Shown one piece after another: positions 1 to 64,000 of a stretch of DNA of 64,000 nucleotides; within the stretch, counting starts at the first letter, position 1; each line of letters begins with the position of its first letter. Source of the DNA: an uncultured Planctomycetia bacterium (GTDB lineage Bacteria > Omnitrophota > Gorgyraeia > CAYVEO01); the NCBI GenBank assembly GCA_964449965.1, contig CAYVEO010000006.1:308-64307 (forward strand), read 5' to 3'. The translations under genes were made by a program, and so were the position numbers. Under the pieces are notes generated by a model. The model ran no database searches and was not told the origin of the DNA. It saw only the letters and a list, made by a program, of their open reading frames with translations.

Positions 1-197
1 GTACAGTCAGATGGATTGAAGGAGAAAACCAGTTTCACTGCCCCTGCCACGGCTCTTTCTTCACAAATGACGGCAAGGTAAAAGGAGGTCCTGCCCCAAG
101 ACCATTGGACTGTTTTGCAATGAGTCTAAGCCAGGATGGTGAACTGGTGGTTGATACGGCAAAGATTGTTGACAGGGAAACAAGGCTACAGGCATGA
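1..197 (+). CDS. Rieske [2Fe-2S] protein, C-terminal fragment (5' part lies outside the window)
   Basis: The frame-3 translation [38 protein letters not shown] contains Rieske box II (CPCHGS). The TGA at 195-197 overlaps the ATG of the next gene (ATGA), indicating translational coupling. Confidence 0.7.
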
Positions 198-913
198 AAA
201 ATTTATTTGGCTTGTTAATAAATTCGCGCATCGGCAAATCCATATTCAGGCGTGACTTCTCGGATACTGAGAAAGACCGCTCTGAACGGGTTTATAATAA
301 TTTCTTCTTCCATATCTATCCCGTAAAGGTAGGGAAACACGGCGTTAAGACATGTTACACCTTTTGCTTAGGAGGAATAAGTTTTCTGTTATTTATCATC
401 CTGACTATTACTGGATTTTTACTCATGTTCTATTATCACCCGTCTGTCCCCAGGGCATACGAGGATATGAAGGATATACAATATGTAGTGTCATCAGGGA
501 TTTTCTTGAGGAATATGCACAGGTGGTCTGCGCACCTCATGGTCCTGACAGTCTTTTTACATCTATGCCGTGTATTTTTTACCGCATCTTATCGTCCGCC
601 GAGAGAATTTAACTGGATAGTTGGCGTCTTGCTGCTCGTCCTGACGTTAGGCTTGAGTTTCACGGGATATTTACTACCATGGGACCAACTCTCTTACTGG
701 GCTATTACGGTTGGGACCACAATGGCAGGCTATGCACCGATGATAGGTAATAAGATGAGGTTCTTGCTCCTCGGAGGAAATGTGGTAAACGAGAATGCAT
801 TATTAAGATTTTATGTCTTACACTGTATCTTGCTTCCTGCCTTGATTGTTGTCCTCATGGGGATCCATTTCTGGAGGGTAAGGAAGGATGGAGGGATATC
901 TAAGCCGTTGTAA
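194..913 (+). CDS. cytochrome b6-type subunit (N-terminal b-heme domain) of a Rieske/cyt b complex
   Basis: 239 aa, four hydrophobic helices with conserved His pairs ([15 protein letters not shown] ... [16 protein letters not shown]) typical of cytochrome b/b6. Directly coupled to the Rieske gene. Confidence 0.85.
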
Positions 914-1629
914 TGGAAGATAAAACAAAAGAATCTAACGAAATATTTCCCAAAGACCCTGACAAGACCTATGGTCTTATGGAAGTGGTAAAGGGAACAA
1001 CGCCGCTCGTTGAAAAAGAGCCGGAAGATACAATCTTTACCTTCCCATGGCTTATCATAAAAGAGGTAATCTGCTGTTTTCTCGTAATAGCCGCTTTAGC
1101 AATTATCTCCATCTATTTTGACGCCCCTCTGGAAGAATTGGCAAATCCATCTAAGACGCCCAATCCTGCCAAGGCGCCATGGTATTTCCTGGGATTACAA
1201 GAGATGCTGCATTACTTCCCGCCTGTTGTGGCAGGTGTGTTATTGCCTACGTTAATCGTTATAGCACTTATAGTAATCCCATACTTTGAGATTAATATAA
1301 AGAGGGAAGGACTATGGAAAAAAAACAGGGAACCAACACTATTGCTCCTATTCTTGAGTGTCCTGGCAGTATCCATATTCTTATGGCGATTCCACGTCTG
1401 GCCTGTCATCATTCCCACGTGGCTTATTACAGTTCTTATGCTTATCCCTCTCTTTTTACATAAAGAGAAAGGCATAATAGGATGGTTCTCGAAAAGGAGT
1501 CTTGCTGAATGGATAATGGCATGGTTCATTCTTGTGGCGTTTACTTTGACTATTATAGGGATATTCTTCCGCGGACCTGGATGGGAATGGGTCTGGCCAT
1601 GGAAGGAAGGGCTATACTATAGTTTATGA
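913..1629 (+). CDS. cyt b C-terminal / subunit IV (PetD)-like polytopic membrane subunit
   Basis: 238 aa multi-TM protein. The APWYFLGLQEML segment resembles the PEWY region of the cyt b C-terminal half/PetD. Its start overlaps the cyt b stop (ATGA-type coupling at 910-915). Confidence 0.65.
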   Translation: MEDKTKESNEIFPKDPDKTYGLMEVVKGTTPLVEKEPEDTIFTFPWLIIKEVICCFLVIAALAIISIYFDAPLEELANPSKTPNPAKAPWYFLGLQEMLHYFPPVVAGVLLPTLIVIALIVIPYFEINIKREGLWKKNREPTLLLLFLSVLAVSIFLWRFHVWPVIIPTWLITVLMLIPLFLHKEKGIIGWFSKRSLAEWIMAWFILVAFTLTIIGIFFRGPGWEWVWPWKEGLYYSL

Positions 1630-2408
1630 ATAACGAGATTAAATTATGGACATGGTTTGGTATAACAGGGATAATCTGTCTTGTCACACTCGCAGTCTCA
1701 CCTGCCAAGGACTATTTTAAGGAGTGGAAAAGATACCAGAAGGTTTTTTATGAAAAGGTCCAAATGGGAAATAGCCATATCGCCGTAAAACAGATAGTCG
1801 TTGATGAATTAGGAAAGGTTGACAGGTGTGTAACATGCCATCTTGGCGTGGAAGACCCAAATCTCAAAACCGAAGAGAATCCTTATAAATATCATACTAA
1901 CCATGGACGGCATCCCTTTGAAAGGTTTGGGTGCACCATCTGTCATGAAGGGCAGGGCAGGGCAACTACTGTCAGGGATGCACATGGCTATAATAAACAT
2001 TGGGAAAAACCTATGCTGCCTTTATATTATATTCAAGCCTCATGCGGCAAGTGCCATTTTGAGACCGAATTAAAAGGAGCAACCCTTTTGACAGAGGGCA
2101 GAAGATTATATAAAGAAAAGTCCTGTGACCTCTGTCACAAGATTGGAGGGATTGGAGAAAGCGTTGGACCTGAGATTACTTACGAAGGTTCCAAAACGAT
2201 AGATGATTTTAACTTTGGGAATGACATGGATATTGAACGGACCCCGTGGGCATGGCACTTTGCCCATTTAAAGAACCCGCAGATTTTTGACCCAAACTCT
2301 CAGATGCCAAATCTTGAGTTATCAGATGAAGAGGCGAAGGCGCTGACTGTCTATATACTCAGTCTTACCAAAGAAAAGATTCCTTATGAATACAGGAGAG
2401 GACTATGA
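1626..2408 (+). CDS. membrane-anchored tetraheme c-type cytochrome
   Basis: N-terminal TM helix. Four CxxCH motifs (CVTCH, CTICH, CGKCH, CDLCH). Overlaps the upstream gene by 4 nt. Confidence 0.7.
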   Translation: MNNEIKLWTWFGITGIICLVTLAVSPAKDYFKEWKRYQKVFYEKVQMGNSHIAVKQIVVDELGKVDRCVTCHLGVEDPNLKTEENPYKYHTNHGRHPFERFGCTICHEGQGRATTVRDAHGYNKHWEKPMLPLYYIQASCGKCHFETELKGATLLTEGRRLYKEKSCDLCHKIGGIGESVGPEITYEGSKTIDDFNFGNDMDIERTPWAWHFAHLKNPQIFDPNSQMPNLELSDEEAKALTVYILSLTKEKIPYEYRRGL

Positions 2409-3550
2409 TGAAAAGTTTTGTATTTAGTATGGTCTTATATTTATTATTCGCTGCAAATAGTTATGTAATTGCAGCAGAAGATGTGGATTATAAAATAGAA
2501 GAATCTAACTATACATCAAGCCTTGTCTGCGGGAAGTGCCATGAGGCGATTTATAGTAAGTGGAAGAACTCTATGCATGCACAATCCATCCTTGACCCCA
2601 TTTTTAATCTGGCTTATATGCAGGCTGTCCAGGAGTCAGGTGAAGAGGCAAAAAAATTATGCCTGAGCTGTCATGCCCCGGCTGTCAGGGCAAATAATGA
2701 CTATGAATTAAATAAGGCGATTACTAACGAAGGCATCATGTGTGATTTCTGCCATACCGTTAAAGGGGTGGATTTGAATAATCAGGAGAACCCTTACATT
2801 ATAGATGTGGGTGAGGTTAAAAGGAGCACCATAAAGGATGCAGAGTCTCCTGTCCATAAAGTGGAACATTCAGAATTACATGCGAGGTCAGAATTTTGTG
2901 CCGGCTGCCACGAATTTAATAAGGATAAGGTTACCATAATAGGGACTTATAGCGAATGGAAGGAAGGACCGTATTCAAAAGAAGGCGTTCAATGTCAGGA
3001 TTGCCACATGCCGGCAATTAAGGGTTTGATAGTAAGGTCAGACATAAAGGAGGTTACGGGTGAGATTAATTTACACGATTTACAAGGGGGCCATTCAGTA
3101 GAACAACTTCGTAAGGCAATGAGGGTCAGGATAGTAGATACGGCACGGTCCGGCGACGGGGTCACGGTCAAGGTGGAGATAACAAATATTGGTTCAGGTC
3201 ATACGGTCCCTACAGGGCTGCCATCAAGGGAATTAGTTCTACAGATGATAGTCAAAGACTCAAAGGGAAGGATTATATCACGGGATGAGAAGATATACAA
3301 GAAGGTATTGGCAGATGAGAATGGAAATGAACTAAAGAAGGACCATGAGTTTTTCTTAAAAGGCAGGACCATACTTTCAGATAACAGGATTAAACCCCGC
3401 GAGACTAAGGAAACGGTATTTTATTTTTCCTATCCGAAACGTGAGGAATTGTCTGTTGAGACAAAACTTTTCTACCGCTATGAGCCAGAGGTTATTTCAA
3501 CACAGGAGATGTTCATTGAGATGGGGGGTGATAGCAGGGTAATTAGATAA
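2405..3550 (+). CDS. secreted pentaheme c-type cytochrome
   Basis: Signal peptide. Five CxxCH motifs (CGKCH, CLSCH, CDFCH, CAGCH, CQDCH). Overlaps the upstream gene by 4 nt. Confidence 0.7.
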   Translation: MMKSFVFSMVLYLLFAANSYVIAAEDVDYKIEESNYTSSLVCGKCHEAIYSKWKNSMHAQSILDPIFNLAYMQAVQESGEEAKKLCLSCHAPAVRANNDYELNKAITNEGIMCDFCHTVKGVDLNNQENPYIIDVGEVKRSTIKDAESPVHKVEHSELHARSEFCAGCHEFNKDKVTIIGTYSEWKEGPYSKEGVQCQDCHMPAIKGLIVRSDIKEVTGEINLHDLQGGHSVEQLRKAMRVRIVDTARSGDGVTVKVEITNIGSGHTVPTGLPSRELVLQMIVKDSKGRIISRDEKIYKKVLADENGNELKKDHEFFLKGRTILSDNRIKPRETKETVFYFSYPKREELSVETKLFYRYEPEVISTQEMFIEMGGDSRVIR

Positions 3551-3554
3551 AGAA

Positions 3555-3589
3555 GTTTACAGTTTACAGTTAACAGTTTACAGTATAAG
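3555..3589. promoter_or_regulatory. tandem heptamer array GTTTACA-GTTTACA-GTTAACA-GTTTACA immediately upstream of the RBS (AGAGGGGGAA) of the 3604 gene
   Basis: Read directly from the sequence. A related array containing the identical 19-mer ACAGTTAACAGTTTACAGT recurs at 33390-33408. Confidence 0.4.
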
Positions 3590-3603
3590 AAGAGGGGGAA
3601 AAT

Positions 3604-4104
3604 ATGAATAAGGTTTGGTTTGGTTTGGCTGTTGTTGGGGTAATTGGGGTATTTGTCACTCGTGGTAATGCAGAAGAGTCCCATAAGTATATAGGGGTAA
3701 AGAAGTGTAAGATGTGTCATATGCAGCAATATAAGATCTGGGAAGGGTTAAAGATGGCGAAGGCATTAGACCTGTTAAAGGCTGAGAATAATACGAGAAC
3801 CAAAAAAGATGAGACCCAGAACCCGGAATGTATCAAATGTCACGTAACAGGTTTTGGTAAAGGCGGCTATGAGATTGGTAAAGCTGACCCGGACCTTGCC
3901 AATGTCCAGTGCGAGGCATGCCATGGACCCGGCAGCGACTACGGGAAGATGGATGTTATGAAGGATAAGGAGAAATCAACCGCAACAGGACTTGTGATTC
4001 CAACTGAGGCTACCTGTAAGGAATGTCATACGCCCGAGTTTAGCCCGGACTTTGATTTTGCAAAGGCATACAAGGAGATAGACCACAAAAAGAAAACAGA
4101 ATAA
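3604..4104 (+). CDS. secreted tetraheme c-type cytochrome
   Basis: Signal peptide (LAVVGVIGVFVTRGNA). Four CxxCH motifs (CKMCH, CIKCH, CEACH, CKECH). Confidence 0.75.
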   Translation: MNKVWFGLAVVGVIGVFVTRGNAEESHKYIGVKKCKMCHMQQYKIWEGLKMAKALDLLKAENNTRTKKDETQNPECIKCHVTGFGKGGYEIGKADPDLANVQCEACHGPGSDYGKMDVMKDKEKSTATGLVIPTEATCKECHTPEFSPDFDFAKAYKEIDHKKKTE

Positions 4105-4140
4105 GTAATAAGGTGTACAGGAATTTCAAAATTGAGATTC

Positions 4141-4196
4141 TTCGGCTACGCCTCAGAATGACAATACAATAATGTCACTTTGAGCGTAGCGAAGAG
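4141..4196. repeat. imperfect inverted repeat (REP-like hairpin) CTTCGGCTACGCCTCAGAATGACA ... TGTCACTTTGAGCGTAGCGAAG
   Basis: About 20 of 24 positions pair. Lies between the tetraheme gene and ccsB; may act as a terminator or attenuator. Confidence 0.35.
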
Positions 4197-5298
4197 TCTA
4201 ATTAAAGGAATCAATTATTTGAAAAAATCCTCAAACTGGCTTACCAATAATCCCATCTGGAAGTTTTTCTCTTCTATAAATGCAGGGATAACGCTGCTTT
4301 CTATTATTGCAATCGCCTCCTGCATAGGAACTATTATCCCGCAGGATTTAACTAAGGATGAATATTTATCTAAATATAGCCGTGAAGCATACGATATTCT
4401 AAATGCGTTTAAACTTACAACATTGTTCCATTCATGGTGGTTCATCACATTATTAGTCCTCTTGATACTGAACCTCGCGGTAGCAACCATCAATAGGTTT
4501 TCCTTTAAACTGAAATCAATCGGTTTTTTAATCACGCATTCCAGTATAATAATTATCATAATTGGTGCTATCATAGGAAATGTTAATGGAGAGAGAGGCT
4601 TCTTATGGCTCAAAGAAGGGGAAACCAAATCCACGTTCTCTATAGGGGATGTTTCCAGGAAATTGAATTTTAACCTTCGCCTGAAAGACTTTATATTAGA
4701 GCACTATAACTCTGATTCCCAGAAAATTACAGTGAGCGTAGTCAAGGAAGGGAAGAGTTTTGAATACGTATATCCGGTAGAGATAGGAAAGGAATACAAC
4801 GTTCAGGGTACGGATTATAAAATCAAGATGCTTCGTTACGTACCGGATTTCGTAATAGATATTGAGACTAAGGAGGCCGTAACCAGAACAGATGAGCCTA
4901 ATAATCCCGCCTTACAGGTTGAAATTATTTCACCTGAAGGTAACGTCTCTAACAGATGGCTTTTTGCCAGATACCCTGGTATGCATGGTGATAAGGAAAA
5001 GGATATAGAAATTGTATATCACTGGGCACAAGAGAGAATAAAGGATTTCAAGAGTGAACTGGAAGTATTAGAAGGAGATAGGCTCGTCCAATCTAAAATG
5101 ATAGAGGTAAACCATCCCTTAGAGTATAAGGGCTATGTCTTCTATCAGGCAAGTTACAATCCTCAGGATTTGACTGTTACAGGACTTCAGGTAACAAAAG
5201 ACCCCGGCGTGCCTGTGGTTTATACGGGGTTTATTATGTTAGTGGGGGGATTAGTAGTTGTGTTCTATATAAATCCATTGCTGAGAATAAAAAAATGA
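4180..5298 (+). CDS. ccsB: cytochrome c biogenesis protein ResB/Ccs1 (system II), short form
   Basis: N-terminal IWKFFSS...LLSIIAIASCIGTIIPQ helix typical of ResB. Large periplasmic domain and a C-terminal TM. Immediately upstream of ccsA. Confidence 0.65.
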   Translation: MSVAKSLIKGINYLKKSSNWLTNNPIWKFFSSINAGITLLSIIAIASCIGTIIPQDLTKDEYLSKYSREAYDILNAFKLTTLFHSWWFITLLVLLILNLAVATINRFSFKLKSIGFLITHSSIIIIIIGAIIGNVNGERGFLWLKEGETKSTFSIGDVSRKLNFNLRLKDFILEHYNSDSQKITVSVVKEGKSFEYVYPVEIGKEYNVQGTDYKIKMLRYVPDFVIDIETKEAVTRTDEPNNPALQVEIISPEGNVSNRWLFARYPGMHGDKEKDIEIVYHWAQERIKDFKSELEVLEGDRLVQSKMIEVNHPLEYKGYVFYQASYNPQDLTVTGLQVTKDPGVPVVYTGFIMLVGGLVVVFYINPLLRIKK

Positions 5299-5320
5299 TA
5301 AAAAGGAGCGTGGCAATCTC

Positions 5321-6301
5321 ATGTTCATCAACCTAACGTTTGCAGGTTATTTTTTAGCACTCATAGTTTACAGTATAAGTTTATTCGTAAAGAAAAAGTT
5401 AGTATCTAACGGTGCAGTGGCATTATACATCCTTGGTTTTATTTTCAACACTATCGTTATTATAAGAAGATGGCAGGAAGGGGGACGTCCACCTTTTTCC
5501 AATATGTATGAGTCACTTCTTCTGCTCGCATGGGCAATAACATTGGTTTATCTGGTGTTTGATTTTATTTATAACCTGAAGGCGTTAGGAACATTTGCTG
5601 CATTATCTTCTTTGGTATTTCTTGGCTATACATCTCTATTAGATAGTTCTATAGAGCCGTTAGTGCCGGCCCTTCAGTCAAATTGGCTTACTATACACGT
5701 TGTAGCCCTCTTTATATCTTATGCAGCCTTTGCCGTATCGTACGTGGCAGCAGTTGTATATCTTATCAAGAGAAAAGGCATAGAGGCAGGACTGGCTATA
5801 TACTCAATGTGCCTGATGGCAGTTGGGCCAATCTTGATATTTGAACTTGCCAGAAGCGGACACTTAGGACAATGGACTCAAAACGTAGGATGGATTATAC
5901 TGTTGGGATTGATTGATGCGGCAATATCATTGATATTGTGGGCACCTCTTTATTTTATAATAAGGTTCCTGAAAATAGAAGACCATATACCAGAAGAGGG
6001 TCTATTGGACAATGCCGTATATAAATCTGTCGCCTTTGGTTTTCCATTCCTTGCCTTTGGAATTATTGCGGGTGCAGTATGGGCAAATAAGGCATGGGGA
6101 AGATACTGGGGATGGGACCCAAAGGAGACATGGTCGTTTATCACGCTCCTCGTCTATGCCATATACCTGCACCTCAGGTATGTAAGGGGATGGAAGGGAA
6201 GGAAGGCAAATTGGTTCAGCATCATAGGATTCCTGGTGGTGATAATTACGTTCATAGGGGTGAATTATATTATTTCAGGGTTACACAGTTATGCGGAATG
6301 A
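5321..6301 (+). CDS. ccsA: cytochrome c-type biogenesis protein CcsA (heme handling/lyase subunit)
   Basis: 326 aa polytopic protein. The WANKAWGRYWGWDPKETWSFITLLVYAIYLHLR segment is the Trp-rich WWD-type signature of CcsA/ResC. Confidence 0.85.
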   Translation: MFINLTFAGYFLALIVYSISLFVKKKLVSNGAVALYILGFIFNTIVIIRRWQEGGRPPFSNMYESLLLLAWAITLVYLVFDFIYNLKALGTFAALSSLVFLGYTSLLDSSIEPLVPALQSNWLTIHVVALFISYAAFAVSYVAAVVYLIKRKGIEAGLAIYSMCLMAVGPILIFELARSGHLGQWTQNVGWIILLGLIDAAISLILWAPLYFIIRFLKIEDHIPEEGLLDNAVYKSVAFGFPFLAFGIIAGAVWANKAWGRYWGWDPKETWSFITLLVYAIYLHLRYVRGWKGRKANWFSIIGFLVVIITFIGVNYIISGLHSYAE

Positions 6302-6326
6302 TAAAGTAAGCATATTTGCACAAAAG

Positions 6327-6752
6327 ATGCCTCTTCAAGACAAATATGCCTACTTTTTACATATAAATGTGATGTTCGTTGTCCTTTCTCTTTTAAATTT
6401 AACTGTCGCGGGCTGCGAAAAGGGTCCAGGGTCTATAAAACTTATCATCCGTCACATAGAAAACAAGGATTTTGCAGAGGAGCATGTTGTGAAATTCGGG
6501 GAAGATTTTTTTATCTCAGATACAGACTATTCTGCTAAGGTGATTAAATTCATTCCGGACTTCGTGATGAATGAAAAAACAAAAAAGGTGTCTTCTCGTT
6601 CTAAGAAACCGAATAACCCTGCGGTCATGGTGAGGGTGTATTATAAGGGCAAGTTTTTGTATGACTCATGGGTATTGCAAAAGGCTGATACTATCCACTA
6701 TGTCCGAAAACCAGGTTTCTATTTTGAGTTTATTGGATTGGAGACTAAATGA
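6327..6752 (+). CDS. lipoprotein carrying a ResB-like periplasmic segment (ORF-track start 6291; start 6327 MPLQDKYAYF preferred)
   Basis: Lipobox LTVAGC. The segment KFIPDFVMNEKTKKVSSRSKKPNNPAVMVRVY parallels RYVPDFVIDIETKEAVTRTDEPNNPALQVEII of the ResB at 4180. Confidence 0.45.
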   Translation: MPLQDKYAYFLHINVMFVVLSLLNLTVAGCEKGPGSIKLIIRHIENKDFAEEHVVKFGEDFFISDTDYSAKVIKFIPDFVMNEKTKKVSSRSKKPNNPAVMVRVYYKGKFLYDSWVLQKADTIHYVRKPGFYFEFIGLETK

Positions 6753-9700
6753 GTTGCAGAAAGACGTTACTAATAACGATTGCTTTTTCTCTTATTTTTG
6801 CAATATCTTCTGACGATGGATTTGCTGCCAGGCGTGCAAAAAAGAAAGAATGTCTGGAATGTCATGCCGAGAAAAAACCGCAGCTTAAGGAAAAGTTTGT
6901 TCACAAACCTTTCTCAAAGAAGGAATGCCTTAAGTGTCATGAAACCCATGGGTTTACCAATGCCCTTAAATTAAAGAAATGGGATGCAGAACTTTGTTTT
7001 GACTGCCATTCTGACAAAAAAGGAGAGTTTACCAAATCTCACGTCCACCCGGCAATTACCAAAGGCAGGTGCTGGGACTGCCATGACCCGCATGCCTCTT
7101 CCAATCCTAAATTGCTTGTCAAGACAGACAGTGACCTGTGCTACGCTTGCCATAGTAAAGAAAAGACGGAATTTGCAAAGGAGAATATTCACCCTCTGGT
7201 GAAGGACGGCAAATGTTTGACCTGCCATATGCCTCATTCTTCAGAGAATGAATCACAATTGAGGAATACCGGCAATGGAAATTGCACCTCATGTCATGAG
7301 ACAGCAAAGGAAGAATTTGTCTCAGCCCACGCAGGGTATGATGCGGGAAAAATCAACTGCACAGACTGCCACAACCCGCATTCATCCAGTCATAAGAAAC
7401 TTTTTAAGGAAAGTGTGCATGTGCCTGTATCAGAGAAGAAGTGTGATACCTGCCATGATGCTGTTAGTTCCGAAGAGCCTCTTCGCTTAAAGATTCCCGG
7501 AAACCGGTTATGCACTATATGCCATTTAGACAAAGAGAAGGATTTAGGGAAAAAGCACGTTCATGCGCCTTTTTCATCAGGTCCGTGTTTAGACTGCCAT
7601 ACGCCGCATGCCTCTGGTAATAAAGATTTGCTTATTAAAAAAGAAAAAGACGTATGTCTATCCTGCCACGATACAGAAAAATCCCAGATGAAGTTGGCAC
7701 ATACCCATACGCCTTTCAGGGACGGGGAGTGCAGTTCCTGTCATAATCCGCATGCAAGTAATGAAGAAAAACTTCTTTCCGATTCTGCGGATAAATTATG
7801 TTTCTCATGCCATAAGGCAGAAGAAGAAAGGTTAAAAAGTTCTCATACCCATAAGCCTTTCAAAGAAGGGGAGTGTCTTTCATGTCATAACCCTCATGCC
7901 TCAGAGAATAATTATCAGTTGATAAAGGTTGGAAAGGAACTATGTCTAAAGTGCCATACGGTAACAGAAGAGAAAAAGAAAAAATATACACATGACCCGT
8001 TTCAGATAGGCGATTGCAGCAGCTGCCATGACAGTCATGCGAGTGACTTTGATGGTCAGTTAAAGAAGGCAGATGGTGAAGTATGTTACACATGCCATAA
8101 AAATGAAATGGAGGAGCTATCAAAGAAACACCCTCATACACCTGCAAAAGAAGGTAAATGTCTGGGCTGCCATAAGCCGCATTCATCAGACGAAAGAAAT
8201 CTTCTAACTACTTCTCCTGATAACCTATGCTATACCTGTCACAGTGCCTTAGTCCAAAAATTTACCAAGAAGCACATCCATAAGCCGGTTCAGGAAAAAG
8301 ATTGCCTGAAATGCCATAACCCGCATTCAGGGGATAATAAGTTCCAGGTAAAGAAGGAGGGTGCTGACCTTTGCTTTTCATGCCATGCAGGAATAGAATC
8401 ACAATTCAAGAAAGAATCTGTCCATTTTCCTGTCAAACAGGGAAGGTGCAGTACCTGTCATAACTCTCATGCTTCAGAAGAGGCGCTCTTGCTGAATAAT
8501 CCTTTATCCAAATTATGCTCTACATGTCACGTCCAGGATAAAAAGTTTCAGGATGCACATTTAAACTTTGCGGTAGAAGCAGCAGATTGTTTAGGATGCC
8601 ATAATCCCCATGCCTCAGATGCTAAGAAGGGCCTTCCAAATGAGTATATCCATCCGCCTTATGAAAAGAAAGACTGTAAGACCTGCCATGAGGAAGAAAA
8701 TGGATTGGCTAAGACGGCGTTAAAAAAGGATATTGCCCGGGTATGCTTAAGTTGTCATACCAGCGAGAAAGAGATATTTACGAAAGACGTTGTCCACACG
8801 CCATTCAAGGAAGGCAAGTGCCCCACATGTCATAATCCACATACTTCCAAAAACAAATCCCTGATGAAGGATACAGGGAGCCAATTGTGTTTTAACTGCC
8901 ATAAAGATAAACTCAAGGAGTTTTCAAAGGGATATGCACATACGCCTGTCCAAGAGGGTAAATGCACAGGCTGTCACCAGGCTCATGGCTCTGGTGATAA
9001 AGCCTTGTTGACAAATACAGGGGCTAAATTATGTTATACCTGCCATAAAGACTTTGAAAACCGCCTTAATAAACCTGTAGTTCATAATCCCGTGAAGAAA
9101 GGTGAATGCCTTACGTGCCACAGCCCTCACGTCTCAGATAATCCTGGCGGTATCAGGAAACCTGAAACAGAATTATGCCTGTCCTGCCATGATAGTTCGT
9201 CAGGTCCATTCAAATCTGCACATGCTACCTATCCGGTTGAAAAAGCCAAGTGCGTCACATGTCATGACCCCCATTCCTCTGACTCTAAAGGACTATTTCG
9301 TTCCCATCTCCATGCGCCTGTGGGCGAGAAGAAATGTAATTTATGCCATGCACCGGCTCAAGGAGTAAAGCCGTTCAGTCTGGTAAAGCCTGAGGATGAA
9401 CTTTGCTATAGTTGCCATGGTGATAAGGTCCAGGCATTTAAAAAGGGACACGTCCATGCACCGGTAGCGTCCGGAGGATGCACGACATGCCATGCCCCGC
9501 ATGCCTCAGATTATAAATTCCTGCTGGAAGATACCGGTGGTATGCAGTGTTTTAAATGCCATACAGAGGCAAAGAAAAAATTTGACGCCAAATACGTCCA
9601 TACCCCTGTAGCAAAGGGTGAATGCACATCCTGCCATAACCCGCACAGCACTGATTTTCCAAATCTTACAATGAAAGAGAGTATAGAACTATGTAACTCA

Positions 9701-9877
9701 TGCCATCCTACCCAGGGAACATTTGTCCATCCTGTGGGTGAAAAATATATAGACCCGAGGACAGGTTCTATGCTCACATGCCTCTCATGCCACAACCCGC
9801 ACGGGACAGAGAATGAATATGTCCTGTATTACAAGAAAGATAGGGAGTTGTGTATACAATGTCACAAGGTAGAGTAA
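6749..9877 (+). CDS. giant multiheme c-type cytochrome (about 42 CxxCH motifs in 1042 aa)
   Basis: Signal peptide. I counted 42 CxxCH motifs, arranged in a repeating unit of about 25 aa (K..C..CH.PH.S....LL) reminiscent of polymerised c7-type domains. Confidence 0.85.
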   Translation: MSCRKTLLITIAFSLIFAISSDDGFAARRAKKKECLECHAEKKPQLKEKFVHKPFSKKECLKCHETHGFTNALKLKKWDAELCFDCHSDKKGEFTKSHVHPAITKGRCWDCHDPHASSNPKLLVKTDSDLCYACHSKEKTEFAKENIHPLVKDGKCLTCHMPHSSENESQLRNTGNGNCTSCHETAKEEFVSAHAGYDAGKINCTDCHNPHSSSHKKLFKESVHVPVSEKKCDTCHDAVSSEEPLRLKIPGNRLCTICHLDKEKDLGKKHVHAPFSSGPCLDCHTPHASGNKDLLIKKEKDVCLSCHDTEKSQMKLAHTHTPFRDGECSSCHNPHASNEEKLLSDSADKLCFSCHKAEEERLKSSHTHKPFKEGECLSCHNPHASENNYQLIKVGKELCLKCHTVTEEKKKKYTHDPFQIGDCSSCHDSHASDFDGQLKKADGEVCYTCHKNEMEELSKKHPHTPAKEGKCLGCHKPHSSDERNLLTTSPDNLCYTCHSALVQKFTKKHIHKPVQEKDCLKCHNPHSGDNKFQVKKEGADLCFSCHAGIESQFKKESVHFPVKQGRCSTCHNSHASEEALLLNNPLSKLCSTCHVQDKKFQDAHLNFAVEAADCLGCHNPHASDAKKGLPNEYIHPPYEKKDCKTCHEEENGLAKTALKKDIARVCLSCHTSEKEIFTKDVVHTPFKEGKCPTCHNPHTSKNKSLMKDTGSQLCFNCHKDKLKEFSKGYAHTPVQEGKCTGCHQAHGSGDKALLTNTGAKLCYTCHKDFENRLNKPVVHNPVKKGECLTCHSPHVSDNPGGIRKPETELCLSCHDSSSGPFKSAHATYPVEKAKCVTCHDPHSSDSKGLFRSHLHAPVGEKKCNLCHAPAQGVKPFSLVKPEDELCYSCHGDKVQAFKKGHVHAPVASGGCTTCHAPHASDYKFLLEDTGGMQCFKCHTEAKKKFDAKYVHTPVAKGECTSCHNPHSTDFPNLTMKESIELCNSCHPTQGTFVHPVGEKYIDPRTGSMLTCLSCHNPHGTENEYVLYYKKDRELCIQCHKVE

Positions 9878-11328
9878 TAAAAGGCGGGTTAAAACTAAAA
9901 TTAATATTGTCTGTATGTATTACTATTGCCTTCCTGATAGGTTTGCTCACATATCTTATAGTCCACATCCAGACTGATGCCATGCTGAAAAAAACCAGGA
10001 ATTCCAATCGTATGATGAGCCAGATGTTCTATCAGCATCTGGAACTTGCGATGCTCACAGGCAAAAGAGAAGAGATCCAAAGGTTATTGCAGGATGTTGG
10101 CAAATATGAAGGTATCAGAGCCATCAAGATATTTGATGAAACAGGCAGGATAGTATTTTGTTCAAATCCCCAGTTTATCGGACAGAAGATAGACTTTCAT
10201 CACATGGATATATTTAAAGAAGAAAATATACATAGGACACTTGATTTTACGGAAAGTCATGATGAGTTCCACCTCGTTACACCTATCAGGAACAAAAGGG
10301 AATGTCAGAGATGCCATGGTGTTGAAAAAGAATTCATGGGGGCATTGGACCTGGATATATCATTGGCATCTATGATAAAAGATGTTGCCACGAACAGAAA
10401 CGTTATGATTTCATTTGCAATACTGACAATACTTGTTGTATCATTAGTAATATCCCTCTTTACTATGAAATTCGTCAGCCGTCCCATAACGCATCTCATA
10501 GGCACAATGCAGGAGGTAGAAAAAGGTAATTTAAACAAACGGGTAAATCTGGCAACCAACGATGAATTGGGCATGTTAGGTGAAAGTTTTAATTCAATGA
10601 TATCTAAGTTAGATGAGGCAAAAAAAGAACTGCAAGTCCTGCACGAGAGCGAACTCGCGAGGGCAGACAGATTAGCTTCTATAGGAGAACTTGCCTCTGG
10701 TATAGCCCATGAGATAAAGAATCCATTAGCAGGAATAGGTGCTGCCATTCAAGTTCTATCTGAAGGTGTCGCAAAAGATGACCCCCAAAAAGAGGTGCTG
10801 GATGAGATAATAAAGCAGATAGAAAGACTGAACAAGACGATAAAGGATTTCTTGGCTTATGCCAGACCGACTGAGCCCCGTATGGCAATATACGACATAA
10901 CTGATGTTGCGAAAAAGGCGGCCTTCTTGATAAGGAAACAGGCAGAAAACCAGAAGGTTGCAATAGAAGAGAATTATAAATACAATATCCCGGGATTACT
11001 GATAGACCCGGAACAGGTCCAGCAGGTTATGGTAAATATCATGCTCAACGCGGTTCAGGCGATGCCTGAGGGGGGCAGGTTAATAATATCAGCGAAGGCT
11101 GAACCTAAATTCGCAGAACTCTCCATCACCGATACAGGCAAAGGTATTCCAAAAGATAATCTTGCTAAAATCTTTACACCATTTTATACTACAAAACATC
11201 AAGGGACCGGATTAGGGCTCTCTATCAGTAACAGGATTATAGAGAAGCATAATGGGAGTATAAGGGTGGAGAGTGAGGTAGGGAAAGGCACTACATTCAG
11301 GATTAGGCTGCCAATAAAAGATGTCTAA
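9850..11328 (+). CDS. sensor histidine kinase with periplasmic heme-c (CxxCH) sensor domain
   Basis: Two TM helices flank a periplasmic domain of about 165 aa containing CQRCH. HAMP region, HisKA H-box (ELASGIAHEIKNPL) and HATPase_c motifs (DTGKGI, GTGLGL). Confidence 0.8.
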   Translation: MYTMSQGRVIKGGLKLKLILSVCITIAFLIGLLTYLIVHIQTDAMLKKTRNSNRMMSQMFYQHLELAMLTGKREEIQRLLQDVGKYEGIRAIKIFDETGRIVFCSNPQFIGQKIDFHHMDIFKEENIHRTLDFTESHDEFHLVTPIRNKRECQRCHGVEKEFMGALDLDISLASMIKDVATNRNVMISFAILTILVVSLVISLFTMKFVSRPITHLIGTMQEVEKGNLNKRVNLATNDELGMLGESFNSMISKLDEAKKELQVLHESELARADRLASIGELASGIAHEIKNPLAGIGAAIQVLSEGVAKDDPQKEVLDEIIKQIERLNKTIKDFLAYARPTEPRMAIYDITDVAKKAAFLIRKQAENQKVAIEENYKYNIPGLLIDPEQVQQVMVNIMLNAVQAMPEGGRLIISAKAEPKFAELSITDTGKGIPKDNLAKIFTPFYTTKHQGTGLGLSISNRIIEKHNGSIRVESEVGKGTTFRIRLPIKDV

Positions 11329-12706
11329 ATTTAAAATCCTTGTCGTAGATGATGAAAAACTGGTAAGGTGGTCATTAGAACATGCCCTTACCATGGAGGG
11401 GTATGCCGTATCCACTGCTGAGACAGGTGAGGAGGCAATCCATAAGATTAAGGGTGAGTCTCCTGACCTCATCCTGCTTGATGTAAAACTTCCTGGTGGA
11501 ATTGACGGTATCGCAGTATTGGCAAAACTCAGGGAATTTGATAAAGAGGCGATAGCGATTATGCTCACAGCCCATGATACAGCAGAGGCTGCAGTCCGTG
11601 CATTGAAATTAGGGGCGTATGAATATATATGCAAACCTTTTAATCTTGATGAATTGAAGATTATTATCAAAAATGCCTTTGAAACGGTAAGCTTACGGCG
11701 GCAGGTGGCGATTATCCGCTCAAGACAGGAAGCAGAGTTTGGATTTGACAACATTATTGGAAAGAGCCCGGCAATGCATGAGGTATTCACTATGATTAAA
11801 AAGGTATCAGAGACTGATACTACGACAATCCTCCTCTTGGGTGAAAGCGGAACCGGGAAGGACCTGGTTGCAAGGACGATTCATTATTCTGGCTCAAGAA
11901 AAGACAGCCCTTTTCTTGAGGTAAATTGTGCCGCACTTCCGGAGAACCTTCTGGAGAGTGAGTTGTTAGGATACGAAAAAGGAGCCTTCACCGATGCCAA
12001 GTCACAGAAGAAGGGCATGTTTGAATTAGCAGACGGAGGTTCTATATTTCTTGACGAGATAGGCGATATGAAGTTATCAATGCAGGTAAAACTCTTGAAG
12101 GTGATTGAGGATAAAAGATTCAAAAGGATTGGTGGGACGAGCGATGTAGAGGTTGACGTCCGGATTATCGCTGCCAGTAACAGGGACTTAGCAAAGGCTG
12201 TTAAAGAAGAGAAGTTCAGGGAAGACCTTTACTACAGGTTGAATATAGTGCCCATTACCATTCCGCCGCTGCGGGAACGAAAAGAGGATATCCCTCTATT
12301 AATAAAATTCTTCATTGATAAATTTAATAGTGAGTTCAAAAAGGATGTTAAAGGTATATCAAAAAAAGCTGAGGAACTACTTCTCAACTACGCATGGCCC
12401 GGAAACGTGAGAGAGATAAAGAACGTCATAGAACGGGCAATGATTTTAGAGAACATTGGAATTATATCAGACAGTCATCTGCCTATAGAGATAGGGGGTT
12501 ACGAATCAGTTCCTGTTAAAGAAATAAAGGGTTTGTTTAAAATACCTCTTCAGGGAATTGATATGGAAGAGGTTGAAAAAGAATTAGTCCGGCAGGCATT
12601 GGACATGGCGGTCGGGAATCAGACCAGGGCAGCAAAACTTCTCAACATTAAAAGAGATGCGCTCAGATACAAGATGCAAAAATTCGGATTTCTTGCAGAA
12701 AAGTAG
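11321..12706 (+). CDS. sigma-54-dependent response regulator (NtrC family)
   Basis: REC domain (ILVVDDE...LLDVKLPG). AAA+ sigma-54 activator domain (GESGTGKD, GAFTDA, ESELFGYEKGAFT). C-terminal Fis-type HTH. Confidence 0.9.
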   Translation: MSKFKILVVDDEKLVRWSLEHALTMEGYAVSTAETGEEAIHKIKGESPDLILLDVKLPGGIDGIAVLAKLREFDKEAIAIMLTAHDTAEAAVRALKLGAYEYICKPFNLDELKIIIKNAFETVSLRRQVAIIRSRQEAEFGFDNIIGKSPAMHEVFTMIKKVSETDTTTILLLGESGTGKDLVARTIHYSGSRKDSPFLEVNCAALPENLLESELLGYEKGAFTDAKSQKKGMFELADGGSIFLDEIGDMKLSMQVKLLKVIEDKRFKRIGGTSDVEVDVRIIAASNRDLAKAVKEEKFREDLYYRLNIVPITIPPLRERKEDIPLLIKFFIDKFNSEFKKDVKGISKKAEELLLNYAWPGNVREIKNVIERAMILENIGIISDSHLPIEIGGYESVPVKEIKGLFKIPLQGIDMEEVEKELVRQALDMAVGNQTRAAKLLNIKRDALRYKMQKFGFLAEK

Positions 12707-12794
12707 GAGGCATATTTACCTCTCATCGGACGTTTGTTTGCCCCTGCGTGTCAAACTTCACTCATTTTTTGCGCTCGCTCGTCCGCCAAAAAGA

Positions 12795-12810
12795 TGGCGG
12801 ACACCGTGCC
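12795..12810 (+). promoter_or_regulatory. candidate sigma-54 promoter TGGCGGACACCGTGCC (GG/GC 12 nt apart)
   Basis: -24 TGGC and -12 TGC at the consensus spacing. The predicted start (about 12821) lies 4 nt before the ATG at 12825. Overlaps a GTCCGCC/GGCGGAC hairpin that may terminate the upstream regulator gene. Confidence 0.35.
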
Positions 12811-12824
12811 CGCTCGCACAAAAG

Positions 12825-13751
12825 ATGCCTCTTCAAGGCAAATATGCCTCCTACTTAATTATAATATTACTGTACGCTTTCCCTGGTTTTTGTGAAGAGG
12901 TTAACCCAGCCAAATTCATATTCAGTATTGAGAGAGAGGCAAGCGAGGCATTAGAGAAACCAAAAGAAATATTTATAGACGTAGAGCATAGAGAAATCTA
13001 CGTGATAGACAATAAGGGAAAGGTAAGGCTCCAGGTATTTAATCTGGAAGGCTCATTTCTATACGACTTAGATATAGGGACAAAATTTAGCCTTATATCC
13101 GGTATTGGGGTATCAAAATCCGGCAGGATTTACATATCAGTCCCCGCTGCAAAAGAGGTGACAATCCTTGATTTTCGCGGGAAATTTATCAATAAACTGG
13201 ATTTCTCCGATATTCCTGAAACAAAAGAACTTCTCCCCGGGAAACTAACCCTTGATGCGGATGGAAACCTGTATTGCATTGACCACAAGAATCAACAGGT
13301 TCTGGTATTTGATGATAGGGATGGTTTCAAATTTAAATTCGGGTCAAAGGGAAATGATGACGGTAAATTTCAAAATATTTCAGACATAACGGTTTCTCAC
13401 AGCAATATATTTGTCTTAGATGCTTATCTGGGACGCATCTCAGTCTTTGATAAGGAAGGGAAGTTCCTGTTAAAATTCGGGCAAAAGGGCAGCGGTGTAG
13501 GCAAGATGAGCCAGCCATCAGGAATTGCCGTAGATAAGGACGGGAATATTTTTATAGCAGATAGTTTCAGGCACAATGTTCTTGTATTTAATAAGGATTA
13601 TAACCTGTGGTTTGAATTTGGTGGATTAGGAACAGGAACTAACTGGTTTATAAATCCTTCTGAGATAGCCATTGACGAAACGGGACGTATCTATGTAGTT
13701 GACTGGGGCAATGGCCGTATACAGGTATTTGAAATTGAGAAACCAAAATAA
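12825..13751 (+). CDS. secreted NHL-repeat beta-propeller protein (ORF-track start 12657 rejected)
   Basis: Signal peptide YLIIILLYAFPGFC followed by six repeats of the Y.[VA]D..N.R[IV]..F type. It is the gene immediately downstream of the sigma-54 regulator. Confidence 0.75.
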   Translation: MPLQGKYASYLIIILLYAFPGFCEEVNPAKFIFSIEREASEALEKPKEIFIDVEHREIYVIDNKGKVRLQVFNLEGSFLYDLDIGTKFSLISGIGVSKSGRIYISVPAAKEVTILDFRGKFINKLDFSDIPETKELLPGKLTLDADGNLYCIDHKNQQVLVFDDRDGFKFKFGSKGNDDGKFQNISDITVSHSNIFVLDAYLGRISVFDKEGKFLLKFGQKGSGVGKMSQPSGIAVDKDGNIFIADSFRHNVLVFNKDYNLWFEFGGLGTGTNWFINPSEIAIDETGRIYVVDWGNGRIQVFEIEKPK

Positions 13752-13817
13752 ATCCAATAAAGTTTTTGAGGTGGAAATTTCTTGCTTTTAGAGGGGATTT
13801 CTGGTAAGATATAAATA

Positions 13818-14120
13818 ATGAAAAAACTTCCTGGGTTCCTAAAAAAATATTTTTGGGATGTAGAATTTAAAAAAATAGACCCGAATAAAACTAAGATATA
13901 CGTTCTGAGGCGAATTCTTGATTATGGAGATGAGAAAGCAGTTACCTGGATGTACAAGAATTTTAAAAAATCAGAGATAAAAAATGCCTTGTCTAATTTT
14001 CGTGGCTATTCTCAAAAAAGTGCTAATTACTGGGCTCTTATATTAGATATACCAAAGGAAGAGGTATTATGTTTGAAGAAACGCTCATTAAGGGAGCGAA
14101 GGATATTCTGGCCTTATTAG
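13818..14120 (+). CDS. small hypothetical protein, possible cognate partner (antitoxin-like) of the downstream nucleotidyltransferase
   Basis: 100 aa basic protein overlapping the start of the next gene. No recognisable motif. Confidence 0.3.
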   Translation: MKKLPGFLKKYFWDVEFKKIDPNKTKIYVLRRILDYGDEKAVTWMYKNFKKSEIKNALSNFRGYSQKSANYWALILDIPKEEVLCLKKRSLRERRIFWPY

Positions 14121-14692
14121 GTCGTTCAAATATCTTAAAAGATGCATATTTGGCAGGTGGTACGGCAGCAGCCCTCCAATTAGGACACCGTATTTCTGTA
14201 GATTTTGACTTTTTTACTTCTAAGGAATTTGTGCCCAGAGTTTTTTCTACTGAACTATCAAAATTGGGTTCCTTTGACGAGGAACAGGCAGACAAAGGGA
14301 CCGTCTTAGGGGAATTTAAGGGGATAAAATTCAGCCTTTTTATCTATAAATACCCCTTAATTTTTCCTCCTAAAAAATATTTGTCATTGAATATAGCCGA
14401 TATTAGAGACATTGCCGCAATGAAAATAGACGCTATAGCAACTCGTGGGGCAAAGAGGGATTTTATTGATTCGTATTTTATATGTAAAGATGGTTACGGA
14501 TTAGATGAAATATTGGGGTTTTACAATAAAAAATACGGGAAATTGGTTTCTAATCTTATTCATCTTCAGAAAAGTTTAGTATATTTTAATGATGCTGAAC
14601 CAGAGATAATGCCAAAGATGTTAAAGAAAGTGAAGTGGGAAGAAATAAAAAAATATTTTGAGAACGAAGTAAAGAGATTGACAAGAGAATAA
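14069..14692 (+). CDS. nucleotidyltransferase of the AbiEii/DUF1814 toxin-like family
   Basis: LAGGTAAALQLGHRISVDFDFF ... DIRDIAAMKIDAIATRGAKRDFIDSYFI matches the minimal nucleotidyltransferase fold of AbiEii-type type IV toxins. Confidence 0.55.
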   Translation: MFEETLIKGAKDILALLGRSNILKDAYLAGGTAAALQLGHRISVDFDFFTSKEFVPRVFSTELSKLGSFDEEQADKGTVLGEFKGIKFSLFIYKYPLIFPPKKYLSLNIADIRDIAAMKIDAIATRGAKRDFIDSYFICKDGYGLDEILGFYNKKYGKLVSNLIHLQKSLVYFNDAEPEIMPKMLKKVKWEEIKKYFENEVKRLTRE

Positions 14693-14912
14693 GAAAAATT
14701 ACGCAAGAGTGCGTGAAATGCCGCAAGACATATCTTTAATAATTACAAAGTATTACGCTATTTTCCATGAGTTTTTGGATTAAACTGTGAATAATTTCGC
14801 AACCTGCATGATTTAAAACCTTCCTTAATGGGACGTCTCCCAAAAATATTTCCATATATAACCATATAATCCACATTGGGTTACATAAACACATTCCTTA
14901 AAATTATAGATT

Positions 14913-14928
14913 TGGCACGGAAATTGCT
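14913..14928 (+). promoter_or_regulatory. sigma-54 promoter TGGCACGGAAATTGCT (perfect -24/-12 consensus)
   Basis: TGGCAC-N5-TTGC with GG and GC 12 nt apart. The predicted start (about 14939) lies 2 nt before the ATG at 14941, giving an essentially leaderless transcript. Confidence 0.6.
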
Positions 14929-14940
14929 AATAATATAGGT

Positions 14941-15318
14941 ATGGTTGAAAAATATAGAATCCTGATAGTAGATGATGACAAATTAGTCAGGTGGTCTTTG
15001 ATAGAGGTTTTAAATAAAAATGGCTACGAGGCTACTTCTACTGAAACAGGAGAAGAGGCTATTAATAAGATTGAAGATGTAAAGTTTGATTTGGTTATAA
15101 CTGATTTGAGACTACCCGGGATAGGCGGATTTGAGGTCTTAAACAGGGTAAAAGAAATCAATCCATCTACAAAGGTAATCATGATTACTGCTTATGGCAG
15201 TGAAGGTGTAGCAAATGAGGCAAGGGAAAAGGGAGCCGAACTATTCGTGAATAAGCCTTTTGAGATAAATAGGATTAGAGAAGAGGTAAAGGAGATATTA
15301 TTAAAGGGAGGGGATTAG
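14941..15318 (+). CDS. single-domain response regulator (CheY-like receiver)
   Basis: 125 aa with RILIVDDD and the phospho-acceptor region DLVITDLRLPG. No output domain. Confidence 0.85.
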   Translation: MVEKYRILIVDDDKLVRWSLIEVLNKNGYEATSTETGEEAINKIEDVKFDLVITDLRLPGIGGFEVLNRVKEINPSTKVIMITAYGSEGVANEAREKGAELFVNKPFEINRIREEVKEILLKGGD

Positions 15319-15376
15319 AATGTGTAAGACTAAAGATATAAGGATTAAAAAAATAAGAGAGAAAGGAGGGATAGAG

Positions 15377-16393
15377 ATGAAGGGGATAGCAAGATATATT
15401 CTGATAGTGATGGGTGTAATAGCACTGGCAATGATTCTACCAATGGATAGTGTCTATGCAGTTCATAAGGGGGCAGGCGGATTGGACTGTTCAGGATGCC
15501 ATACTATGCACAATAGCCAGCAGGGTTCAACAATGGGTGGCGGTCCAACAGGGAGACTTTTAAAGGCAGCCGATACAGAAGGGCTATGTCTCTCGTGTCA
15601 TGATACTGCAGGCTCTCAATATACCACATATCAGGCGACTGTTCCGGCAGTGAAAGGAACCCCGTCTGGTACACCTGCGGCAGGAAATTTCACGGATTTA
15701 GACGGGACGAATGATGCCGCAGGGCAGACAGCCAAGGGTAAAGGGCATAACTTAGGTGAGGGGGCAGCTACATTAACTCCTCCGGGTGGAGCATCAATGA
15801 CTGGCTTTACCTGCACAAATTGCCACGACCCGCATGGTGTATCTACCGACAGTACTTCAGTTTCTGCATTCAGAAATCTGAGATTTAATCCAACTGGCTC
15901 AGGTGGTGGTGGACCATCAGTAATCAATGCAGGTCCTGCTGAAGGGACATTGGCAAGTGCAGTATATCCTGAGACGACTTACTATTATGGAAAGGTAACT
16001 GGTGGAGCCGCACTGAGTAATATATCCCAGTGGTGCGGGACATGCCATGATTCATTCTATGGCGATTCCAATACTGGTACAGCATCGCCTTATACACGTC
16101 ATGCGACCGGGAATCCTACAACGGCTCATAATTTGAGCGCTGTTGACTATACAAATTACTCTGGTGTAACAGAGGCAAGCAGGTTCCCTGCTGAAGATAG
16201 TGCTACAAGTGCAACTGCCAATAGTAGTAATACTACCAATAAGGCGGCAGGAAATGAGTCTGCTGATGGAGTTTTATGCTTATCATGCCATAAGGCACAT
16301 GCTACGGCTAATACTGATAGCTTGAGGTGGAGTTATGCAGCTGCGGCACAGTCCTCACCAGGCAGCGCTTGCCAGCAGTGTCATAACAAGTAA
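15377..16393 (+). CDS. hexaheme c-type cytochrome, Gly/Thr/Ser-rich (start at 15377 with a GGAGG RBS preferred over 15320)
   Basis: Signal anchor. Six CxxCH motifs (CSGCH, CLSCH, CTNCH, CGTCH, CLSCH, CQQCH). Low-complexity G/T/S-rich linkers. Confidence 0.75.
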   Translation: MKGIARYILIVMGVIALAMILPMDSVYAVHKGAGGLDCSGCHTMHNSQQGSTMGGGPTGRLLKAADTEGLCLSCHDTAGSQYTTYQATVPAVKGTPSGTPAAGNFTDLDGTNDAAGQTAKGKGHNLGEGAATLTPPGGASMTGFTCTNCHDPHGVSTDSTSVSAFRNLRFNPTGSGGGGPSVINAGPAEGTLASAVYPETTYYYGKVTGGAALSNISQWCGTCHDSFYGDSNTGTASPYTRHATGNPTTAHNLSAVDYTNYSGVTEASRFPAEDSATSATANSSNTTNKAAGNESADGVLCLSCHKAHATANTDSLRWSYAAAAQSSPGSACQQCHNK

Positions 16394-16522
16394 GTGAGAC
16401 GCAGGAAGGTAGTGAATTACCTTCTGAAGGTAACAAAAGGGTGTCAGTAGGTTTTCTACCTTTGACACCCTTTTTTCTTGCTTGACTTTGGGAGCAGAAT
16501 ATGCTAATTTGTATATAACATT

Positions 16523-17431
16523 ATGATGCTGCCTATAGTTATATTGTTTATTCTGACCAGGCAATTAGTTGCAGTTGCAGATGATACGCCTAAATTAAAA
16601 TATCTATATTCTATAAGTGAGTTAACTAAAAGCGAGGGCATATCAGAACCCCAGTCAATATTTATTGATAAACTGCATGATGAGATATATATAAGTGATA
16701 CAGGGAATAACCGTATTCTTGTATTTAACAAGGATGGATTACTAATTCAGAAGATTGATGGAGCAAAAAATATAATCTCACCTCTGGGGATAGCTGTTGA
16801 CGTTAAATTAGGTAACATCTACGTTAGCGAAAGAGAAAGCGGAAAATTAAAAGTCTTAAATTTTAGGGGTGAAGGAATCTTAGATATAGATCTTTCTAAA
16901 TTAGGCAGAAGTAGTATATCAATTGGCAGGCTCACACTTGATAAGTCGGGGAATTTATACGCTATTGATGGTATGAATCAGGAAATTCTTTCTTTTGACA
17001 TGTCAGGAAATTTCAGATTTAGATTTGGCGGCATCGGAACTAAAGAAGGACAATTTGAGATGTTACAGGATATAGGGATAGATGAAGACGGCAGGGTCTA
17101 TGCAGTCAGTTCCTTGGGGACTTCTGTTCAGGTATTTGACCGTGACGGCAGATACCTATCTGGTTTTGGTAAACATGGGGCTGATGAAGCAAAACTATCA
17201 TTTCCAGCAGGTATAGGGATAGACAGAAATAATAGACTTTGGCTTACTGACAGTTTCCAGCATTCTTTAAAGGTATTTGACCATAACGGGAAGTTTCTCT
17301 TTAAATGGGGAAATATGGGGAGCGGGAATGGTGACTTTTTATTCCCGGTAGACATTGATTTTGATAGTAAGGGGAATATCTATGTCCTGGAAAAAGGGAA
17401 TAGTCGTGTTCAAGTATTTGAGGAACAATGA
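16523..17431 (+). CDS. secreted NHL-repeat beta-propeller protein
   Basis: Signal peptide. Six NHL-type repeats (YISDTGNNRILVFN, YVSERESGKLKVLNF, LYAIDGMNQEILSFD, VYAVSSLGTSVQVFD, LWLTDSFQHSLKVFD, IYVLEKGNSRVQVFE). Confidence 0.8.
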   Translation: MMLPIVILFILTRQLVAVADDTPKLKYLYSISELTKSEGISEPQSIFIDKLHDEIYISDTGNNRILVFNKDGLLIQKIDGAKNIISPLGIAVDVKLGNIYVSERESGKLKVLNFRGEGILDIDLSKLGRSSISIGRLTLDKSGNLYAIDGMNQEILSFDMSGNFRFRFGGIGTKEGQFEMLQDIGIDEDGRVYAVSSLGTSVQVFDRDGRYLSGFGKHGADEAKLSFPAGIGIDRNNRLWLTDSFQHSLKVFDHNGKFLFKWGNMGSGNGDFLFPVDIDFDSKGNIYVLEKGNSRVQVFEEQ

Positions 17432-18356
17432 AATTCTTCCTGCAATTCTTGCAATCATTGTGTGGTCTGTTGCTGTCCCTGTTTCAGCAGGAGACTATCA
17501 CACTGTAGGCACTTCAAGTCTTATATGTTCGGACTGCCACACTATTCACTACACCCAGTTAGGGACAAGATATGAGGCAGGTGGACCATGGCCAAGGTTA
17601 CTGTTATATTCTGCTATAACAGGATTATGTCTATCCTGCCATGATGGGCAGACATCCATCCCTGATGTCCTGCAGGCAGCGGGTGCAGGCCAGCCTGCTA
17701 ACAGGGCTGCAGGTGCATTTCAGGCATTGTCCGGAAACTCTACGCCTAACGGTCATAATTTAGGTGTGGCAGGGACGCCTCCCGGAGGGACAGGCTCAAT
17801 GACTCTTACATGCACATCCTGTCATGACCCGCATGGTACTACTAATTACAGGAATCTTAAAACAAGCGTTGGCAGTGGTGGGGCAGCAATTACGTATTCT
17901 GCAGGTGGTTCTAATGACCTTGCTAAATGGGTGTGGGAGATTGCAACGACGCCGATGGCAACACACTATGATGTGAGCAATATAAGGTATAATGAACCCG
18001 TTACAACTGACTCCACATTCAGCGGGTGGTGTGGAGGCTGCCATGGGGATTTTCATGGACTCGTAAACACAGGCGACCCTGAACCATGGACCAGACACCC
18101 TACGGCAAAGGCAAATGTCTCTGCAACTACAAAAACCGATTATACTAACTGGAGCGGGATTACAGGCTCACGTGTTCCTGTAATGAGTGCAAGCGGGACT
18201 GTCCCTGCAACTGATAACACACCCTCGTGTCCATCGTGCCATAAGGCACATGGGTCAGGAAACAAATACGGACTTATATTTGATAATCCGTCAACTGCGT
18301 CATTAGAGGATGGGACGAGCATATTACAGACATGCCAGCAGTGTCATAATCAATAA
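17355..18356 (+). CDS. hexaheme c-type cytochrome, paralog of the 15377 gene
   Basis: Six CxxCH motifs (CSDCH, CLSCH, CTSCH, CGGCH, CPSCH, CQQCH). Same architecture and G/T/S-rich linkers as 15377-16393. The true start may be M10 at 17382. Confidence 0.7.
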   Translation: MILIVRGISMSWKKGIVVFKYLRNNEILPAILAIIVWSVAVPVSAGDYHTVGTSSLICSDCHTIHYTQLGTRYEAGGPWPRLLLYSAITGLCLSCHDGQTSIPDVLQAAGAGQPANRAAGAFQALSGNSTPNGHNLGVAGTPPGGTGSMTLTCTSCHDPHGTTNYRNLKTSVGSGGAAITYSAGGSNDLAKWVWEIATTPMATHYDVSNIRYNEPVTTDSTFSGWCGGCHGDFHGLVNTGDPEPWTRHPTAKANVSATTKTDYTNWSGITGSRVPVMSASGTVPATDNTPSCPSCHKAHGSGNKYGLIFDNPSTASLEDGTSILQTCQQCHNQ

Positions 18357-18364
18357 GGGGTTAT

Positions 18365-20014
18365 ATGAAAAAAATACTAATATCCACAGGAATATTGGTG
18401 CTCGTAATATCCCTTGCATTCTATCTCAAGAATGTGCTTGGCAGCGGTGGGTCATTCACCAAGACTGAACATGGCGGGACCGATGTAAATAGTAATTCAA
18501 CTACAGGTGTATATCGTTCTTCAGTAGATAAAACTGCTACAGGACATCCTGCAGCGGCAGGCGAATGTGTCCACTGCCACGAGCAGCATGCCAGCGTAGA
18601 GGGGACAGAACCTGTTCCTACAGGCGGTCCGGATGATTATCTGTTAATGCGTGCCAATGATAATAATCTATGCTATGAGTGTCATACCGGCAGTCTGAAC
18701 AGAATCTGGCCGGGTTCAGGCGCGTTGAATTATGACGGGTCAGGACATGGAAGTACAACCGCATTGTATAACAGCAGGGATGTTAAATTGTGTGTCCAGT
18801 GCCATAACCCGCACGGGGCCATTGATACAGATTACAGTGCCACAAATCCATCCCCGAGAATGACGAGATACATTGAAGAGAAGACCTGCCTGTCTAATAG
18901 CGGTGTCGCAGGTTCAGGGTGCCATGGAAGTTCAGGTAACCCTACAGGCGCAAAAAATATATATTCACTTTTCTATTCCAAAACATACAGGCACCCGCTT
19001 TCTCCTGCATTGGACGCTGTAAAAGGCAAGACAGGCGTGCATAGTTCGTTAGAATCCCAGTCAGCATATCCTACAGGGACTGCCTTTTATGGCGCTAACC
19101 GGCACGTGGAATGTGTTGACTGCCATAATCCTCACATGGCGAGAAATAATGGGACTGCCGGCAATAGTACCCATACGGCGACAGGCGCCGCATATCCTGC
19201 CCCGACTAACATTGCATCAAGGGCACTCTTAGGCACATGGGGTGTAGCGCCGACATACGGAGGGACTGCATGGGTAGCGCCTACCAGTTGGACTGTGCGG
19301 AATTTTACAACCGTGGATGATACAGCCAACAAAGAACATCAACTTTGTTTTAAATGTCATTCATCTTTTGCCTACGGCGGGACGCCGCCGACAGGTTATA
19401 CAGACCAGTCCATTGAATTTAACCCGAATAACAAGTCCTTTCACCCGGTCTATCAGGCATTTAATGTAGCCCCTCTGCATACCAATTCCTATACTACGCC
19501 TTCTGCTAATAATGGAAACATACAAACGATGGCAGCCCCGTTTAATACAACCAGCCCAAAGACGATGTATTGCAGTGACTGCCATGGGAGCGAGACTGAT
19601 GCAGACCCCGAGGGTCCGCATGGGTCAAATAATCAGTATATCATAATACGTTCCACGTCTGCTACAGATAATACATTATGTCTGAAGTGTCATCTAAGTA
19701 CTGTTTATACCCCGGCAAGCGCCCCTGGGTCGGGAACTGAGACAGGGACTAGATTTGACCAGCAGACAACAGGTGATGGTAGTGCAAATCATTATAACCA
19801 TGCAGTAAGCCGTGGTAAGTTCTGCCGGGACTGCCATGCAGGGACACAAATAGCGGCAGTGGGTAACAACCCTGCGGCATTAGCACCAGGGTCTGTTCAT
19901 GGAACAAACCTGGCTACAGGTTTTATGAACGGTGTAAATATAAATGTTTATTCAGCAGGCAGTTGTGACCCAGCCTGCCATGCCACTAAGACATACACTG
20001 CAGGCGTAGAATGA
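18365..20014 (+). CDS. multiheme c-type cytochrome (8 CxxCH plus one CX3CH-type CDPACH)
   Basis: Signal anchor. Motifs CVHCH, CYECH, CVQCH, CVDCH, CFKCH, CSDCH, CLKCH, CRDCH and an atypical CDPACH near the C-terminus. Confidence 0.75.
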   Translation: MKKILISTGILVLVISLAFYLKNVLGSGGSFTKTEHGGTDVNSNSTTGVYRSSVDKTATGHPAAAGECVHCHEQHASVEGTEPVPTGGPDDYLLMRANDNNLCYECHTGSLNRIWPGSGALNYDGSGHGSTTALYNSRDVKLCVQCHNPHGAIDTDYSATNPSPRMTRYIEEKTCLSNSGVAGSGCHGSSGNPTGAKNIYSLFYSKTYRHPLSPALDAVKGKTGVHSSLESQSAYPTGTAFYGANRHVECVDCHNPHMARNNGTAGNSTHTATGAAYPAPTNIASRALLGTWGVAPTYGGTAWVAPTSWTVRNFTTVDDTANKEHQLCFKCHSSFAYGGTPPTGYTDQSIEFNPNNKSFHPVYQAFNVAPLHTNSYTTPSANNGNIQTMAAPFNTTSPKTMYCSDCHGSETDADPEGPHGSNNQYIIIRSTSATDNTLCLKCHLSTVYTPASAPGSGTETGTRFDQQTTGDGSANHYNHAVSRGKFCRDCHAGTQIAAVGNNPAALAPGSVHGTNLATGFMNGVNINVYSAGSCDPACHATKTYTAGVE

Positions 20015-20835
20015 GATGGCTGCTCACAGGTCTTATCTTTGCAGGATTAGTCTGGGGGACAGTCTTTTTGGTCTTTCGCCAGTTAAAGCATCCAAAGAGA
20101 CTGAGGGGTTGGCTGATTACAGGGTTTCATGTATCTCTGGCTTTAGGTTTTTTGTTTCTCATATTAAGTAAACTGTTCAGGTTTGATGGAGAAATTGTTC
20201 TGGCTGAAGGACAGACTTTAAGGGAGGTTCATTCCGATTATATTTTTACACATGAGGGTCCGCTTTTTAAAGAGAATCACAAGGGTTTTTCATTGAGGTT
20301 AGATAAATTAGAATTAAGGCGTCCTCAGGGCATAGAAGAATATGTGAGCCATGTTACCTTACAATCAGGAAACAATAGTCCCATAAAAGCAGACGTGAGA
20401 GTCAATCACCCGTATAAATTTGAAGGGTTTTATATATATCATTTCAGGCAGGGTTTTTCTCCGTCTCTACTCATTAAAGATGCAGAGGGCAAAATTTTAT
20501 TGAATTCATTTGTGAATCTAAGCATAGTGAAGGATGAAAAAAACAGGGAAATCTCTCAGGATGAGGTGCGGTTAAGTAGTGAACGTCTTAACTTAAACTT
20601 GAAGTATTTCCCGGATAAAAAGAATTTACATATAGCTATTAAAGAGCATGAAGAATCCTCAAGTGAAGAAGTTATGGCACTCGGGGAGACCAGAAAGATA
20701 GGCGATTATAATCTCACCTTTAAGGAACTCAGGCGATGGAGCGGTCTCCGCTTGGTAAAAGACCCGTATCTTAATATGGTGTACTTCGGCTTTGTCTTAG
20801 GGATTATCTTTTTAGCAGGGATTATACTGATATGA
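20011..20835 (+). CDS. ResB/Ccs1-like cytochrome c biogenesis protein, second short copy
   Basis: N-terminal TM pair, periplasmic domain and C-terminal TM. Positioned directly upstream of a second ccsA, mirroring the 4180-6301 arrangement. Confidence 0.55.
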   Translation: MRWLLTGLIFAGLVWGTVFLVFRQLKHPKRLRGWLITGFHVSLALGFLFLILSKLFRFDGEIVLAEGQTLREVHSDYIFTHEGPLFKENHKGFSLRLDKLELRRPQGIEEYVSHVTLQSGNNSPIKADVRVNHPYKFEGFYIYHFRQGFSPSLLIKDAEGKILLNSFVNLSIVKDEKNREISQDEVRLSSERLNLNLKYFPDKKNLHIAIKEHEESSSEEVMALGETRKIGDYNLTFKELRRWSGLRLVKDPYLNMVYFGFVLGIIFLAGIILI

Positions 20836-21605
20836 AGTTAGAGTTTTTACTTATCTGGCTCACCATTCTCTTATATGCAATTGCTGCATTCGGGTATTTA
20901 GTGAGCGTTGTATTTGATAAGAAAAAAAGAATGGATATTTTAACATGGTCAGGCTGGCTCATCCATACATTTGCGATTATATGGCGTTGGTTCCGTATTG
21001 GCCATCCGCCATTTTTAAGTTTATTTGAATTGGTATCCTTAGGTGCATGGTTGACAATCCTGATATTTTTACTATTCAGTATAAGGCAGAGTAAAGGACG
21101 GGTATTAGGAGCAATAGTCCTGCCCTGGACATTTATATCTTTGGGCGTAGTCCTAAATACCCCAACTGCACCGGTTCCGTTAAATCCGGCGTTAAAGAGT
21201 TTCTGGCTATATATCCATATCGGGTTTGCTTTATTTACATACGGCTCTTATATCCTTTCAGCATCAGCGGCTGTCCTGTATCTGACAAAAAGAATGGAAG
21301 AGATGGATAAACTAAGTTATCGCTTTATACTCTTAGGTTTTTTGACACACGCCATCATGATAGTATCCGGTGCTGTCTGGGCAAATTTGGCATGGGGCAG
21401 ATACTGGGCATGGGACCCTATTGAGACATGGTCACTTCTTACGTGGATTTTATACGGGGGGTATCTACACTTAAGGTTAATTAAAGGGTGGAGAGGGAAA
21501 AGGTGTGCATGGATTTCCATTATCTCTTTGATTTTAATCATAATCTGTTTCTGGGGTGTGCCGGTCTTTTCCAGGACAATCCATGCTTTTGGAAAATTTT
21601 TTTAA
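20832..21605 (+). CDS. ccsA: CcsA-type cytochrome c biogenesis protein, second copy
   Basis: The WANLAWGRYWAWDPIETWSLLTWILYGGYLHLR Trp-rich signature. Polytopic. Confidence 0.8.
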   Translation: MKLEFLLIWLTILLYAIAAFGYLVSVVFDKKKRMDILTWSGWLIHTFAIIWRWFRIGHPPFLSLFELVSLGAWLTILIFLLFSIRQSKGRVLGAIVLPWTFISLGVVLNTPTAPVPLNPALKSFWLYIHIGFALFTYGSYILSASAAVLYLTKRMEEMDKLSYRFILLGFLTHAIMIVSGAVWANLAWGRYWAWDPIETWSLLTWILYGGYLHLRLIKGWRGKRCAWISIISLILIIICFWGVPVFSRTIHAFGKFF

Positions 21606-21608
21606 ATT

Positions 21609-22607
21609 ATGTTAAACTTACTTAATAATTATCTCCATGATTTATCATCCGCCTGCTGGTTTGTTACAGTCATAGTGGTATGGTTTTTATATCAGGAAAT
21701 TTCAAAAGAAGGCAGTGAGACTGCCTATAAAATATGGCAAAGGTTTTTTGGCAAGGCAAATATTTTATTCTGGGTAAGTCTGGTTTTAGTGCTTGTGACA
21801 GGTGTCCTCCGTGCTTTAACCTACCAGAGATTAGAATGGGTAGATAGTTTAGGGACAAAACAGGTTTACCTCTTAATCATAAAGCATATTTTTTTCGCAA
21901 TCATGGTGTTTAGCGGTATCTTCATCTGGCATAGATTAGCAAGGAGAATGCAAATCAAATCCTCAGTTCTAATCTGGCTCGGTATAACACTGCTCCTTTT
22001 AATGGTATCCTTTAATATCGGCTGGAAGGTAACTGAAAATAATATGAAGACCCGCAGTAAATTAGTCCTTTTCCATGCCATGCCTTTGAGTTATTTCTAC
22101 CATGGAGAGACTGGTAAGAATCTGGAGGAATTAAGTTATAAGCGGACAGAAGGTAGATATGGGTGGAGTATCCCTTGCAATAATTGCCAGTTTGACGGGA
22201 AGAAGGGATTTGTTGAAGATTGTGAGGTAGGGAACTTCTGTTTAATACCTTTTGAAGGAATAGAGGTTTTGCTCTGGGTTGGTATGGATTTTTATGGTGA
22301 CCAGTATAAAGTGACAATAGACCCTGGCGGAAAAAATGAATTAGACGCAGGGTTGATTAATACCTGTGCAAATGCTGAATTAAAAGAGGTCTATCAATCA
22401 GGCAGAGAGCCGATGAAAAGAATTATTGACCCAAATAAACCGTTAGAGAGGTTTACTCAGGGAGAAAGATACATTCAGGCTTTTAAACTCTGCTCCGGTC
22501 TGAAGCCAGGCAAACACATACTCCGACTTGAACATATATGGAGAGAAGAACTTGATTCTGGAGGCCCTGATTTTAACCACCTTTATGCTGTGGAGATAAG
22601 AAGATGA
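21609..22607 (+). CDS. membrane protein of unknown function (about 4 N-terminal TM helices plus a Cys-containing periplasmic domain)
   Basis: Hydrophobic N-terminal 150 aa. C-terminal soluble domain with CNNCQ...C..C spacing. No family recognised. Confidence 0.4.
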   Translation: MLNLLNNYLHDLSSACWFVTVIVVWFLYQEISKEGSETAYKIWQRFFGKANILFWVSLVLVLVTGVLRALTYQRLEWVDSLGTKQVYLLIIKHIFFAIMVFSGIFIWHRLARRMQIKSSVLIWLGITLLLLMVSFNIGWKVTENNMKTRSKLVLFHAMPLSYFYHGETGKNLEELSYKRTEGRYGWSIPCNNCQFDGKKGFVEDCEVGNFCLIPFEGIEVLLWVGMDFYGDQYKVTIDPGGKNELDAGLINTCANAELKEVYQSGREPMKRIIDPNKPLERFTQGERYIQAFKLCSGLKPGKHILRLEHIWREELDSGGPDFNHLYAVEIRR

Positions 22608-23329
22608 AAAAAATCATAATCGGGTTTTCTCTGGTTGGGATGAGTATTTTATGGACATCTACATGGGGTGAGTCTGAAAAAGAGGCGTCAGCAAAACTGG
22701 AAGAGATGATTCATGTGCCGGCAGGTAAATTTATCATGGGTGCGAACGATGGTGAAGATGATGAAAAGCCCATGCACGATGTTTCTTTAAAAGGATTTTA
22801 CATAGATAAGTATGAGGTCACAAATGGCCAGTATAAGAAATTTAAACCGGACCATACCTTCCCTGCGGGGAGGGAAGATTTTCCTGTAGTGAACGTTTCG
22901 TGGTATGATGCAAATGAATATGCCAAATGGGCGGGTAAGCGTCTGCCTGCACAGGCGGAATGGGAAAAGGCTTCAAGAGGGACAGACGGCAGAAAATGGC
23001 CATGGGGAAATGTATGGGACAAGAATAAGTGTAATACCAGTGACAGTGAAATATGGGATTCTCTAAAAGTTGGAAGTTATCCGCAAGGGGTATCACCTTA
23101 TGGCTGCTATGATATGGCAGGCAATGTATGGGAATGGACATACGAAGACTATGAGCCATATCCAGGCAATACTATAAAAAATTCACATTATGGAGAAGGA
23201 CAAAAGGTAATGAAAGGCGGTTCATGGTTTGGATATGGCGACCATGGGGCACGGTGCAGCGACAGATACATAAGCATGCCTTATGTTAAGGATGAGATGA
23301 TAGGGTTCAGGTGCGCGAAAGATGAATAA
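22604..23329 (+). CDS. secreted FGE-sulfatase (SUMF1/formylglycine-generating-enzyme-like) domain protein
   Basis: Signal peptide. Segments KGFYIDKYEVTNGQYKKF, NVSWYDANEYAKWAGKRLP, YDMAGNVWEWT and MKGGSWFGYGDHGARCSDR are characteristic of the FGE-sulfatase fold. Confidence 0.7.
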   Translation: MKKIIIGFSLVGMSILWTSTWGESEKEASAKLEEMIHVPAGKFIMGANDGEDDEKPMHDVSLKGFYIDKYEVTNGQYKKFKPDHTFPAGREDFPVVNVSWYDANEYAKWAGKRLPAQAEWEKASRGTDGRKWPWGNVWDKNKCNTSDSEIWDSLKVGSYPQGVSPYGCYDMAGNVWEWTYEDYEPYPGNTIKNSHYGEGQKVMKGGSWFGYGDHGARCSDRYISMPYVKDEMIGFRCAKDE

Positions 23330-24794
23330 ACGGGTCCTTCTGATAACGCCGCCGTACCACTGCGGGGTTGTAGAATCTGCAGGAAGGTGGCCTAACTTAG
23401 CATTCATTTACATTGCAGGAGAGTTACGCAAGGCAGGTTTTGAGGTGGCTATATACGATGCCATGTCAAAGTTTACAGGATATGACGAGATTGAGACTGA
23501 GATATATGAGTTCAAGCCGGATTTTGTAGGGTCAACTGCTATTACTGCTACTCTCTATGCCGCCGTAGAGGTGCTGAAAAGGGCAAAGAGGATTAACAAT
23601 AAAATTATTACCCTTTTAGGAGGGGTCCACCCAACATTCATGTGGGAGGAGGTTCTTAGAGATTATCATGAGGATGTTGATTTCTGCATATTAGGTGAAG
23701 GTGAGAGGACAATCCCTGAGTTACTCGGCACTATTCTAAAAGAAGGAGATGTATCAAAGATAAAGGGGGTAGCTTACTGGGAAAAAGAAAGAGCAGTCAG
23801 TACCCAGCCGAGGGAATTTATTCAAGACCTTGATTCAATAGACGGGGCATGGGACATTGTGGACTGGAGTGATTATCCATTATATTTCATTGACAATTCT
23901 CACGTCTCCATTGTAAGTTCCTCAAGGGGGTGTATTCATGAGTGCGCCTTCTGTTCCCAGCATAAATTCTGGCAGGGAAGTTACAGGGAAAGAAATCCAT
24001 TTCAGTTTACAGATGAGATAGAATATATCCATAAAAGATTCGGCGTTAACGTATTCTTTATAGCAGATGAATATCCGACGAGAAACAGGGAACGCTGGCT
24101 AAAAATACTTGACACATTGATTGAAAGGAATCTGGGCATATACATCCTGTTAGAGACATGCGTTGAGGATATAATACGTGACAGTGATATCCTGTGGAAA
24201 TACAGGGCGGCAGGCGTTCTCTTCATATACGTCGGGGTGGAGGCTACGAGTCAGAAAAGGCTTGACCTGTTCAAAAAAGAGCTCAAGTTTGAACAGTCCA
24301 GGGAGGCAATAAGATTAATTAAAGATGCAGGAATGATATGCGAGAGTTCGCTTATACTTGGTATGCCTGATGAGACTAAGGAGACAATTGCCGAGACCTT
24401 ACAGCTTGCTAAGATATACGATTCTGACTATATGCACTTTTTAATGATAGCCCCGTGGCCCTATGCAAATATATACAAGGACCTTGAGCCTTTTATTGAG
24501 ATAAAGGATTATTCTAAGTATAACTTAGTATACCCCATAATAAAACCAAAGGGAATGGTCCGGGATGATGTCCTGAAAGAGGTCCTAACCTGTTATAAGA
24601 GTTATTATATGGATAAATTGCCGTCGTGGTATTGGATGACTGGCAATGACCTGAAACGCGATTGTTTGTTAAAGGGCATGAAGGCTATTGTGGAGAACTC
24701 ATTCCTGAAAGACCACATGAAAGGATTAGGCAGTATGCCGGAGGAATTGAGGAAATATATTATAACAGCAAAGACAGAAGAGGTGTACTTTTAA
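23322..24794 (+). CDS. B12-binding-domain radical SAM protein
   Basis: N-terminal Rossmann-like B12-binding region (LLITPP..., LLGGVHPT). CIHECAFC (CX3CX2C) radical SAM cluster motif. Confidence 0.8.
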   Translation: MNKRVLLITPPYHCGVVESAGRWPNLAFIYIAGELRKAGFEVAIYDAMSKFTGYDEIETEIYEFKPDFVGSTAITATLYAAVEVLKRAKRINNKIITLLGGVHPTFMWEEVLRDYHEDVDFCILGEGERTIPELLGTILKEGDVSKIKGVAYWEKERAVSTQPREFIQDLDSIDGAWDIVDWSDYPLYFIDNSHVSIVSSSRGCIHECAFCSQHKFWQGSYRERNPFQFTDEIEYIHKRFGVNVFFIADEYPTRNRERWLKILDTLIERNLGIYILLETCVEDIIRDSDILWKYRAAGVLFIYVGVEATSQKRLDLFKKELKFEQSREAIRLIKDAGMICESSLILGMPDETKETIAETLQLAKIYDSDYMHFLMIAPWPYANIYKDLEPFIEIKDYSKYNLVYPIIKPKGMVRDDVLKEVLTCYKSYYMDKLPSWYWMTGNDLKRDCLLKGMKAIVENSFLKDHMKGLGSMPEELRKYIITAKTEEVYF

Positions 24795-24796
24795 AG

Positions 24797-27259
24797 GTGC
24801 GGGAAATTATATCATGCGTGATTCTTACTGTAATATTGTTATTATGGACACATCCTGCATCAGGAGCAGATTTCAAAGGTTACACAAGCGTTACCTACGA
24901 AAATGTGGACCAGGACGTCCAGTCTTATTACCGGTGGCAGGAGAGTATGCACCTTAGTTTTAAGGACCAGTTTATGGGCAAAAACATATTGGGTATAGAT
25001 ACAGACACAATATTGGACCAGAGAAGTGACAGGTCTTACAGTGATTTTTTACCATCAGGGTATCTTACTTTACAGGGAGAGGATTACAATTTTTACACCA
25101 GATACAGTGAATTTGAAAACAAGGGCTATCAGCAAGGGGGAAGCCTTAAGACAGATACGATTGATACTACATTGAGATTAACTATGGATAAAATACCAGA
25201 GATGACATTAAGTTATAGCGAGAACAACTCTATAGATGGACTTGACCCTCACCTTTCAGATAATACGAGTCAGACAAAATCTATCATAACCAATTATCCT
25301 TTAGGCACAAGCAAGGTATTCCTCACCTATTCAGAGCAGGATTTTATTAACCGAGCCACAGGTGTAGTCAGTTCTACTCTTCTTAACCCTGCCGGTATAG
25401 CAGTTGATGGGGCAGGAAACATATATGCAGCAGACAGGGGTAATAACAGAATCGTAAAGTTCGATTCATCAGGCAACCTGCTTAATACCTATGGCAGTTT
25501 TGGCGGGGGTGACGGACAATTCAATGCCCCGGAGGGTATAGCCATTGACAGCGGCGGTAATATCTACGTAGCAGATACACAAAACAATAGAGTCCAGAAA
25601 TTAAGGTCTGATGGAACATTCTTATTATCATGGGGAAGGATAGGCTCAAACGATGGTGAGTTCCTCTATCCCGAAGGGATAGCGGTTGATTCAAGCGGCA
25701 ATGTATATGTGGCAGATACTGAGAACCACAGGATTCAAAAATTTGATTCAGATGGTAACCATATTTTGTCATGGGGAAGTCTTGGTTCAGGTAATCAACA
25801 GTTCTCTGACCCTGCAGGTATAGCAATTGATTCAAGCGGCAATGTATATGTGGCAGATACTGAGAATCACAGGGTGATTAAATTTGATTCATCAGGTAAT
25901 TTTATTACCAAATGGGGAAGTTTTGGCACTGATAACGGGTTCTTCTCATCGCCTGAGGGCATAGCAGTGGATGGTAGTTTTTTTGTCTATGTAGCTGACA
26001 CAAATAACCACAGGGTCCAGAAATTTGACTTGTTTGGCACTTTTATTACAAAATGGGGGGGATTTGGTTCAGGCGACGCACAATTTTCCGCGCCCCAGGG
26101 TATAACTGCTGACAGGTTCGGATTTGTCTATGCAGCAGATACGTTGAATAACAGGGTGCAAAAGTTCCAGGCAGACGGAACATTTGTTACCAAGTGGGGC
26201 GGTTTTGAGACAACTGCAATACCTGAGGAACGCCGGTCTACAAGCAGTTCTTTAGGATATAATTTTTCTCTGGAACCCTTTGAGGTAGTGAATATATCAG
26301 GTAATTATAGCATATACGAATACAGGAACATGATTCAGGACATTCTCCAGAGTGAAACACTGACCCAGAATATATCTATTCAGACCAATATTACCCCTAT
26401 GGATAAGGTTACGCTCTCTGCCAGGTTTTCAGGTAACCTGCTTGAATTTGAAGATACTAATAGCACGAGTGAGAGTTCTAATATAACTGAATCATATACG
26501 ATTGGGTTAGAGCCTTACAATAATACCTTCGTTTCCACAGGTTATACCACGTACCTGTCAAAGATTGAGGGGGGCAGCAAGAGTGAGAATAACTCAGTAT
26601 TTATCAATTTCTCAGGTAAACTATCTAATATAGCCGATATAAATACGAATTATTCCAATTCAAGAAATGAATTAGATTCCGTGCTTGTTTCTGAGACAGA
26701 TGCAGGAGGAATATCAACGAGTCTTGGGGTTAGAGAGGGGATAGACCTGAATTTAGCCTACAATATCACCTCAACAAAAAGTATCCAGTCAAATTCCAAA
26801 AGTTTGACTGATACATTGAGCACCAATCTCTATACAACACCCACTCGTAAATCCTCCAGTATATTGAGTTATAATATATCTGATACAAGGATTAAATCCG
26901 AGGATTCTTCATCCAAGGCAGGGCAGGAGAATCTCTCGTTTGACCTGACGTATAAATTTACTCCTGCATTATTCGCATCCAGCGGCATTGACTACTACCT
27001 GAACAAACCGGATAGCGGAGATAAAAGCGACGAGATAGTCTTGTCAGGCGGATTGAGCTGGAGATGGAAGGAATGGCTTGACCTGAATTTATCCTATTTA
27101 GACAGACAGGATACCAGTTCGAACCAGACCCTTAACGGGCAGATGGTATTCAGGCTCAAAAACCAGACCTATATAAACCTGAGCCATCAGATATATAGCC
27201 AGGAAGAATCTACCGGTAATAGACAGGTTACGTATATACAGGTAACGAAGAGTTTTTAA
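24797..27259 (+). CDS. large secreted protein: N-terminal NHL-repeat propeller fused to a C-terminal beta-rich outer-membrane-like domain (GTG start at 24797 preferred over 24662)
   Basis: Signal peptide CVILTVILLLWTHPASGA. About seven NHL repeats (IYAADRGNNRIVKFD, IYVADTQNNRVQKL, VYVADTENHRIQKFD and others). Ser/Thr/Asn-rich beta-strand-like C-terminal 450 aa ending in ...VTKSF (aromatic terminus typical of OM barrels). Confidence 0.6.
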   Translation: MREIISCVILTVILLLWTHPASGADFKGYTSVTYENVDQDVQSYYRWQESMHLSFKDQFMGKNILGIDTDTILDQRSDRSYSDFLPSGYLTLQGEDYNFYTRYSEFENKGYQQGGSLKTDTIDTTLRLTMDKIPEMTLSYSENNSIDGLDPHLSDNTSQTKSIITNYPLGTSKVFLTYSEQDFINRATGVVSSTLLNPAGIAVDGAGNIYAADRGNNRIVKFDSSGNLLNTYGSFGGGDGQFNAPEGIAIDSGGNIYVADTQNNRVQKLRSDGTFLLSWGRIGSNDGEFLYPEGIAVDSSGNVYVADTENHRIQKFDSDGNHILSWGSLGSGNQQFSDPAGIAIDSSGNVYVADTENHRVIKFDSSGNFITKWGSFGTDNGFFSSPEGIAVDGSFFVYVADTNNHRVQKFDLFGTFITKWGGFGSGDAQFSAPQGITADRFGFVYAADTLNNRVQKFQADGTFVTKWGGFETTAIPEERRSTSSSLGYNFSLEPFEVVNISGNYSIYEYRNMIQDILQSETLTQNISIQTNITPMDKVTLSARFSGNLLEFEDTNSTSESSNITESYTIGLEPYNNTFVSTGYTTYLSKIEGGSKSENNSVFINFSGKLSNIADINTNYSNSRNELDSVLVSETDAGGISTSLGVREGIDLNLAYNITSTKSIQSNSKSLTDTLSTNLYTTPTRKSSSILSYNISDTRIKSEDSSSKAGQENLSFDLTYKFTPALFASSGIDYYLNKPDSGDKSDEIVLSGGLSWRWKEWLDLNLSYLDRQDTSSNQTLNGQMVFRLKNQTYINLSHQIYSQEESTGNRQVTYIQVTKSF

Positions 27260-27260
27260 T

Positions 27261-27283
27261 GTAGGACGGGCGTCTCGCCTGTC
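27261..27283. repeat. GC-rich palindromic hairpin GTAGGACGGGCGTCTCGCCTGTC just after the stop codon (terminator-like); near-identical copy at 49018-49040
   Basis: The stem GACGGGCG/CGCCTGTC is read from the sequence. The second copy GTAGGACAGGCGTCCCGCCTGTC is a perfect palindrome. Confidence 0.5.
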
Positions 27284-27305
27284 AACCTAATTCACAGGAG
27301 GTATT

Positions 27306-27893
27306 ATGAAATTTATCAGATGTTATTTACTTATAATCGTTCTGATATTTTTATGTGGCTGCGGCTCGGCATTGAGGGTTTATCTCCATCCCCAGACTGA
27401 TATCGGAGGCATAAAAAAGGTTGCAGTGGTCCCATTTTCCAATCTCTCAGCTGACCATTTTGCAGGTGAGCGTGTAACTAATGCATTTATAACCGAACTC
27501 TTGATAAGGACAAACGTGGAGATAGTTGAGGAAGGAGAGTTGGTTAAGGGATTAAAAGAAATCGGAATAGACCATGGTTCCGGGGTTAATTTAGAAAAAT
27601 CTCTTGATGTGGCTAAACTTCAAAAATTGGGAAAATCACTCGGTGCCCAGGGAATAGTCCTGGGTTCAGTGGACCAGTATGATATGGTTAGGATAGGGGC
27701 AGAGTCATACCCGGTTATCACATTGACTGTCCGGCTTTTAGACGTAGAGACCGGTGGTATTATGTGGATGTCAAGCTTTTCAAAAAAAGGCGGACCTGGC
27801 AGTATCCCATTCATAAGTGCAGGAGAGGTCTATACGTTGAGTGAACTTACCCAGAAGGTAGCAAGACAGATTGTGTCGTCGCTGGGAGAATAA
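27306..27893 (+). CDS. lipoprotein of unknown function (VAVVPFSN motif family)
   Basis: Lipobox LCGCGS. The KKVAVVPFSNLS...GERV...EL...VEIVE pattern is shared with the next gene. Confidence 0.5.
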   Translation: MKFIRCYLLIIVLIFLCGCGSALRVYLHPQTDIGGIKKVAVVPFSNLSADHFAGERVTNAFITELLIRTNVEIVEEGELVKGLKEIGIDHGSGVNLEKSLDVAKLQKLGKSLGAQGIVLGSVDQYDMVRIGAESYPVITLTVRLLDVETGGIMWMSSFSKKGGPGSIPFISAGEVYTLSELTQKVARQIVSSLGE

Positions 27894-27906
27894 TAATGGA
27901 GGAATT

Positions 27907-28713
27907 ATGGGATTTAAAAATACTTTATTGATTATTATATGTCTCTTTGTAATATTGGCTGGCTGCGGCAGGACTACACGGGTCTATTTAAGAACCGATA
28001 CAAGAATCTCCCGTTTAGAACAAGTGGCAATCCTGCCTTTTGATAACATAAGCGGTGAGGCAGATGCAGGGGAAAAGGTCAGGAATGTTTTTCTAACGGG
28101 CTTATATAACTTAGGGGTTTTGGGTGTAGTTGAATCAGGAGAAGTGGAAAGGTTTCTTTTAGAAGAGAGGCTCAGGTCCACAGCCCAGCTAAATACCGAA
28201 ATCATTCAGAAGATGGGTAAAAAACTCAAGGTGGATGGAATTATATTAGGGGCTGTGCAAGAGTATAAATATACGAGGATAGGAAATGAAGACGTTCCTG
28301 TAGTATCAATCAGCATCAGGATTGTAGATACCGGGACCGGCAGTATCATTATGGCTGTTACCCATTCCAGGGCTGGAAATGACAGGGAAAAAGTATTCGG
28401 GCTCGGAAGAATCAGGACGTTAAGCCAGATGACGGATATCGTAATTGATGAATTGCTTAACTCATTGGCAGTAAAACTCCCGCCGAGGTATGCAATGAGA
28501 AAGAAGATAATCACGGAGACTACAATGCCCTCAAAACCTTCAGAAGAGACGGTAAAGATTCCTGAAGAACCAGGAAAGATTGAGGAGGAAAAGAAACAAG
28601 AAGAGGCTGTTCCTGTAGAAAAAAGTGCAGATGAATTAAAGGAAGAATCGCGAAAGTTGTCCAAGGAATATTTTGAAAAGATTAAAGAAGAGAGGGGTGT
28701 GACAGAAAAGTGA
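27907..28713 (+). CDS. lipoprotein paralog of the 27306 gene with a Lys/Glu-rich C-terminal tail (start at 27907 with GGAGG RBS preferred over 27871)
   Basis: Lipobox LAGCG. VAILPFDNISGEADAGEKV...VVESGEVERF parallels the upstream paralog. C-terminal EEKKQEEAVPVEKSADELKEE. Confidence 0.5.
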   Translation: MGFKNTLLIIICLFVILAGCGRTTRVYLRTDTRISRLEQVAILPFDNISGEADAGEKVRNVFLTGLYNLGVLGVVESGEVERFLLEERLRSTAQLNTEIIQKMGKKLKVDGIILGAVQEYKYTRIGNEDVPVVSISIRIVDTGTGSIIMAVTHSRAGNDREKVFGLGRIRTLSQMTDIVIDELLNSLAVKLPPRYAMRKKIITETTMPSKPSEETVKIPEEPGKIEEEKKQEEAVPVEKSADELKEESRKLSKEYFEKIKEERGVTEK

Positions 28714-29291
28714 AAACAAAGAAGGATTACAAGAGAAGAAAGTTTTTCATAAGAGAAGGTTCGCAGTTGAGAATAGTCTTTGGGATACAGTTGATATTTT
28801 TTATCATGATGGTAATATGCGGCGGAATATTTTACAAGATAGCCAACAAAGACCTGACAGAGAGCTATTTTTCAGCTCACTGGAAGATAAAGAAGACTAT
28901 GGAGCTGCTCCTGCCAAGTCTCCTTATTATAAATTTTGCAGGGCTTATCGTGGGAACAATTGTAAATATATTCTTTGTGCATAGAATCACAGGGCCTATT
29001 CACAGGTTATGCCGCATCTTGAAAGATACGGGTAACGGCAATCTATCTCACACCATTAAGTTCAGGGATTATGACGAATTAAAAGAACTTGCTTTTGCAT
29101 CTAATGAGATGATGGCTTTGCTTAAGGAAAGGATACAGAGACTAAAGGCAATATCAGTTTCACTGGAGAAGGATATAAAGGAGACGAATGCAATAGAAAA
29201 TAAATTGCCTTCAGATTTGAAACTAACAGTAGATAAATTAGTTAAGGATTCGCAGGATTTTGTTAAGGAGATGTCAAGATATAAGGTGTAA
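28710..29291 (+). CDS. membrane protein with HAMP-like linker domain and coiled-coil tail
   Basis: Two TM helices followed by HRITGPIHRLCRILKDTGNGNLSHTIKFRDYDELKELAFASNEMMALL (HAMP-like). No kinase domain. Confidence 0.45.
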   Translation: MKTKKDYKRRKFFIREGSQLRIVFGIQLIFFIMMVICGGIFYKIANKDLTESYFSAHWKIKKTMELLLPSLLIINFAGLIVGTIVNIFFVHRITGPIHRLCRILKDTGNGNLSHTIKFRDYDELKELAFASNEMMALLKERIQRLKAISVSLEKDIKETNAIENKLPSDLKLTVDKLVKDSQDFVKEMSRYKV

Positions 29292-29298
29292 ATTATAA

Positions 29299-29784
29299 AT
29301 GCAAAATGACAATGGAAAATTTAGATTTTTAGTTATCTTAATAATTACTTTAGTTTTTATCTTTAGCATGGTTTCTTTACATTCCCAGAATGAGGGAAAG
29401 GCTGAGCGCGGCAGTCTATGTTTTCCGTGCCACGCTGATTTTAAGGACAAAAATGTTGGATATGAACATAAGCCTTTTATACAGGAGGACTGCAGCAGGT
29501 GCCATAAGTTTCATGGTGACAATCCCAGGAAAGGTAACCTTAAAAAGAATTTTTCCCAGGCAGATATTGATTTGTGTTACTCATGCCACCCCAACGATAA
29601 ATTAGGGCTGTCCCATCCAGTAGGCGGTAATATGAGGGACCCTAACACAGGTTATCTGATGACGTGCACCTCTACGTGCCATGACCCGCATGGAAGTGAT
29701 TACAGGTTTATACTGCGACAGGAGGGTGGTAAAAATTTATGTATAAGTTGTCACAAAGAACTTATAGAAGGAAGGGGACGATGA
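29299..29784 (+). CDS. small c-type cytochrome (4 CxxCH plus one CX3CH, CTSTCH)
   Basis: Signal anchor. CFPCH, CSRCH, CYSCH, CISCH and an atypical CTSTCH. Confidence 0.7.
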   Translation: MQNDNGKFRFLVILIITLVFIFSMVSLHSQNEGKAERGSLCFPCHADFKDKNVGYEHKPFIQEDCSRCHKFHGDNPRKGNLKKNFSQADIDLCYSCHPNDKLGLSHPVGGNMRDPNTGYLMTCTSTCHDPHGSDYRFILRQEGGKNLCISCHKELIEGRGR

Positions 29785-29785
29785 G

Positions 29786-30529
29786 ATGAATAAGTTCATG
29801 GTGGTTATTACTATAGCAGCCATTTGTATCACACCATCTCTTGCATTCGGCTACAATACCATGTGGCAGGAGAGAGGGGAAAAGCCGTGTCTTCAATGTC
29901 ACGGTGAAAAGATGGAGGGATTGTTCAAGAAGAAGAACGTCCATTTTCCATTCGCTCAAAAAGAATGTGAATCATGCCATGACCCAAAGGCATTTTCATT
30001 AGTAGCCCAGGGTTCTGAACTATGTTTTGGCTGCCACAGTGATAAGGCTGATGAATTCAAAAAAGGGCATACCCATACCCCTGTCAAAAACGGTCAGTGT
30101 ATTAAGTGCCACAGCCCCCATGCCTCAGATAATAAATATCAATTAACCAATGATGTTCCAAAACTCTGTTTTTCCTGCCATAAAGAAGACAGATTTACAA
30201 AGGTTAAATTTACCCATTTCCCTGTAGAAGAGGGCAATTGCCTCTTATGCCACGGCCATCATAATGGGATAGATAGAAGTAACCTTAAAAGCGCTGTCTC
30301 AGACCTATGCACCACCTGCCATGATAAGGATAGCATGATAATCCCGCACCCCACAGATGTCATTCCAACTGATAAGATAGTAATCCCTAAGGATAGCCAG
30401 ATGAAGTTAGATGAGAAAGGTATGGTTACTTGTGTGACCTGCCATAACCAGCATGGCTCAAATCTTGCATTCTTTTTGAAAGAGAGTATGGAAGATGGGG
30501 CAATGTGTTATAAGTGCCACAAGAAATGA
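29786..30529 (+). CDS. nonaheme c-type cytochrome
   Basis: Signal peptide. Nine CxxCH motifs (CLQCH, CESCH, CFGCH, CIKCH, CFSCH, CLLCH, CTTCH, CVTCH, CYKCH). Confidence 0.75.
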   Translation: MNKFMVVITIAAICITPSLAFGYNTMWQERGEKPCLQCHGEKMEGLFKKKNVHFPFAQKECESCHDPKAFSLVAQGSELCFGCHSDKADEFKKGHTHTPVKNGQCIKCHSPHASDNKYQLTNDVPKLCFSCHKEDRFTKVKFTHFPVEEGNCLLCHGHHNGIDRSNLKSAVSDLCTTCHDKDSMIIPHPTDVIPTDKIVIPKDSQMKLDEKGMVTCVTCHNQHGSNLAFFLKESMEDGAMCYKCHKK

Positions 30530-30560
30530 TTACACAAATTAAAAATGTTTAGATGTCTTA

Positions 30561-30860
30561 ATGGGATACCAATGGCCTGGTAATATCAGGGAATTGAAAC
30601 ATTTGATAGAACGTCTTAGCCTGCTAAAAGTTGGAAAGAACATTAAACTAACAGACCTACCCCATGAGATGAGATTGCCTGTAGTTAACGGGAGAATATT
30701 AGAACCTGGTAAGTATTCTTTTCAGGAGGTAATTTCTTCTACCGAGAGAGAATTTATAACCTCTGCTCTCCAGATGGCAGGAGGCAACAAAAGCAAAGCA
30801 GCAGAGATATTGAAAATGAAACCCTCCACATTTCGGGATAAATTAAAAAAGATACGGTAA
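30561..30860 (+). pseudogene. C-terminal remnant of a sigma-54 activator (WPGNIREL plus Fis-type HTH only)
   Basis: The 99-aa ORF begins exactly at the YQWPGNIRELKHLIERL motif and ends with an HTH (AAEILKMKPSTFRDKLKKI). REC and AAA+ domains are absent. An intact paralog lies at 41368-42720 in the same relative position of the duplicated module. Confidence 0.55.
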
Positions 30861-30996
30861 CCCGTCATTCTCACGCAATTCCGTGAGATATTGTTATGAA
30901 GTCATTGCGAGGAACGTAGTGACGAAGCAATCTAATATTTATGTAACACATTTATAAACAACATGTTATATAAATCAGACATATCTGAATTTAACT

Positions 30997-31013
30997 TTGG
31001 CATGAAAATTGCT
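30997..31013 (+). promoter_or_regulatory. sigma-54 promoter TTGGCATGAAAATTGCT
   Basis: TGGCAT-N5-TTGCT with canonical GG/GC spacing. The predicted start (about 31024) lies 5 nt before the ATG at 31029. The ATGs at 30963 and 31002 fall inside or upstream of the promoter and are therefore rejected as starts. Confidence 0.55.
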
Positions 31014-31028
31014 ATAATTATGTATTAT

Positions 31029-32342
31029 ATGAAATACAGTTTGTGTTTAATATGGTTACTCATAATAATATGTGTCCTTGGTGTAGGATTAGAAGCAGCA
31101 ACTATGCCTGAGATACATGGTTATAGCCGTCAGGAATACCGGGTGCGCTGGAGTGAAACCCAGGAAGACCAGGATTTCTACCAGTATCTTTCGTTAAATT
31201 TGGGTAAGGAAGGAAAGGATAAAGTCACAGGCTCCTTCTTTAGCCGGCTCTCCGCTGATATTGACGGCCGCCAGTCAGGCAATAGTTTCTATCCCTTCGC
31301 TGATATTACCGATACTTATCAGGATAATATAAATGGGCGCATCTATCAGGCATACCTGGATTTTAATGATGTGAAGTATTTGTCAAAACTGCGGTTAGGC
31401 AGGCAATATGTCTATGAAGGCGAGACGGTCCAGTTTGATGGGGCGAGATTAGAACTAAAGCCCTACTGGGAGAATATTGATTTCTCTTTCTACGGGGGCG
31501 TGCCTACGCATCTTTACGAATCTTCTCTTTCAGGCGACTGGATTTTAGGAACCGGTATTGAAGGGCACCCATTAGATGGGACAAGACTGAGATTGGATTA
31601 TGTCTATGTAGAGGATGATAATGCCACCTGGGGTGACCACAACGATGACCTCTGGGTTTTAAGCGGATGGCAGAGGGTTATGGACAACTTAAACCTGAAT
31701 GGAAAATACTCTTTCTTGGATAAAAAAGAAAGGGACGCATCTTTACGCGCAAATCTGAACTATCCTGACAAAGACCTCTCTTTTCAGGCGTCTTATTTCA
31801 GGCAACTGGAGACCTTAAGGGATTTTTCCGTAGAATTTTCTCCATTTTATCCGGTGGCTGGCGAATATTTCCCGTTCCATCAGTATGATTTTTCCTGCCG
31901 TAAAGGGTTCGGGGAAAAATTGGGAATAGAGGCAGGGGTTAGCACACGGGATTTGGTAGAAGATACAACTGAGACTAATTTTAATCACGAATATGATAGG
32001 TATTTTATTACCATTTCTATTTATGAATTCTTGCTTGAAGATACAGAGTTCTCTCTCACTGCCGAGCAATGGAGTTCAAACGACGATATAAGGACTTTAG
32101 GTTTTGAGGCGGAGAAGAAATTTAATAAAAACGTAGAAGTCAAGGCAGGCTCATATTATTCTCTTTACAAATATGATTATTATACAAGCCAGGAGAGGGA
32201 TGATGTGCGGACTGCTTTTCTTGAATTGGAATTAAAGCCGTGGAAGAAAAAAGATGTAAAGTGGGAAATAAGATACGAAGCCGAAGACGATGATTTTGAT
32301 GTGTATCATACACTTAAAACAGGGATAAAATGTAATTTTTGA
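31029..32342 (+). CDS. predicted outer-membrane beta-barrel (porin-like) protein, paralog of the 42923 gene
   Basis: Signal peptide MKYSLCLIWLLIIICVLGVGLEAA. Alternating amphipathic beta-strand character and a C-terminal ...KCNF. Shares about 40% identity by eye with 42923-44233 (for example YRVRWSE, DIDGR, LYKYDYYT, IRYEAEDDDF). Confidence 0.5.
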   Translation: MKYSLCLIWLLIIICVLGVGLEAATMPEIHGYSRQEYRVRWSETQEDQDFYQYLSLNLGKEGKDKVTGSFFSRLSADIDGRQSGNSFYPFADITDTYQDNINGRIYQAYLDFNDVKYLSKLRLGRQYVYEGETVQFDGARLELKPYWENIDFSFYGGVPTHLYESSLSGDWILGTGIEGHPLDGTRLRLDYVYVEDDNATWGDHNDDLWVLSGWQRVMDNLNLNGKYSFLDKKERDASLRANLNYPDKDLSFQASYFRQLETLRDFSVEFSPFYPVAGEYFPFHQYDFSCRKGFGEKLGIEAGVSTRDLVEDTTETNFNHEYDRYFITISIYEFLLEDTEFSLTAEQWSSNDDIRTLGFEAEKKFNKNVEVKAGSYYSLYKYDYYTSQERDDVRTAFLELELKPWKKKDVKWEIRYEAEDDDFDVYHTLKTGIKCNF

Positions 32343-32354
32343 CAGGAGGCTGTC

Positions 32355-33380
32355 TTGAAAAGAAGGACAATAGTGATATTCTTAGGGGTGTTAATTCTGG
32401 GACTTTTATCCTCAGGCTGTAAAGAATGGCCAATAAAGTTCAGCCATAAGAACCACCTCAAGCAGAGAATAGAGTGTGAATCCTGCCATGCCATTAAGCC
32501 AGGATACGAACTCCCTGCAATACCTGATATGACAGTCTGTACCACATGCCATGATGTTGATAAAGAGGCAGGTTTAAAAGAAATCAAAGAACATAAGACT
32601 GCACCAGCCGAGTGTGGTAAATGCCATATAGGAATACCAGGTGAGAAGAAGATAGAGTGGGCAAAATGGTGTGAATTCCCGGACGTCAGATTCTCGCATG
32701 AAAATCACTATAAAGAACGTCATATAGACTGTAAAATCTGCCATGAGGGAATAGATAAAGTAGATAAGCCAACCATGCTACAGGTTCCCCGTATGGAAAC
32801 CTGTATGGGATGTCATGAAAAGAATAAGAAAGAAATTAACTGCCAGCAATGCCATAGCGAGAAGGCAAAAGAGACCCGTCCACAGGACCATCTGGTTGGT
32901 TGGCAGAAGAGACATGGTGATTTAATAAAAGAAGGGATTGACCCGCGCGGTGAGGCAAAATGTTACCGTTGTCACAGAAAAGATTCCTGCGTTGACTGCC
33001 ATCAGAATGAAGCACCGGCTGACCATACCAACCACTGGAGACAGCGCGGGCATGGGATTGCATCGGAGATTGACAGGGACAGGTGTGCAAAGTGTCATCA
33101 GATGGACGAGTGTGTGCGGTGCCACGAACAGACTGCACCGCGGAATCATACCGCAGGGTGGAGTGGAAGCAGTCAGAGGCATTGTTCAGTCTGCCACTGG
33201 CCCCTTAATGCTGTTGGTTGTTCTGCGTGTCATAAAGGAACGCCAGGACACGATGCTGCGCCGGACAGGCCGGGCGGGACTGCACACACATCGGGAAGCG
33301 ATTGCAGGGCATGTCATATGCCCGGTACCGGGTTACCACACCCGGATGACGGTGGGAGTTGTGAACGTTGCCATAGATGA
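32355..33380 (+). CDS. lipoprotein multiheme c-type cytochrome (14 CxxCH in 341 aa)
   Basis: Lipobox LLSSGC. I counted 14 CxxCH motifs. Paralogous to 44178-45050 in the N-terminal region (NHL.QRIECESCH versus NHLERGLECPTCH). Confidence 0.8.
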   Translation: MKRRTIVIFLGVLILGLLSSGCKEWPIKFSHKNHLKQRIECESCHAIKPGYELPAIPDMTVCTTCHDVDKEAGLKEIKEHKTAPAECGKCHIGIPGEKKIEWAKWCEFPDVRFSHENHYKERHIDCKICHEGIDKVDKPTMLQVPRMETCMGCHEKNKKEINCQQCHSEKAKETRPQDHLVGWQKRHGDLIKEGIDPRGEAKCYRCHRKDSCVDCHQNEAPADHTNHWRQRGHGIASEIDRDRCAKCHQMDECVRCHEQTAPRNHTAGWSGSSQRHCSVCHWPLNAVGCSACHKGTPGHDAAPDRPGGTAHTSGSDCRACHMPGTGLPHPDDGGSCERCHR

Positions 33381-33387
33381 AATAAAG

Positions 33388-33437
33388 TTGACAGTTAACA
33401 GTTTACAGTTGAAATGCCATAGTTGTTTACTGTAAAT
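33388..33437. promoter_or_regulatory. heptamer array GTTGACA-GTTAACA-GTTTACA-GTTGAAA plus inverted copy ACTGTAAA (TTTACAGT-N19-ACTGTAAA dyad)
   Basis: Shares the 19-mer ACAGTTAACAGTTTACAGT with 3565-3583. Sits between two cytochrome genes upstream of the 33480 RBS. Confidence 0.4.
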
Positions 33438-33479
33438 TAGAAAGTCATGGCTAAATTTATGTAAAAGGAGGTTTTTGAA

Positions 33480-36293
33480 ATGTTTAAAGATGAATTTAGA
33501 GAACGGTGTTTAATAATAATTGCATTGTTATTGGCCGTAGGATTAGCCCTGGCGTGCGGCGGTGGTGGAGGAGGTGACAAAGGAGAGGAGACCACGGGCA
33601 AGGTCTCAGGGACTGTTACAGGGAGTGGGGGACTGGCAAATGTAACAGTATCCACAGACAAAGGTGACCATACCACGACCACAGATAGCAGCGGTAATTA
33701 TACCCTCTCAGGCGTTGAACCCAATACATATACCCTGCGCGCCTCTTTGAATAATTATGAGACAACAACTGCTATTGATAAGGTAATAACTGCCGGCAAT
33801 ACCACGTCACAGAATTTTGAACTTTCTACTTTCAATGACAAACCATATGTAGGTTCTGTGCGCTGTAAGGTATGCCATAATGCCCTGTATCAATCATGGA
33901 AAGATACCCTGCATACCAAGAAACTGCGTTATCCAACAGACTCACCGGGAGTAGTGGCGGATAGCGATGCTGATGGGACAGATGATTTTAAAGAAGGGTT
34001 AGACCTTTCAACTGACAGCAGTTTCAGCGCCTACGGAACCAATGCCCCTGTTTTAGGTTATTCAGATGGAAACTATACTGTTAAGATTGGCCAGGTTACC
34101 TATACAGTCAATAAGACCATAGGTGGTAAGTGGAAACAGAGATACGTCACACAGCAGGGAAATAGCCACTATATCTTACCAGTCCACTATAATGTAGAAG
34201 CCAGGGACTGGACAACATATGATGCATCAAACTGGTATGACAGTTCTAACCTTCCTATATATGGTCCAGGTGATACATTTGTCTCCAAGGGAAATCAGAA
34301 TGATGCATATGAAAGGCGATGCGGCGGATGCCATGTTTCAGACTATGTGCCGAATTACATTGCTTCTACAGGGGAATGGCAGCACAGTTATCTTGAAATG
34401 CCTATCGGCTGCGAAATGTGTCATGGACCTGGTGGTAAGCATATCGTTACCCAGAGTCCGGAAGATATTATAGACCCCGGAAATTCAAGTGACCTTACCA
34501 CTGATCTGGCAAACCAGGTCTGCGGAATGTGCCATACCCGCGGGACAGGCGAAGCAGGCAGCGGGGCCCCCTCTAATTATGATTTCCCATTTGATACCAC
34601 ATTACAGAGGATTTTCAGACCAGGCGATACATTAACTAATTTCTATACTCATACAACAACATCCAGTGAGTATTGGGGACTAGATTTTCTTTCATCAACT
34701 TATCTGATTAATTCTACCAATGTCTTAGGTAAGAACTTTGTGACCTCTAAAGGTCATCATCAGCAGTATCTTGACCTGTATAACGGACCTCATGCCGCGG
34801 CTGGTCTTTCCTGTTTTGATTGCCATGACCCTCATGGTGCAACACAGGAAGGACAGATAATTACCAGCCGTAGTGACAATGACGGCGAGAATATTACAAT
34901 CCAAACCGGGACTGATAATAATACACTATGCCTTTCCTGTCATGCTGAGGATACTCCTTTTACAACAGTGACCAATGAAATGGTAAGAGATGTTTCGTCC
35001 GGTACAGTAAACGATACCTTGAAAAATGCTGTATTAGACCATATGGGTGAAGAGGCAGTGATGCGTGATGAGGATGAGATTACTTATGACCCTGAAGGGA
35101 CAGGCGTGGGCAGATGCACAAAATGTCATATGCCAAAGACTGCAAAGACTGCGGCCGATTGGTTAGATGATGAGGCCGGGTTTGATAAAGGGGACTTACA
35201 CTCCCATACATTCCGGGTTATATTTCCCAATGTGAACCGCGTCCTTGGTCTTACTATGACAAATTCATGCACAGAATGTCACGCCACAACAAGTGAACAT
35301 TTCAAAGAGGCGTGGCAGTGGTCAATCTCAGGACATGCAGATTTGAGTGCAAGTCATTATAAATATGCCACTGGGTCAACCCGTACGTCCTGTGTGAGAT
35401 GCCATTCCGGTGAAGGTTTTGTTGACAGCATCGCTGATGGTGTGGGCGGCAAATCTGACTCTACCGAGGAGGCTACTCTTAGAACAGACTATAAACTCCA
35501 TTCCTGCTACACCTGCCATGACCCGACAGCGAGTTCGCCCACAGCACGTCGTTCTATTCCTACAGTGAAATTCCCGTCTGACGTCACAAAAACACAGGCT
35601 GAGGTTGGGGATTCTGCTTTATGTATCTCCTGCCATCAGTATAGAACTGCAGGAGCTACAGCAGTTGCAGACGCGATAGCCAGCCGCGACAGCGGCGGTA
35701 GTTTCAGCACAGTCGCAGGAAAGGTTAATCCGCATTATCGCGGCGGAGCCGCCATGTTGTATGGTTCAGGCGTGGACGGCGGATATGAATATACAGGCAA
35801 GACCTATTCTAACGGTATAACCGCGCACCAGACCACGAACTGTGTTGGCTGTCACATGGCTGATGCCAGCAGCAATAATGTCGGCGGCCATACATGGGCT
35901 ATGCACACCGCGGATGAGAGCGAACTTAACAACGCTATCTGTGCCACATGCCATACAGGCGGCGTGTCGTCATTTGACACATTCCGTTCAGGCAGCACAG
36001 GAAAGGATTATGACGGTGACGGGAACAGTACAGAGGGCATTCAGGAAGAGATTGCAGGTTTAAAGACCGCCCTTTTAACCCAGTTGAGCACTCTGGGTAT
36101 AACCAGCACCACCATTTATCCTTACTGGAGCGGGACCGCCTGGGTTGATAAAGCAATAAAGGGCGCCTATACCTATAATTTTGTTGACCATGACCCCGGG
36201 GCAGGGATTCATAACTTTGCCTATGCAATTCAACTCTTACGTGATGCTATAGAAGATATTAGCGGGGCAGCTCCAGCAGGTGTTCGTCCCTAA
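33480..36293 (+). CDS. large lipoprotein multiheme c-type cytochrome (13 CxxCH) with N-terminal Gly linker and Ig/PEGA-like domain
   Basis: Lipobox LALACGGGGGG. N-terminal beta-sandwich-like segment (GKVSGTVTGSGGLANVTVSTDKGDHTTTTDSSGNYTLSGVEPNTYTLRAS). 13 CxxCH motifs spread over about 800 aa, consistent with an extracellular decaheme-type cytochrome. Confidence 0.75.
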   Translation: MFKDEFRERCLIIIALLLAVGLALACGGGGGGDKGEETTGKVSGTVTGSGGLANVTVSTDKGDHTTTTDSSGNYTLSGVEPNTYTLRASLNNYETTTAIDKVITAGNTTSQNFELSTFNDKPYVGSVRCKVCHNALYQSWKDTLHTKKLRYPTDSPGVVADSDADGTDDFKEGLDLSTDSSFSAYGTNAPVLGYSDGNYTVKIGQVTYTVNKTIGGKWKQRYVTQQGNSHYILPVHYNVEARDWTTYDASNWYDSSNLPIYGPGDTFVSKGNQNDAYERRCGGCHVSDYVPNYIASTGEWQHSYLEMPIGCEMCHGPGGKHIVTQSPEDIIDPGNSSDLTTDLANQVCGMCHTRGTGEAGSGAPSNYDFPFDTTLQRIFRPGDTLTNFYTHTTTSSEYWGLDFLSSTYLINSTNVLGKNFVTSKGHHQQYLDLYNGPHAAAGLSCFDCHDPHGATQEGQIITSRSDNDGENITIQTGTDNNTLCLSCHAEDTPFTTVTNEMVRDVSSGTVNDTLKNAVLDHMGEEAVMRDEDEITYDPEGTGVGRCTKCHMPKTAKTAADWLDDEAGFDKGDLHSHTFRVIFPNVNRVLGLTMTNSCTECHATTSEHFKEAWQWSISGHADLSASHYKYATGSTRTSCVRCHSGEGFVDSIADGVGGKSDSTEEATLRTDYKLHSCYTCHDPTASSPTARRSIPTVKFPSDVTKTQAEVGDSALCISCHQYRTAGATAVADAIASRDSGGSFSTVAGKVNPHYRGGAAMLYGSGVDGGYEYTGKTYSNGITAHQTTNCVGCHMADASSNNVGGHTWAMHTADESELNNAICATCHTGGVSSFDTFRSGSTGKDYDGDGNSTEGIQEEIAGLKTALLTQLSTLGITSTTIYPYWSGTAWVDKAIKGAYTYNFVDHDPGAGIHNFAYAIQLLRDAIEDISGAAPAGVRP

Positions 36294-36294
36294 G

Positions 36295-36414
36295 AAAAAA
36301 GGGGACGGTTCTATTTTTGGGAAAATTCTTAACTTTAAAACCTCATTGGTTACAGTCATAATAATTAAGTATTTCATCCCTTTCTCGCATTAAAAATAGA
36401 ACCGTCCCCTTTTT
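36295..36414. repeat. 120-bp element bounded by perfect 23-bp inverted repeats (AAAAAGGGGACGGTTCTATTTTT ... AAAAATAGAACCGTCCCCTTTTT)
   Basis: The arms at 36296-36318 and 36392-36414 are exact reverse complements, separated by 73 nt of AT-rich sequence. Lies directly after the cytochrome stop codon. Confidence 0.6.
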
Positions 36415-36455
36415 CCATTGACTTTTTTATTTTTACAAAGTAAAATACAGTCATC

Positions 36456-37086
36456 GTGGAGATACTACATTATTTTGCATCAGGGTTGTGCCACCAGATA
36501 CAGGACAGGAGTTTTCAGTTTGGCAGTTTTACCCTTCCATTCTGTGTTAGATGTACCGGGGTCTATTGGGGGGTGCTTTCTGGTTTCATCGGTGTCTGGT
36601 TAGCAGGTGGTGGAAAGAGAAGCGGGTTACCTGTCTCTACCATGAGATGGGTATCGCTTTTGTTGCTGTGCATATTTCCTGACAGAGAGGCTCTTGCCTT
36701 TCTCAGTCCCGCTTTTCGTTCGCACTTATATTGGCGTGGGATTTGGCATATCCTTCTCTATATATTTGATTCCACTCTTTAATTATTTTTTCTGGTATAA
36801 CAAAAGGGATAATAAACCAATACTTGATAAATTTACGGTATTTATCCTGATTTTATTTATGAGTCTAAGTATCTTTGAGTTTGGACGGTTTTCGGATTCT
36901 GTGGTCGCCGGATATATATTGGGAATTTTGTCTGTGGCTGGGGCAATGATTCTTTATCTTGTTCTTAATCTTACTATAATAAGTTCAATACCCTGGTTTC
37001 GCAGATTTCCCAGGAGTTATCTTGTCCGGATTCCTTTAAGTTTATTTTTAGCAATGGGAGAAATCACACTGATAAAAATATGGTAA
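36456..37086 (+). pseudogene. DUF2085-like small membrane protein, apparently split into two overlapping ORFs (36456-36782 and 36694-37086) by a frameshift
   Basis: The first ORF carries the CHQ...RSF...G..PFCVRCTGVYWG signature. Both ORFs are hydrophobic and overlap in different frames over 36694-36782. Confidence 0.35.
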
Positions 37087-38495
37087 AAGATACCATATCT
37101 TCATTATTTGGAAAAATCGGCATATATCTTCCTGCCCGGAAAGGAGAAGGTTTGAGAATCGGCAGGAGGTTCCTTACCTTTCTCGGGATATTATTTTTCC
37201 TGTCAATATTTGGCTTTATTGGACTTTTGGAATACAGCACAAGTCCAACATTCTGTAATTCCTGCCATGTGATGCACCCATATTACAACGCATGGAAGAC
37301 GTCAAGCCATAATTTTGTATCGTGCGTAGATTGTCACTATCCACCCGGACTTACAAAGGAATTCAAGGGTAAGATACAGGCAATCACGCAGGTGGCAAAA
37401 TTCGTGACACGGACATACAGCACCAAACCCTATGCTGAGATAGAGGATTCAAGCTGTCTCAGAAAAGGCTGTCATGAAAAAAGGCTGTTAGAAGGCAAGG
37501 TTACGTTCAAACGCGGTATCCAATTTGACCATAAGCCTCATCTTGTAGGTATGCGAAGAGGCAAGAAATTACGCTGTACCTCCTGCCATTCCCAGATAGT
37601 CCAGGGTCAGCATATTGCGGTTACTGAGGAGGTATGCTTCATCTGCCATTTCAAGGGTGAAAAGAACGGCAGGGAAATAACCCCTGTCGGTGGCTGCCCG
37701 CTCTGCCATGGTGCACCTGAGAAGGAAATAAAAGTTGCAGGGATGAGTTTTAATCACAAGGATTTCGTAGGTAGAGGAGTTGAATGCCAGAAGTGTCACC
37801 TTGATGCTGTCCAGGGAGAAGGCGAAGTTCCCAGGGAGATGTGTCTCACGTGCCATGGCGAACCTGAGAGACTATCTAAGTATGAAGACCATGAATTTAT
37901 CCACGAGAATCATGTAACAAAACATAAGGTGGAATGTTTCCAGTGCCATCTCACTATAAAACATGCTGTCCAGACTACTATCAAACCTCTGGAATATAGC
38001 TGTGATGTCTGTCACCTATCAAAACATGCAGGTGAAAAAGAGATGTATATGGGTAAAGGAGGCAGGGGAGTGGACGATATGCCAAGCCTTATGTTTCTGG
38101 CACAGGTAGACTGTGTGGCATGCCACATCAATCCTGGAGAGGAATTACCTGCTACGCACTTTGCAGGTAAAACCTATAAGGCTACCGGCGCTGCATGTTT
38201 TGGATGCCATGGCAAGGGCTACGCAGAGATGTTAGATAGTTGGAAAATTAGTATTCAGGAATCATTGGATGAGTTAGGACCTATTTTAGAAAAGGCAAGA
38301 GGATTGGTTCAATATTTAAATAAAGATGACTCTAAGTATAAAGAAGTATCCAGACTATTAGAGGATGCAGAATATAACTATAATTTTGTCAAGTTTGGAA
38401 AAGGTATCCATAACGTCTCTTATGCAGACTCATTGATAGAGGTATCTAAGAACAATGCCAGGAATATTATATCTATTATTTCTGAACAAAGGTGA
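37080..38495 (+). CDS. NapC/NirT-like membrane-anchored multiheme c-type cytochrome (11 CxxCH)
   Basis: An N-terminal TM followed immediately by CNSCHVMH and CVDCH, as in the NapC/NrfH/CymA family. I counted 11 CxxCH motifs. Confidence 0.75.
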   Translation: MVKDTISSLFGKIGIYLPARKGEGLRIGRRFLTFLGILFFLSIFGFIGLLEYSTSPTFCNSCHVMHPYYNAWKTSSHNFVSCVDCHYPPGLTKEFKGKIQAITQVAKFVTRTYSTKPYAEIEDSSCLRKGCHEKRLLEGKVTFKRGIQFDHKPHLVGMRRGKKLRCTSCHSQIVQGQHIAVTEEVCFICHFKGEKNGREITPVGGCPLCHGAPEKEIKVAGMSFNHKDFVGRGVECQKCHLDAVQGEGEVPREMCLTCHGEPERLSKYEDHEFIHENHVTKHKVECFQCHLTIKHAVQTTIKPLEYSCDVCHLSKHAGEKEMYMGKGGRGVDDMPSLMFLAQVDCVACHINPGEELPATHFAGKTYKATGAACFGCHGKGYAEMLDSWKISIQESLDELGPILEKARGLVQYLNKDDSKYKEVSRLLEDAEYNYNFVKFGKGIHNVSYADSLIEVSKNNARNIISIISEQR

Positions 38496-38899
38496 AAGAT
38501 ATGAATCGTCAATCCGAAAAAAGGTTATTAGTAGTAGATGATGAAGACCTACTAAGAAACTCTCTCGCCAAACTTCTTGCAATGAGAGGATATTCTGTCT
38601 TATCAGCTGCCGATGGCAACGAGGCGCTCAAATTAATTAAAGAAAATATGTTTCAATTGGTAATCACAGACCTTAAGATGCCTGGCATGAACGGTATGGA
38701 ACTTATCCATGAGGTTCGGAAATTGTCACCGGATACAAAGGTAGTGGTTATTACCGCCCATGGTGAGTGGAATACCTATCTTGAGGCTATGGAAAGAGGG
38801 GCGTTTGCATATCTTAATAAGCCTATCAATACGGGCGAGTTGTTTTCTACGATTAAAAGGGCATTGTTAGAAGGTGAAGGAAAAAATAAATTTACATAG
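38492..38899 (+). CDS. single-domain response regulator (CheY-like receiver)
   Basis: RLLVVDDE, the DLKMPGMNG phospho-acceptor region and a conserved Lys region. No output domain. Confidence 0.85.
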   Translation: MKDMNRQSEKRLLVVDDEDLLRNSLAKLLAMRGYSVLSAADGNEALKLIKENMFQLVITDLKMPGMNGMELIHEVRKLSPDTKVVVITAHGEWNTYLEAMERGAFAYLNKPINTGELFSTIKRALLEGEGKNKFT

Positions 38900-38948
38900 G
38901 GACAGAAAATAATAGACAGGGATGGTTTTTGGTGATAAAATATATATT

Positions 38949-39878
38949 ATGAATACAATAAAAAGAGTAATTGAAATATTACTGATATTCTTATTCGGAA
39001 CGGTTTTCTGTGGATGCGGAGAGCAGGAGAAGGCATTAAAAATAAAGTTTAAGGAAATAGACACATCCACCGGCCAGAAATCGTTAGATAGGGAACAGGG
39101 AGTTTTACGACTCGCCATCTCTTCTATGATATCACCGCGTGAAACAATTCACTGTTATCAGGATATATTTAATTATGTTGGCGAGAAACTAAACCGAAAG
39201 ATAAAAATAGTCCAGAAAGAGTCCTATGGAGAGACCAACGAACTTCTTCGTCAGGGAGAAGTTGACGTAGCGATGGTCTGCAGCGGCGCATATGTGGAGG
39301 CGCATGCCTCTTATGGCGCCGAACTCCTGTCGGCTCCCAAGCCACTCAGTGACAGGACATATTGTTCATACATCATCGTCCACAGAGACAGCCAGATAAA
39401 TTCAATTGAAGAGTTAAAGGGCAAGACATTTGCTTTCACTGACTCCCTGTCTAATACCGGGAGGCTTTATCCTGTATGGTTGCTTTCCCAGAAAGGATAT
39501 AAGCCTGAGACTTATTTTGCAAGATACATCTATTCAGGCAGTCATGATAATTCAATCCGTGCTGTCAGCGATGGTTTAATTGACGGGGCGGCAGTAGATT
39601 CTCTCGTATTTCTTTATATGAATACCAATCAGCCTGATGTTGTATCTCTCACCAGGGTAATAGCAGTATCACCTGTTTTTGGACTTCCTCCCTTAATTGT
39701 CCATCCCAGGATGGATGTTGAGTTAAAAAAGATTTTGCAGGAAATTCTGTTGAATATGCACAGCGATGAAAAAGGGAAGGTTCTACTTAGCAGGATAAAA
39801 ATAGAACGGTTTATTATTCCACAGGATATGGATTATGACCCTATAAGAGAAATGAAGAAGGCAGTGGGGTATGAATAA
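38949..39878 (+). CDS. periplasmic PhnD/SsuA-type (phosphonate-binding-like, AioX/ArxX-like) solute-binding lipoprotein (ORF-track start 38922)
   Basis: Lipobox FCGCG. LRLAISSMISP...ETNELLRQGEVDVAMVCSGAYVEA...GKTFAFTDSLSNTG...DGAAVDSLVF matches the PhnD-like type 2 periplasmic binding fold. Immediately upstream of the kinase and sigma-54 regulator. Confidence 0.65.
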   Translation: MNTIKRVIEILLIFLFGTVFCGCGEQEKALKIKFKEIDTSTGQKSLDREQGVLRLAISSMISPRETIHCYQDIFNYVGEKLNRKIKIVQKESYGETNELLRQGEVDVAMVCSGAYVEAHASYGAELLSAPKPLSDRTYCSYIIVHRDSQINSIEELKGKTFAFTDSLSNTGRLYPVWLLSQKGYKPETYFARYIYSGSHDNSIRAVSDGLIDGAAVDSLVFLYMNTNQPDVVSLTRVIAVSPVFGLPPLIVHPRMDVELKKILQEILLNMHSDEKGKVLLSRIKIERFIIPQDMDYDPIREMKKAVGYE

Positions 39879-41367
39879 AAAAAAGATAGAGAATGAATCA
39901 CTGAAGGTGCGGCCTATCTCCAGTTTGAAGTTCCGTATTCTGACAGGTGTCATAGGATTGGTTCTGCTTCCGGGAATAGTGGCGATTGTTATAGCACGGG
40001 GCAGACTCGGGTCCGCACTGGAAAAAGAATTGGTAGAACGCGGAGTAGCCATTACACGTACCGTGGCAGTCCGTAGTACAAAACCGGTTCTTACCACTGA
40101 TTTGTTTACATTGCATGAACTTATCAGAAATATTATTGACAGTAACAAAGACGTTAGATATGTGATAATCTACTACCCTGAAGAACAAATTTTAATCCAT
40201 TCATTTAAAAAAGGTATTCCTAAAGGATTATTGGAGGCTAATTATATACCAGAGGGGAAAGAATTTCACCATGTTTTGTTAGAGACAGAAGAGGGTAGTA
40301 TCCGGGATGTTATAGTTCCGCTCTGGGATAAGGGTAAGGGTGTAGTCAGGGTGGGTATGTCAGAACGGAGAATCAATCACCTCCTTTCCGGTGTTACCTA
40401 TCAAATGATTGGAGTCATAGGTCTGGTTTTATTGCTCGGTATAAGCGGGGCATACATTTTAACGACCATACTCACACGCCGGCTCTTCAACCTGGTAGAT
40501 ATGGCTGCAGCAGTTGGAAAAGGTGACCTTGATGCCAAAGCACCGCAAGAGAGCAATGATGAGGTAGGAAGTCTGACATCAGCGTTTAATTCTATGGTAG
40601 AAGACCTCAAACGCCACATTACCGAACAGAAGAAGATGCAGAGTCAGTTATTTCATTCAGGTAAATTAGCAGCGATGGGGGAATTAGCCAGTTGTGTTGC
40701 TCACGAGATTAACAACCCGCTTAGTTCTATAGCAGTTTGTGCTGAATCCCTTTTAGAACGGTTGTCTCAGGGTGCATTAAACTGCTGTCTTTCTGAGAGA
40801 GAAGAATGGACAGAGTATTTAAAGAGTATAGAGAAAGAAATTCATAGATGCAAGAAAATTACAACAGCCCTTCTCAGTCTATCAAATCTGAAAGAGCCGC
40901 AGATTGCACTAATTGACATAAACCAGTTACTTGAGAACATGCTACTTTTAGTAAAGTACCAGGCTGACCGCACAGGGAAGAAAATAATAATTAAACTCGG
41001 TTCAGAGTTGCCGCTTGTCCTGGCTGATGGTGACAGTCTCCAGCAGGTATTTTTAAATCTTATGATAAACGCATTAGACCATACAAACGGCGGAGGTAAG
41101 ATAGATATTTCCACACGTATCACCCGGAGAGAGGATAAACCCTGGGTTGAGGTTGTATTAGCAGACAATGGATGCGGAATTCCCAGGGAAAATCTGGATA
41201 AAATCTTTCAGCCATTTTTTACCACAAAGAAAGACGGTACTGGCAGCGGATTAGGATTGTCCATCTCTAAACGTATTGTTGAAGAACACAATGGGCAAAT
41301 TGTTGTGACGAGTCAACTGAATAAAGGTTCTGTTTTTTCTGTCTATTTACCACTGGAGAAAGATTAG
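39871..41367 (+). CDS. sensor histidine kinase (two TM helices, periplasmic domain of about 130 aa, HAMP, HisKA, HATPase_c)
   Basis: H-box ELASCVAHEINNPL. N/G boxes (LMINALDHT, DNGCGIP, GSGLGLSI). Confidence 0.85.
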   Translation: MNKKKIENESLKVRPISSLKFRILTGVIGLVLLPGIVAIVIARGRLGSALEKELVERGVAITRTVAVRSTKPVLTTDLFTLHELIRNIIDSNKDVRYVIIYYPEEQILIHSFKKGIPKGLLEANYIPEGKEFHHVLLETEEGSIRDVIVPLWDKGKGVVRVGMSERRINHLLSGVTYQMIGVIGLVLLLGISGAYILTTILTRRLFNLVDMAAAVGKGDLDAKAPQESNDEVGSLTSAFNSMVEDLKRHITEQKKMQSQLFHSGKLAAMGELASCVAHEINNPLSSIAVCAESLLERLSQGALNCCLSEREEWTEYLKSIEKEIHRCKKITTALLSLSNLKEPQIALIDINQLLENMLLLVKYQADRTGKKIIIKLGSELPLVLADGDSLQQVFLNLMINALDHTNGGGKIDISTRITRREDKPWVEVVLADNGCGIPRENLDKIFQPFFTTKKDGTGSGLGLSISKRIVEEHNGQIVVTSQLNKGSVFSVYLPLEKD

Positions 41368-42720
41368 ATGAATACTAAGATAAATCTGCTCATAGTTGAT
41401 GATGAAGAGACCCTTCGCCTGCATTTGAAAAAGGAGTTCCTGCGTAAGGACTACGAGGTCCATGAAGCAGGAGAAGGGCAGGCTGCTTTAAACATACTTA
41501 AAGAACATCATATAGATGTGGTTTTATTAGACCTCGTTATGCCAGGGTTAAGCGGTCTTGATGCATTAAAAGAGATTAAGGCAAATTATCCTCTCGTAGA
41601 GGTCATCGTCCTTACAGGAAATGCAACGATTGACACCGCTATCGCCTCTATGAAATTAGGCGCTTATGATTATCTGATGAAACCCTACAACATTGCGGAG
41701 TTATCCATGATTATAGAGCGGGCTCACAATCATGCCCTTCTTTCCAGAGATAGCCAGCGGTTACAGCACGAGTTGGCACGCCAGGCTAAGTTTGAAGACT
41801 TTATTCATGGAGATGAGAAAATGAAGTCAGTCTTTAAATTGATAGAAAAGGTGGCGCCGACTAATTCCACAGTCTTATTATACGGTGAGACAGGGACAGG
41901 AAAAGAACTCGCTGCCAAGTCTATTCACAAGAACAGTAATAGAAAAGAAAATTCTTTTATAGCAGTTGACTGCGGGGCTTTACAGGATACGTTGTTGGAA
42001 AGCGAGTTGTTCGGGCATGAACGCGGGGCGTTTACCGGAGCAATAAGGGATAAACAGGGGTTAATTGAAGTAGCAGACAGCGGAACACTTTTCCTGGATG
42101 AAATCGGCGATATCTCTCCTGCGATGCAGGTCAAACTCCTCCGATTCTTAGAATCAGGCGAGTACCGTATGGTGGGCAGTACCAGAGTTTTGAAAATAGA
42201 TGTGCGGATTATCGCCGCTACAAATCGGAATCTGGAAAGAATAGTGAAGGAGGGCAGATTCCGTGAAGACCTCTATTACCGGCTGAACGTTGTTAAGATA
42301 GAGATTCCGCCATTAAGAGAAAGAAAAGATGACATTATGCCTCTGGCAGAGCATTTTCTCAAAAAATATAATTCATCACTTGGAAGACATATTAAAGGTA
42401 TTTCTAAAGATGCGGAAGAGAAACTGTTAAGTTATGCCTGGCCAGGAAATGTTCGGGAACTTGAGAATGCCATTGAACGGGTCTCCATTCTTTGTGATAG
42501 TGACTGGATTACGATAGAAGACCTGCCTTTTCTTACCCCTAAAGGTACTCTGAATATAGAAAAAGGCAGTCTTGACTCTATGCCCCTTTCTGAATTGGAG
42601 AAAATGCACATTATTAATGTCCTTAAATCCTGTGATGGCAACAAGACCAGGGCTGCAGGTATCTTAGGTATTGAAGTCCGCACCCTTTACAATAAACTGA
42701 AAACTTACGATGTAACATAG
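41368..42720 (+). CDS. sigma-54-dependent response regulator (NtrC family)
   Basis: REC domain (LLIVDDEE, DVVLLDLVMPG). AAA+ domain with GETGTGKE, GAFTGA and ESELFGHERGAFTGA. C-terminal HTH. Confidence 0.9.
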   Translation: MNTKINLLIVDDEETLRLHLKKEFLRKDYEVHEAGEGQAALNILKEHHIDVVLLDLVMPGLSGLDALKEIKANYPLVEVIVLTGNATIDTAIASMKLGAYDYLMKPYNIAELSMIIERAHNHALLSRDSQRLQHELARQAKFEDFIHGDEKMKSVFKLIEKVAPTNSTVLLYGETGTGKELAAKSIHKNSNRKENSFIAVDCGALQDTLLESELFGHERGAFTGAIRDKQGLIEVADSGTLFLDEIGDISPAMQVKLLRFLESGEYRMVGSTRVLKIDVRIIAATNRNLERIVKEGRFREDLYYRLNVVKIEIPPLRERKDDIMPLAEHFLKKYNSSLGRHIKGISKDAEEKLLSYAWPGNVRELENAIERVSILCDSDWITIEDLPFLTPKGTLNIEKGSLDSMPLSELEKMHIINVLKSCDGNKTRAAGILGIEVRTLYNKLKTYDVT

Positions 42721-42868
42721 AGATGTTCTTAATACTGTGAAAAAAATTCCGTGTGTGTGAAAAAAATTCATGGTTTTGTTCCCACTGTTAATAACCTGCA
42801 TCCACATAAGACAATCTTAACATATTTAAATTTAATCAGTTACAAAAAATATAAGGTTTTTACGTTCT

Positions 42869-42886
42869 TTGGCATGAATTATGCTT
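42869..42886 (+). promoter_or_regulatory. sigma-54 promoter TTGGCATGAATTATGCTT
   Basis: TGGCAT-N5-ATGCT with GG/GC 12 nt apart. Predicted start about 42896, a 27-nt leader with a GAGGAG RBS before the ATG at 42923. Confidence 0.6.
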
Positions 42887-42922
42887 ATATATTGACTAAT
42901 AGTCATTGCGAGGAGTGCCAGA

Positions 42923-44233
42923 TTGATGAATATTAATTTTAAATTGTGGATTATTATTTTGACGATGCTTGTCCTGTGCACAGGCGGTTGGGCAGATGAT
43001 TTTAATATCCACGGTTATTTAGATACAAAATACCGGGTTAGGTGGAGCGAGAATGAAACTGACCAGGATATTTATGAATATCTCTCCATATATGCGGGAG
43101 ATGAAACAACTGATAAGGTAAGCGCCTCAATATATGGAAGGGTGTCAGGAGACATAGACGGAAGGCGTGAACCAGACGCATTCTCTGAATTCAGGGAAAT
43201 CACGGATACTTACAATGATAATATTAATGGCAGGTTGTATCATGCATATCTTACGATAAGGGAATTGGGAACTCTATCTAAGGTCCGGTTTGGCAGACAG
43301 GAAGTCTATAGCGGCGAGACGCTGTATTTTGACGGCGTAAAACTTGACAGTAAGGAAATGTGGGAATTCTTATCTGTCTCATTATACGGAGGTGTGCCTG
43401 TGCACCTGTATGAATCTCCTTCGTCAGGTGATTACCTCTGGGGAAGCGGTATAGAGGTCAAACCCATGGAGGGGACTTTATTGAGATTGGATTCCATATA
43501 CGTTGAAGATGATAGTGATGAATGGGGAGACCACAACGATGAACTCTTTATCTTAAGTCTCTGGCAGGATATTACAAAGAATGCTAAGATATACGGTAAA
43601 TATTCTTTCCTGGAAAAAAAGGAACGTGATGCCCAGTTAGGATGTTTTATTGATGTCCCTGAACACCGCCTGACAATAGATGGAAGTTACTTCAGGCAAT
43701 TAGAAGAGTTAAGGGATTTCAGTCTGGAATTTTCACCTTACTATCCAGTAGCAGGAAGTTATCTACCGTTTCACCAGTATGATGTGAACGTGAATAAGCG
43801 GCTCTGTGATAATTTCGGGGTTGGTGCAGGCGCCACAATCAGGGAATTGATAGAGGCTGCTCAGGAGACAACTTATAACCATGCATTTCAGAGATACTAT
43901 CTGAGCGGCTCAATATATGATTTGCCAATCAAAGGGCTTAATCTTACAATAACTCTGGATGACTGGGAGACCAGCACTGATGATATTAGAACCGCTGGAA
44001 TAGATGGGGAATACGTCTTAAAGAAAGGATGGAAACTTAAAGCAGGCAGTTACTATTCATTATACAAATATGATTATTATACCGGAGAGGAAAATGACGA
44101 TGTCCGGACAGCATACGGTGAAATTAGAATAAACCTTACTAAAAACGTAGATTGGAAACTTAGATACGAGGCTGAGGATGACGATTTTAACGTCTATCAC
44201 AAGGTGGAGACAAGTGTCAAATACAATTTTTAA
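42923..44233 (+). CDS. predicted outer-membrane beta-barrel (porin-like) protein, paralog of the 31029 gene
   Basis: Signal peptide LWIIILTMLVLCTGGWA. C-terminal ...KYNF. Paralogous to 31029-32342. Confidence 0.5.
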   Translation: MMNINFKLWIIILTMLVLCTGGWADDFNIHGYLDTKYRVRWSENETDQDIYEYLSIYAGDETTDKVSASIYGRVSGDIDGRREPDAFSEFREITDTYNDNINGRLYHAYLTIRELGTLSKVRFGRQEVYSGETLYFDGVKLDSKEMWEFLSVSLYGGVPVHLYESPSSGDYLWGSGIEVKPMEGTLLRLDSIYVEDDSDEWGDHNDELFILSLWQDITKNAKIYGKYSFLEKKERDAQLGCFIDVPEHRLTIDGSYFRQLEELRDFSLEFSPYYPVAGSYLPFHQYDVNVNKRLCDNFGVGAGATIRELIEAAQETTYNHAFQRYYLSGSIYDLPIKGLNLTITLDDWETSTDDIRTAGIDGEYVLKKGWKLKAGSYYSLYKYDYYTGEENDDVRTAYGEIRINLTKNVDWKLRYEAEDDDFNVYHKVETSVKYNF

Positions 44234-45050
44234 ACCTATTTTACCTATAATATTCTTAGCGTTACTCGTGGCAGGATGTAAAGAGGAAGGGCTGAATTTC
44301 ATCCATAACAACCATTTAGAACGCGGGTTAGAGTGTCCTACCTGTCATATACAAACTGAAGATTTACCGTCTCTGCCAGATGAAGACATATGTCGGACAT
44401 GCCATGAAATAGACAGGAACAATCCGTCTGACAAATGCAGATTGTGCCACCGGGGAAAAGAAGAGAAATCAAAACCGCGTGATAGGAAAAACTATGCAGA
44501 CTTGCAGTTCTCGCATAAGAACCATTTAGAAAGAGAAATTAAGTGTGAAGAGTGCCACGGGACAGCAAAAGACGGATATTCTATCCCTGTGATGGAAGAC
44601 TGCATAAGATGCCATTCACAGATAGAACAAAAGATAGACTGTTCTAAATGCCACATGAAACTTAAAAAGGATGAAAGACCCCAGAACCATGATTATGACT
44701 GGAAGACAAGGCATGGCAAGGAGATAACATTAGAAGGCGGTTCTCCGGAAAATCAAAGATGTTACATTTGCCATAACCAGGCGAGTTGCGATACATGCCA
44801 TAAGGACGAGAAGCCCCAGAACCATACAAACCAGTGGAGATTAAGAGGACATCAGGTGATGGGCAGGATTAACAGGTCTCAATGTGCAGCATGTCATCGG
44901 CAGGACTTCTGTGTTAGTTGTCACAGTGAGGCTCCTGCTATACCCAATAACAGTTCGCACCGCCCGGGCAGGTCATGCAGTTTGTGCCACGTCCGGCTCT
45001 CGCACAGCGTTACAGATGAAACAGGCTGCACACGGTGTCATGCGAATTAA
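44178..45050 (+). CDS. lipoprotein multiheme c-type cytochrome (12 CxxCH)
   Basis: Lipobox LLVAGC. I counted 12 CxxCH motifs. The true start is uncertain (the ORF overlaps the upstream gene by 56 nt). Confidence 0.75.
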   Translation: MTILTSITRWRQVSNTIFKPILPIIFLALLVAGCKEEGLNFIHNNHLERGLECPTCHIQTEDLPSLPDEDICRTCHEIDRNNPSDKCRLCHRGKEEKSKPRDRKNYADLQFSHKNHLEREIKCEECHGTAKDGYSIPVMEDCIRCHSQIEQKIDCSKCHMKLKKDERPQNHDYDWKTRHGKEITLEGGSPENQRCYICHNQASCDTCHKDEKPQNHTNQWRLRGHQVMGRINRSQCAACHRQDFCVSCHSEAPAIPNNSSHRPGRSCSLCHVRLSHSVTDETGCTRCHAN

Positions 45051-45065
45051 AAGGAGGAAGTGAAA

Positions 45066-45467
45066 ATGCGTGAGGATATTAAGTTAACGTTCCTGTCTAT
45101 AGCAGGTCTTATTATAATAGTATTCATGTCTATGGCGTGCGGCGGTGGCGGCGGCAGCGGCGGCGATAGTGAAGGAGAGTCCATTGAGGCAACTAATGAC
45201 AATGATGTAGCGATTCATTTAAATGCATCCCGATACGCCTCAAGTGAGTGTATAAAATGCCATGGAAATATGCAGGACCAGACAACATTAGATTCAAACG
45301 TAGAAGGGATACATCCTAAACATACACGTGTTACCACGCTTACATGCACTGACTGCCATAAGAGCGTAGATTTACTCCAGAAGTCAGGTGCGAACTTAAG
45401 AAGGCAGGTGGATGTTCAAAAGTGTGTTGATTGCCACGGAACTACATTTTATCAAGGGGCGTCATAA
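45066..45467 (+). CDS. small triheme lipoprotein c-type cytochrome with poly-Gly linker
   Basis: AAGGAGG RBS 8 nt upstream of the ATG at 45066. Lipobox SMACGGGGGSGGD. Motifs CIKCH, CTDCH, CVDCH. Confidence 0.6.
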   Translation: MREDIKLTFLSIAGLIIIVFMSMACGGGGGSGGDSEGESIEATNDNDVAIHLNASRYASSECIKCHGNMQDQTTLDSNVEGIHPKHTRVTTLTCTDCHKSVDLLQKSGANLRRQVDVQKCVDCHGTTFYQGAS

Positions 45468-45481
45468 TGGAGGGTAAGTTT

Positions 45482-48421
45482 ATGAAAACGATTGAAACCA
45501 AAGAGAAGAAAGAGTTATTGAACAAAGAGATTGACAGACGGACATTCATAAAGGTTGGAGGCGCCACTGCTGCAGGAATAACTGCCTTTTCTAAATTCTT
45601 TACGGTCCGGAATTCAGAGGCAGCAACAGGAGAAAACGCCCCTGATACAGTCTCAGGGAGTAACGTTAAATTCAGGTTAAGTGTATGCCAGAATTGCCAC
45701 TCCCGCTGCGGAATTATGGGTAAGGTGGTAGATGGAACGTTAGTCAAGATAGACGGGAATCCATATCACCCAAACAATATGGAAGAGGACGAACGTCTTA
45801 CATTTGCTACGGCTGTAGCGACTGCAGAGGCTACACCGGGGCGGCTATGCCCCAAAGGGCATTCCGGGGTTCAGGTGCTTTATGACCCCTACAGGATTAA
45901 ACATCCACTAAAACGTGTTGGTAACCGCGGCTCTGGCAGATGGGAGGTTATATCATGGGCAACCGCCTTCAGTGAAATTGCCAGCCAGATAAGTAGTCTG
46001 ATTCCAACATCCACGAGACTGACTACCTATATAAATTCAAGTGTTCCGGAACTTGGACCTATTGCCAACCAGTTGATGTTTGCGCCGGGGCGTTCTACAG
46101 ATGGTGAGATTATTGAACGCATATTCAAGAATACGTACGGGACAACGAACTATCGTTTAGACCACACGAGTATCTGTGAGGTGAGTCACCACGTAGCAAA
46201 CGAACTTATGACATGGAATGAATCTACAAACAGCGGAAGAAAGAACCACTTCAAACCCGATTTAATCAGTGCAGAGTTCATTATACTCTTCGGCGCCAAT
46301 TATGCTGAAGCGAATTTCCCTATGTTAGCATTAGGGCGTAAACTCGCCGAATTTATAAAAGGTGGTGGGAAGTTAGCAGTAGTTGACCCTCGGTTTTCAA
46401 ATTCTGCCGCGAAGGCAGACTGGTGGGTTGCTGCAAAACCCGGAACAGATGCCGCAGTGGCATTAGGCATGGCTCACTATATTATTTCAAATTCACTCTA
46501 TAATTCTACGTATTTGACAAATGCCAACTCAGCGGCTGCAACGGCAGATAGCGAAAAGACATGGACTGATGCCGTACGTCTGGTAATTACAGCCAAATCT
46601 TCTGGCGCTCCCTCAAGTATTACGGTAGGGAAGTATCTTAGATGGGGTGATATTTATCCTGTTACTGCGGCAGGAAATACAAATAAAGTTGCATGGTCAA
46701 GCAGCACACCTGTTGAGATTGGAACATCTGCTGTTGAAGGAACGCTATTGCCTGGAGAAAAAACAATCACAATTGAAGGGACAAGTGAGACTGTTACAGT
46801 CAAAACAGTCTTTGAACTTCTTAAGGAAAAGATAGTAACAGGTAAGACAGTCGCATACTACGCTAATATCGCAGGCGTCAGCGAAACCACGCTGACAACG
46901 CTGGCTACTGAATTTACCTCTCATGGAAAGAAGTCCGTCGCTAATGCTTACCGTGGGACAGTCCAGCATACCAACGGTGTGTATAGCCAGATGTCAGTTA
47001 TGTTATTAAATACACTCATTGGAAATTATGACTGGAAAGGTGGAAATGCGGTAGGCGGTGGAGGCTATTCGTATGATTCTGGAATGAAGGGAACAGGAAT
47101 GAGTGGTATCCCAACTGGTCCAAGGATTGACAGGACAAAGGTTTCAACTACATTTTATAACACGCTCGTTACTAACTATCCGACTATCTACTCTTATCCT
47201 GCACAGCGTCCATGGTTCCCTTATGGTACGCACGGTAACTTTCAAGAGGTAATTCCGAGTATTGCAGAAGGTTACCCATATCCATGTAAGGTTCTTATTA
47301 CCTACTGGAACGCATGGCCATATTCTACGCCTGCATTAAGACAGGTTTTTGAAGCGACAGTTGCGGATACTAATAAGGTTCCTCTCTTTGTTGCAATAAG
47401 TCCTGATATGGGTGAAGTTGCTTCATGGGCAGATTATATCCTGCCTGATACGACCTATCTTGAAAAGTGGTCATTTCCAGGCATGACTCCCACAATACTT
47501 ACAAAAGCAACGTCTTTCAGGCAGCCATTGGTTGGTACTTACGATGGAAATGCATGGGATGCAGATTTCAACCCGAGTGCAACAAATGCCTACACGCCTG
47601 TTTATCCTGATACAAAGATGTTTGAAGATATACTAATCGGATTGATGAATGCACTCAGTTTAACAACAGACCTCAGTGGTAGCGCACTTCCTACAAGGGC
47701 ATGGGCGCATGTGTCAACTGGCGTAAATAACCTTGCTACATCAAGCAGTAAGACTGCGGCAGATATCGTAGCCAAAGGCGGCGCATTTGAGGACCCTGGT
47801 AATTCATACAACGGAGATTACTTGAAATCTACCTATGGCAACGAAATCAAAATTTATATTGAACAACTCCTCACTCAAATAGACAGTATGGGAGACGGGA
47901 GTGCAAAGTTTGACCCTATGCCTCATTATGAGACTATAAAAGATATAGTGGGAAATGAAGTGAGCGTTAGTTCCAGTTATCCCTACCAACTTGTCACGTA
48001 TAAACCTGTTCTTCATGCCCAGGCACGTACCCAGGCATTGCCATGGCTCACAGTATGGCAGCCGGAGAATTTTATTGAAATCAATACTCAGGATGCAGCA
48101 ACGCTCGGGATAGAGACTTATGACCAGGTGCGTGTTTCTTCTCCAAGTTATACAAGTGGGGTAATTGGACGAGCCAAGGTAACAGAGGCACTAAGACCTG
48201 GAGTAGTTGCAATTTCACATTCATTCGGACATTGGCAGTTGGGTTCAAGTCCATGGTATGAAGACAGCGTTATTCAATCATCTGATTCCACCCGGACTCT
48301 CGGTGTCCAGCCAACTGTCCTCATGCAACTTGACCCGTATTTAGGGGATGTGACCCTTCAGGACAAGATTGGCTGCAGTGCATCGTTTTATGATACGTGG
48401 GTAAAGATAGAGAAGGTATAA
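45482..48421 (+). CDS. Tat-exported molybdopterin oxidoreductase catalytic subunit (DMSO reductase family, Cys-ligand Psr/Ttr/Arr-like type)
   Basis: GGAGGG RBS. Twin-arginine motif DRRTFIKVGGATAAG. N-terminal 4Fe-4S motif CQNCHSRCGIMGKV...CPKGH. Candidate Mo ligand in DHTSICEVSH. MopB-type segments (DWWVAAKPGTDAAVALGMAHYII). Confidence 0.85.
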   Translation: MKTIETKEKKELLNKEIDRRTFIKVGGATAAGITAFSKFFTVRNSEAATGENAPDTVSGSNVKFRLSVCQNCHSRCGIMGKVVDGTLVKIDGNPYHPNNMEEDERLTFATAVATAEATPGRLCPKGHSGVQVLYDPYRIKHPLKRVGNRGSGRWEVISWATAFSEIASQISSLIPTSTRLTTYINSSVPELGPIANQLMFAPGRSTDGEIIERIFKNTYGTTNYRLDHTSICEVSHHVANELMTWNESTNSGRKNHFKPDLISAEFIILFGANYAEANFPMLALGRKLAEFIKGGGKLAVVDPRFSNSAAKADWWVAAKPGTDAAVALGMAHYIISNSLYNSTYLTNANSAAATADSEKTWTDAVRLVITAKSSGAPSSITVGKYLRWGDIYPVTAAGNTNKVAWSSSTPVEIGTSAVEGTLLPGEKTITIEGTSETVTVKTVFELLKEKIVTGKTVAYYANIAGVSETTLTTLATEFTSHGKKSVANAYRGTVQHTNGVYSQMSVMLLNTLIGNYDWKGGNAVGGGGYSYDSGMKGTGMSGIPTGPRIDRTKVSTTFYNTLVTNYPTIYSYPAQRPWFPYGTHGNFQEVIPSIAEGYPYPCKVLITYWNAWPYSTPALRQVFEATVADTNKVPLFVAISPDMGEVASWADYILPDTTYLEKWSFPGMTPTILTKATSFRQPLVGTYDGNAWDADFNPSATNAYTPVYPDTKMFEDILIGLMNALSLTTDLSGSALPTRAWAHVSTGVNNLATSSSKTAADIVAKGGAFEDPGNSYNGDYLKSTYGNEIKIYIEQLLTQIDSMGDGSAKFDPMPHYETIKDIVGNEVSVSSSYPYQLVTYKPVLHAQARTQALPWLTVWQPENFIEINTQDAATLGIETYDQVRVSSPSYTSGVIGRAKVTEALRPGVVAISHSFGHWQLGSSPWYEDSVIQSSDSTRTLGVQPTVLMQLDPYLGDVTLQDKIGCSASFYDTWVKIEKV

Positions 48422-48437
48422 AAGGGAGGATTGAAAT

Positions 48438-49001
48438 ATGGCTCAACTCGGATGGAGTATAGATTTGAAAAAATGTATAGGCTGTCATGCTTGTGCTGTT
48501 GCTTGTAAGGCAGAGATGAATACTGCACCACAGACCTCGCCACTTGAGGTTGATGATGTTACTGCAGAGGCAGTAAACTACAGGCGGGTGTCATATTTAG
48601 AAAGCGGTTCTTACCCTGATGTAGCACGCACGTTCGTAACTATGTCATGCCAGCACTGTTATTATCCGTCTTGCATGAAGGCGTGTCCTGTGGGTGCAAT
48701 TACTAAACGCGCCTCTGACGGCATAGTGCTCATAGACTATGATAAATGTATAGGATGTAAGTATTGTATCTGGGCATGCCCTTATGGCGCTCCGCAGTTT
48801 AATGAGACAACTAAGAAGGTGGAAAAATGCACTTTCTGTTCCCACCGTATAGATGCAGGTTTAAAACCGGCGTGCGTTACGACATGTGCAGGGCGTGCAC
48901 TGAACTACGAGACATTTACCCAGTCAAACAGCGGGCAGAACGCACCTTCAGGATTCGCCGACCCGGACCTTACGACACCTGCGGTTCGTTTCAGCACATA
49001 A
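48438..49001 (+). CDS. four-cluster 4Fe-4S electron-transfer subunit (PsrB/DmsB/ArrB-like)
   Basis: CIGCHACAVAC, CQHCYYPSCMKACP, CIGCKYCIWACP and CTFCSHR...CVTTCAGRA ferredoxin motifs. Confidence 0.85.
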   Translation: MAQLGWSIDLKKCIGCHACAVACKAEMNTAPQTSPLEVDDVTAEAVNYRRVSYLESGSYPDVARTFVTMSCQHCYYPSCMKACPVGAITKRASDGIVLIDYDKCIGCKYCIWACPYGAPQFNETTKKVEKCTFCSHRIDAGLKPACVTTCAGRALNYETFTQSNSGQNAPSGFADPDLTTPAVRFST

Positions 49002-49017
49002 ATGAATTACGTATAAA

Positions 49018-49040
49018 GTAGGACAGGCGTCCCGCCTGTC
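49018..49040. repeat. perfect palindromic hairpin GTAGGACAGGCGTCCCGCCTGTC after the FeS-subunit stop (terminator-like); copy of the 27261-27283 element
   Basis: GACAGGCG/CGCCTGTC is an exact reverse complement. The same 23-nt motif (2 mismatches) occurs downstream of the 24797 gene. Confidence 0.5.
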
Positions 49041-49064
49041 TATTGAATAAAGTGAGCCTAATTT

Positions 49065-49718
49065 ATGAGAGTTGAGTCTGGAATATCTTCTAACGCAGTT
49101 GCAGTCTGGCGCAGGGATGTATATGGGATTTTATCTTTTCTTTACCACCGTCAGCCTACAGATGAAGACCTGGACAGAATTTTAAGTCTTTCAAAATTTC
49201 AGGACGGAACTCCGCGTGTTTGCAACTTGTTAGGATGCTGTGCCCAGTGGGCAAAAGAAGAAAATTCCCGGGATATACGCCAGGATTTTAATGACCTCTT
49301 TATGGTGCCTGCCAGCCATTATGTAACGCCTTATGAATCAGTCTATACTGACACCTCAGTAGATGCTAAAGGACGTCCGGCTCATCTGACATTTGGTCCC
49401 TCAACACGAAAAGTTCAGGAATTTTATAAGAAGATAGGTTTACAGATATCTACAGATTACACTGAATTACCTGACTATATCGGCCTGGAGTTAGCATGTA
49501 TGGAATACCTGTGTTCAAGAGAATCAGAATTAGACTCTGGCAGTAAGGAGATACATAATGTCCGTTGTTATCAAAAACAATTTTTAACTGAACACATGAT
49601 TTGCTGGGTTTCTCATCTTTGTAAGAGAATAAAAAATAACGCACAAACCAGGTTCTACCGGGACCTGGCAGAGGCTACTGAGGAGTTTGTCATACACGAT
49701 GAACATAGATTCGGTTGA
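49065..49718 (+). CDS. TorD/DmsD-family redox enzyme maturation chaperone
   Basis: LDRILSL...FNDLFMVP...PYESVYTD...ELPDYIGLELACMEYL matches the TorD-like chaperone family that accompanies MopB enzymes. Confidence 0.6.
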   Translation: MRVESGISSNAVAVWRRDVYGILSFLYHRQPTDEDLDRILSLSKFQDGTPRVCNLLGCCAQWAKEENSRDIRQDFNDLFMVPASHYVTPYESVYTDTSVDAKGRPAHLTFGPSTRKVQEFYKKIGLQISTDYTELPDYIGLELACMEYLCSRESELDSGSKEIHNVRCYQKQFLTEHMICWVSHLCKRIKNNAQTRFYRDLAEATEEFVIHDEHRFG

Positions 49719-50754
49719 TAAATATTTTAATAACCAGACACTTGCTTTTGAGCCGAGACTCTGCCCTTCAGTCCGCAGCCCTAAGTCTATCTGCTACCTA
49801 TGTGTTGATAACTGTCCCTCTAAATCATTGACTTTGAAAAACCATGAGTTAGTTATTGGTGAAACCTGTCAATCTTGCGGTATATGCACATCTCTATGCC
49901 CTACAGGTGCTCTGGAATTAAAGAAGGGAAAAGAGAGTAAGGTAATTAATAGAGTAAAGACCTATTTAGATGAACAACCGGCAAAAATCGTCCGTTTCAA
50001 ATGCCATAAAGATATTAAATATGAAGATGCTGTTATTTTACCCTGTGTATATAGCCTAACCGAGAATATATTTTTAGCAGCATTCTTATATGGTGCAAAA
50101 CATCTGGAACTTAAACTTTCAAATTGTTCTAATTGTCCATCAGGTCCATCGGATTTTTCACTGAGAAAAAGTATTGCAACTGCACAATCTATACTTAACT
50201 GGCTCGGCGTTCCTAACGTAGAAATAAAAACTGTAACTAATTTTAGCGTTTGTGAGTCTGTCACTGAAAAGGGTTTCTCACCCGGTCGCCGTAATTTTCT
50301 GGCGGACATTAGAGAAGAGATGGGACACGTGATAAGCGCTGTCTTACCTCAATCCAGTGATAATTTTCATCCTCCAGGACCAAAGAGAGAACGCCTGTTA
50401 AACATTTTAAGGAAGATAACGGAAAGAATTGGACAGGATAACCATACAATCAATTACGAAGAAAATTTACCATTCACTATGGTAGATATAGATGATAATT
50501 GTCTGGGATGCAATGTCTGTTCAACCTTATGTCCTACATCTGCCTTACAAAGGACTGTAGACAAGGGCTCAGTCAGCATTAAATTCCTTACTCGTTTTTG
50601 TGTTAAGTGCGGATTATGCCATGAGGTTTGTCTACCTAAGGCTATTAAACCGAGCAAGACCCTTCCTCCTCGGACATCGATGACGTCTGATTACCATGAA
50701 TTAATCAGACTGGAAAAAGAGAAAGAGTTTTCAGTTAGACCAAAAAATGTTTGA
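49687..50754 (+). CDS. multi-cluster ferredoxin-like FeS protein (additional FeS subunit)
   Basis: CYLCVDNCP, CQSCGICTSLCP, CLGCNVCSTLCP and CVKCGLCHEVC ferredoxin motifs. No TM helices detected. Confidence 0.6.
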   Translation: MSYTMNIDSVDKYFNNQTLAFEPRLCPSVRSPKSICYLCVDNCPSKSLTLKNHELVIGETCQSCGICTSLCPTGALELKKGKESKVINRVKTYLDEQPAKIVRFKCHKDIKYEDAVILPCVYSLTENIFLAAFLYGAKHLELKLSNCSNCPSGPSDFSLRKSIATAQSILNWLGVPNVEIKTVTNFSVCESVTEKGFSPGRRNFLADIREEMGHVISAVLPQSSDNFHPPGPKRERLLNILRKITERIGQDNHTINYEENLPFTMVDIDDNCLGCNVCSTLCPTSALQRTVDKGSVSIKFLTRFCVKCGLCHEVCLPKAIKPSKTLPPRTSMTSDYHELIRLEKEKEFSVRPKNV

Positions 50755-50780
50755 CAATGGTTATTGACCTATGATATAAT
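50751..50780 (+). promoter_or_regulatory. near-consensus sigma-70 promoter (TTGACA, 18 nt, TATAAT) upstream of the moaA leader
   Basis: TTGACA at 50751-50756 overlaps the stop codon of the upstream gene. TATAAT at 50775-50780. Confidence 0.5.
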
Positions 50781-50794
50781 TATTTTAACATAAT

Positions 50795-50955
50795 TAAGAA
50801 TTTCTCCGAGCTGTTGTGCCTACGGGGTGGTAACTATGGCACCTCAGCCGATTCGGGTAGAGGACGAAAGGACTCTGCCTCCTCGTGTTTGGAAAGGAGA
50901 CGACCAATATAAAGGCTTCCTTATGCACCGATACGAGGAAGCCTTTTTTATTATT
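50795..50955 (+). ncRNA. candidate molybdenum-cofactor (Moco) riboswitch with intrinsic-terminator expression platform
   Basis: Structured leader upstream of moaA containing CCGAGC, CCGATTCGGGTAGAGGACGAAAGGA and GCCUCC...GGAAAGGAG elements that I recall from the Moco RNA motif. It is followed by a GGCTTCCT-N13-AGGAAGCC hairpin plus a T-run (50913-50950). Confidence 0.4.
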
Positions 50956-51942
50956 ATGAGAGACCGTTATAATCGCCAGATAGATACGTTGAGGATTTCA
51001 GTAACTGACAGGTGTAACCTGAGGTGCACCTATTGTATGCCTGAAAAGGGTGTTATTGCAAAGGACCCTGATGAGATACTCAGTTTTGAAGAGATAGAAA
51101 AGGTAGTTCGAATAGTCGCTACACTCGGCATTACTAAAATAAAGATAACCGGCGGGGAGCCATTAGCAAGGAAGGGTATTGCTCATCTTATAGAAATGTT
51201 ATCAGGAGTTAAAGGAATTAATGACATATCCATGACCAGTAATGGTATTTCCCTTGCAAAATTTGTTAGGGATTTAAAGGATTCAGGACTCAACAGGGTT
51301 AATATTAGTTTAGATAGTCTGAATAAGGATAGATTTACCTCTATAACACGCGGGGGAGATATAAGGTATGTCTGGCAGGGTATTGAAGAGGCAATTAAGG
51401 CAGGGCTTGAGCCTGTTAAAATAAACGTGGTCATGATAAAGGGTTTTAACGATGATGAAATTGTAGATTTTGCAGGATTGACTTATAATATGCATATCCA
51501 TATAAGGTTCATAGAATTTATGCCAATGTTAAATGGTCTATTATGGGATGAGGAAAAGTTTATATCCAATGAGGACGTTAAAAAGCAGTGCGAGACATTA
51601 GGAGAACTTTTCCAGGCTGGTAAAATTCCTGGTAGCGGCCCTGCAGTCTATTATCGCCTGAAAGGTGCCAGGGGTAGCATCGGGTTTATCAGTCCTCTAT
51701 CTAATAGTTTCTGCACCAATTGTAATCGGTTGAGACTGACCTCAGATGGTAATTTGAGGTTATGCTTACACCATGAAGATAGTCTAAACTTAAAAGAGAT
51801 GTTTCGCAAAGGGTTTAGAGATGAGGAAATTAGTAAAGCAATAGAAGTGGCAATGAATACCAAGCCAAAAGGACACAATCTATGCAGTCCAACAGGTGCA
51901 TTCCATTATTCAAATGGTGCGATGTCATCCATAGGCGGGTAA
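50956..51942 (+). CDS. moaA: GTP 3',8-cyclase MoaA (molybdenum cofactor biosynthesis, radical SAM)
   Basis: LRISVTDRCNLRCTYCMPEKG (CX3CX2C) N-terminal cluster and the C-terminal second cluster region (CTNCNRLRLTSDGNLRLCL). The ORF track starts at 50827. M33 (50923) and M44 (50956) are the plausible starts. Confidence 0.85.
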   Translation: MRDRYNRQIDTLRISVTDRCNLRCTYCMPEKGVIAKDPDEILSFEEIEKVVRIVATLGITKIKITGGEPLARKGIAHLIEMLSGVKGINDISMTSNGISLAKFVRDLKDSGLNRVNISLDSLNKDRFTSITRGGDIRYVWQGIEEAIKAGLEPVKINVVMIKGFNDDEIVDFAGLTYNMHIHIRFIEFMPMLNGLLWDEEKFISNEDVKKQCETLGELFQAGKIPGSGPAVYYRLKGARGSIGFISPLSNSFCTNCNRLRLTSDGNLRLCLHHEDSLNLKEMFRKGFRDEEISKAIEVAMNTKPKGHNLCSPTGAFHYSNGAMSSIGG

Positions 51943-53117
51943 AATATTACAGATTTGATAGAACAGAACTCGCTGGTTCATTCGGGGACCTGGGGACTTT
52001 ACTGCCTCTTACGTTTGCCCTTGTTTCTATAAACGGGCTCAACCCTACTATCCTGTTTTTATTGGTAGGGATGTTTTATATATTTGCAGGGTTATATTAT
52101 CGGCTCCCCATATCTGTCCAGCCATTGAAATTGGTAGCCATCCTTGCTATATCACTGAAACTCATCCCTTCAGTAATTGCAGCATCCGGGATATTGATAG
52201 GTCTTATCCTCCTTTTCCTTGTATCTACTGGATTGATTGATAAACTCTCTAAATTATTCTGTAAATCCACTCTAAGAGGAGTCCAGTTAGGGGTAGGGCT
52301 TTTATTAATTGTAAAAGGTGCAACACTCGTTATGTCTCATGAATTGTTTTTTGATAAAACCAATTTTTCTACTGCGGCACAAGGCATGTCTGGATTCATA
52401 GGTTTAGGTATTGCATTTCTAACAATATCCCTAATTTTTCTGCTGAGAAAAAAAGACAGGTTTCCTGTTGCCTTAATAGCAGTATGTATGGGAATTATAT
52501 GTGGTCTTGTTTTGAAGGCAAAATACTCTCTGACTATCCCATCCCCATCTAATTTTAATCCTCTTCTCATCAGCCTTCCATCTCAGAAAGATTTCCTTGA
52601 TGCGTTGATACTCTTGGTAATTCCCCAGATTCCGATTACCCTTGGGAATGCAGGTTATGCAGCCAGTGACCTTGCAAAGAGATATTATGGTGAAAGGGCG
52701 TCCCGTGTTACTCCACGGAAACTTTCCGCCAGCATGGGGCTATTCAATATAATATCAGGACTCTGCGGCAGTATGCCTGTATGCCACGGTTCAGGAGGAA
52801 TTGCTGCCCATTACAGGTTCGGGGCACGGACAGGCGGGGCAAATATTATGTTAGGGGCAATATTTCTTGCAATAGCCCTGATATTCAAGGATTCGGTAAG
52901 TTACGTAATAACCCTGATTCCTGTGCCTGTGTTAGGGGTTCTGCTTTTCTTTGCAGGGATAGAGATGCTGAAATTAATCCTTGACCTTGATGGCAAGAAG
53001 GAATATTGCATAGCCATAAGTATAGCAGGCATTGCCCTCTTAACCAGTAATCTGACATTAGCCATAGCATGTGGAATCTTTACGAAGTTCATCTTGAACC
53101 GCATTTCATGGATGTAA
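51882..53117 (+). CDS. MOT1-type (SulP-related) molybdate transporter
   Basis: ELAGSFGDLGTLLPLTFALVSINGLNPTILFLLVGMFYIFAGLYYRLPISVQPLKLVAILAIS closely parallels the ELSGAVGDLGT...P.PVQPMK signature of MOT1 molybdate transporters. About 10 TM helices. Confidence 0.6.
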   Translation: MQSNRCIPLFKWCDVIHRRVKYYRFDRTELAGSFGDLGTLLPLTFALVSINGLNPTILFLLVGMFYIFAGLYYRLPISVQPLKLVAILAISLKLIPSVIAASGILIGLILLFLVSTGLIDKLSKLFCKSTLRGVQLGVGLLLIVKGATLVMSHELFFDKTNFSTAAQGMSGFIGLGIAFLTISLIFLLRKKDRFPVALIAVCMGIICGLVLKAKYSLTIPSPSNFNPLLISLPSQKDFLDALILLVIPQIPITLGNAGYAASDLAKRYYGERASRVTPRKLSASMGLFNIISGLCGSMPVCHGSGGIAAHYRFGARTGGANIMLGAIFLAIALIFKDSVSYVITLIPVPVLGVLLFFAGIEMLKLILDLDGKKEYCIAISIAGIALLTSNLTLAIACGIFTKFILNRISWM

Positions 53118-53119
53118 GT

Positions 53120-54160
53120 TCAAAAATACCTTTTTCTGAATTTTAATGCTACATTCACAAGACTTATTAAAACAGGCACCTCTACCAATGGTCCGATTAC
53201 CGCAGCAAATGCTGCCCTTGAGTTTATTCCAAAAACTGCGACTGCAACCGCAATCGCAAGTTCAAAATTGTTGCTGGCAGCTGTAAAAGAAAGCGTTGCT
53301 GTCTTTGCATAGTCCGCACCGAATTTCTTACCCATGAAAAACGAGAGCAGGAACATTACTACAAAATAAATTAAGAGAGGTATTGCTATTCTCGCTACAT
53401 CAAGAGGTATTTTTACAATGTATTCTCCTTTTAATGAAAACATGACAAGGATTGTGAATAAAAGTGCTATAAGTGTTATCGGGCTTATAGTTGGAATAAA
53501 TTTTTTATCGTACCACTCTTTGGTTTTTATTTTTACAAGCGTGAAACGGGTTATTATTCCCGCAAGAAAAGGAATGCCGAGATAAACAAATACGCTCATG
53601 GCAATTTGCCTGATAGTGATATCTACAACGGTACCTTTTAATCCGAACCAGCCCGGTAAAACTGTAATAAAAACCCATGCATACACAGAATAAAACAAAA
53701 CCTGAAAGATAGAATTAAAAGCGACCAGTCCGGCACAGTACTCTGTATCGCCGCCGGCGAGTTCGTTCCAGACAATCACCATTGCAATGCACCGTGCGAG
53801 TCCAATCATAATCAAACCAACCATATATTCAGGATAATTCACGAGGAAGATAATTGCTAAGAAAAACATCAAAACCGGACCTATTAGCCAGTTCTGGACA
53901 AGCGAAAGTACGAGGACTTTGACATCACGGAAAACGTCTCCGAGTTCCTCGTATTTCACTTTTGCGAGCGGGGGGTACATCATCAGAATCAGACCTATTG
54001 CTATGGGAATGTTTGTAGTTCCAACCTGAAATGTGTTCCAGAAACCAACAATCCCGGGATAGAAATATCCACCCAGGACGCCTGCTGCCATTGCCAGAAA
54101 AATCCACAAGGTTAAGAATCTGTCTAAAAAAGAGAGTCTTTTTACAATACCTTCTGCCAT
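53120..54160 (-). CDS. acr3: arsenite efflux permease, ACR3 family
   Basis: [25 protein letters not shown]...[30 protein letters not shown] is the conserved ACR3 N-terminal region. 10 TM helices. Confidence 0.9.
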
Positions 54161-54166
54161 TTTATA

Positions 54167-54523
54167 TTACTTTCCCGAACATAATTTTTCTAACGGCTGA
54201 GCAAGACACTTTTTCATACTGGTTAAGTCTTTTCTAAATAAATCGTACCTTTTTGTGAAGTATTCTCTCAAATATTTATGGATGGATTTTTCAAGTTCAT
54301 TCCTGGGTTTAGATAAGGAATAGAATATCCATAAGCCTTTTCGCCTGTCCTGCACAAGCCCTGCATTCTTCAGTACGGTCAGATGGCGCGATACCATTGC
54401 CTGCGAAAACCCTAAAACCCATTGAATCTGGCAGACACAAAGTTCTTTCCTTGATAATAAAACCGTTATGCGAAGCCGTGTTTCATCAGACAATGCCTTA
54501 AATAAATTCAATTCTTCTTTCAT
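54167..54523 (-). CDS. arsR: ArsR/SmtB-family metalloregulator
   Basis: FKALSDETRLRITVLLSRKELCVCQIQWVLGFSQAMVSRHLTVLKNAGLV contains the ELCVC metal-binding motif and the winged HTH of ArsR. Directly upstream of acr3 on the same strand. Confidence 0.85.
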   Translation of the reverse strand: MKEELNLFKALSDETRLRITVLLSRKELCVCQIQWVLGFSQAMVSRHLTVLKNAGLVQDRRKGLWIFYSLSKPRNELEKSIHKYLREYFTKRYDLFRKDLTSMKKCLAQPLEKLCSGK

Positions 54524-54682
54524 TAGCTGCCTCCAATATATAACTATAAGCGATTATACATATATAGTAACATATATTTAATTTTTGTCAAGGTTTTTTA
54601 ATTATACGATATTTCTTCTTGACTTATTATTTTATCATGTTATAATAACCTTACTAAAATTACATATAATAATGGTTGGAAT

Positions 54683-55987
54683 ATGAGAGAAGATAATAAT
54701 ATAAGAAAGAGACTGGAAAAGTCCGGGGCAAAACTACCGGAAAGAGTTGTCCAGAGAAAACTAAAGAGAGAAATACTCCCGTGGATGGGAAGAGAAGAAA
54801 TAATTGTGCTGACAGGCGCACGCCAGACAGGTAAAAGTGTCCTCATTTACCAGTTAATTTATGATTACCTTATCCCCAAGACAAAGAACATATATTATTT
54901 CAACCTTGATATTCCGCATCATCTTGATTTTATTTCTGATATAGACCATTTGATAAACTTAATAACCGGATCCCGGGGTAAGGTTTATCTGTTCATTGAT
55001 GAAATCCAGCGTTTGAAAGAACCTGGCCTTTTTCTAAAAGGACTTTACGACCTGCACTTGCCGTTAAAGATAGTAGTTTCAGGGTCAAGTTCATTGGAGA
55101 TAAAAAGTAAAATCCATGAGGCGCTCACAGGAAGAAAGATACTCTTTCATTTGAATCCCTTTGACTTTGAAGAACTTTCATGGGTACTGTTTCCAGGAAG
55201 AAACTTTACCGATGTAGCGAAAAATACAACTGATTTTCAGAAGGTTTTATACCATTACCTTACATACGGTAGTTATCCTGCTGTGGCTATGGAAAAAAAT
55301 GAAAGGAAGAAATTACGTCTCCTTGAGGAGATATTCCAGAGTTATTTAGATAAGGATATAAAAGCGTTCCTCAATGTAGAAAACGAAAATGCCTTCCGTA
55401 ATTTAATCAGACTTCTTTCTTCACAAATCGGCAGTTTAATAAATAAAGACGAATTATCCAATACTTTGGGTATCCATAAAAATACCCTGGATAATTATCT
55501 CTTTTTTTTAGAACAAACCTTTGTGCTGGATTTTGTAAGGCCCTTTTATAGGAATCCGAGAAAAGAACTTTTGAAGAATCCTAAGGTTTATTTCCGTGAC
55601 CTTGGAATGAGAAATTACACCATAGGAAGTTTTGGAGATTTTGAATTTCGTCCGGATAAAGGCAGCCTGTTTGAGAATTTTTCTTATCTCTGCCTGAGAG
55701 AAAAATTAAGCCCTTCGGTTCCAATTCATTTTTGGCGGACCAAGGCAGGGGCAGAGGTGGACTTTGTCATACTCCAGGGGCTTAAACCTATCCCCTTTGA
55801 AATTAAATCTACGAAATTGAAACAATTTAATATTACTAAATCACTCCGCAGTTTTTTAAAAATCTATCAATGTCAAAAGGCCTATTGTGTTAATCTATCT
55901 TTAAGTGGTTCTCGCAGACTTGGGAAAACAGAGGTAACTTTTCTTACACCGGCGGTTTTGACCAAAACAAAATTGCAACGTCAGTAA
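54683..55987 (+). CDS. AAA+ ATPase of the DUF4143 family
   Basis: Walker A GARQTGKS. Walker B LFIDEIQ. The C-terminal DUF4143-like region has no other domains. Confidence 0.75.
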   Translation: MREDNNIRKRLEKSGAKLPERVVQRKLKREILPWMGREEIIVLTGARQTGKSVLIYQLIYDYLIPKTKNIYYFNLDIPHHLDFISDIDHLINLITGSRGKVYLFIDEIQRLKEPGLFLKGLYDLHLPLKIVVSGSSSLEIKSKIHEALTGRKILFHLNPFDFEELSWVLFPGRNFTDVAKNTTDFQKVLYHYLTYGSYPAVAMEKNERKKLRLLEEIFQSYLDKDIKAFLNVENENAFRNLIRLLSSQIGSLINKDELSNTLGIHKNTLDNYLFFLEQTFVLDFVRPFYRNPRKELLKNPKVYFRDLGMRNYTIGSFGDFEFRPDKGSLFENFSYLCLREKLSPSVPIHFWRTKAGAEVDFVILQGLKPIPFEIKSTKLKQFNITKSLRSFLKIYQCQKAYCVNLSLSGSRRLGKTEVTFLTPAVLTKTKLQRQ

Positions 55988-56126
55988 ATAAATGATGCCG
56001 CTAAAATATTAGGCATAAGCAGAAAAACCTTGTGGGAAAAGATGAAGTTATATAGATTGGGCTGATAGTACAAACACCTCTTTAGAAAAAAATTTACGTC
56101 AGATTAATTCGCTAAAAATTTTTGGC

Positions 56127-56155
56127 TTGACTTTTGACTCCAAAAGTGGTAAACT
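56127..56155 (+). promoter_or_regulatory. putative sigma-70 promoter (TTGACT, 17 nt, TAAACT) giving a leaderless transcript for the 56162 gene
   Basis: The -10 element ends 6 nt before the ATG at 56162. No Shine-Dalgarno sequence is present. Confidence 0.35.
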
Positions 56156-56161
56156 TATACT

Positions 56162-56599
56162 ATGAGAGATGATATTATAGAGATTGATTTAGGGGGAATT
56201 TTAGGAGCTGTAGAATCGCCTTCGACACAACAGTTGACTTTATATATTTCCAATAAAGATAAGGATGGTAAAGAGATAAAGCACTTTCGTAGTTGGGTCA
56301 AGGAAGCGCAAAAAGTGCTCACAATTATCGGGAGAGGTTCAACTACGATGCCTCCTGCGGATGGCACTTGGTTAAGTCAAGAGAAAGACATTGATACCAT
56401 TGATGATTTAAATAATGAGGATATACTTTGGGAAAAGACTACATCAATATACACATATATTTATCCAGATAGATTTGAAAAGAATTTAAAATCGCTTAGG
56501 GAATTTCTACATAGATTTGGTCGGGAAACGAATCAAGGAGAAGTGGTATTTGAGTTTTCTGGTGAATTTTTCAGAATTCGTGAATACGATTCAAAATGA
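56162..56599 (+). CDS. hypothetical protein (145 aa), no recognisable domain
   Basis: Intact ORF with acceptable codon usage. Paired with the downstream 129-aa ORF. Confidence 0.4.
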   Translation: MRDDIIEIDLGGILGAVESPSTQQLTLYISNKDKDGKEIKHFRSWVKEAQKVLTIIGRGSTTMPPADGTWLSQEKDIDTIDDLNNEDILWEKTTSIYTYIYPDRFEKNLKSLREFLHRFGRETNQGEVVFEFSGEFFRIREYDSK

Positions 56600-56620
56600 A
56601 AATGAAACTTTGAGAAAGAG

Positions 56621-57010
56621 GTGAGTAAAATGGTAAAGGTAATTAAGAATATAGGACCAACTCAGAGACATATTAATCCTAAAGTTGTTGCTAAGACTTT
56701 GGGTGCAGATAGAATAGGAGTTAAGATAGATACGAGGCAAGGGCCGCTTTCTTTATTCTCTTTGCGGCAGTTTCTTGTAAACCGGTTGCGATCCAGTGGA
56801 GGTAGACCTGCATTGGTAGGGACTACAAAAAGGCGGAATAAAATACCTTTATTTGATGAAGATTGGATTAAACTTGAAATGATTGCTAAATATTACAAGG
56901 AAAAAGAAGGGATTAATGTAAGTCCTGGTCAAATAGCATCTGTTTTAGTTCATACAGATATATCAAAAATGGATACATCAAAGATGGCGTCTGTTTTAAA
57001 GGGTAGATAG
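56621..57010 (+). CDS. hypothetical basic protein (129 aa), no recognisable domain
   Basis: GAGGTGAG RBS 8 nt upstream of the ATG. Intact ORF. Confidence 0.4.
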   Translation: MSKMVKVIKNIGPTQRHINPKVVAKTLGADRIGVKIDTRQGPLSLFSLRQFLVNRLRSSGGRPALVGTTKRRNKIPLFDEDWIKLEMIAKYYKEKEGINVSPGQIASVLVHTDISKMDTSKMASVLKGR

Positions 57011-57076
57011 GTTTTAACAAAATCCTTATAATAAACTGTTGGGTAACATCTTCACAGATTTTGTCACGAAAAATAC

Positions 57077-57104
57077 TTGACAAAATTAAAGGATATGCTA
57101 TAAT
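57077..57104 (+). promoter_or_regulatory. consensus sigma-70 promoter with extended -10 (TTGACA, 16 nt, TGCTATAAT) overlapped by a TTGTCA-N10-TGACAA dyad
   Basis: Read from the sequence. Lies 34 nt upstream of the GTG start of the Rrf2 gene. Confidence 0.55.
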
Positions 57105-57137
57105 GTCCATAGAATTGATAGACATTGAGGGGAAAGA

Positions 57138-57590
57138 GTGAAGATATCAAAAAAGGGATTATATGCAATAGAGGCATTAATGTATTTGACAGATAATTTT
57201 GAAAAGGGTGTTGTCCCGATTCATGTAATTTCTGAAAACGAGCAAATACCCAAGAAATTTCTGGAACAGATTCTCTTGTTTTTAAAGAATGCGGACATAG
57301 TGGAAAGCGAGAAGGGAAAAGAAGGGGGATACCGTTTGAAAAATCACCCGAAAGAGATATCTTTAGGAAAAGTAATTCGTTTAATTGATGGACCTCTTGC
57401 TCCATTGAGCAATGCAAAATATTTGGAAGAGATGTCGGTAAAAGACGAAAGGCATTGCGGACTTTATCGGCTTTTGTTAGAAGTGAGAAACTGTGCAGCG
57501 AGACTATTGGACCAAACCAATTTTTATGATTTGTGCAGGTTGACAGAAGATATTAGAGAGAAGAGAAAAACAGCACAGCGTGCAAAGTAG
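57138..57590 (+). CDS. Rrf2-family transcriptional regulator
   Basis: MKISKKGLYAIEALMYLT...PIHVISENEQIPKKFLEQILLFLKNADIVESEKGKEGGYRL is the Rrf2 winged HTH. GTG start with a GAGGGGAAAGA RBS. Confidence 0.75.
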   Translation: MKISKKGLYAIEALMYLTDNFEKGVVPIHVISENEQIPKKFLEQILLFLKNADIVESEKGKEGGYRLKNHPKEISLGKVIRLIDGPLAPLSNAKYLEEMSVKDERHCGLYRLLLEVRNCAARLLDQTNFYDLCRLTEDIREKRKTAQRAK

Positions 57591-57651
57591 ATATTATTTT
57601 TTAAATAATAGTCTACTAATTAGATAGATATTATATAGATTTGGAGAATCA

Positions 57652-57897
57652 ATGGAAAATACACTTATAGATAAAGGCGAAGATAATCAAAAAGGGGAGA
57701 TAAATGTTTTTGATGATGTCCTAAAAAGAATCTCGCCAAAATTAAAAAGGATAACAAAAAAACTTGATGGATATTACTCGTTTATAGATGATGACGATTT
57801 ATTCCAGGAAGCATTGATTTATCTCTGGAATAATTTTAATGCTGGTAAATTAATAGACAAAACAGATGATCTTCCCCCGAAAAAGTGGACACAATGA
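57652..57897 (+). CDS. sigma-70 region-2-like N-terminal fragment, possibly truncated by the IS insertion
   Basis: DDDDLFQEALIYLWNNFNAGK resembles sigma region 2.1/2.2. The ORF stops at the left boundary of the IS3 element. Confidence 0.3.
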   Translation: MENTLIDKGEDNQKGEINVFDDVLKRISPKLKRITKKLDGYYSFIDDDDLFQEALIYLWNNFNAGKLIDKTDDLPPKKWTQ

Positions 57898-57944
57898 AGA
57901 GTTAGTGGTATGATAACTACTGGCTCTAAAAGAGGAGGTGTCCA

Positions 57945-58253
57945 ATGGAGGGAGAGAGGGGTAAGCATAAGCGTTTTGACAAAGATTTTAAGCTTTCGGC
58001 GGTAAAGATGATTACCGAAGGTGGCTATAAAGCGTCTGAGGTGGCAAGAAACCTTGATATTCATCCCAGCATGCTTTACAGCTGGAAGCGTAAATATGCC
58101 GATAACGGCGAGAAGGCCTTTCCGGGCAAAGGCCACTTAACAGAGATTGCCGCGCTCCGTAAGAGATTAAGAGAAGCCGAGATGGAGCGTGACATACTAA
58201 AAAAAGCAGTTGGCATATTTTCAAAAACAACGGAGAACGGTTCAGGTTCATAG
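57945..58253 (+). CDS. IS3-family transposase OrfA (HTH/leucine-zipper protein)
   Basis: FDKDFKLSAVKMITEGGYKASEVARNLDIHPSMLYSWKRKY is typical of IS3/IS911 OrfA. Confidence 0.85.
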   Translation: MEGERGKHKRFDKDFKLSAVKMITEGGYKASEVARNLDIHPSMLYSWKRKYADNGEKAFPGKGHLTEIAALRKRLREAEMERDILKKAVGIFSKTTENGSGS

Positions 58254-58267
58254 ATAGTCAGCGTTCT

Positions 58268-59113
58268 TTGTTTCCGCTCGGGAAGATGTGCCGGGTGCTG
58301 GAAGTATCGACGAGCGGTTATTACGCTTGGCGGAATAGGTCCAAGAGCCGCCGCGTGATAGATAACGAACGATTGCTCATTGAGATAAGACGTGTGTTTC
58401 TGGAACACAACCAGAATTACGGCAGTCCCAGGATATATCACGCTTTGCATAGGTCAGGCATACCATGTTCAGAGAACCGCATAGCCCGCCTCATGAGGGA
58501 GGATAATCTCGTGGCTGTGCAAAGGCGTAAGTTCCGCGCTACGACGGACTCTAAACATAACTGGCCGGTAGCGCCCAATATCCTGAATCGTGATTTCGTG
58601 ACGGATGCTCCCAGCAGGATATGGCTTACGGATATAACCTATGTCTGGACATGGGAAGGATGGCTGTATCTGGCGTTTGTGCTTGACTTGTATTATAGGG
58701 GCGTGATAGGATTATCAATGGCATCCAGAGTGACGGATGAGCTTACGCAGAAGGCGTTAAAACAGGCACTCTTGCGGCGTAATCCTCCTAATGGGCTAAT
58801 ACATCACTCAGACAGAGGCAGTCAGTATGCCAGCGGAGATTATCAGGAGCTTCTTAAGAAGCATGATATAATCCCGAGCATGAGTCGTAAGGGCGACTGC
58901 TGGGATAACGCCGTTGGAGAGAGTTTCGTGCATACGCTTAAGGTAGAGAAGATCAACCGGTGCCGGTTCAGGACAAGAGAACAGGCGAAGCAGGAGATAT
59001 TTGAATACATTGAGATGTATTATAACCGAAAAAGAGATCATTCGTCATTAGGTTATATGAGCCCTTTTGAGTTCGAAAAACGGCTCTTTACATCTCTACA
59101 AATAGTCCACTAA
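58268..59113 (+). CDS. IS3-family transposase OrfB (DDE integrase core); the reading frame actually opens at about 58199 via a -1 frameshift
   Basis: The -1 frame from 58199 reads KKSSWHIFKNNGERFRFIDSQRSLFPLGKMCRVLEVSTSGYYAW. IWLTDITYV...HSDRGSQYAS...GDCWDNAVGESF gives the D, D, E catalytic triad context. Confidence 0.9.
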   Translation: MFPLGKMCRVLEVSTSGYYAWRNRSKSRRVIDNERLLIEIRRVFLEHNQNYGSPRIYHALHRSGIPCSENRIARLMREDNLVAVQRRKFRATTDSKHNWPVAPNILNRDFVTDAPSRIWLTDITYVWTWEGWLYLAFVLDLYYRGVIGLSMASRVTDELTQKALKQALLRRNPPNGLIHHSDRGSQYASGDYQELLKKHDIIPSMSRKGDCWDNAVGESFVHTLKVEKINRCRFRTREQAKQEIFEYIEMYYNRKRDHSSLGYMSPFEFEKRLFTSLQIVH

Positions 59114-59173
59114 AAAGGGGAAGGTCAAGATAGTTATATTTTACAGGGGTGTTATTTCCATCTAAAGAACTAT

Positions 59174-59464
59174 TTGCGAAAGGTAAGAGACAAATTTGAG
59201 CGGGTGAGTCTTGATAATTTTATTGATGAAGATGGCAATTTATTTTTAGATGTTTTATCTAATAATAGGCTGGAAAATTTTGATAAGGAAGAAAATGAAA
59301 TATTACAAGATGATAACTTAACTGAAAGAGAGAAAGAGGTCTTGGCATTTTTGTTAGAAGGGTTGACATTAAGGGAGATTGGGGAAAAGATTGGCGTCTC
59401 ACATGTGATGGTCGTTAAAATAAAGAAAACCCTTCGCAGAAAACTTTCTGGTTACCAAAATTAA
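59174..59464 (+). CDS. small HTH protein with sigma-70 region-4/LuxR-type helix-turn-helix; possibly the C-terminal half of the IS-disrupted sigma-like gene
   Basis: LTEREKEVLAFLLEGLTLREIGEKIGVSHVMVVKIKKTLRRKL fits the region 4/GerE-type HTH. TTG start in the ORF track. Confidence 0.4.
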   Translation: MRKVRDKFERVSLDNFIDEDGNLFLDVLSNNRLENFDKEENEILQDDNLTEREKEVLAFLLEGLTLREIGEKIGVSHVMVVKIKKTLRRKLSGYQN

Positions 59465-59534
59465 GTTTTTTATACTTGTAATAGCATAATACCTTATTAC
59501 TTAACGAAGCAGGTATGGGGGATAGGTAGGTAAG

Positions 59535-59648
59535 ATGAAGAAACTAACAAACATAGAAAACCGTGAGTTTGAAGTCCATAACAGAGTTATGATGATGTGT
59601 TGCATGGCAATGTGTTGTCTTTGCGGTAGGGGAGGTCCGCCCATGTAG
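59535..59648 (+). CDS. 37-aa Cys/Met-rich micro-ORF (MKKLTNIENREFEVHNRVMMMCCMAMCCLCGRGGPPM)
   Basis: ATG at 59535 preceded by an AGGTAGGTAAG purine-rich RBS. Six Met and five Cys lie within 12 residues. Followed within 35 nt by an intrinsic terminator. Confidence 0.25.
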   Translation: MKKLTNIENREFEVHNRVMMMCCMAMCCLCGRGGPPM

Positions 59649-59680
59649 ACATAGTCAAATATAACTCATAGGGCGTGATA

Positions 59681-59730
59681 ACCCACTACCGAAAAAAGAA
59701 TAAAGCGGTAAGTGGGTTTTTTGTTTTTGT
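59681..59730 (+). terminator. intrinsic terminator / attenuator hairpin (ACCCACTACCG-loop-CGGTAAGTGGGT plus TTTTTTGTTTTTG)
   Basis: An 11-bp stem with one bulge followed by a T-run. It ends only 9 nt before the RBS of the porin gene, so no promoter can lie between it and that gene. Confidence 0.55.
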
Positions 59731-59745
59731 AGAAAGGAGAAAAAG

Positions 59746-60876
59746 ATGAAAGGTATTTCAGTTTTGACTTGGTTGTCAGTCAGTATTTTGGTCTTAACGA
59801 CTGCTTCCTGGGCAGCTGAATCTGACGTGGATAAGTTACTTGACCTTCTTGTAGAAAAGGGAGTGGTTAACAAAGATGATGCGGCAGGATTCAGGGCAGA
59901 TTTAGCAGTGAAAAAACAGGGGGAAAAGGAGACACAAAAAGAGTTTAATGTGATTTCAGGTAAGCCGATTAAGATAAGCGGCTATACCCAACTACGTTAC
60001 CAATTTCTTGAAGAGGATAAAAAGATAGATTCATTTGATATCAGAAGGGCAAGACTTGATATCAAGGGCGACGTAACGGAGAGGTTTGACTACCGTCTTC
60101 AGACAGACTTTGCGGGTTCTTCTGCTAAAGTACTTGATGCCACCATTGGCTATAAGTTTAATCCTTATCTGAAATTCACAGGGGGTCAATTTAAGATTCC
60201 ATTCAGCCAGGAGAACCTGATTTCAAGTCCGAAGTTAGAAACGATTAATCGTTCGCAAGTAGTAGAGGCATTGGTAGCACGAGGCAAGGATGTTATAGGT
60301 AACCAGAATGGACGGGATATTGGAATCCAGGTAGGCGGAAGTTCCCTGCAGTCAGGGGATAGATACCTTTTAGATTACGCATTAGGCGTATTTAATGGAG
60401 CAGGTATTAACACTTCAGATACCAATGAACAGAAGGACTTCGTGGGAAGACTGGTTTTTCATCCTTTAAAGGGGCTGGATATAGGTGGTTCTTACTATGA
60501 TGGAAAGGGTATTTGGGGGACGTCTTCAACAGGTCAAAACAGGGATAGAATTGGTGGTGAGTTTGCATATCAATATGAATCCCTGTCCTTGAAGAGTGAA
60601 TATATTACAGGGGAAGATGGAGCAACCGAAAAAGACGGCTGGTATCTGCAGGCTGGTTACTTCTTTATCCCAAAAAAATTACAGGGGGTATTGAAGTATG
60701 ACACCTATGACCCTGATACCAGTGTGGGTAGTGACGTAACTGATGTTTCTACCTTTGGCGTCAACTGGTATTTCAACAAGTGGGCATTCTTGCAGGTGAA
60801 CTATGAATTGAAAGATGAAGAAGGGAAAGAAAAAGACAACAATACCTTGGTTGGGCAGTTGACTTCACAATTCTGA
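59746..60876 (+). CDS. phosphate-selective porin (OprO/OprP family)
   Basis: Signal peptide. ISGYTQLRYQF...FDIRRARLDIKGDV...FKIPFSQENLISS and a C-terminal ...LTSQF match the Porin_O_P family. Directly upstream of pstS. Confidence 0.8.
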   Translation: MKGISVLTWLSVSILVLTTASWAAESDVDKLLDLLVEKGVVNKDDAAGFRADLAVKKQGEKETQKEFNVISGKPIKISGYTQLRYQFLEEDKKIDSFDIRRARLDIKGDVTERFDYRLQTDFAGSSAKVLDATIGYKFNPYLKFTGGQFKIPFSQENLISSPKLETINRSQVVEALVARGKDVIGNQNGRDIGIQVGGSSLQSGDRYLLDYALGVFNGAGINTSDTNEQKDFVGRLVFHPLKGLDIGGSYYDGKGIWGTSSTGQNRDRIGGEFAYQYESLSLKSEYITGEDGATEKDGWYLQAGYFFIPKKLQGVLKYDTYDPDTSVGSDVTDVSTFGVNWYFNKWAFLQVNYELKDEEGKEKDNNTLVGQLTSQF

Positions 60877-60880
60877 TAAC

Positions 60881-60916
60881 ACAGATTACACAGATGAAAG
60901 AACAGATTACACAGAT
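60881..60916. promoter_or_regulatory. four ACAGAT hexamers (as two copies of ACAGATTACACAGAT) between the porin gene and pstS, a possible PhoB-family regulator site
   Basis: Hexamers at 60881, 60890, 60902 and 60911 (spacing 9/12/9). Lie 18 nt upstream of the pstS RBS. Confidence 0.3.
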
Positions 60917-60933
60917 TAAAACTGGAGGATAAG

Positions 60934-61869
60934 ATGAGAAAAATAATCAGTGGTTTGTTGGTAATAAGTTTTTTACTTTTGTTGGTTAATGTAGGAAAAG
61001 CCGAGGAAAGACTTGAGGGCACAGTAACCCTATCAGGTGCATGGGCGATCTATCCTACTGCCGTTGCCTGGGCTGAAGGTTTCCAGAAATTGTATCCGAA
61101 GGTAAAGATTGATGTTTCTGCAGGCGGCGCAGGTAAGGGCGCTGCTGATGCCATTGCAGGATTGGTGGATATTGGGATGGTTTCACGAGACCCGGACCCG
61201 GCAGAGATTAAAAAAGGTATTCTGCCAGTTTACATCCTGCATGATGCAGTTTTTCCGGTAATAAGTGATAAAAATCCGGCTTTAGCCGATTTACTTAAAA
61301 GAGGTGTGAGAAGACAGGCTTGGATTGACGCTTATATTAGCGGCATAACCACTACCTGGGATGGGATAACCGGCGGTAAAGTAAATAAATCCCTTCATGT
61401 CTATACCCGCTCTGACTCTTGCGGTGCAGCAGCGAGTTGGGCGGCATATTTAGGTAAGAAACAAGAAGATTTACGTGGCGTGGGTGTTTATGGGGACCCG
61501 GGGCTACTTGAGGCAGCAAAAAGAGACCCTATAGGCATAGGTTATTCTAACTTTAGTTATGTATTTACTCGCGAAGGAACTGTGGTAAAAGGTGCAAAGT
61601 TAGTTCCTATTGACTCTAATGAAAACGGCATTGCTGACCCGGATGAAATTTACAATGACCGTGAAACAGCAATTAAAGCAATCCGTGCTGGCAGGTATCC
61701 TGCTACAAGAAAGAATTATTTCTTTGTCAAAGGCAAACCCAAAGATTTGGTGAAGGAATTCATTGAGTTTTCACTTTCTGACGAAGGCACTAAAATTGTT
61801 GATGAAGTAGGAACGAGTTTGTCTCTTCCCAAGACAGAAAGAGAAAAGATATTAAAGAGTCTGGAGTAA
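60934..61869 (+). CDS. pstS: phosphate ABC transporter substrate-binding protein PstS
   Basis: Signal peptide. TLSGAWAIYP...VSAGGAGKGAADAIAGLVDIGMVSRDP is the PstS family signature. Confidence 0.85.
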   Translation: MRKIISGLLVISFLLLLVNVGKAEERLEGTVTLSGAWAIYPTAVAWAEGFQKLYPKVKIDVSAGGAGKGAADAIAGLVDIGMVSRDPDPAEIKKGILPVYILHDAVFPVISDKNPALADLLKRGVRRQAWIDAYISGITTTWDGITGGKVNKSLHVYTRSDSCGAAASWAAYLGKKQEDLRGVGVYGDPGLLEAAKRDPIGIGYSNFSYVFTREGTVVKGAKLVPIDSNENGIADPDEIYNDRETAIKAIRAGRYPATRKNYFFVKGKPKDLVKEFIEFSLSDEGTKIVDEVGTSLSLPKTEREKILKSLE

Positions 61870-61879
61870 GAGGTGTAAT

Positions 61880-62803
61880 TTGGATAAGAGAAATTTCAAA
61901 GATGTTTTTGCAAGAAAGTTGATGTTTCTTCTTTGCGTGTTTGTTTTAAGTCTTGCTTTTCTTATGGCGTTTGGTTTATATCAAAAAGCCAAACCGATAT
62001 TAGCAATCAAATCAGTAAAAGAATTGCTCTTTTCAAGTACGTGGCATCCTACGCAAGGAGAATTTGGGCTGGCAAGTTTTATTACTGGCACACTCTGGGT
62101 TACTGGTATTGCTATGCTCATTGCTGTGCCACTGAGCATTTTGACAGCGCTCTTTCTTTCAGAATATGCGCCTAAGAGAATTCGTGATTTGGTTAAGCCA
62201 ATAATTGATTTACTTGCAGGAATTTCTCCGGTTGTCTATGGTGTCTGGGGAATAATTGCTATTGTGCCATTGGTCAGAGATTATCTTATGCCTTTCTTCA
62301 GTGAAAAGTTGCCATTCTTTCCTTTTGCCTCAGATAATTATACGGGCTTTACTGCTTTAACTGGAGGCATTGTTTTAGCCGTGATGACCTTTCCAATAAT
62401 CATTTCTGTTGTTGAAGAGGTGGTTAGGTCTGTACCTTTTGAGATAAGAGAGGCATCATTGGCTTTGGGTGCAACTAAGTGGCAGACCATAAAACATACA
62501 GTTTTACGAAAGGTTCGGCCAGGCATTATTGCAGCGATAATCCTGGGTTTATCCAGAGCATTCGGTGAAACTATGGCAGTTTTAATGGTTGCGGGTTGCG
62601 ATTTACACGGATTCCCTAAGTCAATCTTTGATACTGCCTACCCATTGCCAGCGCTTATTGCTAATACATATGGAGAGATGATGTCCATACCTTTATATGA
62701 TAGTGCAGTGCTTTTAGCTGCATTGTTCTTATTGATTGTAACAACTTTATTTAATATGCTTGGTTGGGGAATCTTACTTCGCATTGAAAGGGGAGAATCT
62801 TAA
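61880..62803 (+). CDS. pstC: phosphate ABC transporter permease PstC
   Basis: Six TM helices. EAA-like loop (EASLALGATKWQTIKHTVLRKVRPGI). Confidence 0.85.
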   Translation: MDKRNFKDVFARKLMFLLCVFVLSLAFLMAFGLYQKAKPILAIKSVKELLFSSTWHPTQGEFGLASFITGTLWVTGIAMLIAVPLSILTALFLSEYAPKRIRDLVKPIIDLLAGISPVVYGVWGIIAIVPLVRDYLMPFFSEKLPFFPFASDNYTGFTALTGGIVLAVMTFPIIISVVEEVVRSVPFEIREASLALGATKWQTIKHTVLRKVRPGIIAAIILGLSRAFGETMAVLMVAGCDLHGFPKSIFDTAYPLPALIANTYGEMMSIPLYDSAVLLAALFLLIVTTLFNMLGWGILLRIERGES

Positions 62804-62804
62804 T

Positions 62805-63656
62805 ATGGATAAGAGGAAGATAGAAGAAAATATTTTTAAAACTCTGATGATATTCTCTACATCTATAGTTGTAGGGAGTTTAATCCTTATTTTAGTAACC
62901 ATATTCTTAAAAGGCTTTCCCGCCTTAAATTTGGATATGCTTATTAAGACACCTAAAGGTGGTTATTATTTAGGTAAAGAAGGAGGGATACTCAATGCCA
63001 TTTTGGGTTCAATTGTGTTAGGAATAGGGGCTACTCTCTTAGCACTTATGGTTGGTCTTCCCCTGGTTTTTTATTTAAATCTATATTTAAAAAGAAATTC
63101 AAAGTTTGCTTTCTGGGTACGATTTTTTCTGGATGTCCTCTGGGGAATACCTTCTATTGTTTATGGCGCATTTGGTTTTATAGTGATGGTTTTCTTTGGT
63201 CTTAGAGCATCACTTTTAGCTGGAATAATTACAGTAGCATTACTAATACTTCCTCTTATAGCAAGAAGTATAGATGAAGTTTTAAAGATGATTTCACAAG
63301 AATTAAAAGAGGCATCTTATGCCTTAGGTGCAACGAAATTAGAAACTGCAGTCAAGGTAGTTTTTAAGCAGGCGTTACCTGGTATATTGACATCTATATT
63401 AATTGCTTTTGGCCGTGGTGTCGGTGATGCCGCCGCGGTCTTATTTACAGCAAGTTTTACTGATTCTCTGCCATATTCTTTATTTAAGCCAGTGGCGACT
63501 TTACCTTTAGCAATATTTTTTCAATTGGGCACACCATTTCCTGAGGTTCAAGCACGCGGTTATGCCTCAGCCCTGATATTAACAGCACTAATTTTATTTA
63601 TAAGCATATTATCAAGGATTTTGTCCAAAAAATTTACCAAGCATGTAATCAAATAG
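62805..63656 (+). CDS. pstA: phosphate ABC transporter permease PstA (start at 62805 with GGGGAG RBS preferred over 62760)
   Basis: Six TM helices. [26 protein letters not shown] permease signature. Paralogous to PstC. Confidence 0.85.
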
Positions 63657-63666
63657 GGGGGGCATT

Positions 63667-64000
63667 ATGGAATTTAAAACGCATATCAGCATTAAGAATC
63701 TAAGCGTAACTTATGGTCAACACCAGGCATTAAATAACATTACTATTGATATCCCCGATAAAAGGATAACTGCAATAATCGGCCCATCCGGCTGCGGTAA
63801 GACAACACTGCTTAAGTCTTTTAATCGTCTGATTGACCTGCAAGATGGAGTGAGGGTAAGCGGAAAAGTGTTAGTGGATGGCGAAGATATTTATGCTCCC
63901 AAAGTAGAAGTAACACATTTAAGAAAAAAGATGGGATATCTTTCACAAAGACCTCAGGTTCTGCCTATGTCTATTTACGATAACGTGGCTTATGGACCAA
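63667..64000 (+). CDS. pstB: phosphate ABC transporter ATP-binding protein PstB, N-terminal part (continues beyond the window)
   Basis: Walker [10 protein letters not shown]. The N-terminal part matches the PstB family ([15 protein letters not shown]...). Confidence 0.85.

Follow-up and report, generated by a model that had tools for sequence, protein, structure and literature searches.

What do NHL propellers do beside multihaem cytochromes, behind a sigma-54 promoter? The question is raised by a window of 64 kb, which is the whole stretch of DNA analysed here; all features described below lie on its + strand. The first-pass annotation had read a regulator reduced to its receiver domain (REC), a hexahaem cytochrome, an NHL propeller, a paralogous hexahaem cytochrome, a larger cytochrome and a haem-lyase pair, and these genes are found as described, by Pfam matches and motif counts. 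We compared them with 79 loci containing OmcS-like genes, from many phyla. The gene order is shared with a close relative (L003/L005); NHL, 26/16/42-haem, CsgG-like and ~750-aa genes recur across the set. We consider it rather probable that the region forms the core of a locus for extracellular electron transfer of the OmcS type, where the NHL proteins would be partners of the hexahaem cytochromes and a redox-controlled sigma-54 promoter would drive expression.

The cytochromes and their kinship with OmcS

The first hexahaem cytochrome, HEX1 (15377..16393), has six CXXCH motifs and a Sec signal peptide; its open reading frame spans 15320-16393, with a likely start at 15377, downstream of an AAGGAGG ribosome-binding site. 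HEX2 (about 17382..18356) also carries six CXXCH; its start is uncertain (17355-17445) and it overlaps the end of the preceding NHL gene, as is also the case in L003. The two are paralogues of 35% identity. HEX1 alone matches the OmcS structure (PDB 6ef8) with an E of 7e-9, and the family profile, built from 24 sequences, matches it almost over its full length (E 8e-35). The same profile meets PDB 7tfs (“Cytochrome c”), which we take to be the OmcE filament, weakly and in its N-terminal part (E 1e-5). All 12 haem-ligand histidines (12/12), i.e. those of the six CXXCH and six further ones, are invariant in the hexahaems; the set includes the histidine of the CHTMH motif, presumably the equivalent of OmcS His16, the inter-subunit ligand. 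The predicted mature N-terminus is V-H for HEX1 and F-H for OmcS. The AF2 model of the hexahaem reaches a pLDDT of only 42, so that the fold is assigned from sequence alone, on which HEX1 and HEX2 read as homologues of OmcS.

The next cytochrome (18365..20014), first described as an 8/9-haem protein, does contain eight CXXCH, to which motif inspection adds one CX10CH and a C-terminal CX3CH. The CX10CH sits where relatives have a canonical haem site. No PDB relative of this protein was found; its homologues follow a hexahaem gene in L007, L020, L021, L026, L034, L069, L076 and L085, and it is the conserved partner found downstream of hexahaem genes of the HEX2 type. Behind it come a ResB-like (20011-20835; PF05140) and a CcsA-type gene (20832-21605; PF01578). 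Both members of the proposed CcsBA pair are thus present, but the ResB-like product is short (274 aa) and covers only part of the Pfam model, and the CcsA-type protein scores 189.5 against TIGR03144, for a cut-off of 187.6. Such a pair placed directly after the homologous cytochrome gene was encountered only here and in L005; the gene with the CX10CH haem motif is the one adjoining this extra pair. A first, full-size ResB/CcsA pair for System II cytochrome c maturation lies at 4180..6301 (PF05140, E 1e-49; PF01578, E 9e-53).

Upstream, a cytochrome with 42 CXXCH (6749..9877) is homologous to 42-haem and 26-haem proteins of the compared loci (E down to 5e-217), and corresponds to the 26-haem and 16-haem proteins which other OmcS-type clusters keep separate, joined into a single chain; in relatives it is followed by an NHL gene. 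At 194..4104, membrane proteins resembling cytochrome b/b6 and PetD precede c-type cytochromes of 4, 5 and 4 haems (PF00033, PF00032, PF13435; haem counts); this is probably where quinol oxidation feeds electrons into the chain. Farther downstream, 28710..30529 encodes a small membrane protein, a cytochrome with four CXXCH and one CX3-4CH, and a 9-haem cytochrome.

Polymerisation of HEX1 and HEX2 into filaments, as for OmcS, is plausible. The hexahaems might instead be periplasmic or surface carriers, or part of a reductase, with the NHL, CsgG-like and barrel genes providing a porin-cytochrome-like conduit. OmcS is indeed the only one among its paralogues known to polymerise, the window contains further clusters of porin-like and cytochrome genes, and the ~10-haem partner with the 42-haem protein could make a trans-envelope chain. 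Against this stand the invariance of every haem-ligand histidine, inter-subunit equivalent included, the OmcS-like mature N-terminus of HEX1, and accessory genes matching those which the literature ties to the secretion of OmcS nanowires; we judge this alternative doubtful, though the strongest one. Even for OmcS, what the filaments do physiologically is a matter of dispute (PMC11077965).

Sigma-54 promoter and proposed redox signalling

The sequence TGGCACGGAAATTGCT occurs once in the window, at 14913-14928 on the + strand, while shuffles expect 0, and it is the only exact TGGCAC-N5-TTGC there; the perfect sigma-54 (-24/-12) promoter noticed at first sight is thus borne out. In L003 the site is conserved with one change and identical spacing, and sigma-54-like sites at the starts of cluster genes amount to 30/43 in 1.16 Mb of related loci. 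The REC start codon comes 13 nt after the site, which would leave the transcript almost without a leader. By eye we found a palindrome, TTACGCA-N4-TGCGTGA (14699..14717), some 200 bp before the promoter, where the automated repeat search reported nothing; the palindrome is kept in L003, within an intergenic region of 89% mean column identity, and is a candidate activator-binding site. The toxin-antitoxin-like pair just before it (DUF6922 and AbiEii by Pfam; 13818..14692) is an insertion outside the system, L003 having another such pair at the same place.

The REC-only response regulator (14941..15318; PF00072, E 9e-30) shares 42% identity (BLASTP) with the receiver domain of an NtrC-type sigma-54 enhancer-binding response regulator (11321..12706), itself made of REC (PF00072), AAA+ (PF00158, E 7e-70) and Fis-type HTH (PF02954) domains. 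The order sigma-54 site, REC, hexahaem is also that of L003 and L022, and orthologues of the activator (E <= 1e-100) adjoin OmcS-like genes in many loci. Before the activator lies a sensor histidine kinase (9850..11328) with two TM helices, a periplasmic sCache, HAMP, HisKA and HATPase domains (Pfam), of the same domain type as GSU2507. Its sCache domain carries one CXXCH by motif count, probably binding haem c, and one-CXXCH kinases adjoining an activator stand beside OmcS-like genes in 9 loci. Control by sigma-54 and a two-component system, which the early description supposed for the window, recurs across phyla in the locus comparison.

We propose that the kinase would sense the periplasmic redox state and phosphorylate the activator, which would then open the promoter at 14913, while the REC-only protein, given its likeness to the receiver of the activator, would probably drain or buffer phosphoryl groups and exert a feedback. 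The resulting long transcript would encode both hexahaems and the downstream cluster products. Two of the initial proposals need correction here. The NHL gene at 12825 was seen as the sole target of the 11321 regulator; between the activator gene and this NHL gene no sigma-54-like site was found, allowing up to two mismatches, so that this reading is not borne out. The cluster was also made to end at 20014; from the cluster on, no convincing terminator-like site appears on the + strand before about 30869.

NHL propellers and the putative outer-membrane component

The window has three NHL genes only, at 12825, 16523 and within the 24797 product, so that the two further propellers announced outside the cluster are confirmed. 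NHL1 (12825..13751; PF01436, E 2e-20), in the position of GSU2505, and the six-bladed NHL2 (16523..17431; PF01436, E 8e-24; PF17170) are 36% identical; both are predicted to be exported, by signal peptides seen in homologues. An adjacent NHL gene is present in 37/79 OmcS-type loci of many phyla, and the NHL density reaches 3.2/10 kb within 1 kb of hexahaem genes versus 0-0.4 farther off, i.e. about 10-20x. The linkage between NHL proteins and cytochromes is therefore real and conserved, as was expected from the window, but it is already known: the NHL protein GSU2505 has been put forward as a requirement for assembling or expressing OmcS, and beta-propeller proteins are described as standard components of OmcS and OmcE nanowire clusters.

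The usual successor of an NHL1-subtype gene is a HEX1-type hexahaem gene, and that of an NHL2-subtype gene a HEX2-type one. Pairing with HEX1 versus HEX2 is 15:1 for the NHL1 subtype and 5:8 for the NHL2 subtype (Fisher p = 0.003, uncorrected for phylogeny). In the window as well, HEX1 and HEX2 each have upstream of them an exported propeller of their own subtype. This tracking of the hexahaem subtype by the NHL subtype points to a protein-protein partnership; having no haem motifs, the propellers are not redox proteins. We infer that they are exported, non-redox, cognate binding partners of the hexahaems; while these cytochromes are exported and assembled at the channel in the outer membrane, the propellers would hold, escort, dock or space them.

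A putative outer-membrane component, encoded in the OscE position (24797..27259), is an 820-residue protein with a signal peptide and a terminal Phe (by inspection). Its beta-rich N- and C-terminal portions share homology with a ~750-aa family of OmcS-type clusters, whose HMM (E 1.3e-26) matches on both sides of the NHL domain: residues 50-248 and 567-862 when numbered along the stop-to-stop open reading frame (869 residues), which become about 1-199 and 518-813 if numbering begins at the 24797 start. In between, a six-bladed propeller spans residues ~195-470, at the place where the family has an F5/8-type-C (discoidin-like) domain. AF2 resolves the propeller (24 strands, pLDDT 70-92) and not the flanks; weak OMP/porin matches of the family suggest a beta-barrel. 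In this lineage one propeller would thus be built directly into the outer-membrane component. Two CsgG/LpoB-like lipoproteins (27306..28713; PF03783, PF13036) follow in the OscF and OscG positions; they have homologues in most loci and match the OscG-position protein of a Geomonas locus (L048) with an E of 2e-12.

According to the original suggestion the propellers bind substrates or minerals, and would thereby put the cytochromes in contact with an electron acceptor or donor, insoluble or soluble. Propellers of the NHL type serve as generic binding scaffolds, and the one of 24797, whose nearest relatives are domains of cell-surface proteins, replaces a discoidin/CBM32-like domain, typically ligand-binding, which would fit surface binding. 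However, neither a ligand nor a binding site can be deduced, organisms of very different lifestyles share the same NHL families, the Geobacter literature connects GSU2505 with the assembly or expression of OmcS and not with substrate binding, and the co-variation of subtypes fits protein-protein recognition better; the suggestion is speculative and we judge it unlikely. Least probable, the NHL proteins would act as lyases, lactonases or amidating lyases, modifying cytochromes or envelope together with an FGE-sulfatase-domain and a B12-binding radical SAM protein, encoded with a membrane protein in the same putative operon (21609..24794; Pfam): the weak Pfam likeness to the SGL/gluconolactonase, arylesterase and Vgb lyase families stays below or near cut-offs and reflects the shared propeller fold, and the FGE and radical SAM genes, conserved in L005, appear as accessory genes limited to the lineage of the window, whereas the NHL linkage is general.

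Relation to known systems

The module cannot be called unrecognised, as had been proposed: NHL proteins are already described in other cytochrome clusters, and its own hexahaems are OmcS homologues by sequence. The outer-membrane cytochrome clusters of D. ferrophilus IS5 (DFE_0448-0465) have NHL-repeat proteins (DFE_0451, DFE_0463) amid multihaem cytochrome genes (PMC9769857); by description, their cytochromes belong to other families. The Uet cluster of Ca. Tenderia electrophaga and Gallionella (bioRxiv 10.1101/2022.05.06.490989; PMC9900912), likened to the window by description too, combines the NHL-repeat UetH/I beside multihaem cytochromes with a beta-barrel protein and an internal CcsA/CcsB pair; it differs by its undecahaem and trihaem cytochromes, cupredoxin and prolyl isomerase, it is proposed for electron uptake, and no OmcS-type hexahaem is described in it. 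In the OmcE clusters of Desulfuromonadia (bioRxiv 10.1101/2025.10.22.684050), a cytochrome of the nanowire type is accompanied by two multihaem ones, a pair of beta-propeller lipoproteins and a large beta-barrel protein, with resB/ccsB nearby; their subunit is however the tetrahaem OmcE, whose sequence is unrelated to that of OmcS.

The nearest system is the omcS/osc (omcS-companion) cluster of G. sulfurreducens, GSU2507-GSU2493, to which folding, channel and propeller components are ascribed (Shen et al. 2025, in PMC13194489; bioRxiv 10.1101/2025.11.06.686851). Our Osc equivalences are drawn from the positions of genes in Geomonas and Geobacter loci and from secondary citations of this work. 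Compared with this cluster, the window, whose host is probably an Omnitrophota and not a member of Desulfuromonadia, has no OscH-like prolyl-isomerase gene and no clear YncE-type OscD propeller in its 64 kb; it fuses the 26- and 16-haem proteins into one, has an NHL propeller instead of the discoidin-like domain in its OscE-position protein, and adds the REC-only gene, the private ResB-like/CcsA pair and the FGE and radical SAM genes. Both share OmcS-family hexahaem paralogues, a giant cytochrome of the 26/16-haem type, NHL propellers, and, at the “channel-like” OscE/F/G positions, a beta-rich protein of ~750 aa with lipoproteins of the CsgG/LpoB-like kind. The Cache/HAMP kinase GSU2507, the sigma-54 regulator GSU2506 and the NHL protein GSU2505 stand next to omcS, and the window likewise runs from Cache/HAMP kinase to sigma-54 activator, NHL and hexahaem: by its gene content it reads as the same kind of locus and as a distant relative of the Geobacter one.

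The sigma-54 promoter, its gene string and the regulatory genes

The first-pass annotation described, at 14913-20014, a sigma-54 promoter followed by a regulator, two hexahaem cytochromes separated by an NHL propeller, and a larger cytochrome; the unique exact site and the ordered genes bear this out. A single copy of the 16-mer TGGCACGGAAATTGCT exists in the window (14913-14928, + strand; 0 expected by chance). It is the sole exact TGGCAC-N5-TTGC of the 64 kb and precedes a gene of like orientation. Behind it, all on the + strand, follow a receiver-only (REC) response regulator (14941-15318; PF00072, E 9e-30), the hexahaem HEX1 (ORF 15320-16393, with a start at 15377 marked by a strong AAGGAGG ribosome-binding site and a normal signal peptide), the propeller NHL2 (16523-17431; PF01436 E 8e-24, and PF17170), a second hexahaem HEX2 (~17382-18356; 35% identity to HEX1), a 549-aa cytochrome (18365-20014), a short ResB-like protein (20011-20835; PF05140 E 8e-18, with partial model coverage) and a CcsA-type protein (20832-21605; TIGR03144 score 189.5 for a cut-off of 187.6; PF01578 E 2e-43). 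The end of the cluster, placed at 20014, has to be moved: no convincing + strand terminator was found until ~30.9 kb, and the gene string runs on.

This arrangement is shared with a close relative (loci L003 and L005), whose HEX1 is 78% identical and which keeps the gene order from the REC gene through a radical SAM gene. L003 retains the sigma-54 site as TGGCATGGAAATTGC at an equal distance from the REC start, and the intergenic region around the site has a mean column identity of 89% between the two. The order sigma-54 site, REC, hexahaem is found again in L022, a distant deltaproteobacterial MAG. Related loci totalling 1.16 Mb contain 43 + strand sites with at most one mismatch to the consensus. 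In 30 cases the site sits at the start of a hexahaem, NHL or REC gene (13 of these 30 with the exact consensus). The REC start codon of the window stands 13 nt past the site, so that the mRNA would be almost leaderless. Similar spacings of only 13-19 nt between a sigma-54-like site and the first start codon occur at 14913-14941 and 30998-31031 in the window, at 9600-9628 in L003 and at 4190-4222 in L022, i.e. identical in the close relative and roughly so in the distant one; the leaders would be a few nucleotides at most. The repeat tool reported no inverted repeats upstream of the 14913 promoter; a short palindrome was spotted there by eye in the alignment.

An enhancer-binding activator is encoded nearby, at 11321, while rpoN is absent from the 64-kb window. 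The adjoining kinase (9850-11328) has a single CXXCH, placed within the periplasmic sCache domain. Many OmcS-type clusters among the loci listed are flanked by orthologous kinase/activator pairs, and kinases with exactly one CXXCH adjoin the activator beside OmcS-like genes in at least 9 loci of several phyla. This suggests that a redox-sensing, haem-binding kinase would drive the NtrC-type activator. The REC-only protein, 42% identical to the receiver domain of the activator, probably competes for phosphoryl groups. For the propeller gene NHL1 (12825-13751), proposed as the sole target gene of the 11321 regulator, this role is not borne out: no sigma-54-like site was found 5' of it.

Some further features of the region were noted. 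A 34-bp repeat with one difference (6318-6351 and 12816-12849; 0 expected by chance) spans the ribosome-binding site together with the opening codons in both a lipoprotein gene (6291-6752) and NHL1. A DUF6922/AbiEii toxin-antitoxin-like pair (13818-14692) lies between NHL1 and the promoter, and a different pair (DUF6290/ParE, 8837-9350) occupies the equivalent spot in L003, directly abutting the conserved promoter region. At 30543-30857, just 5' of position 30998 with its second sigma-54-like site, an orphan ORF encodes only the end of a sigma-54 activator (C-terminal lid plus Fis-type HTH) and no AAA+ core; this may represent the remnant of a gene or a small DNA-binding protein.

Hexahaem cytochromes and the other haem proteins

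HEX1 and HEX2 contain six CXXCH each and, by inspection, signal peptides. By phmmer, residues 52-339 of HEX1 match the sequence of the Geobacter OmcS cryo-EM structures (6ef8/6nef) with E 7.4e-9. A profile (A1) built from 24 of the 733 HEX1 homologues found among 5.8 billion proteins matches OmcS with E 7.9e-35 over chain residues 2-350, and in addition at the last haem motif. Invariant in this alignment are the six CXXCH histidines together with H30, H45, H124, H153, H242 and H308, i.e. 12 histidines, the count required for six bis-His haems. One of them is the second histidine of C-x-x-C-H-T-M-H, which we take to be the equivalent of OmcS His16, the ligand to haem 5 of the neighbouring filament subunit. 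The predicted mature N-terminus of HEX1, V-H-K-G, mirrors the F-H-S-G of OmcS. Taken together, the motifs, E values, invariant histidines and N-terminus place HEX1 and HEX2 in the OmcS family. As the AF2 monomer of HEX1 obtained from the 24-sequence alignment is unusable (pLDDT 42), this assignment rests on sequence profiles.

Whether such proteins build filaments is a separate matter. In the literature covered, OmcS is the one protein, among its paralogues, that is known to polymerise, so that filament formation by HEX1 and HEX2 is plausible but unproven. The same restriction leaves room for the reading that they are non-filament cytochromes forming a conduit; given the invariant histidine of the CHTMH motif, we consider this rather doubtful.

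The 549-aa product of 18365-20014, announced as an "8/9-haem" cytochrome, does have eight CXXCH; the supernumerary motifs are not CXXCH but a CX10CH and a conserved C-terminal CX3CH. The CX10CH (CLSNSGVAGSGCH) aligns exactly with a canonical CXXCH of the relatives, and the CX3CH with a CX4CH. As for the "dedicated CcsBA pair" that follows, a CcsA-type protein and a ResB/CcsB partner, the components of System II maturation (CcsBA/ResBC), are indeed encoded at 20832 and 20011, but the ResB-like protein falls short of the full family model. Among the loci listed, this extra pair (20011-21605) directly 3' of the cytochrome was seen in one lineage only, that of the window and L005. A precedent is CcsA1, the specialised haem lyase for the CX15CH of Wolinella MccA, and by analogy the pair here may serve a similarly specialised lyase function.

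Upstream, the 6749-9877 protein contains 42 CXXCH. Its homologues are 42-haem proteins and, in the 26+16-haem pairs that most listed loci encode, the 26-haem member. In the relatives the giant cytochrome gene is followed by an NHL gene, whereas in the window the 42-haem gene is separated from NHL1 by those of the kinase and the activator.

Taken whole, the window forms an extended electron-transfer gene island, all on one strand. At 194-6301, cytochrome b/b6-like and PetD-like proteins are encoded with 4-, 5- and 4-haem cytochromes, a set that resembles a quinol oxidoreductase and is followed by a second, full-size ResB/CcsA pair. Two more cytochrome clusters are present. The one at 30963-36293, behind the sigma-54-like site at 30998, encodes a 459-aa protein of unknown family, then 14- and 13-haem cytochromes; the other (38492-48421) is a complete set of regulatory and structural genes: a REC-only gene, a Cache kinase and a sigma-54 activator, followed, after a site with two mismatches at 42870, by genes for a 436-aa porin-like protein, for 12- and 3-haem proteins and for a molybdopterin oxidoreductase.

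NHL propellers and the putative outer-membrane assembly

The window encodes exactly three NHL propellers: NHL1 (12825-13751), NHL2 (16523-17431) and one within the product of 24797-27259. The Pfam check of the repeats proposed at first reading gave PF01436 matches (E 8e-24, 2e-20 and 1e-57), which validate the propellers announced at 12825 and 24797, and PF17170 matches. An exact-sequence look-up of NHL2 gave no match. To see how far their neighbourhood with cytochromes extends, the A1 profile was scanned against one genome per GTDB species, yielding at least 79 loci, and the ORFs of the 79 listed were searched with the window proteins. These loci come from Nitrospirota, Thermodesulfobacteriota, Acidobacteriota, Krumholzibacteriota, Zixibacteria and Ignavibacteria, and also from Geomonas, Geobacter, Anaeromyxobacter and even Ca. 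Methanoperedens. In the last case (L080, 337-1506) an OmcS-family hexahaem-like gene with five CXXCH, and the sigma-54-like site TGGCATAAAAATTGC upstream, lies on a contig assigned to an archaeon, a finding that may reflect a binning error or horizontal transfer.

An NHL gene lies within 500 bp of a hexahaem gene in 37 of the 79 listed loci and, where both flanks reach 2 kb or more, in 24 of 48. In the listed loci, the first kb beside the hexahaem block has an NHL density of 3.2 genes per 10 kb, against 0-0.4 beyond; on this distance profile a chance co-localisation is rejected. Homologues of the NHL proteins carry N-terminal signal peptides. NHL and hexahaem genes are thus co-conserved in relatives and the propellers are not predicted to be cytoplasmic, so that the linkage claimed by the first-pass annotation is genuine. 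It extends to subtypes: among the listed loci, NHL1-type genes precede HEX1-type ones 15:1 while NHL2-type genes precede HEX1/HEX2 5:8 (Fisher p = 0.003, uncorrected for phylogeny), and L007, a Nitrospirae MAG, has the very order of the window (NHL1, HEX1, NHL2, HEX2, larger cytochrome). These counts are comparative evidence for a pairing of NHL and hexahaem subtypes.

In most listed loci, proteins of ~475 and ~750 aa are encoded between the hexahaems and the lipoproteins. The ~750-aa family (alignment A4; loci L016-L075), for which no Pfam family of its own was found, has a central F5/8-type-C (discoidin/CBM32-like) domain with regions of weak outer-membrane barrel similarity on either side; its weak matches are OMP beta-barrel, porin and TonB-receptor sequences. 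Its HMM matches the 24797 product (E 1.3e-26) in two pieces flanking the NHL domain, and because of this match on both sides the 24797 protein is assigned to the OscE position, as a component in which an NHL propeller would replace the discoidin-like domain. In AF2 the propeller is modelled confidently, with six blades and 24 strands (pLDDT 70-92); the flanks stay at pLDDT ~20, so that reading them as a barrel leans on the weak OMP/porin family matches. Two full-length relatives of this protein were found, the rest of the homologue search being dominated by NHL-only matches. Next to it, 27306-27893 and ~27871/27907-28713 are CsgG/LpoB-like lipoprotein genes whose homologues recur in the listed loci, including the OscF/G positions of Geomonas silvestris (L048). 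Channel-like OscE/F/G components thus adjoin the hexahaem genes, their equivalence to the Geobacter proteins being one of position only. The HMM of the ~475-aa family, at the OscD position, gives weak partial matches to NHL1 and NHL2 (E 3e-9). The Geomonas member of that family is a YncE/lactonase-type propeller, not NHL, and no YncE-type propeller was found in the window.

From these elements a route can be drawn. Electrons would pass from the cytochrome-b-type quinol oxidoreductase (194-4104) to the giant periplasmic cytochromes and then to the OmcS-type hexahaems, which would be exported through an outer-membrane assembly made of the beta-rich protein and the CsgG-like lipoproteins. The NHL propellers, which contain no haem motifs, would be exported, subtype-specific partners escorting, docking or spacing the hexahaems. 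In its most precise form, which we advance tentatively and hold to be possible rather than probable, they would be subtype-specific docking partners at the secretion/assembly channel, and the 24797 protein a "Rosetta-stone" fusion exposing the propeller-channel-cytochrome contact. The idea of the first-pass annotation that propellers bind a substrate or mineral seems to us unlikely beside the pairing of subtypes. An enzymatic role is more improbable still. If the docking proposal is true, it would offer a concrete mechanism for a protein class left unexplained beside extracellular cytochromes in many phyla, and haem-sensing kinase plus sigma-54 control might then be the ancestral regulation of OmcS-type wires.

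Comparison with known systems

The association of NHL proteins and cytochromes was presented as an unrecognised redox module. This novelty cannot be kept, since the association and parts of the cluster have been described before: for Geobacter GSU2505, for the Uet cluster with its NHL proteins UetH/I and private CcsAB pair (bioRxiv 10.1101/2022.05.06.490989; PMC9900912), and for D. ferrophilus (PMC9769857). In published accounts of OmcS and OmcE clusters, propeller proteins and large barrels figure as regular components; osc and NHL are not mentioned by Portela et al. 2024. A redox module of a new kind is not what the window shows. It rather bears on which accessory proteins build OmcS-type wires and on the role of the ever-present propellers.

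The closest parallel is found in G. sulfurreducens, where, as far as Shen et al. 2025 is relayed in PMC13194489 and in bioRxiv 10.1101/2025.11.06.686851, omcS with its paralogues omcT and GSU2501 and the eight-gene block GSU2500-2493 form the omcS-companion (osc) cluster, with OscH as prolyl-isomerase chaperone, channel-like OscE/F/G and the propeller OscD. Upstream of omcS lie GSU2507 (a Cache/HAMP kinase), GSU2506 (a sigma-54 regulator) and GSU2505 (an NHL protein suggested to be required for assembling or expressing OmcS). Like this GSU2507-2505-omcS order, the window has an sCache/HAMP kinase (9850), an NtrC-type activator (11321) and NHL1 (12825), then, 3' of NHL1, the inserted toxin-antitoxin pair, the sigma-54 promoter, REC, HEX1, NHL2, HEX2 and the larger cytochrome. 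Unlike in the osc cluster, no prolyl isomerase was found within its 64 kb, beyond which the gene could lie: no ORF of the window matches the SurA-like PPIase of the related locus L006, while at least 36 ORFs in related loci do. For this reason the locus is not filed as a full osc cluster but as a variant of it, predicted to work like one.

An OmcS-type locus with sigma-54 control and NHL partners is thereby extended to a genome that is probably of Omnitrophota, the likely host judging by cluster mates named Candidatus Omnitrophota, with comparison loci in many other phyla. Features of its own would be an NHL propeller standing, putatively, in the place of the discoidin-like domain, a 42-haem cytochrome made by fusion, a nearly leaderless transcript whose first gene encodes the REC-only protein, and the CX10CH beside a private haem-lyase pair. 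Among these, the natural NHL-for-discoidin swap could guide work on Geobacter GSU2505 and OscE.

Follow-up and report, generated by a model that had tools for sequence, protein, structure and literature searches.

Why should a stretch of DNA that already encodes one pair of System II cytochrome c synthase proteins carry another one amid multiheme cytochrome genes? The question is raised by the window, i.e. the whole stretch of 64,000 nt analysed here, which belongs to a Candidatus Omnitrophota MAG and in which a second ResB-CcsA pair (ResB2-CcsA2, as opposed to ResB1-CcsA1) is encoded beside a candidate substrate carrying unconventional heme motifs. According to the original prediction, this pair may be a heme lyase specialised for such motifs or for very heme-dense substrates. 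Genes are named below by the position of their first nucleotide and reference loci by L numbers.

Two ResB-CcsA pairs of different type

Profile matches located both of the proposed pairs (4180-6301 and 20011-21605, Table 1), and a phmmer scan of the ORFs of the whole window yielded exactly two CcsA and two ResB proteins plus a lipoprotein resembling a fragment of ResB. The term complete System II, which had been applied to both pairs, was overstated, as a search of the window ORFs gave, heme motifs aside, no WCxxC thioredoxin motif of the CcsX/ResA type; such a gene could lie elsewhere in the genome. ResB1, annotated by NCBI as ResB (MBI3008724.1), and CcsA1 are canonical. CcsA1 and CcsA2 are 34-46% identical where they align, and ResB1 and ResB2 are barely alignable, which rules out that the two pairs are recent duplicates. 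The first pair is likewise embedded among cytochrome genes, and a triad of tetraheme cytochrome, ResB1-type and CcsA1-type genes recurs in L091, L096, L111, L114 and L115.

The lipoprotein, said to carry a duplicated ResB segment, is indeed related to residues 190-269 of ResB1 (30% identity, E 5e-15), but a local duplication was rejected because its family is conserved and in every case lies ahead of a 42-heme cytochrome, of which it is a conserved partner. The 42-heme protein adjoins pair 1 and not pair 2, and the idea that the second pair serves very heme-dense substrates found no specific support.

Table 1. Coordinates of the features discussed in the text, counted from the first nucleotide of the window.
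Feature	Position	Strand	Evidence
ResB1/CcsB, canonical, 4 TM segments, full Pfam coverage, VNHP	4180..5298	+	PF05140 E 1e-49
CcsA1, canonical, WDPKETW WWD domain	5321..6301	+	TIGR03144 276 bits
Lipoprotein related to middle of ResB periplasmic domain	6291..6752	+	similarity to ResB1
42-heme cytochrome	6749..9877	+	42 CXXCH; TIGR01905 matches 22 stretches
Sigma-54 promoter-like site TGGCACGGAAATTGC	14913..14927	+	match to TGGCAC-N5-WTGC
Stand-alone receiver-domain protein, 125 aa	14941..15318	+	translation
Hexaheme c-type cytochrome, 6 CXXCH; paralogue of 17355 protein	15320..16393	+	translation, phmmer
NHL-repeat six-bladed beta-propeller protein	16523..17431	+	PF01436 E 8e-24; PF17170
Hexaheme c-type cytochrome, 6 CXXCH	17355..18356	+	translation, profile matches
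Multiheme cytochrome, 549 aa, 8 CXXCH + CX10CH + CX3CH	18365..20014	+	translation, alignment
CX10CH site, C175-LSNSGVAGSG-C186-H187	18887..18925	+	alignment of 18365 homologues
CX3CH site CDPACH, C534-DPA-C538-H539	19964..19981	+	alignment
ResB2/CcsB, short form, 274 aa	20011..20835	+	PF05140 E 8e-18; alignment; hydropathy
CcsA2/ResC, 257 aa	20832..21605	+	PF01578, TIGR03144, alignment
Membrane protein, N-terminal 4-TM domain + C-terminal domain of unknown family	21609..22607	+	profiles, hydropathy
Secreted FGE-sulfatase-fold protein	22604..23329	+	PF03781 E 5e-55
B12-binding radical-SAM enzyme, BchE-like	23322..24794	+	TIGR02026 E 6e-124; PF02310, PF04055
NHL-repeat protein with long C-terminal extension	24662..27259	+	PF01436 E 1e-57
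Small cytochrome, 4 CXXCH + CTSTCH	29299..29784	+	translation, profile matches, homologues

The second pair is short and retains the heme-handling residues

ResB2 scores 65 bits on PF05140 (cut-off 24.6), with a match to profile positions 152-263 of 486 only. Hydropathy predicts three TM segments, two of them at residues 35-53 and 256-274, versus four in ResB1; the four-TM topology of canonical ResB with its N-terminal TM1-loop-TM2 is absent in ResB2, in which according to alignment and hydropathy the first TM segment is missing. The periplasmic domain is kept, including VNHP at residues 131-134 (a VNx1-4P motif), and the TM histidine H40 lies where 12 aligned ResB sequences have their conserved histidine. 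For almost every one of 150 ResB2 relatives the match begins 40-200 residues into the protein; one relative has 274 aa and 85% identity, and the family is small, comprising 573 clusters among 1.84 billion. CcsA2 matches PF01578 (E 2e-43, 149 bits, cut-off 29.9) and is borderline above the cut-off of TIGR03144 (189.5 versus 187.6 bits). Its WWD domain comprises residues 183-201, WANLAWGRYWAWDPIETWS, and the motif at 183-200, WANLAWGRYWAWDPIETW, deviates from the tryptophan-rich consensus WAxx(A/S)WGx(F/Y)WxWDxKExx (PMC4222556) solely by a K to I exchange that is common to the whole CcsA2-type clade. The periplasmic histidines H129 and H251, which flank the WWD domain, and H213 in a TM segment are conserved in a 52-sequence alignment. 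ResB2-CcsA2 has therefore lost none of the four heme-ligand histidines and retains both the WWD domain and the VNxP motif of CcsB.

CcsA2 can be aligned with the CcsA half of two solved CcsBA proteins, 25vk_A (E 2e-19) and 7s9y_A (E 8e-16), in a region that spans the WWD domain and all three histidines, while the alignment of the ResB2 His-TM region with the CcsB half of solved CcsBA is weak (E 0.095). The solved proteins of Helicobacter hepaticus (7S9Y/7S9Z) and Bacteroides thetaiotaomicron (25VK) are single fused polypeptides of 830-940 aa, whereas ResB2 and CcsA2 are two chains of 531 aa in total with at least one TM segment fewer. A phylogeny of the CcsA copies, suggested earlier as a check, sets the CcsA2-type proteins apart from the CcsA1-type (neighbour-joining tree without support values); the former carry WDP[I/V]E, the latter WDPKE, and the short ResB partners of CcsA2-type proteins match the Pfam profile in the same central region. 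Judged by these alignments, short ResB and WDP[I/V]E CcsA form a distinct synthase subtype, a new detail of System II.

Unusual heme motifs of the neighbouring cytochrome

The ten candidate heme sites of the 18365 cytochrome contain all of its 20 cysteines, and by count from the alignment 11 further invariant histidines of the family lie outside the motifs as possible distal ligands for ten predicted hemes. The two CX3CH sites that had been pointed out in the window were both recovered and are no chance matches. In CDPACH (residues 534-539), all 25 homologues of 38-93% identity share C534, C538 and H539, with P536 conserved to at least 90%; this terminal triad is a constant of its own subfamily, and other subfamilies have the equivalent Cys pair without the adjacent His. 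CTSTCH of the 29299 protein (residues 123-128, nt 29665-29682) stands in a Paired_CXXCH repeat at the place of its first CXXCH, and the surrounding TCTSTCHDPH is invariant in five homologues with identity down to 38%. We also noted a CX10CH motif in the 18365 protein that the original prediction had not listed. C175, C186 and H187 are invariant in the alignment of homologues, and the position is a CXXCH in 8 of the 25 (P0022-P0026, P0035, P0068, P0073). With phmmer the protein matches the 11-heme proteins of uet-like loci at E 1e-12 to 6e-27, and on this similarity we class it as a distant relative of UetJ.

The pair belongs to a compact cytochrome operon

As described before, the second pair lies directly 3' of the 18365 cytochrome: the start of ResB2 overlaps the cytochrome stop in an ATGA, and start/stop overlaps or gaps of ≤3 nt connect all genes from 18365 to 24794, which marks the pair as translationally coupled to the cytochrome genes. 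The promoter-like site TGGCACGGAAATTGC is found 14 nt 5' of the first gene of the operon; no other stretch of the 64 kb window matches TGGCAC-N5-WTGC exactly, and chance alone would yield 0.22 such matches. The gene at 11321-12706 codes for a sigma-54 activator, and the 5' end of the 14941 gene has 80% DNA identity to the receiver end of this regulator. The true start of the 17355 cytochrome is probably downstream of 17355. Homologues of this protein are encoded immediately 5' of 18365-type cytochromes in many loci, and NHL genes lie 5' of the cytochromes in most related loci. On the distal side, the 4-TM domain of the 21609 protein gives a weak, sub-threshold CopD-like match, the FGE-fold gene is also present in L080 and L001, and the C-terminal extension of the 24662 protein is possibly an outer-membrane barrel; L167 has a syntenic NHL protein of 845 aa.

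ResB/CcsA pairs accompany the cytochrome family across phyla

Of the 63 reference loci that could be assessed, 19 have a CcsA gene directly 3' of the relative of the 18365 cytochrome and on its strand; these loci come from several phyla and include Elusimicrobia, Chloroflexi, Nitrospirota, Desulfobulbales, Campylobacterales, Aquificota, Sulfurimicrobium, Thiobacillus and Sulfuricella. An in-cluster pair is also present in L080 and L081, the closest relatives, and, in divergent orientation, in L165/L166. In the reverse direction, we inspected those metagenomic CcsA2-type genes, 30 in number, that had 4 kb or more of upstream sequence: a cytochrome of the 18365 family lies upstream of 25 and an ORF with at least seven hemes upstream of 29, compared to none of five metagenomic CcsA1-type genes for the 18365 family, counts which like those above are not phylogenetically independent, many uet-type loci being close relatives. 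Because in-cluster pairs recur beside relatives of the cytochrome in both directions and over many phyla, the second pair may be called dedicated to the cytochrome module. This part of the original prediction is supported by synteny, the dedication to CX3CH is not (see below). Conserved synteny speaks for ResB2-CcsA2 being a cytochrome c synthase tied to the module rather than redundant.

Linkage is not universal. No ResB or CcsA gene was detected within 10 kb of the cytochrome genes in the Zixibacteria L002-L004 and L168, which have the same motif set and are the nearest relatives from reference genomes, so some lineages run the module with no synthase in the cluster, and L167 has a ResB without adjacent CcsA. 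One may ask whether the two pairs are interchangeable and the second arrived by hitch-hiking with the module, or whether the second pair is the general and the first the specialised one. The pairs are anciently diverged and no local duplicates, which fits acquisition together with the module; the first pair has its own cytochrome cluster with the recurring triad, and many lineages have the module without an in-cluster pair. However, the pairing is kept over very distant phyla, with tight translational coupling and even in hosts equipped with System I, which speaks for selection and not mere hitch-hiking, and the catalytic residues are all maintained. We hold simple redundancy or such a division of labour to be doubtful.

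Terminal CX3CH motifs and adjacent CcsA genes are anti-correlated

In Wolinella succinogenes three heme lyases serve different motifs, CcsA2 for CXXCH, CcsA1 for the CX15CH of MccA and NrfI for the CXXCK of NrfA (PMC12285233). In parallel to CcsA1 and NrfI, ResB2-CcsA2 could be a motif-specialised lyase needed for CX3CH and perhaps CX10CH. Such dedicated System II isoenzymes thus have a precedent, the cytochrome of the window has conserved CX3CH and CX10CH motifs with the pair immediately 3', and within its own lineage CX10-12CH occurs together with in-cluster ResB/CcsA in the window, L080, L081 and L165/L166. The comparison over the 63 reference loci yielded the opposite pattern: none of 24 loci with a terminal CX3CH has an adjacent CcsA, against 19 of 39 loci without CX3CH (Fisher p = 1.2e-5), and long-spacer motifs are not enriched beside CcsA (5/19 vs 7/44, counted from the locus table). 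Of 30 metagenomic cytochromes with a CcsA2-type gene behind them, 27 have nothing but canonical CXXCH. The L081 relative (63% identity) has lost CX3CH, yet ResB-CcsA is retained directly downstream, while the Zixibacterial orthologues combine CX4CH, CX10CH and CX3CH without a nearby pair. Other CX3CH orthologues adjoin System I genes, namely CcmF in L018, L041 and L049 and CcmE in L163, and the CTSTCH cytochrome is a neighbour of neither pair, at ~7.7 kb from CcsA2 and ~23 kb from CcsA1. UetJ of Tenderiales, with its own ccsAB, is reported to have eleven canonical CXXCH (10.1101/2022.05.06.490989). Even in Wolinella recognition needs more than the motif, according to Kern et al. 2010 as cited in PMC12285233. 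The anti-correlation, the canonical cytochromes, L081 and the System I neighbours together speak against a specialisation for CX3CH or other unusual motifs, and we consider it highly unlikely.

A BchE-like radical-SAM enzyme in the same operon

The 23322 protein is closest to BchE by far, with 414.6 bits on TIGR02026 and at most 133 bits for any other family. BchE is a tetrapyrrole-modifying enzyme, and ResB2-CcsA2, the 4-TM protein and the radical-SAM enzyme might thus be a unit that supplies or attaches a chemically modified tetrapyrrole, or modifies heme or cytochrome after attachment. The order CcsA2-type gene, 4-TM homologue, radical-SAM gene recurs in L005, L006, L011, L113, L119, L129 and L141, a radical-SAM gene follows or neighbours the CcsA2-type gene in L013, L014, L025, L034, L070 and L072, and nine metagenome loci in all have the two together; the radical-SAM protein is also far better conserved than the cytochromes (E 1e-130 to 1e-171). 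On the other hand, the score is below the family cut-off of 481 bits, the radical-SAM gene is missing from proteobacterial uet-type loci although they have the CcsBA pair, and the co-location may stem from something unrelated, e.g. cofactor or lipid chemistry. To our knowledge no modified c-heme of such kind is known, and a literature search found no description of such a unit. All in all we judge this explanation quite unlikely. The same low expectation applies to its wider form, in which short ResB with WDP[I/V]E-CcsA, the small 4-TM protein and the BchE-like enzyme would in anaerobes be one unit that makes, transports or attaches a modified tetrapyrrole, or alters the heme or the terminal Cys-pair region once heme is attached, specifically in extracellular cytochromes of the UetJ family; if this is true, c-type cytochrome biogenesis would have an additional, new layer.

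Comparison with known systems

The uet cluster of 'Ca. Tenderia electrophaga', other Tenderiales and Gallionella consists of uetABCDEFGHIJ followed by ccsAB and nrfG. In Tenderiales, Gammaproteobacteria that also have System I, NHL genes and UetJ precede ccsAB, which its authors suggest to be the maturation system of the Uet cytochromes (10.1101/2022.05.06.490989). The window has a similar order, 16523 (NHL), 17355, 18365, 20011, 20832, and uet-like loci have the same short ResB subtype and CcsA2-type CcsA. The contents differ: instead of the full set of UetA (tetraheme), UetB (PPIase), UetC (porin), UetDEG (triheme c7), UetF (cupredoxin) and UetJ, the window encodes hexaheme cytochromes, the 4-TM protein, the FGE-fold protein and the BchE-like enzyme. 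No UetDEG-like triheme protein was found among the window ORFs with at least three CXXCH, and profile matches gave no PPIase (UetB) or cupredoxin (UetF) between 12.6 and 33 kb. UetJ has 11 CXXCH versus the 8 CXXCH, CX10CH and CX3CH of the 18365 protein, and the window host is an Omnitrophota bacterium whose other synthase belongs to System II too. By gene content, then, the window holds a relative of the uet cluster and no member of it.

With Wolinella the window shares several System II synthase paralogues per genome, one of them beside its presumed substrate (PMC12285233). The Wolinella enzymes are fused CcsBA proteins whose specificity was shown genetically, in contrast to separate proteins with a truncated ResB and comparative data that oppose motif-based specificity. 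Anammox bacteria likewise combine a canonical with a second pair, e.g. kuste3100 (257 aa) and kuste3101 (322 aa); the short CcsA is by its description as long as CcsA2 of the window, and the second CcsB is short (~320 aa) with reduced motifs (PMC4222556). The WWD motif of the second anammox CcsA is modified (WGxxAWGxYFLWDAK), whereas that of the window is near-canonical apart from K to I.

A proposed role: a synthase that travels with its cytochromes

We consider it fairly probable, from gene order and conserved residues, that ResB2-CcsA2 is a functional System II synthase and a co-expressed part of a mobile extracellular-electron-transfer module. This module would comprise the NHL propeller proteins, the two hexaheme cytochromes and the UetJ-like ten-site cytochrome, and its operon would probably be transcribed from the putative sigma-54 promoter at 14913. 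ResB2 and CcsA2 would assemble into a membrane complex acting as heme exporter plus heme lyase, in which heme could pass a channel lined by the TM histidines H40 of ResB2 and H213 of CcsA2 to the periplasmic WWD site, capped by H129 and H251 of CcsA2, and there be joined through thioether bonds to the apocytochromes that the operon encodes and Sec exports, with their ~22 predicted sites. Dedication to the module would come about through co-inheritance, co-regulation and possibly recognition of cytochrome-family features, not through CX3CH. Carrying its own synthase would make the module self-sufficient on transfer to hosts with different or no suitable maturation systems.

Two synthase pairs in separate cytochrome blocks

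Both of the predicted ResB-CcsA pairs, each a System II cytochrome c synthase, were recognized by Pfam and NCBIfam, and a phmmer scan of every ORF in the window yielded no third CcsA or ResB. All relevant genes are located on the plus strand, pair 1 (ResB1 and CcsA1) in block 1 and pair 2 (ResB2 and CcsA2) in block 2.

Coordinates of the two cytochrome blocks, and of lipoprotein genes next to 42-CXXCH cytochromes in the window and in comparison loci (L-numbers)
Feature	Position (nt)	Strand	Remarks
Block 1	194-9877	+	split cytochrome b, three small multiheme cytochromes, pair 1, lipoprotein, 42-heme cytochrome
ResB1	4180-5298	+	block 1; NCBI name 'ResB' (MBI3008724.1)
CcsA1	5321-6301	+	block 1; NCBI name 'CcsB' (MBI2447569.1, MBI3008723.1)
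Lipoprotein, ResB-like	6291-6752	+	block 1
42-heme cytochrome	6749-9877	+	block 1
Block 2	14941-27259	+	receiver gene through large NHL gene
Receiver protein	14941	+	block 2, opens cytochrome operon
Hexaheme cytochrome	15320	+	block 2
NHL propeller	16523	+	block 2
Hexaheme cytochrome	17355	+	block 2
549-aa cytochrome	18365-20014	+	block 2
ResB2	20011-20835	+	block 2
CcsA2	20832-21605	+	block 2
Membrane protein	21609	+	block 2
FGE-fold protein	22604-23329	+	block 2
B12 radical-SAM enzyme, BchE-like	23322	+	block 2
Large NHL protein	24662	+	block 2
Lipoprotein + 42-CXXCH cytochrome, window	6291-9877	+
Same, L002	4364-7988
Same, L018	13407-17839
Same, L037	7521-11695
Same, L041	14061-17833
Same, L048	14112-17833
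Same, L049	7148-12075

CcsA2 retains the WWD domain (WANLAWGRYWAWDPIETWS) as well as H129, H213 and H251, which align with the corresponding histidines of the solved CcsBA structures 7S9Y and 25VK, while ResB2 retains the transmembrane histidine H40, the VNHP-bearing periplasmic domain and the C-terminal transmembrane segment. ResB2 has three hydrophobic segments compared to four in ResB1, and its match is restricted to Pfam profile positions 152-263; this shortness is no assembly artefact, since a 274-aa relative exists at 85% identity. Its family is small, with 573 clusters at E ≤1e-3 among 1.84 billion representatives. The pairs are indeed paralogous, and old: CcsA1 and CcsA2 share 34-46% identity across aligned segments, and ResB1 and ResB2 are barely alignable. 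In a neighbor-joining tree (calculated without support values) comparison proteins of CcsA1-type and CcsA2-type, named for the window protein they group with, are separated from each other. CcsA2-type proteins have the sequence WDP[I/V]E in common, in contrast to WDxKE in canonical CcsA.

Neighboring genes from 18365 to 24794 overlap or are ≤3 nt apart. A perfect match to the sigma-54 promoter consensus (TGGCACGGAAATTGC), the sole exact one across the window, is found at 14913-14927, 14 nt 5' of the receiver gene, and the DNA upstream of the operon encodes a sigma-54 activator (11321) as well as a sensor kinase (9850). We also noted a 76-nt direct repeat (6318-6393 and 12816-12891, 76% identity, initial ~35 nt almost identical) that takes in the 5' end of two genes, the lipoprotein gene and an NHL gene (12657). 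It supplies both ORFs with the N-terminus AQKMPLQxKYA, and an MPLQ start also occurs in several Zixibacteria-type cytochrome homologues. As a sigma-54 promoter this element was rejected, as it reads TTGCAC and not the TGGCAC needed. In the large NHL protein the C-terminal half is long, rich in Ser, Thr and Asn, and closes with ...TKSF, and the ORF at 30963-32342 terminates in ...KCNF; each resembles an outer-membrane beta-barrel. The region (24662-28713 and 30963-32342) also encodes two CsgG/LpoB-like lipoproteins beside them, and together these genes point to an export or anchoring apparatus of the porin-cytochrome type.

Variant heme motifs are conserved

CDPACH was found at residues 534-539 of the 18365 cytochrome, the UetJ-related multiheme protein 5' of pair 2, and CTSTCH at residues 123-128 of the small 29299 cytochrome, both where the original prediction had placed them. 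Across the 18365 protein and 24 homologues (38-93% identity) there is no variation at C534, C538 or H539 and hardly any at P536, and TCTSTCHDPH is the best-conserved block among five homologues of the 29299 protein (lowest identity 38%), so neither motif is a chance match. A third variant site had been overlooked in the 18365 protein, C175-X10-C186-H187 (nt 18887-18925); its cysteines and histidine are invariant in the alignment, and eight homologues have an ordinary CXXCH at this position. The adjoining site is CXXCH in the window protein and CX4CH (CQSSGCH) in about 17 homologues. Across the 18365 family spacing varies at homologous positions (site 2 CXXCH or CX4CH, site 4 CXXCH or CX10-12CH, last site CX3CH), and the first site of the 29299 family is alternately CXXCH and CX4CH (CFQQGCH).

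In both the 18365 protein (20 cysteines) and the 29299 protein (10), every cysteine lies inside a heme motif, and the invariant alignment columns of the 18365 subfamily contain 11 non-motif histidines, enough distal ligands for ten hemes. These tallies indirectly favor heme binding by the variant motifs. The corresponding cysteine pair at the C-terminus of other subfamilies is variably spaced and often stands without an adjacent histidine (CYSTVTGCTTH, CNTVADC, CGGRSWMNRSC); in the 18365 protein the pair may either bind heme or form a disulfide. The last ~40 residues are swapped between close relatives, ...SCDPACH... in some and ...SGDWTGAKTANCDHSGC in others (P0003/L081, P0028-P0030, L021, L023), pointing to modular C-termini that would be built on a conserved cysteine pair. 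An AlphaFold2 model of the 18365 cytochrome (25-sequence alignment, mean pLDDT 44.9, pTM 0.40) was too poor for a fold search, and neither the 18365 nor the 17355 cytochrome had a meaningful sequence match in the Protein Data Bank. The terminal C-x-P-x-C-H (19964-19981, conserved proline) resembles the FGE substrate motif CxPxR, and the FGE-fold gene lies three genes downstream. We rejected this protein as acting on the terminal motif, because outside the window an FGE-like gene was found just in L080 and L001 and was missing from other CX3CH loci.

Pair 2 accompanies a cytochrome family

We screened 79 loci around relatives of the 18365 protein from GTDB species representatives (10 kb flanks) with the window proteins. 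Directly 3' of the cytochrome, many groups carry a ResB2-like/CcsA2-like pair or a fused CcsBA (Campylobacterales, Aquificota). Groups with a downstream pair include Elusimicrobia, Coatesbacteria, Nitrospirota, Chloroflexi, Desulfobulbales, Sulfurimicrobium, Thiobacillus, Sulfuricella and Gammaproteobacteria, and genes related to the 4-TM protein and to the radical-SAM enzyme often come after the pair. The nearest known relatives are alike in this. L080 (cytochrome 85% identity, CDPACH kept) has a hexaheme gene and the cytochrome, then ResB (324 aa) and CcsA (267 aa), and after two small genes the FGE-fold gene; in L081 (63% identity) the cytochrome precedes ResB (338 aa) and CcsA (273 aa); and at L165 and L166 the pair lies at the cluster edge with divergent transcription. 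L167 (113-8536) holds a cytochrome relative with CX11CH and a 378-aa ResB without a called CcsA, and further on come an NHL protein of 845 aa and lipoproteins resembling CsgG/GNA1162, in synteny with positions 24662-28713 of the window.

The same screen was applied to 80 metagenome loci retrieved with CcsA2 as query (30-41% identity); the best metagenome match reached 41%, close relatives (L080, L081) coming from the protein collection only. Among 30 CcsA2-type loci with at least 4 kb upstream, 25 have an 18365-family cytochrome within 6 kb upstream on the same strand, 29 an upstream ORF with at least 7 hemes and 24 an NHL gene nearby, whereas none of these was found at the five CcsA1-type loci with equal upstream sequence. 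The 1-kb gene 5' of CcsA is a short ResB matching the same central Pfam segment (3/3 metagenome loci checked). The gene order in most of these metagenome loci (triheme and tetraheme genes, two NHL genes, 11-heme cytochrome, short ResB, CcsA) is that of the uet cluster of 'Ca. Tenderia electrophaga'. In this gammaproteobacterium, which possesses System I as well, ccsAB lies 3' of uetJ, and maturation of the Uet cytochromes by CcsAB was proposed (10.1101/2022.05.06.490989); a uet cluster is also reported for Gallionella (PMC10734462). Judged by gene order, the association of synthase subtype and cytochrome family is robust in both directions, many of the loci being phylogenetically close and not independent samples.

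Pair 1 likewise sits beside a cytochrome gene: one for a 4-5-heme cytochrome lies directly 5' of ResB1-type and CcsA1-type genes in a conserved triad (window 3604-6301; metagenome loci L091, L096, L111, L114, L115), so that a 'housekeeping' role of pair 1 is not to be assumed. The triad lends something to the view that the two pairs are plainly redundant or have their roles reversed, which we regard as unlikely.

CX3CH does not account for pair 2

The original prediction saw in pair 2 a possible specialized heme lyase for unusual motifs or for very heme-dense substrates. Dedication holds in so far as synteny ties the pair to the 18365 family; no tie to CX3CH or other unusual motifs was found. 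Of the reference loci, 63 extend 3 kb or more past the cytochrome, and in these a downstream CcsA is present in 0/24 with a CX3CH-ending cytochrome versus 19/39 without CX3CH (Fisher p = 1.2e-5, loci not independent). Only canonical CXXCH occurs in 27 of the 30 metagenomic cytochromes preceding a CcsA2-type gene, UetJ is reported with eleven CXXCH, all canonical (10.1101/2022.05.06.490989), and P0003/L081 ends in ...NCDHSGC in place of the CX3CH C-terminus, yet keeps the pair. Zixibacterial orthologues that combine CX4CH, CX10CH and CX3CH have no ResB or CcsA within 10 kb. CcmF is found near CX3CH cytochromes in Eisenbacteria loci and CcmE adjoins a CTSTCH-family homologue; such motifs thus occur in genomes encoding System I components. 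The Ccm system of E. coli can handle CX3CH as well as CX4CH spacing. Long-spacer motifs (CX10-16CH) were likewise rejected as the reason for an adjacent CcsA (5/19 adjacent versus 7/44 non-adjacent loci, with counter-examples in Zixibacteria). For Wolinella, the review PMC12285233 cites Kern et al. 2010 as having found that unconventional motifs by themselves do not suffice for recognition by the dedicated lyases, and the open-access literature gave no direct test of System II specificity for CX3CH. A motif-specialized lyase is therefore very improbable. The unusual motifs (CX3CH, CX4CH, CX10CH) appear real and conserved without explaining the extra synthase, and the best-supported reading is that presence or absence of pair 2 tracks lineage rather than motif.

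Neighboring genes of the two pairs

In several phyla a CcsA2-type gene is followed by genes for a small 4-TM protein and then a BchE-like B12 radical-SAM enzyme (window 21609-24794; L005, L006, L011, L113, L119, L129, L141 and others), the radical-SAM homologues being far better conserved (E 1e-130 to 1e-171) than the cytochromes. Similarity to BchE alone suggests tetrapyrrole-related chemistry, the BchE model giving the enzyme 414.6 bits and the next family 133 bits. This score and the recurrent order speak for pair 2 and the enzyme forming a heme- or cytochrome-modifying unit, but 414.6 bits stays under the model cut-off of 481 and we consider such a unit improbable; were heme shown to be its substrate, cytochrome c biogenesis would gain a new step. 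Identification of the 21609 membrane protein as CopD was discarded, its matches being sub-threshold and inconsistent among homologues. On the combination of NHL proteins and multiheme cytochromes with cytochrome maturation and a BchE-like radical-SAM enzyme, the open-access literature gave only the Tenderiales preprint as relevant.

The block 1 lipoprotein had been described as carrying a duplicated ResB segment. It does match ResB1 residues 190-269 (30% identity, E 5e-15), but it is no by-product of ResB1, as its homologues precede 42-heme cytochromes elsewhere: in Omnitrophota, Zixibacteria, Eisenbacteria and Acidobacteriota loci they always lie directly 5' of a cytochrome with exactly 42 CXXCH. 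The lipoprotein belongs to no Pfam family and may be a chaperone or anchor of the 42-heme protein.

A synthase that accompanies one cytochrome family

ResB2-CcsA2 is probably the working System II synthase of an electron-transfer module. It would be co-expressed with the module and attach heme to the module cytochromes generally, and a module with its own synthase would be portable between hosts, as in Tenderiales. A tempting inference is hereby corrected, as an unusual heme motif stands beside an extra synthase, yet does not explain it. Heterologous expression of the multiheme cytochromes used in extracellular electron transfer is difficult, and the maturation bottleneck is unclear. The short ResB and WDP[I/V]E-type CcsA accompany one cytochrome family in many phyla, even in hosts with another maturation system, and this synthase subtype is thus a concrete candidate helper for expressing such proteins.

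Follow-up and report, generated by a model that had tools for sequence, protein, structure and literature searches.

Two-gene porin-cytochrome (Pcc) systems, in which a porin is paired with a cytochrome of 338-344 aa and 12-14 hemes, are known from Ca. Kuenenia stuttgartiensis (kuste4024/4025) and Anaeromyxobacter (Shi et al., 2014, PMC4245776). In Shewanella oneidensis, a single operon (DmsEFABGH) encodes an extracellular DMSO/iodate reductase together with a barrel, a periplasmic multiheme cytochrome, a Tat-signal Mo subunit, an FeS subunit and chaperones (PMC11302344, PMC9048795). The inner-membrane anchor subunit is absent, and the barrel/cytochrome pair is paralogous to the metal-reduction conduit of the same organism. 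The second of the two modules described here has the same combination of genes, likewise lacks the anchor and likewise has a paralogous barrel/cytochrome pair; DmsEFAB is its nearest known analogue in logic.

The modules are encoded by an uncultured, Omnitrophota-like bacterium, on a 64,000-nucleotide stretch of DNA (the window; Table 1). We interpret the region as two paralogous Pcc-type trans-outer-membrane conduits: module 1 would be a quinol-to-surface route that has lost its regulator, and module 2 a duplicate joined to an arsenic-linked molybdoenzyme. We give this reading as a whole a probability of roughly 0.6. In each, a plug-less barrel of ~22-24 strands and a lipoprotein cytochrome with 12-14 hemes would pass electrons across the outer membrane. 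The barrels, cytochromes, regulator remnant and promoters listed in an earlier sequence-only reading were all found in place. Its view of the loci as porin-cytochrome conduits with a sigma-54 activator beside the barrel stands, but equivalence of the modules and the suggested trans-activation of module 1 are not supported.

Table 1. Features of the two modules and adjoining genes (window positions).
Feature	Position	Strand	Basis or remark
Two small periplasmic multiheme cytochromes, upstream of module 1	29299..30529	+	Paired_CXXCH Pfam matches
Junction of 2,444-bp deletion	30545..30546	+	Alignment to L001, L091
Activator remnant ORF, 99 aa	30561..30860	+	AAA+ lid fragment (PF25601) and Fis-type HTH (HTH_8, PF02954)
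20-bp palindrome, halves TCTCACGCAA and TTCCGTGAGA	30869..30888	+	~110 bp upstream of -24 element
Sigma-70-like extended -10 promoter	30991-31018	+	Overlaps module-1 -24/-12 element
Module-1 sigma-54-type -24/-12 element TGGCATGAAAATTGCT	30998..31013	+	Consensus match; conserved in L001 and L091
Barrel 1 (outer-membrane beta-barrel, 437 aa)	31029..32342	+	Paralogy, family alignment, model
14-heme lipoprotein cytochrome (341 aa), conserved partner of barrel 1	32355..33380	+	14 CxxCH
13-heme lipoprotein cytochrome (937 aa, 13 CxxCH)	33480..36293	+	N-terminal CarboxypepD_reg (Ig-like) domain and MtrC/MtrF-like domain
DUF2085 membrane-protein gene, broken	36456..37086	+	11-nt frameshifting deletion
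NapC/NirT/NrfH-type membrane-anchored multiheme cytochrome (471 aa)	37080..38495	+	11 CxxCH and 1 Cx4CH
Single-domain response regulator	38492..38899	+	Last gene of L001 synteny
ArrX-like periplasmic oxyanion-binding sensor protein (Phosphonate-bd fold)	38922..39878	+	PF12974, 210 bits
Histidine kinase (sCache/HAMP/HisKA/HATPase) and intact sigma-54 activator response regulator (450 aa)	39871..42720	+	
Two exact 14-nt direct repeats TGTGAAAAAAATTC, 20-nt spacing	42736..42769	+	~100-135 bp upstream of -24 element
Module-2 sigma-54-type -24/-12 element TGGCATGAATTATGCT, then GAGGAG and barrel-2 start codon	42870..42885	+	Consensus match
Barrel 2 (436 aa), in-lineage paralogue of barrel 1	42923..44233	+	Paralogy, model, NJ tree
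12-heme lipoprotein cytochrome (290 aa), partner of barrel 2	44178..45050	+	12 CxxCH
Triheme lipoprotein cytochrome (135 aa, 3 CxxCH), Gly-rich tether	45060..45467	+	Conserved partner of molybdoenzyme
Tat-exported molybdopterin oxidoreductase catalytic subunit (979 aa) and 4x[4Fe-4S] subunit (187 aa)	45482..49001	+	
TorD/NarJ-type maturation chaperone (217 aa) and 355-aa polyferredoxin-like FeS protein	49065..50754	+	Both co-conserved with Mo enzyme
MoaA (Mo-cofactor synthesis) and MOT1-type molybdate transporter	50827..53117	+	
ACR3 family arsenite efflux transporter, convergent with module-2 operon	53120..54160	-	TIGR00832 equivalog, 462 bits (cut-off 282.8)

Module 2 had been taken to end at 45467, but its operon continues into the genes for the molybdopterin oxidoreductase, FeS subunit, chaperone, MoaA and molybdate transporter, and ends beside ACR3. 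It is not a second module for metal reduction. The two modules differ in output (a triheme lipoprotein and a Tat-exported molybdoenzyme instead of a large surface cytochrome), in control by an ArrX-like sensor and in the nearby ACR3. The catalytic subunit carries an RR motif and the conserved HTSICE Cys. Among curated families it is nearest to TtrA, with scores below every named cut-off (360/1750 bits for TtrA, 129/1600 for ArrA and 177/778 for DmsA). No membrane-anchor subunit is encoded in the operon, and an NrfD-type anchor occurs in 1 of 84 related loci. The order barrel, cytochrome, small cytochrome, Mo subunit, FeS subunit and chaperone recurs in three Planctomycetota loci (L016, L047 and L089), the barrels of which are not monophyletic with barrel 2; the coupling thus arose at least twice. 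In this lineage, the barrel/cytochrome pair was probably duplicated and joined to the triheme lipoprotein and an anchor-less, Tat-exported Ttr-clade molybdoenzyme with its FeS subunit and chaperone. The conduit would connect the enzyme electrically to the far side of the outer membrane.

It is possible, if less than probable, that the triheme cytochrome and the molybdoenzyme are periplasmic and that the barrel/12-heme conduit connects them to an extracellular partner, either by passing electrons from arsenite oxidation to Mn/Fe oxides or humics or by drawing them in from Fe(II), minerals or partner cells to reduce arsenate in the periplasm. About 80 of the 84 related Mo operons lack the barrel, so elsewhere the enzyme does its work with no conduit. 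These barrel-less relatives have the same small cytochrome (in about 60 of the 84 loci, a homologue lies directly 5' of the Mo-subunit gene), and the default location of the enzyme is therefore periplasmic. Module 2 also lacks a large surface cytochrome, and Shi et al. (PMC4245776) argued that a 12-14-heme cytochrome and porin could cross the outer membrane without an outer cytochrome. On the other hand, the triheme cytochrome shares its gene position and lipobox-Gly tether with the cytochrome predicted to lie at the surface in module 1. An arsenate reductase in the periplasm could draw on the NapC-type cytochrome directly, leaving the conduit unneeded, and electron uptake would proceed without an energy-conserving step. 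Homology, gene order, the barrel fold, the conserved pairing, the deletion and the likeness of the sensor to ArrX are shown directly; the substrate, the direction in which electrons flow and the side of the membrane on which the molybdoenzyme lies are inferred.

Regulatory genes provide clues to the substrate. Among binding proteins of solved structure, a set in which ArxX is not represented, the best relative of the sensor is ArrX (6x6b; 213 bits, 41% identity over 263 aa), followed by AioX (108 bits) and PhnD/PtxB (at most 71 bits). Within the ArrX/AioX family, binding-pocket conservation does not settle selectivity for arsenate versus arsenite (PMC5908839). In L089 and about 20 metagenome loci, the same trio of periplasmic binding protein, histidine kinase and sigma-54 activator lies ahead of the homologous operon. 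We propose that a three-component system of the AioXSR/ArrXSR type, with the ArrX-like sensor, switches module 2 on via its sigma-54 promoter; the direct repeats TGTGAAAAAAATTC are candidate activator-binding sites. Given this control, the substrate is most likely an arsenic oxyanion, with arsenate reduction foremost.

A non-arsenic substrate (tetrathionate, thiosulfate/polysulfide, selenium or antimony species), with the nearby arsenic genes a coincidental resistance determinant, seems rather unlikely. It would fit the NCBIfam ranking of the Mo subunit (TtrA, then PhsA), its nearest solved structure (a Thermus polysulfide/thiosulfate reductase) and the naming of relatives as tetrathionate reductase in JGI annotations. 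Moreover, ars systems are not confined to arsenic but handle antimony as well, and ars genes adjoin the homologous Mo operon in only about 11 of 84 loci (about 13%). However, those loci belong to unrelated phyla, including Rokubacteria, ACR3 adjoins the operon in the window, and the sensor scores twice as high against ArrX as against any other solved binding protein. In addition, As(V) induces Ttr-clade genes in Melioribacter, where ArrTSR and ars genes are nearby, and in Pyrobaculum (PMC5492636).

Module 1 would form a full route from quinol to the cell surface. The NapC/NrfH-type cytochrome (PF03264, 44 bits, cut-off 24.1; NrfH TIGR03153, 63 bits; 91% identical to its orthologue in the related locus L001) is predicted to be the quinol dehydrogenase that feeds the pathway. 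Electrons would then pass via the small periplasmic cytochromes, syntenic with L001 (161 aa with four CxxCH and one Cx3CH; 247 aa with nine CxxCH), to barrel 1 and its 14-heme cytochrome and on to the 937-aa protein. The latter has an MtrC-like domain (PF22113, 64 bits), is 86% identical to its L001 orthologue and is predicted to be the cell-surface terminal cytochrome. The DUF2085 gene is a single 213-aa gene in L001; in the window, tblastn splits it into frames 1 and 2, with an 11-nt gap in the alignment.

The activator remnant of module 1 had been described as a decayed regulator, but a single deletion produced it. Window positions 24680-30545 align to L001 positions 1-5965 and 30546-33378 to 8410-11298; the missing DNA encoded a histidine kinase as well as the sigma-54 activator as far as codon ~342. 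The identical junction occurs in a separate MAG, L091, at 97.3% identity. One 2.4-kb deletion, fixed in the lineage, removed the module's own two-component system. The remnant retains no domains other than the AAA+ lid and HTH_8; it matches the C-terminal end of the intact L001 activator at 79% identity and the module-2 activator (41368) at 36%. The palindrome occurs once in the window, scores both as an inverted repeat and as terminator-like, and is kept in L001 with paired changes, as TTTCACGAAATTCCGTGAAA. It is a candidate site for activator binding or else the terminator of the lost activator's gene.

The sigma-54 promoters are called from consensus matches only, and rpoN itself was not seen: -24/-12 matches precede both barrel genes, but their number across the window (34 found, 28.7 expected) is not above chance. 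However, the module-1 element is conserved in L001. Across loci, strict matches ahead of barrel genes are about 6 times as frequent as expected (5 loci with one versus 0.8 matches expected), and the barrel gene has a sigma-54 activator gene as its neighbor in the window, L001 and about 11 further loci. The barrel-1 start at 31029 falls only ~16 nt past the -12 element because a leader of ~41 nt that includes the Shine-Dalgarno sequence in L001 is missing. The module-1 structural genes are intact and under purifying selection (dN/dS 0.08-0.12), and therefore the module is probably still expressed by other means, possibly from the overlapping sigma-70-like promoter or by read-through from upstream. 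With three lesions (the regulator deletion, the lost leader with its Shine-Dalgarno sequence and the DUF2085 frameshift), it may in fact be silent.

In a version of the sequence-only reading, both modules would be equivalent metal- or mineral-reducing conduits, with the intact 41368 acting in trans on the orphan sigma-54 promoter of module 1. The barrels and partner cytochromes are indeed paralogous, the -24/-12-like elements have a common TGGCATGAA core, and an exact 14-mer, AGTCATTGCGAGGA, precedes each barrel gene and is otherwise absent from the window. We nevertheless consider this improbable. The L001 orthologue of the deleted activator shares 42% of its residues with 41368 and 44% with the third activator, at 11321; 41368 is thus not specially related to the deleted protein, and the HTH helices differ. 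The candidate upstream sites (a palindrome in module 1, direct repeats at 42736 and 42756 in module 2) and the outputs (the 937-aa surface cytochrome versus the triheme cytochrome and molybdoenzyme) also differ, and 41368 is paired with the ArrX-like sensor.

The ~440-aa barrels are paralogous, as had been proposed (52% identity over 431 aa, E 2e-154), and both end in a Phe that is invariant across the family alignment. The family comprises about 1,000 cluster representatives and has no Pfam or NCBIfam model. In an NJ tree, barrel 2, barrel 1 and the L001 barrel group together in 100/100 bootstraps; dN/dS for barrel 1 is 0.10 against L001 and 0.08 against L091. AlphaFold2 models (pLDDT 86, 24 strand elements, no plug) indicate large, plug-less outer-membrane barrels. 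The partner cytochromes are likewise paralogous (38% identity, E 5e-59), each with an N-terminal signal peptide and lipobox; the lipobox Cys is present in 25 of 28 aligned partners. For the 12-heme protein, the more likely start is GTG at 44214. Homologues of these cytochromes directly follow the barrel in virtually all 86 related loci with downstream sequence, often with overlapping stop and start codons, in Planctomycetota, Nitrospirota, SAR324, Desulfobacterales and others. This pairing is the reverse of the missing cytochrome association that would have counted against the sequence-only reading. The third gene in these loci mostly encodes a large lipoprotein cytochrome. In the window, the third genes (13 and 3 hemes) share the ACGGGGG lipobox/Gly linker and show no homology beyond it. 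That the barrels are ordinary diffusion porins or transporters merely neighboring cytochrome genes is very improbable: their best structural neighbors are TonB receptors and transport barrels (Cir, OccAB4, PfeA) rather than MtrB, and MtrB/PioB profiles find no match, but the conserved pairing across several phyla, the lack of a plug domain or TonB box context, and a size class that fits published Pcc porins (18-22 predicted strands; PMC4245776) all argue against it.

The gene order resembles that of Geobacter-type Pcc loci, with a ~440-aa outer-membrane barrel, a multiheme cytochrome directly after it and an outer lipoprotein cytochrome as an optional third gene. By description, the duplicated modules with a regulator before each recall the tandem orfR-ombB-omaB-omcB and orfS-ombC-omaC-omcC of G. 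sulfurreducens. In contrast to those systems, the cytochrome paired with the barrel is also predicted to be a lipoprotein, control is by two- or three-component systems with sigma-54 activators instead of TetR-type regulators, and one copy is coupled to a molybdoenzyme. By published description, the partner cytochromes (341 aa with 14 hemes, 290 aa with 12) resemble those of Kuenenia and Anaeromyxobacter in size and heme number. As in MtrCAB, MtoAB and PioAB, a cytochrome would be threaded through a large barrel, and the 937-aa cytochrome has an MtrC-like domain; however, MtrB_PioB models do not match, the strands number ~22-24 here versus 26, and the partner has 12-14 hemes versus 10. Module-2 regulation parallels AioXSR, ArxXSR and ArrXSR (Badilla et al., 2018, PMC5908839), in which a PhnD-fold periplasmic oxyanion sensor, histidine kinase and response regulator are encoded beside a DMSO-reductase-family enzyme, but the enzyme here is not ArrA, ArxA or AioA and the operon includes an outer-membrane conduit. 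Ttr-clade enzymes put forward as non-Arr arsenate reductases (MROS_1076 of Melioribacter roseus, PAE1265 of Pyrobaculum aerophilum; PMC5492636) are, by description, similar in their TtrA-like subunit, ArrTSR-type regulator and nearby ars genes; those are described as TtrABC systems with a membrane subunit, whereas module 2 lacks an anchor and instead includes the triheme lipoprotein and the barrel/12-heme pair. Finally, module 2 differs from DmsEFABGH in that its barrel lies outside the MtrB/DmsF family, its Mo subunit is of the Ttr clade and not DmsA, and its cytochromes are not DmsE-type decahemes (TIGR03508 at most 25.6 bits for the triheme protein, no match for the 12-heme protein). A surface location of the enzyme is putative here, and module 2 has an extra triheme lipoprotein.

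The two barrels are paralogues (52% identity over 431 residues, E = 2e-154). An AlphaFold2 model computed from a 39-sequence alignment (pLDDT 86, pTM 0.78) has a signal helix and a plug-less barrel of 24 strand elements, in agreement with the outer-membrane location proposed in the sequence-only reading. Neither barrel matched any Pfam or NCBIfam model, including those of the MtrB/PioB/DmsF family (PF11854, TIGR03509). The barrel profile returned noise only from the PDB sequences, with no solved chain related by sequence, and a profile search of a word-indexed protein database with an enlarged alignment added no new or named members. The family is new and sizeable: of 1.84 billion representatives of clusters at 50% identity, 1,026 belong to it at E <= 1e-3. 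Among species-representative genomes, most carriers are Planctomycetota (Ca. Anammoxibacter and Ca. Subterrananammoxibius among them), and the others include Nitrospirota, SAR324 and Desulfobacterales. Because no Pfam or NCBIfam model exists, this family of about 1,000 cluster representatives, always cytochrome-paired, is invisible to current annotation.

Among 86 fetched loci, virtually all of those covered downstream encode a homologue of the 12/14-heme cytochrome directly 3' of the barrel. In Planctomycetota-type loci the partner is about 340 aa long with 12–14 hemes, and the lipobox Cys is present in 25 of 28 aligned sequences. The gene that follows usually encodes either a lipoprotein of about 950–1,250 aa with 10 hemes and an MtrC-like domain or a small tetraheme cytochrome, and quinol modules of the NapC/NirT or NrfCD type are often nearby. 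Both features by which Shi et al. (2014) recognise a porin-cytochrome conduit (Pcc), a porin-like outer-membrane beta-barrel of about 18–22 strands and a barrel gene always beside a multiheme c-type cytochrome gene, are found for the window barrels. The two barrel/cytochrome pairs are paralogues in an obligately cytochrome-linked family. They fit the published two-gene Pcc cluster of Kuenenia and Anaeromyxobacter, a porin plus a 338–344-aa cytochrome with 12–14 hemes (PMC4245776), a likeness drawn from that description. The earlier conduit assignment, which was to fall if the barrels lacked cytochrome association in other genomes, is upheld by the barrel model and by this near-universal pairing.

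The cytochromes that follow barrels 1 and 2 carry 14 and 12 CxxCH motifs, respectively, and are 38% identical. The third genes, which encode a 13-heme protein of 937 aa and a triheme protein of 135 aa, have only the ACGGGGG lipobox/Gly tether in common. All of the ORFs, heme counts and paralogies reported from inspection of the sequence are present at both modules. The window as a whole is a multiheme cytochrome island with more than 140 heme motifs. The gene at 6749–9877 encodes a 1,042-aa cytochrome in which 42 CxxCH motifs occur (21 paired-CXXCH Pfam repeats); a third pair of histidine kinase and sigma-54 activator genes (9850–11328, 11321–12706) follows directly. The cytochrome clusters are flanked by an AbiEii-type toxin fragment (14069–14692) and an AAA_14/DUF4143 ATPase (54683–55987), which hint at mobile or defence-related DNA bordering inserted modules.

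The set of components required between quinol and the cell surface is complete around module 1. Electrons would pass from a NapC/NrfH-type membrane cytochrome (37080–38495) to small periplasmic cytochromes, then through the pair formed by barrel 1 and the 14-heme cytochrome to the 937-aa cytochrome at the surface. Upstream of module 1, at 24791–28713, are genes for an 822-aa NHL-repeat beta-propeller protein, whose C-terminal region is long and rich in Ser, Thr and Asn, and for two LpoB/CsgG-like lipoproteins. These are conserved in two related loci, L001 and L091, and may act in the module-1 pathway as accessory proteins of the outer membrane or cell surface.

L001, a JGI metagenome contig, has approximately 80% nucleotide identity and full synteny with window 24680–38870. 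Between the 9-heme cytochrome and the barrel, L001 has complete genes for a 478-aa histidine kinase and a 452-aa sigma-54 activator, and exactly its positions 5966–8409 (2,444 bp) are missing from the window. The junction, at 30545|30546, cuts the kinase gene about 20 nt from its start and the activator gene at about codon 342. The remnant ORF (30561–30860) retains only the AAA+ lid and Fis-type HTH of the activator; its identity is 79% with the C-terminal end of the L001 activator and 36% with that of the intact activator at 41368–42720. The sequence-only reading correctly recognised an HTH-end remnant, but the decay that it described was one single deletion event and not gradual. A MAG from a separate assembly, L091 (GCA_016193245.1, annotated as Ca. 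Omnitrophica), matches the window at 97.3% identity and shares both the exact junction and the 99-aa ORF. This rules out an assembly artefact and makes the deletion a biological event, fixed in this lineage.

Two further lesions occur nearby. About 41 nt of the barrel-1 leader, including an AAGGAGG Shine-Dalgarno sequence, were lost in the same lineage, which left the ATG at 31029 only about 16 nt past the -12 element. A DUF2085 membrane-protein gene (36456–37086), intact in L001 (213 aa), is split by an 11-nt frameshifting deletion and is either a pseudogene or a sequencing error. The structural genes of module 1 are intact, and dN/dS values of 0.10–0.12 relative to L001 indicate purifying selection despite loss of the regulator. 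A comparison of barrel 1 with L091, which covers divergence later than the shared deletion, gave 17 substitutions, 4 of them non-synonymous (dN/dS 0.08), and is of limited weight because L091 is a mosaic. Relative to the window, L091 genes upstream of the deletion differ by 0–2 nt, about 100 nt between a palindrome and the promoter are replaced by unrelated sequence (L091 3970–4065 vs. window 30893–30990), and divergence is 11% (dS 0.41) where the 14-heme cytochrome gene begins (L091 5430–5816 vs. window 32355–32741). This mosaicism suggests recombination within the population.

GG-N10-GC elements were identified at 30998–31013 and 42870–42885, upstream of barrels 1 and 2. Matches of this promoter type are not above chance in the window (34 found, 28.7 expected), so the credibility of these -24/-12 elements rests on position and conservation rather than on count. 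They are present and conserved in L001, L091 and L089, a Planctomycetota locus. Strict matches are about 6-fold enriched upstream of barrels; only 2 of 11 activator-adjacent loci pass the strict rule, and no rpoN gene was seen. The window had three kinase/activator systems (9850–12706, the deleted one, and 39871–42720). The activators are mutually 42–44% identical, their HTH segments differ, and the deleted one is not specially close to 41368–42720. Upstream of the module-1 promoter is a 20-bp palindrome that is kept in L001 with paired changes and occurs once within the 64-kb window, with no second copy that could mark a shared regulator site; upstream of the module-2 promoter are two exact 14-nt direct repeats, 20 nt apart. 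These differences argue against the earlier proposal that the intact activator serves the module-1 promoter in trans. A sigma-70-like promoter with a perfect extended -10 (TTAACT-16-TGcTATAAT) overlaps the putative sigma-54 element at 30991–31018. Module 1 could remain expressed from this promoter or by transcription that runs on from the cytochrome genes upstream. Regulatory loss of this kind is ordinary, but the case is cleanly documented.

Elsewhere in the window, the sole perfect match to TGGCAC-N5-TTGCW (TGGCACGGAAATTGCT, 14913–14928) lies downstream of activator 11321. A series of cytochrome and NHL-repeat genes (15320–20014) starts about 400 nt further on, and the match probably marks a third sigma-54 operon. 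An exact 14-mer, AGTCATTGCGAGGA, occurs only twice in the 64 kb (30900–30913 and 42901–42914), each time upstream of a barrel gene and differently placed relative to the -24/-12 element. The module-1 copy belongs to a longer element, GTCATTGCGAGGAACGTAGTGACGAAGCAATC. The 14-mer may be a small repeat element or a relic of duplication.

Module 2 had been described as ending with the triheme cytochrome gene. The barrel, 12-heme and triheme genes are present as reported, but the operon runs beyond 45467 into genes for a molybdoenzyme and its maturation, to a molybdate transporter.

Genes of the two modules and of the region adjoining module 2
Feature	Position	Strand	Model match
Barrel 1	31029–32342		
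14-heme cytochrome	32355–33380		
937-aa, 13-heme cytochrome	33480–36293		
Barrel 2	42923–44233		
12-heme cytochrome	44178–45050		
135-aa triheme cytochrome	45060–45467		
Tat-signal molybdopterin oxidoreductase (979 aa)	45482–48421		
Four-cluster FeS subunit	48438–49001		
TorD/NarJ-type chaperone	49065–49718		
355-aa FeS protein	49687–50754		
MoaA	50827–51942		
MOT1-type molybdate transporter (end of module-2 operon)	51882–53117		
ACR3 arsenite efflux pump	53120–54160	(-), convergent	TIGR00832, 462 bits (cut-off 283)

The molybdoenzyme is Tat-exported and anchor-less: a membrane-anchor subunit is absent from the operon, and a NrfD-type anchor is absent from 83 of 84 related loci. The catalytic subunit (MoA) scores highest with TtrA (NF011567, 360 bits, cut-off 1750), followed by PhsA, DmsA (TIGR02166, 177 bits, cut-off 778) and ArrA (NF041714, 129 bits, cut-off 1600), and is below the curated equivalog cut-off of every named family scored. 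It falls within the Psr/Arr/Ttr super-clade, and the solved structures closest to it are those of Thermus PsrA and Shewanella ArrA.

The regulator upstream of module 2 is of the arsenic-sensor type. It is a trio in which a periplasmic protein of the Phosphonate-bd family, the sensor, is joined by a kinase and a sigma-54 activator. Among solved relatives, the sensor is closest to ArrX, which senses arsenate (213 bits; 41% identical across 263 aa), followed by AioX (108 bits); phosphonate/phosphite binders reach at most 71 bits, and the PhnD equivalog score (137 bits) is below its cut-off of 261. The sensor combines the traits of the ArrX/ArxX/AioX type: a PhnD fold, greatest similarity to ArrX/AioX, and a position beside a kinase, a regulator and a molybdoenzyme. 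ArrX, ArxX and AioX serve as sensors in the three-component systems by which arsenic-respiring molybdoenzymes are switched on (PMC5908839; PMC6549141), and their selectivity for arsenate or arsenite is not predictable from the pocket alone (PMC5908839). As(V) induces Ttr-clade enzymes in Pyrobaculum aerophilum and in Melioribacter roseus; in the latter, the locus is flanked by ArrTSR and ars genes (PMC5492636).

A database entry exists for the window's own Mo protein, whose close relatives are labelled Ca. Omnitrophota. In the 84 related loci the conserved core comprises a small lipoprotein cytochrome with 3–4 hemes, MoA, the FeS subunit and the chaperone, often with the 355-aa FeS protein. 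The periplasmic binding protein-kinase-activator trio is found in about 20 of these loci, a NrfD-type anchor in only one, and ars genes (ArsR, ArsC, ACR3, ArsM) adjoin the Mo operon in about 11, including one Rokubacteria genome. The ArrX-like sensor, these ars neighbours, the As(V)-induced Ttr-clade genes and the ACR3 gene of the window together point to an arsenic oxyanion as the most likely substrate, which we consider somewhat more probable than not. Alternatively, the enzyme may act on tetrathionate, thiosulfate, selenium or antimony. The alternative arsenite-oxidation candidate of Thioalkalivibrio is SoeABC and belongs to a different clade.

The anchor-less operon of small cytochrome, Ttr-clade MoA, FeS subunit and chaperone is widespread, with 380 metagenome relatives. 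In Rokubacteria, NC10 and other groups it repeatedly lies beside ArsR/ArsM/ACR3/ArsC and an ArrX-like trio, at L090 3616–11605 and about ten other metagenome loci (L094, L095, L104, L129, L137–L139, L157, L161). The operon is itself a candidate for an uncharacterised family of arsenic-respiration enzymes.

The order barrel, approximately 340-aa 13-heme cytochrome, small cytochrome, MoA, FeS subunit, chaperone and FeS protein recurs in three Planctomycetota loci (L016, L047, L089); L089 additionally has the trio and -24/-12-like elements. In a neighbor-joining tree, barrel 2, barrel 1 and the L001 orthologue group together in 100/100 bootstraps, and the L016 barrel and the L047 and L089 barrels are placed elsewhere. 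The cytochrome tree agrees (window pair 67/100, L047 and L089 97/100). Orthology of barrel 2 with the other Mo-linked barrels is rejected by both trees, whose placements indicate that the module-2 conduit arose by duplication inside this lineage and that a conduit became coupled to the Mo operon on at least two occasions. Such repeated and independent origins speak for an association that is functional rather than accidental.

The enzyme may stay in the periplasm, as suggested by the many barrel-less relatives of the Mo operon, in which it is periplasmic; the conduit would then connect it to an external donor or acceptor. We consider this location, although below even odds, at least as likely as surface display. 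In module 2, the triheme lipoprotein and molybdoenzyme take the gene position of the module-1 surface cytochrome, with the same lipobox-Gly tether, and this is the basis for a surface-display reading. Module 2 would then be an arsenate-sensing, sigma-54-controlled system in which an arsenate reductase of the Ttr clade (non-Arr), together with its tethered triheme partner, is exposed at the surface and receives electrons through the conduit in a DmsEFAB-like manner, an arrangement that came together independently at least twice, in Omnitrophota-like and Planctomycetota lineages. We give this reading a probability of somewhat more than one in four. If it is true, the cell could respire mineral-sorbed As(V).

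Pcc conduits are the main known Gram-negative route for electron exchange with solids. Already known are duplicated, regulator-bearing modules in Geobacter and the 12–14-heme two-gene form in anammox Planctomycetes. New here is a regulator deletion documented with the structural genes intact and still constrained. Also new, and of most interest, is the recurrent combination of a conduit with a Ttr-clade molybdoenzyme operon under predicted ArrX-type sigma-54 control, with arsenic resistance genes adjoining. The module-2 operon would be a concrete test case for the long-suspected arsenate reductase activity of Ttr-clade enzymes.

The closest parallel is DmsEFAB of Shewanella, a surface-displayed enzyme fed through a conduit (PMC11302344; PMC9048795). 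Module 2 follows the same operon logic, with a barrel, a multiheme cytochrome, a Tat molybdoenzyme, an FeS subunit and a chaperone, and without an anchor. Unlike DmsEFAB, its 12-heme cytochrome does not match the DmsE-type decaheme model TIGR03508 (the triheme cytochrome reaches 25.6 bits, cut-off 192), and its catalytic subunit is not DmsA-type (TIGR02166, 177 bits, cut-off 778). To our knowledge, Shewanella DmsEFAB is so far the only case in which a porin-cytochrome conduit is shown to serve a molybdoenzyme. A further example, unrelated and recurrent, would make the coupling of a conduit to a soluble reductase a general modular design, and would provide a candidate route for microbial reduction of mineral-bound arsenic in groundwater, from which the related MAGs come.
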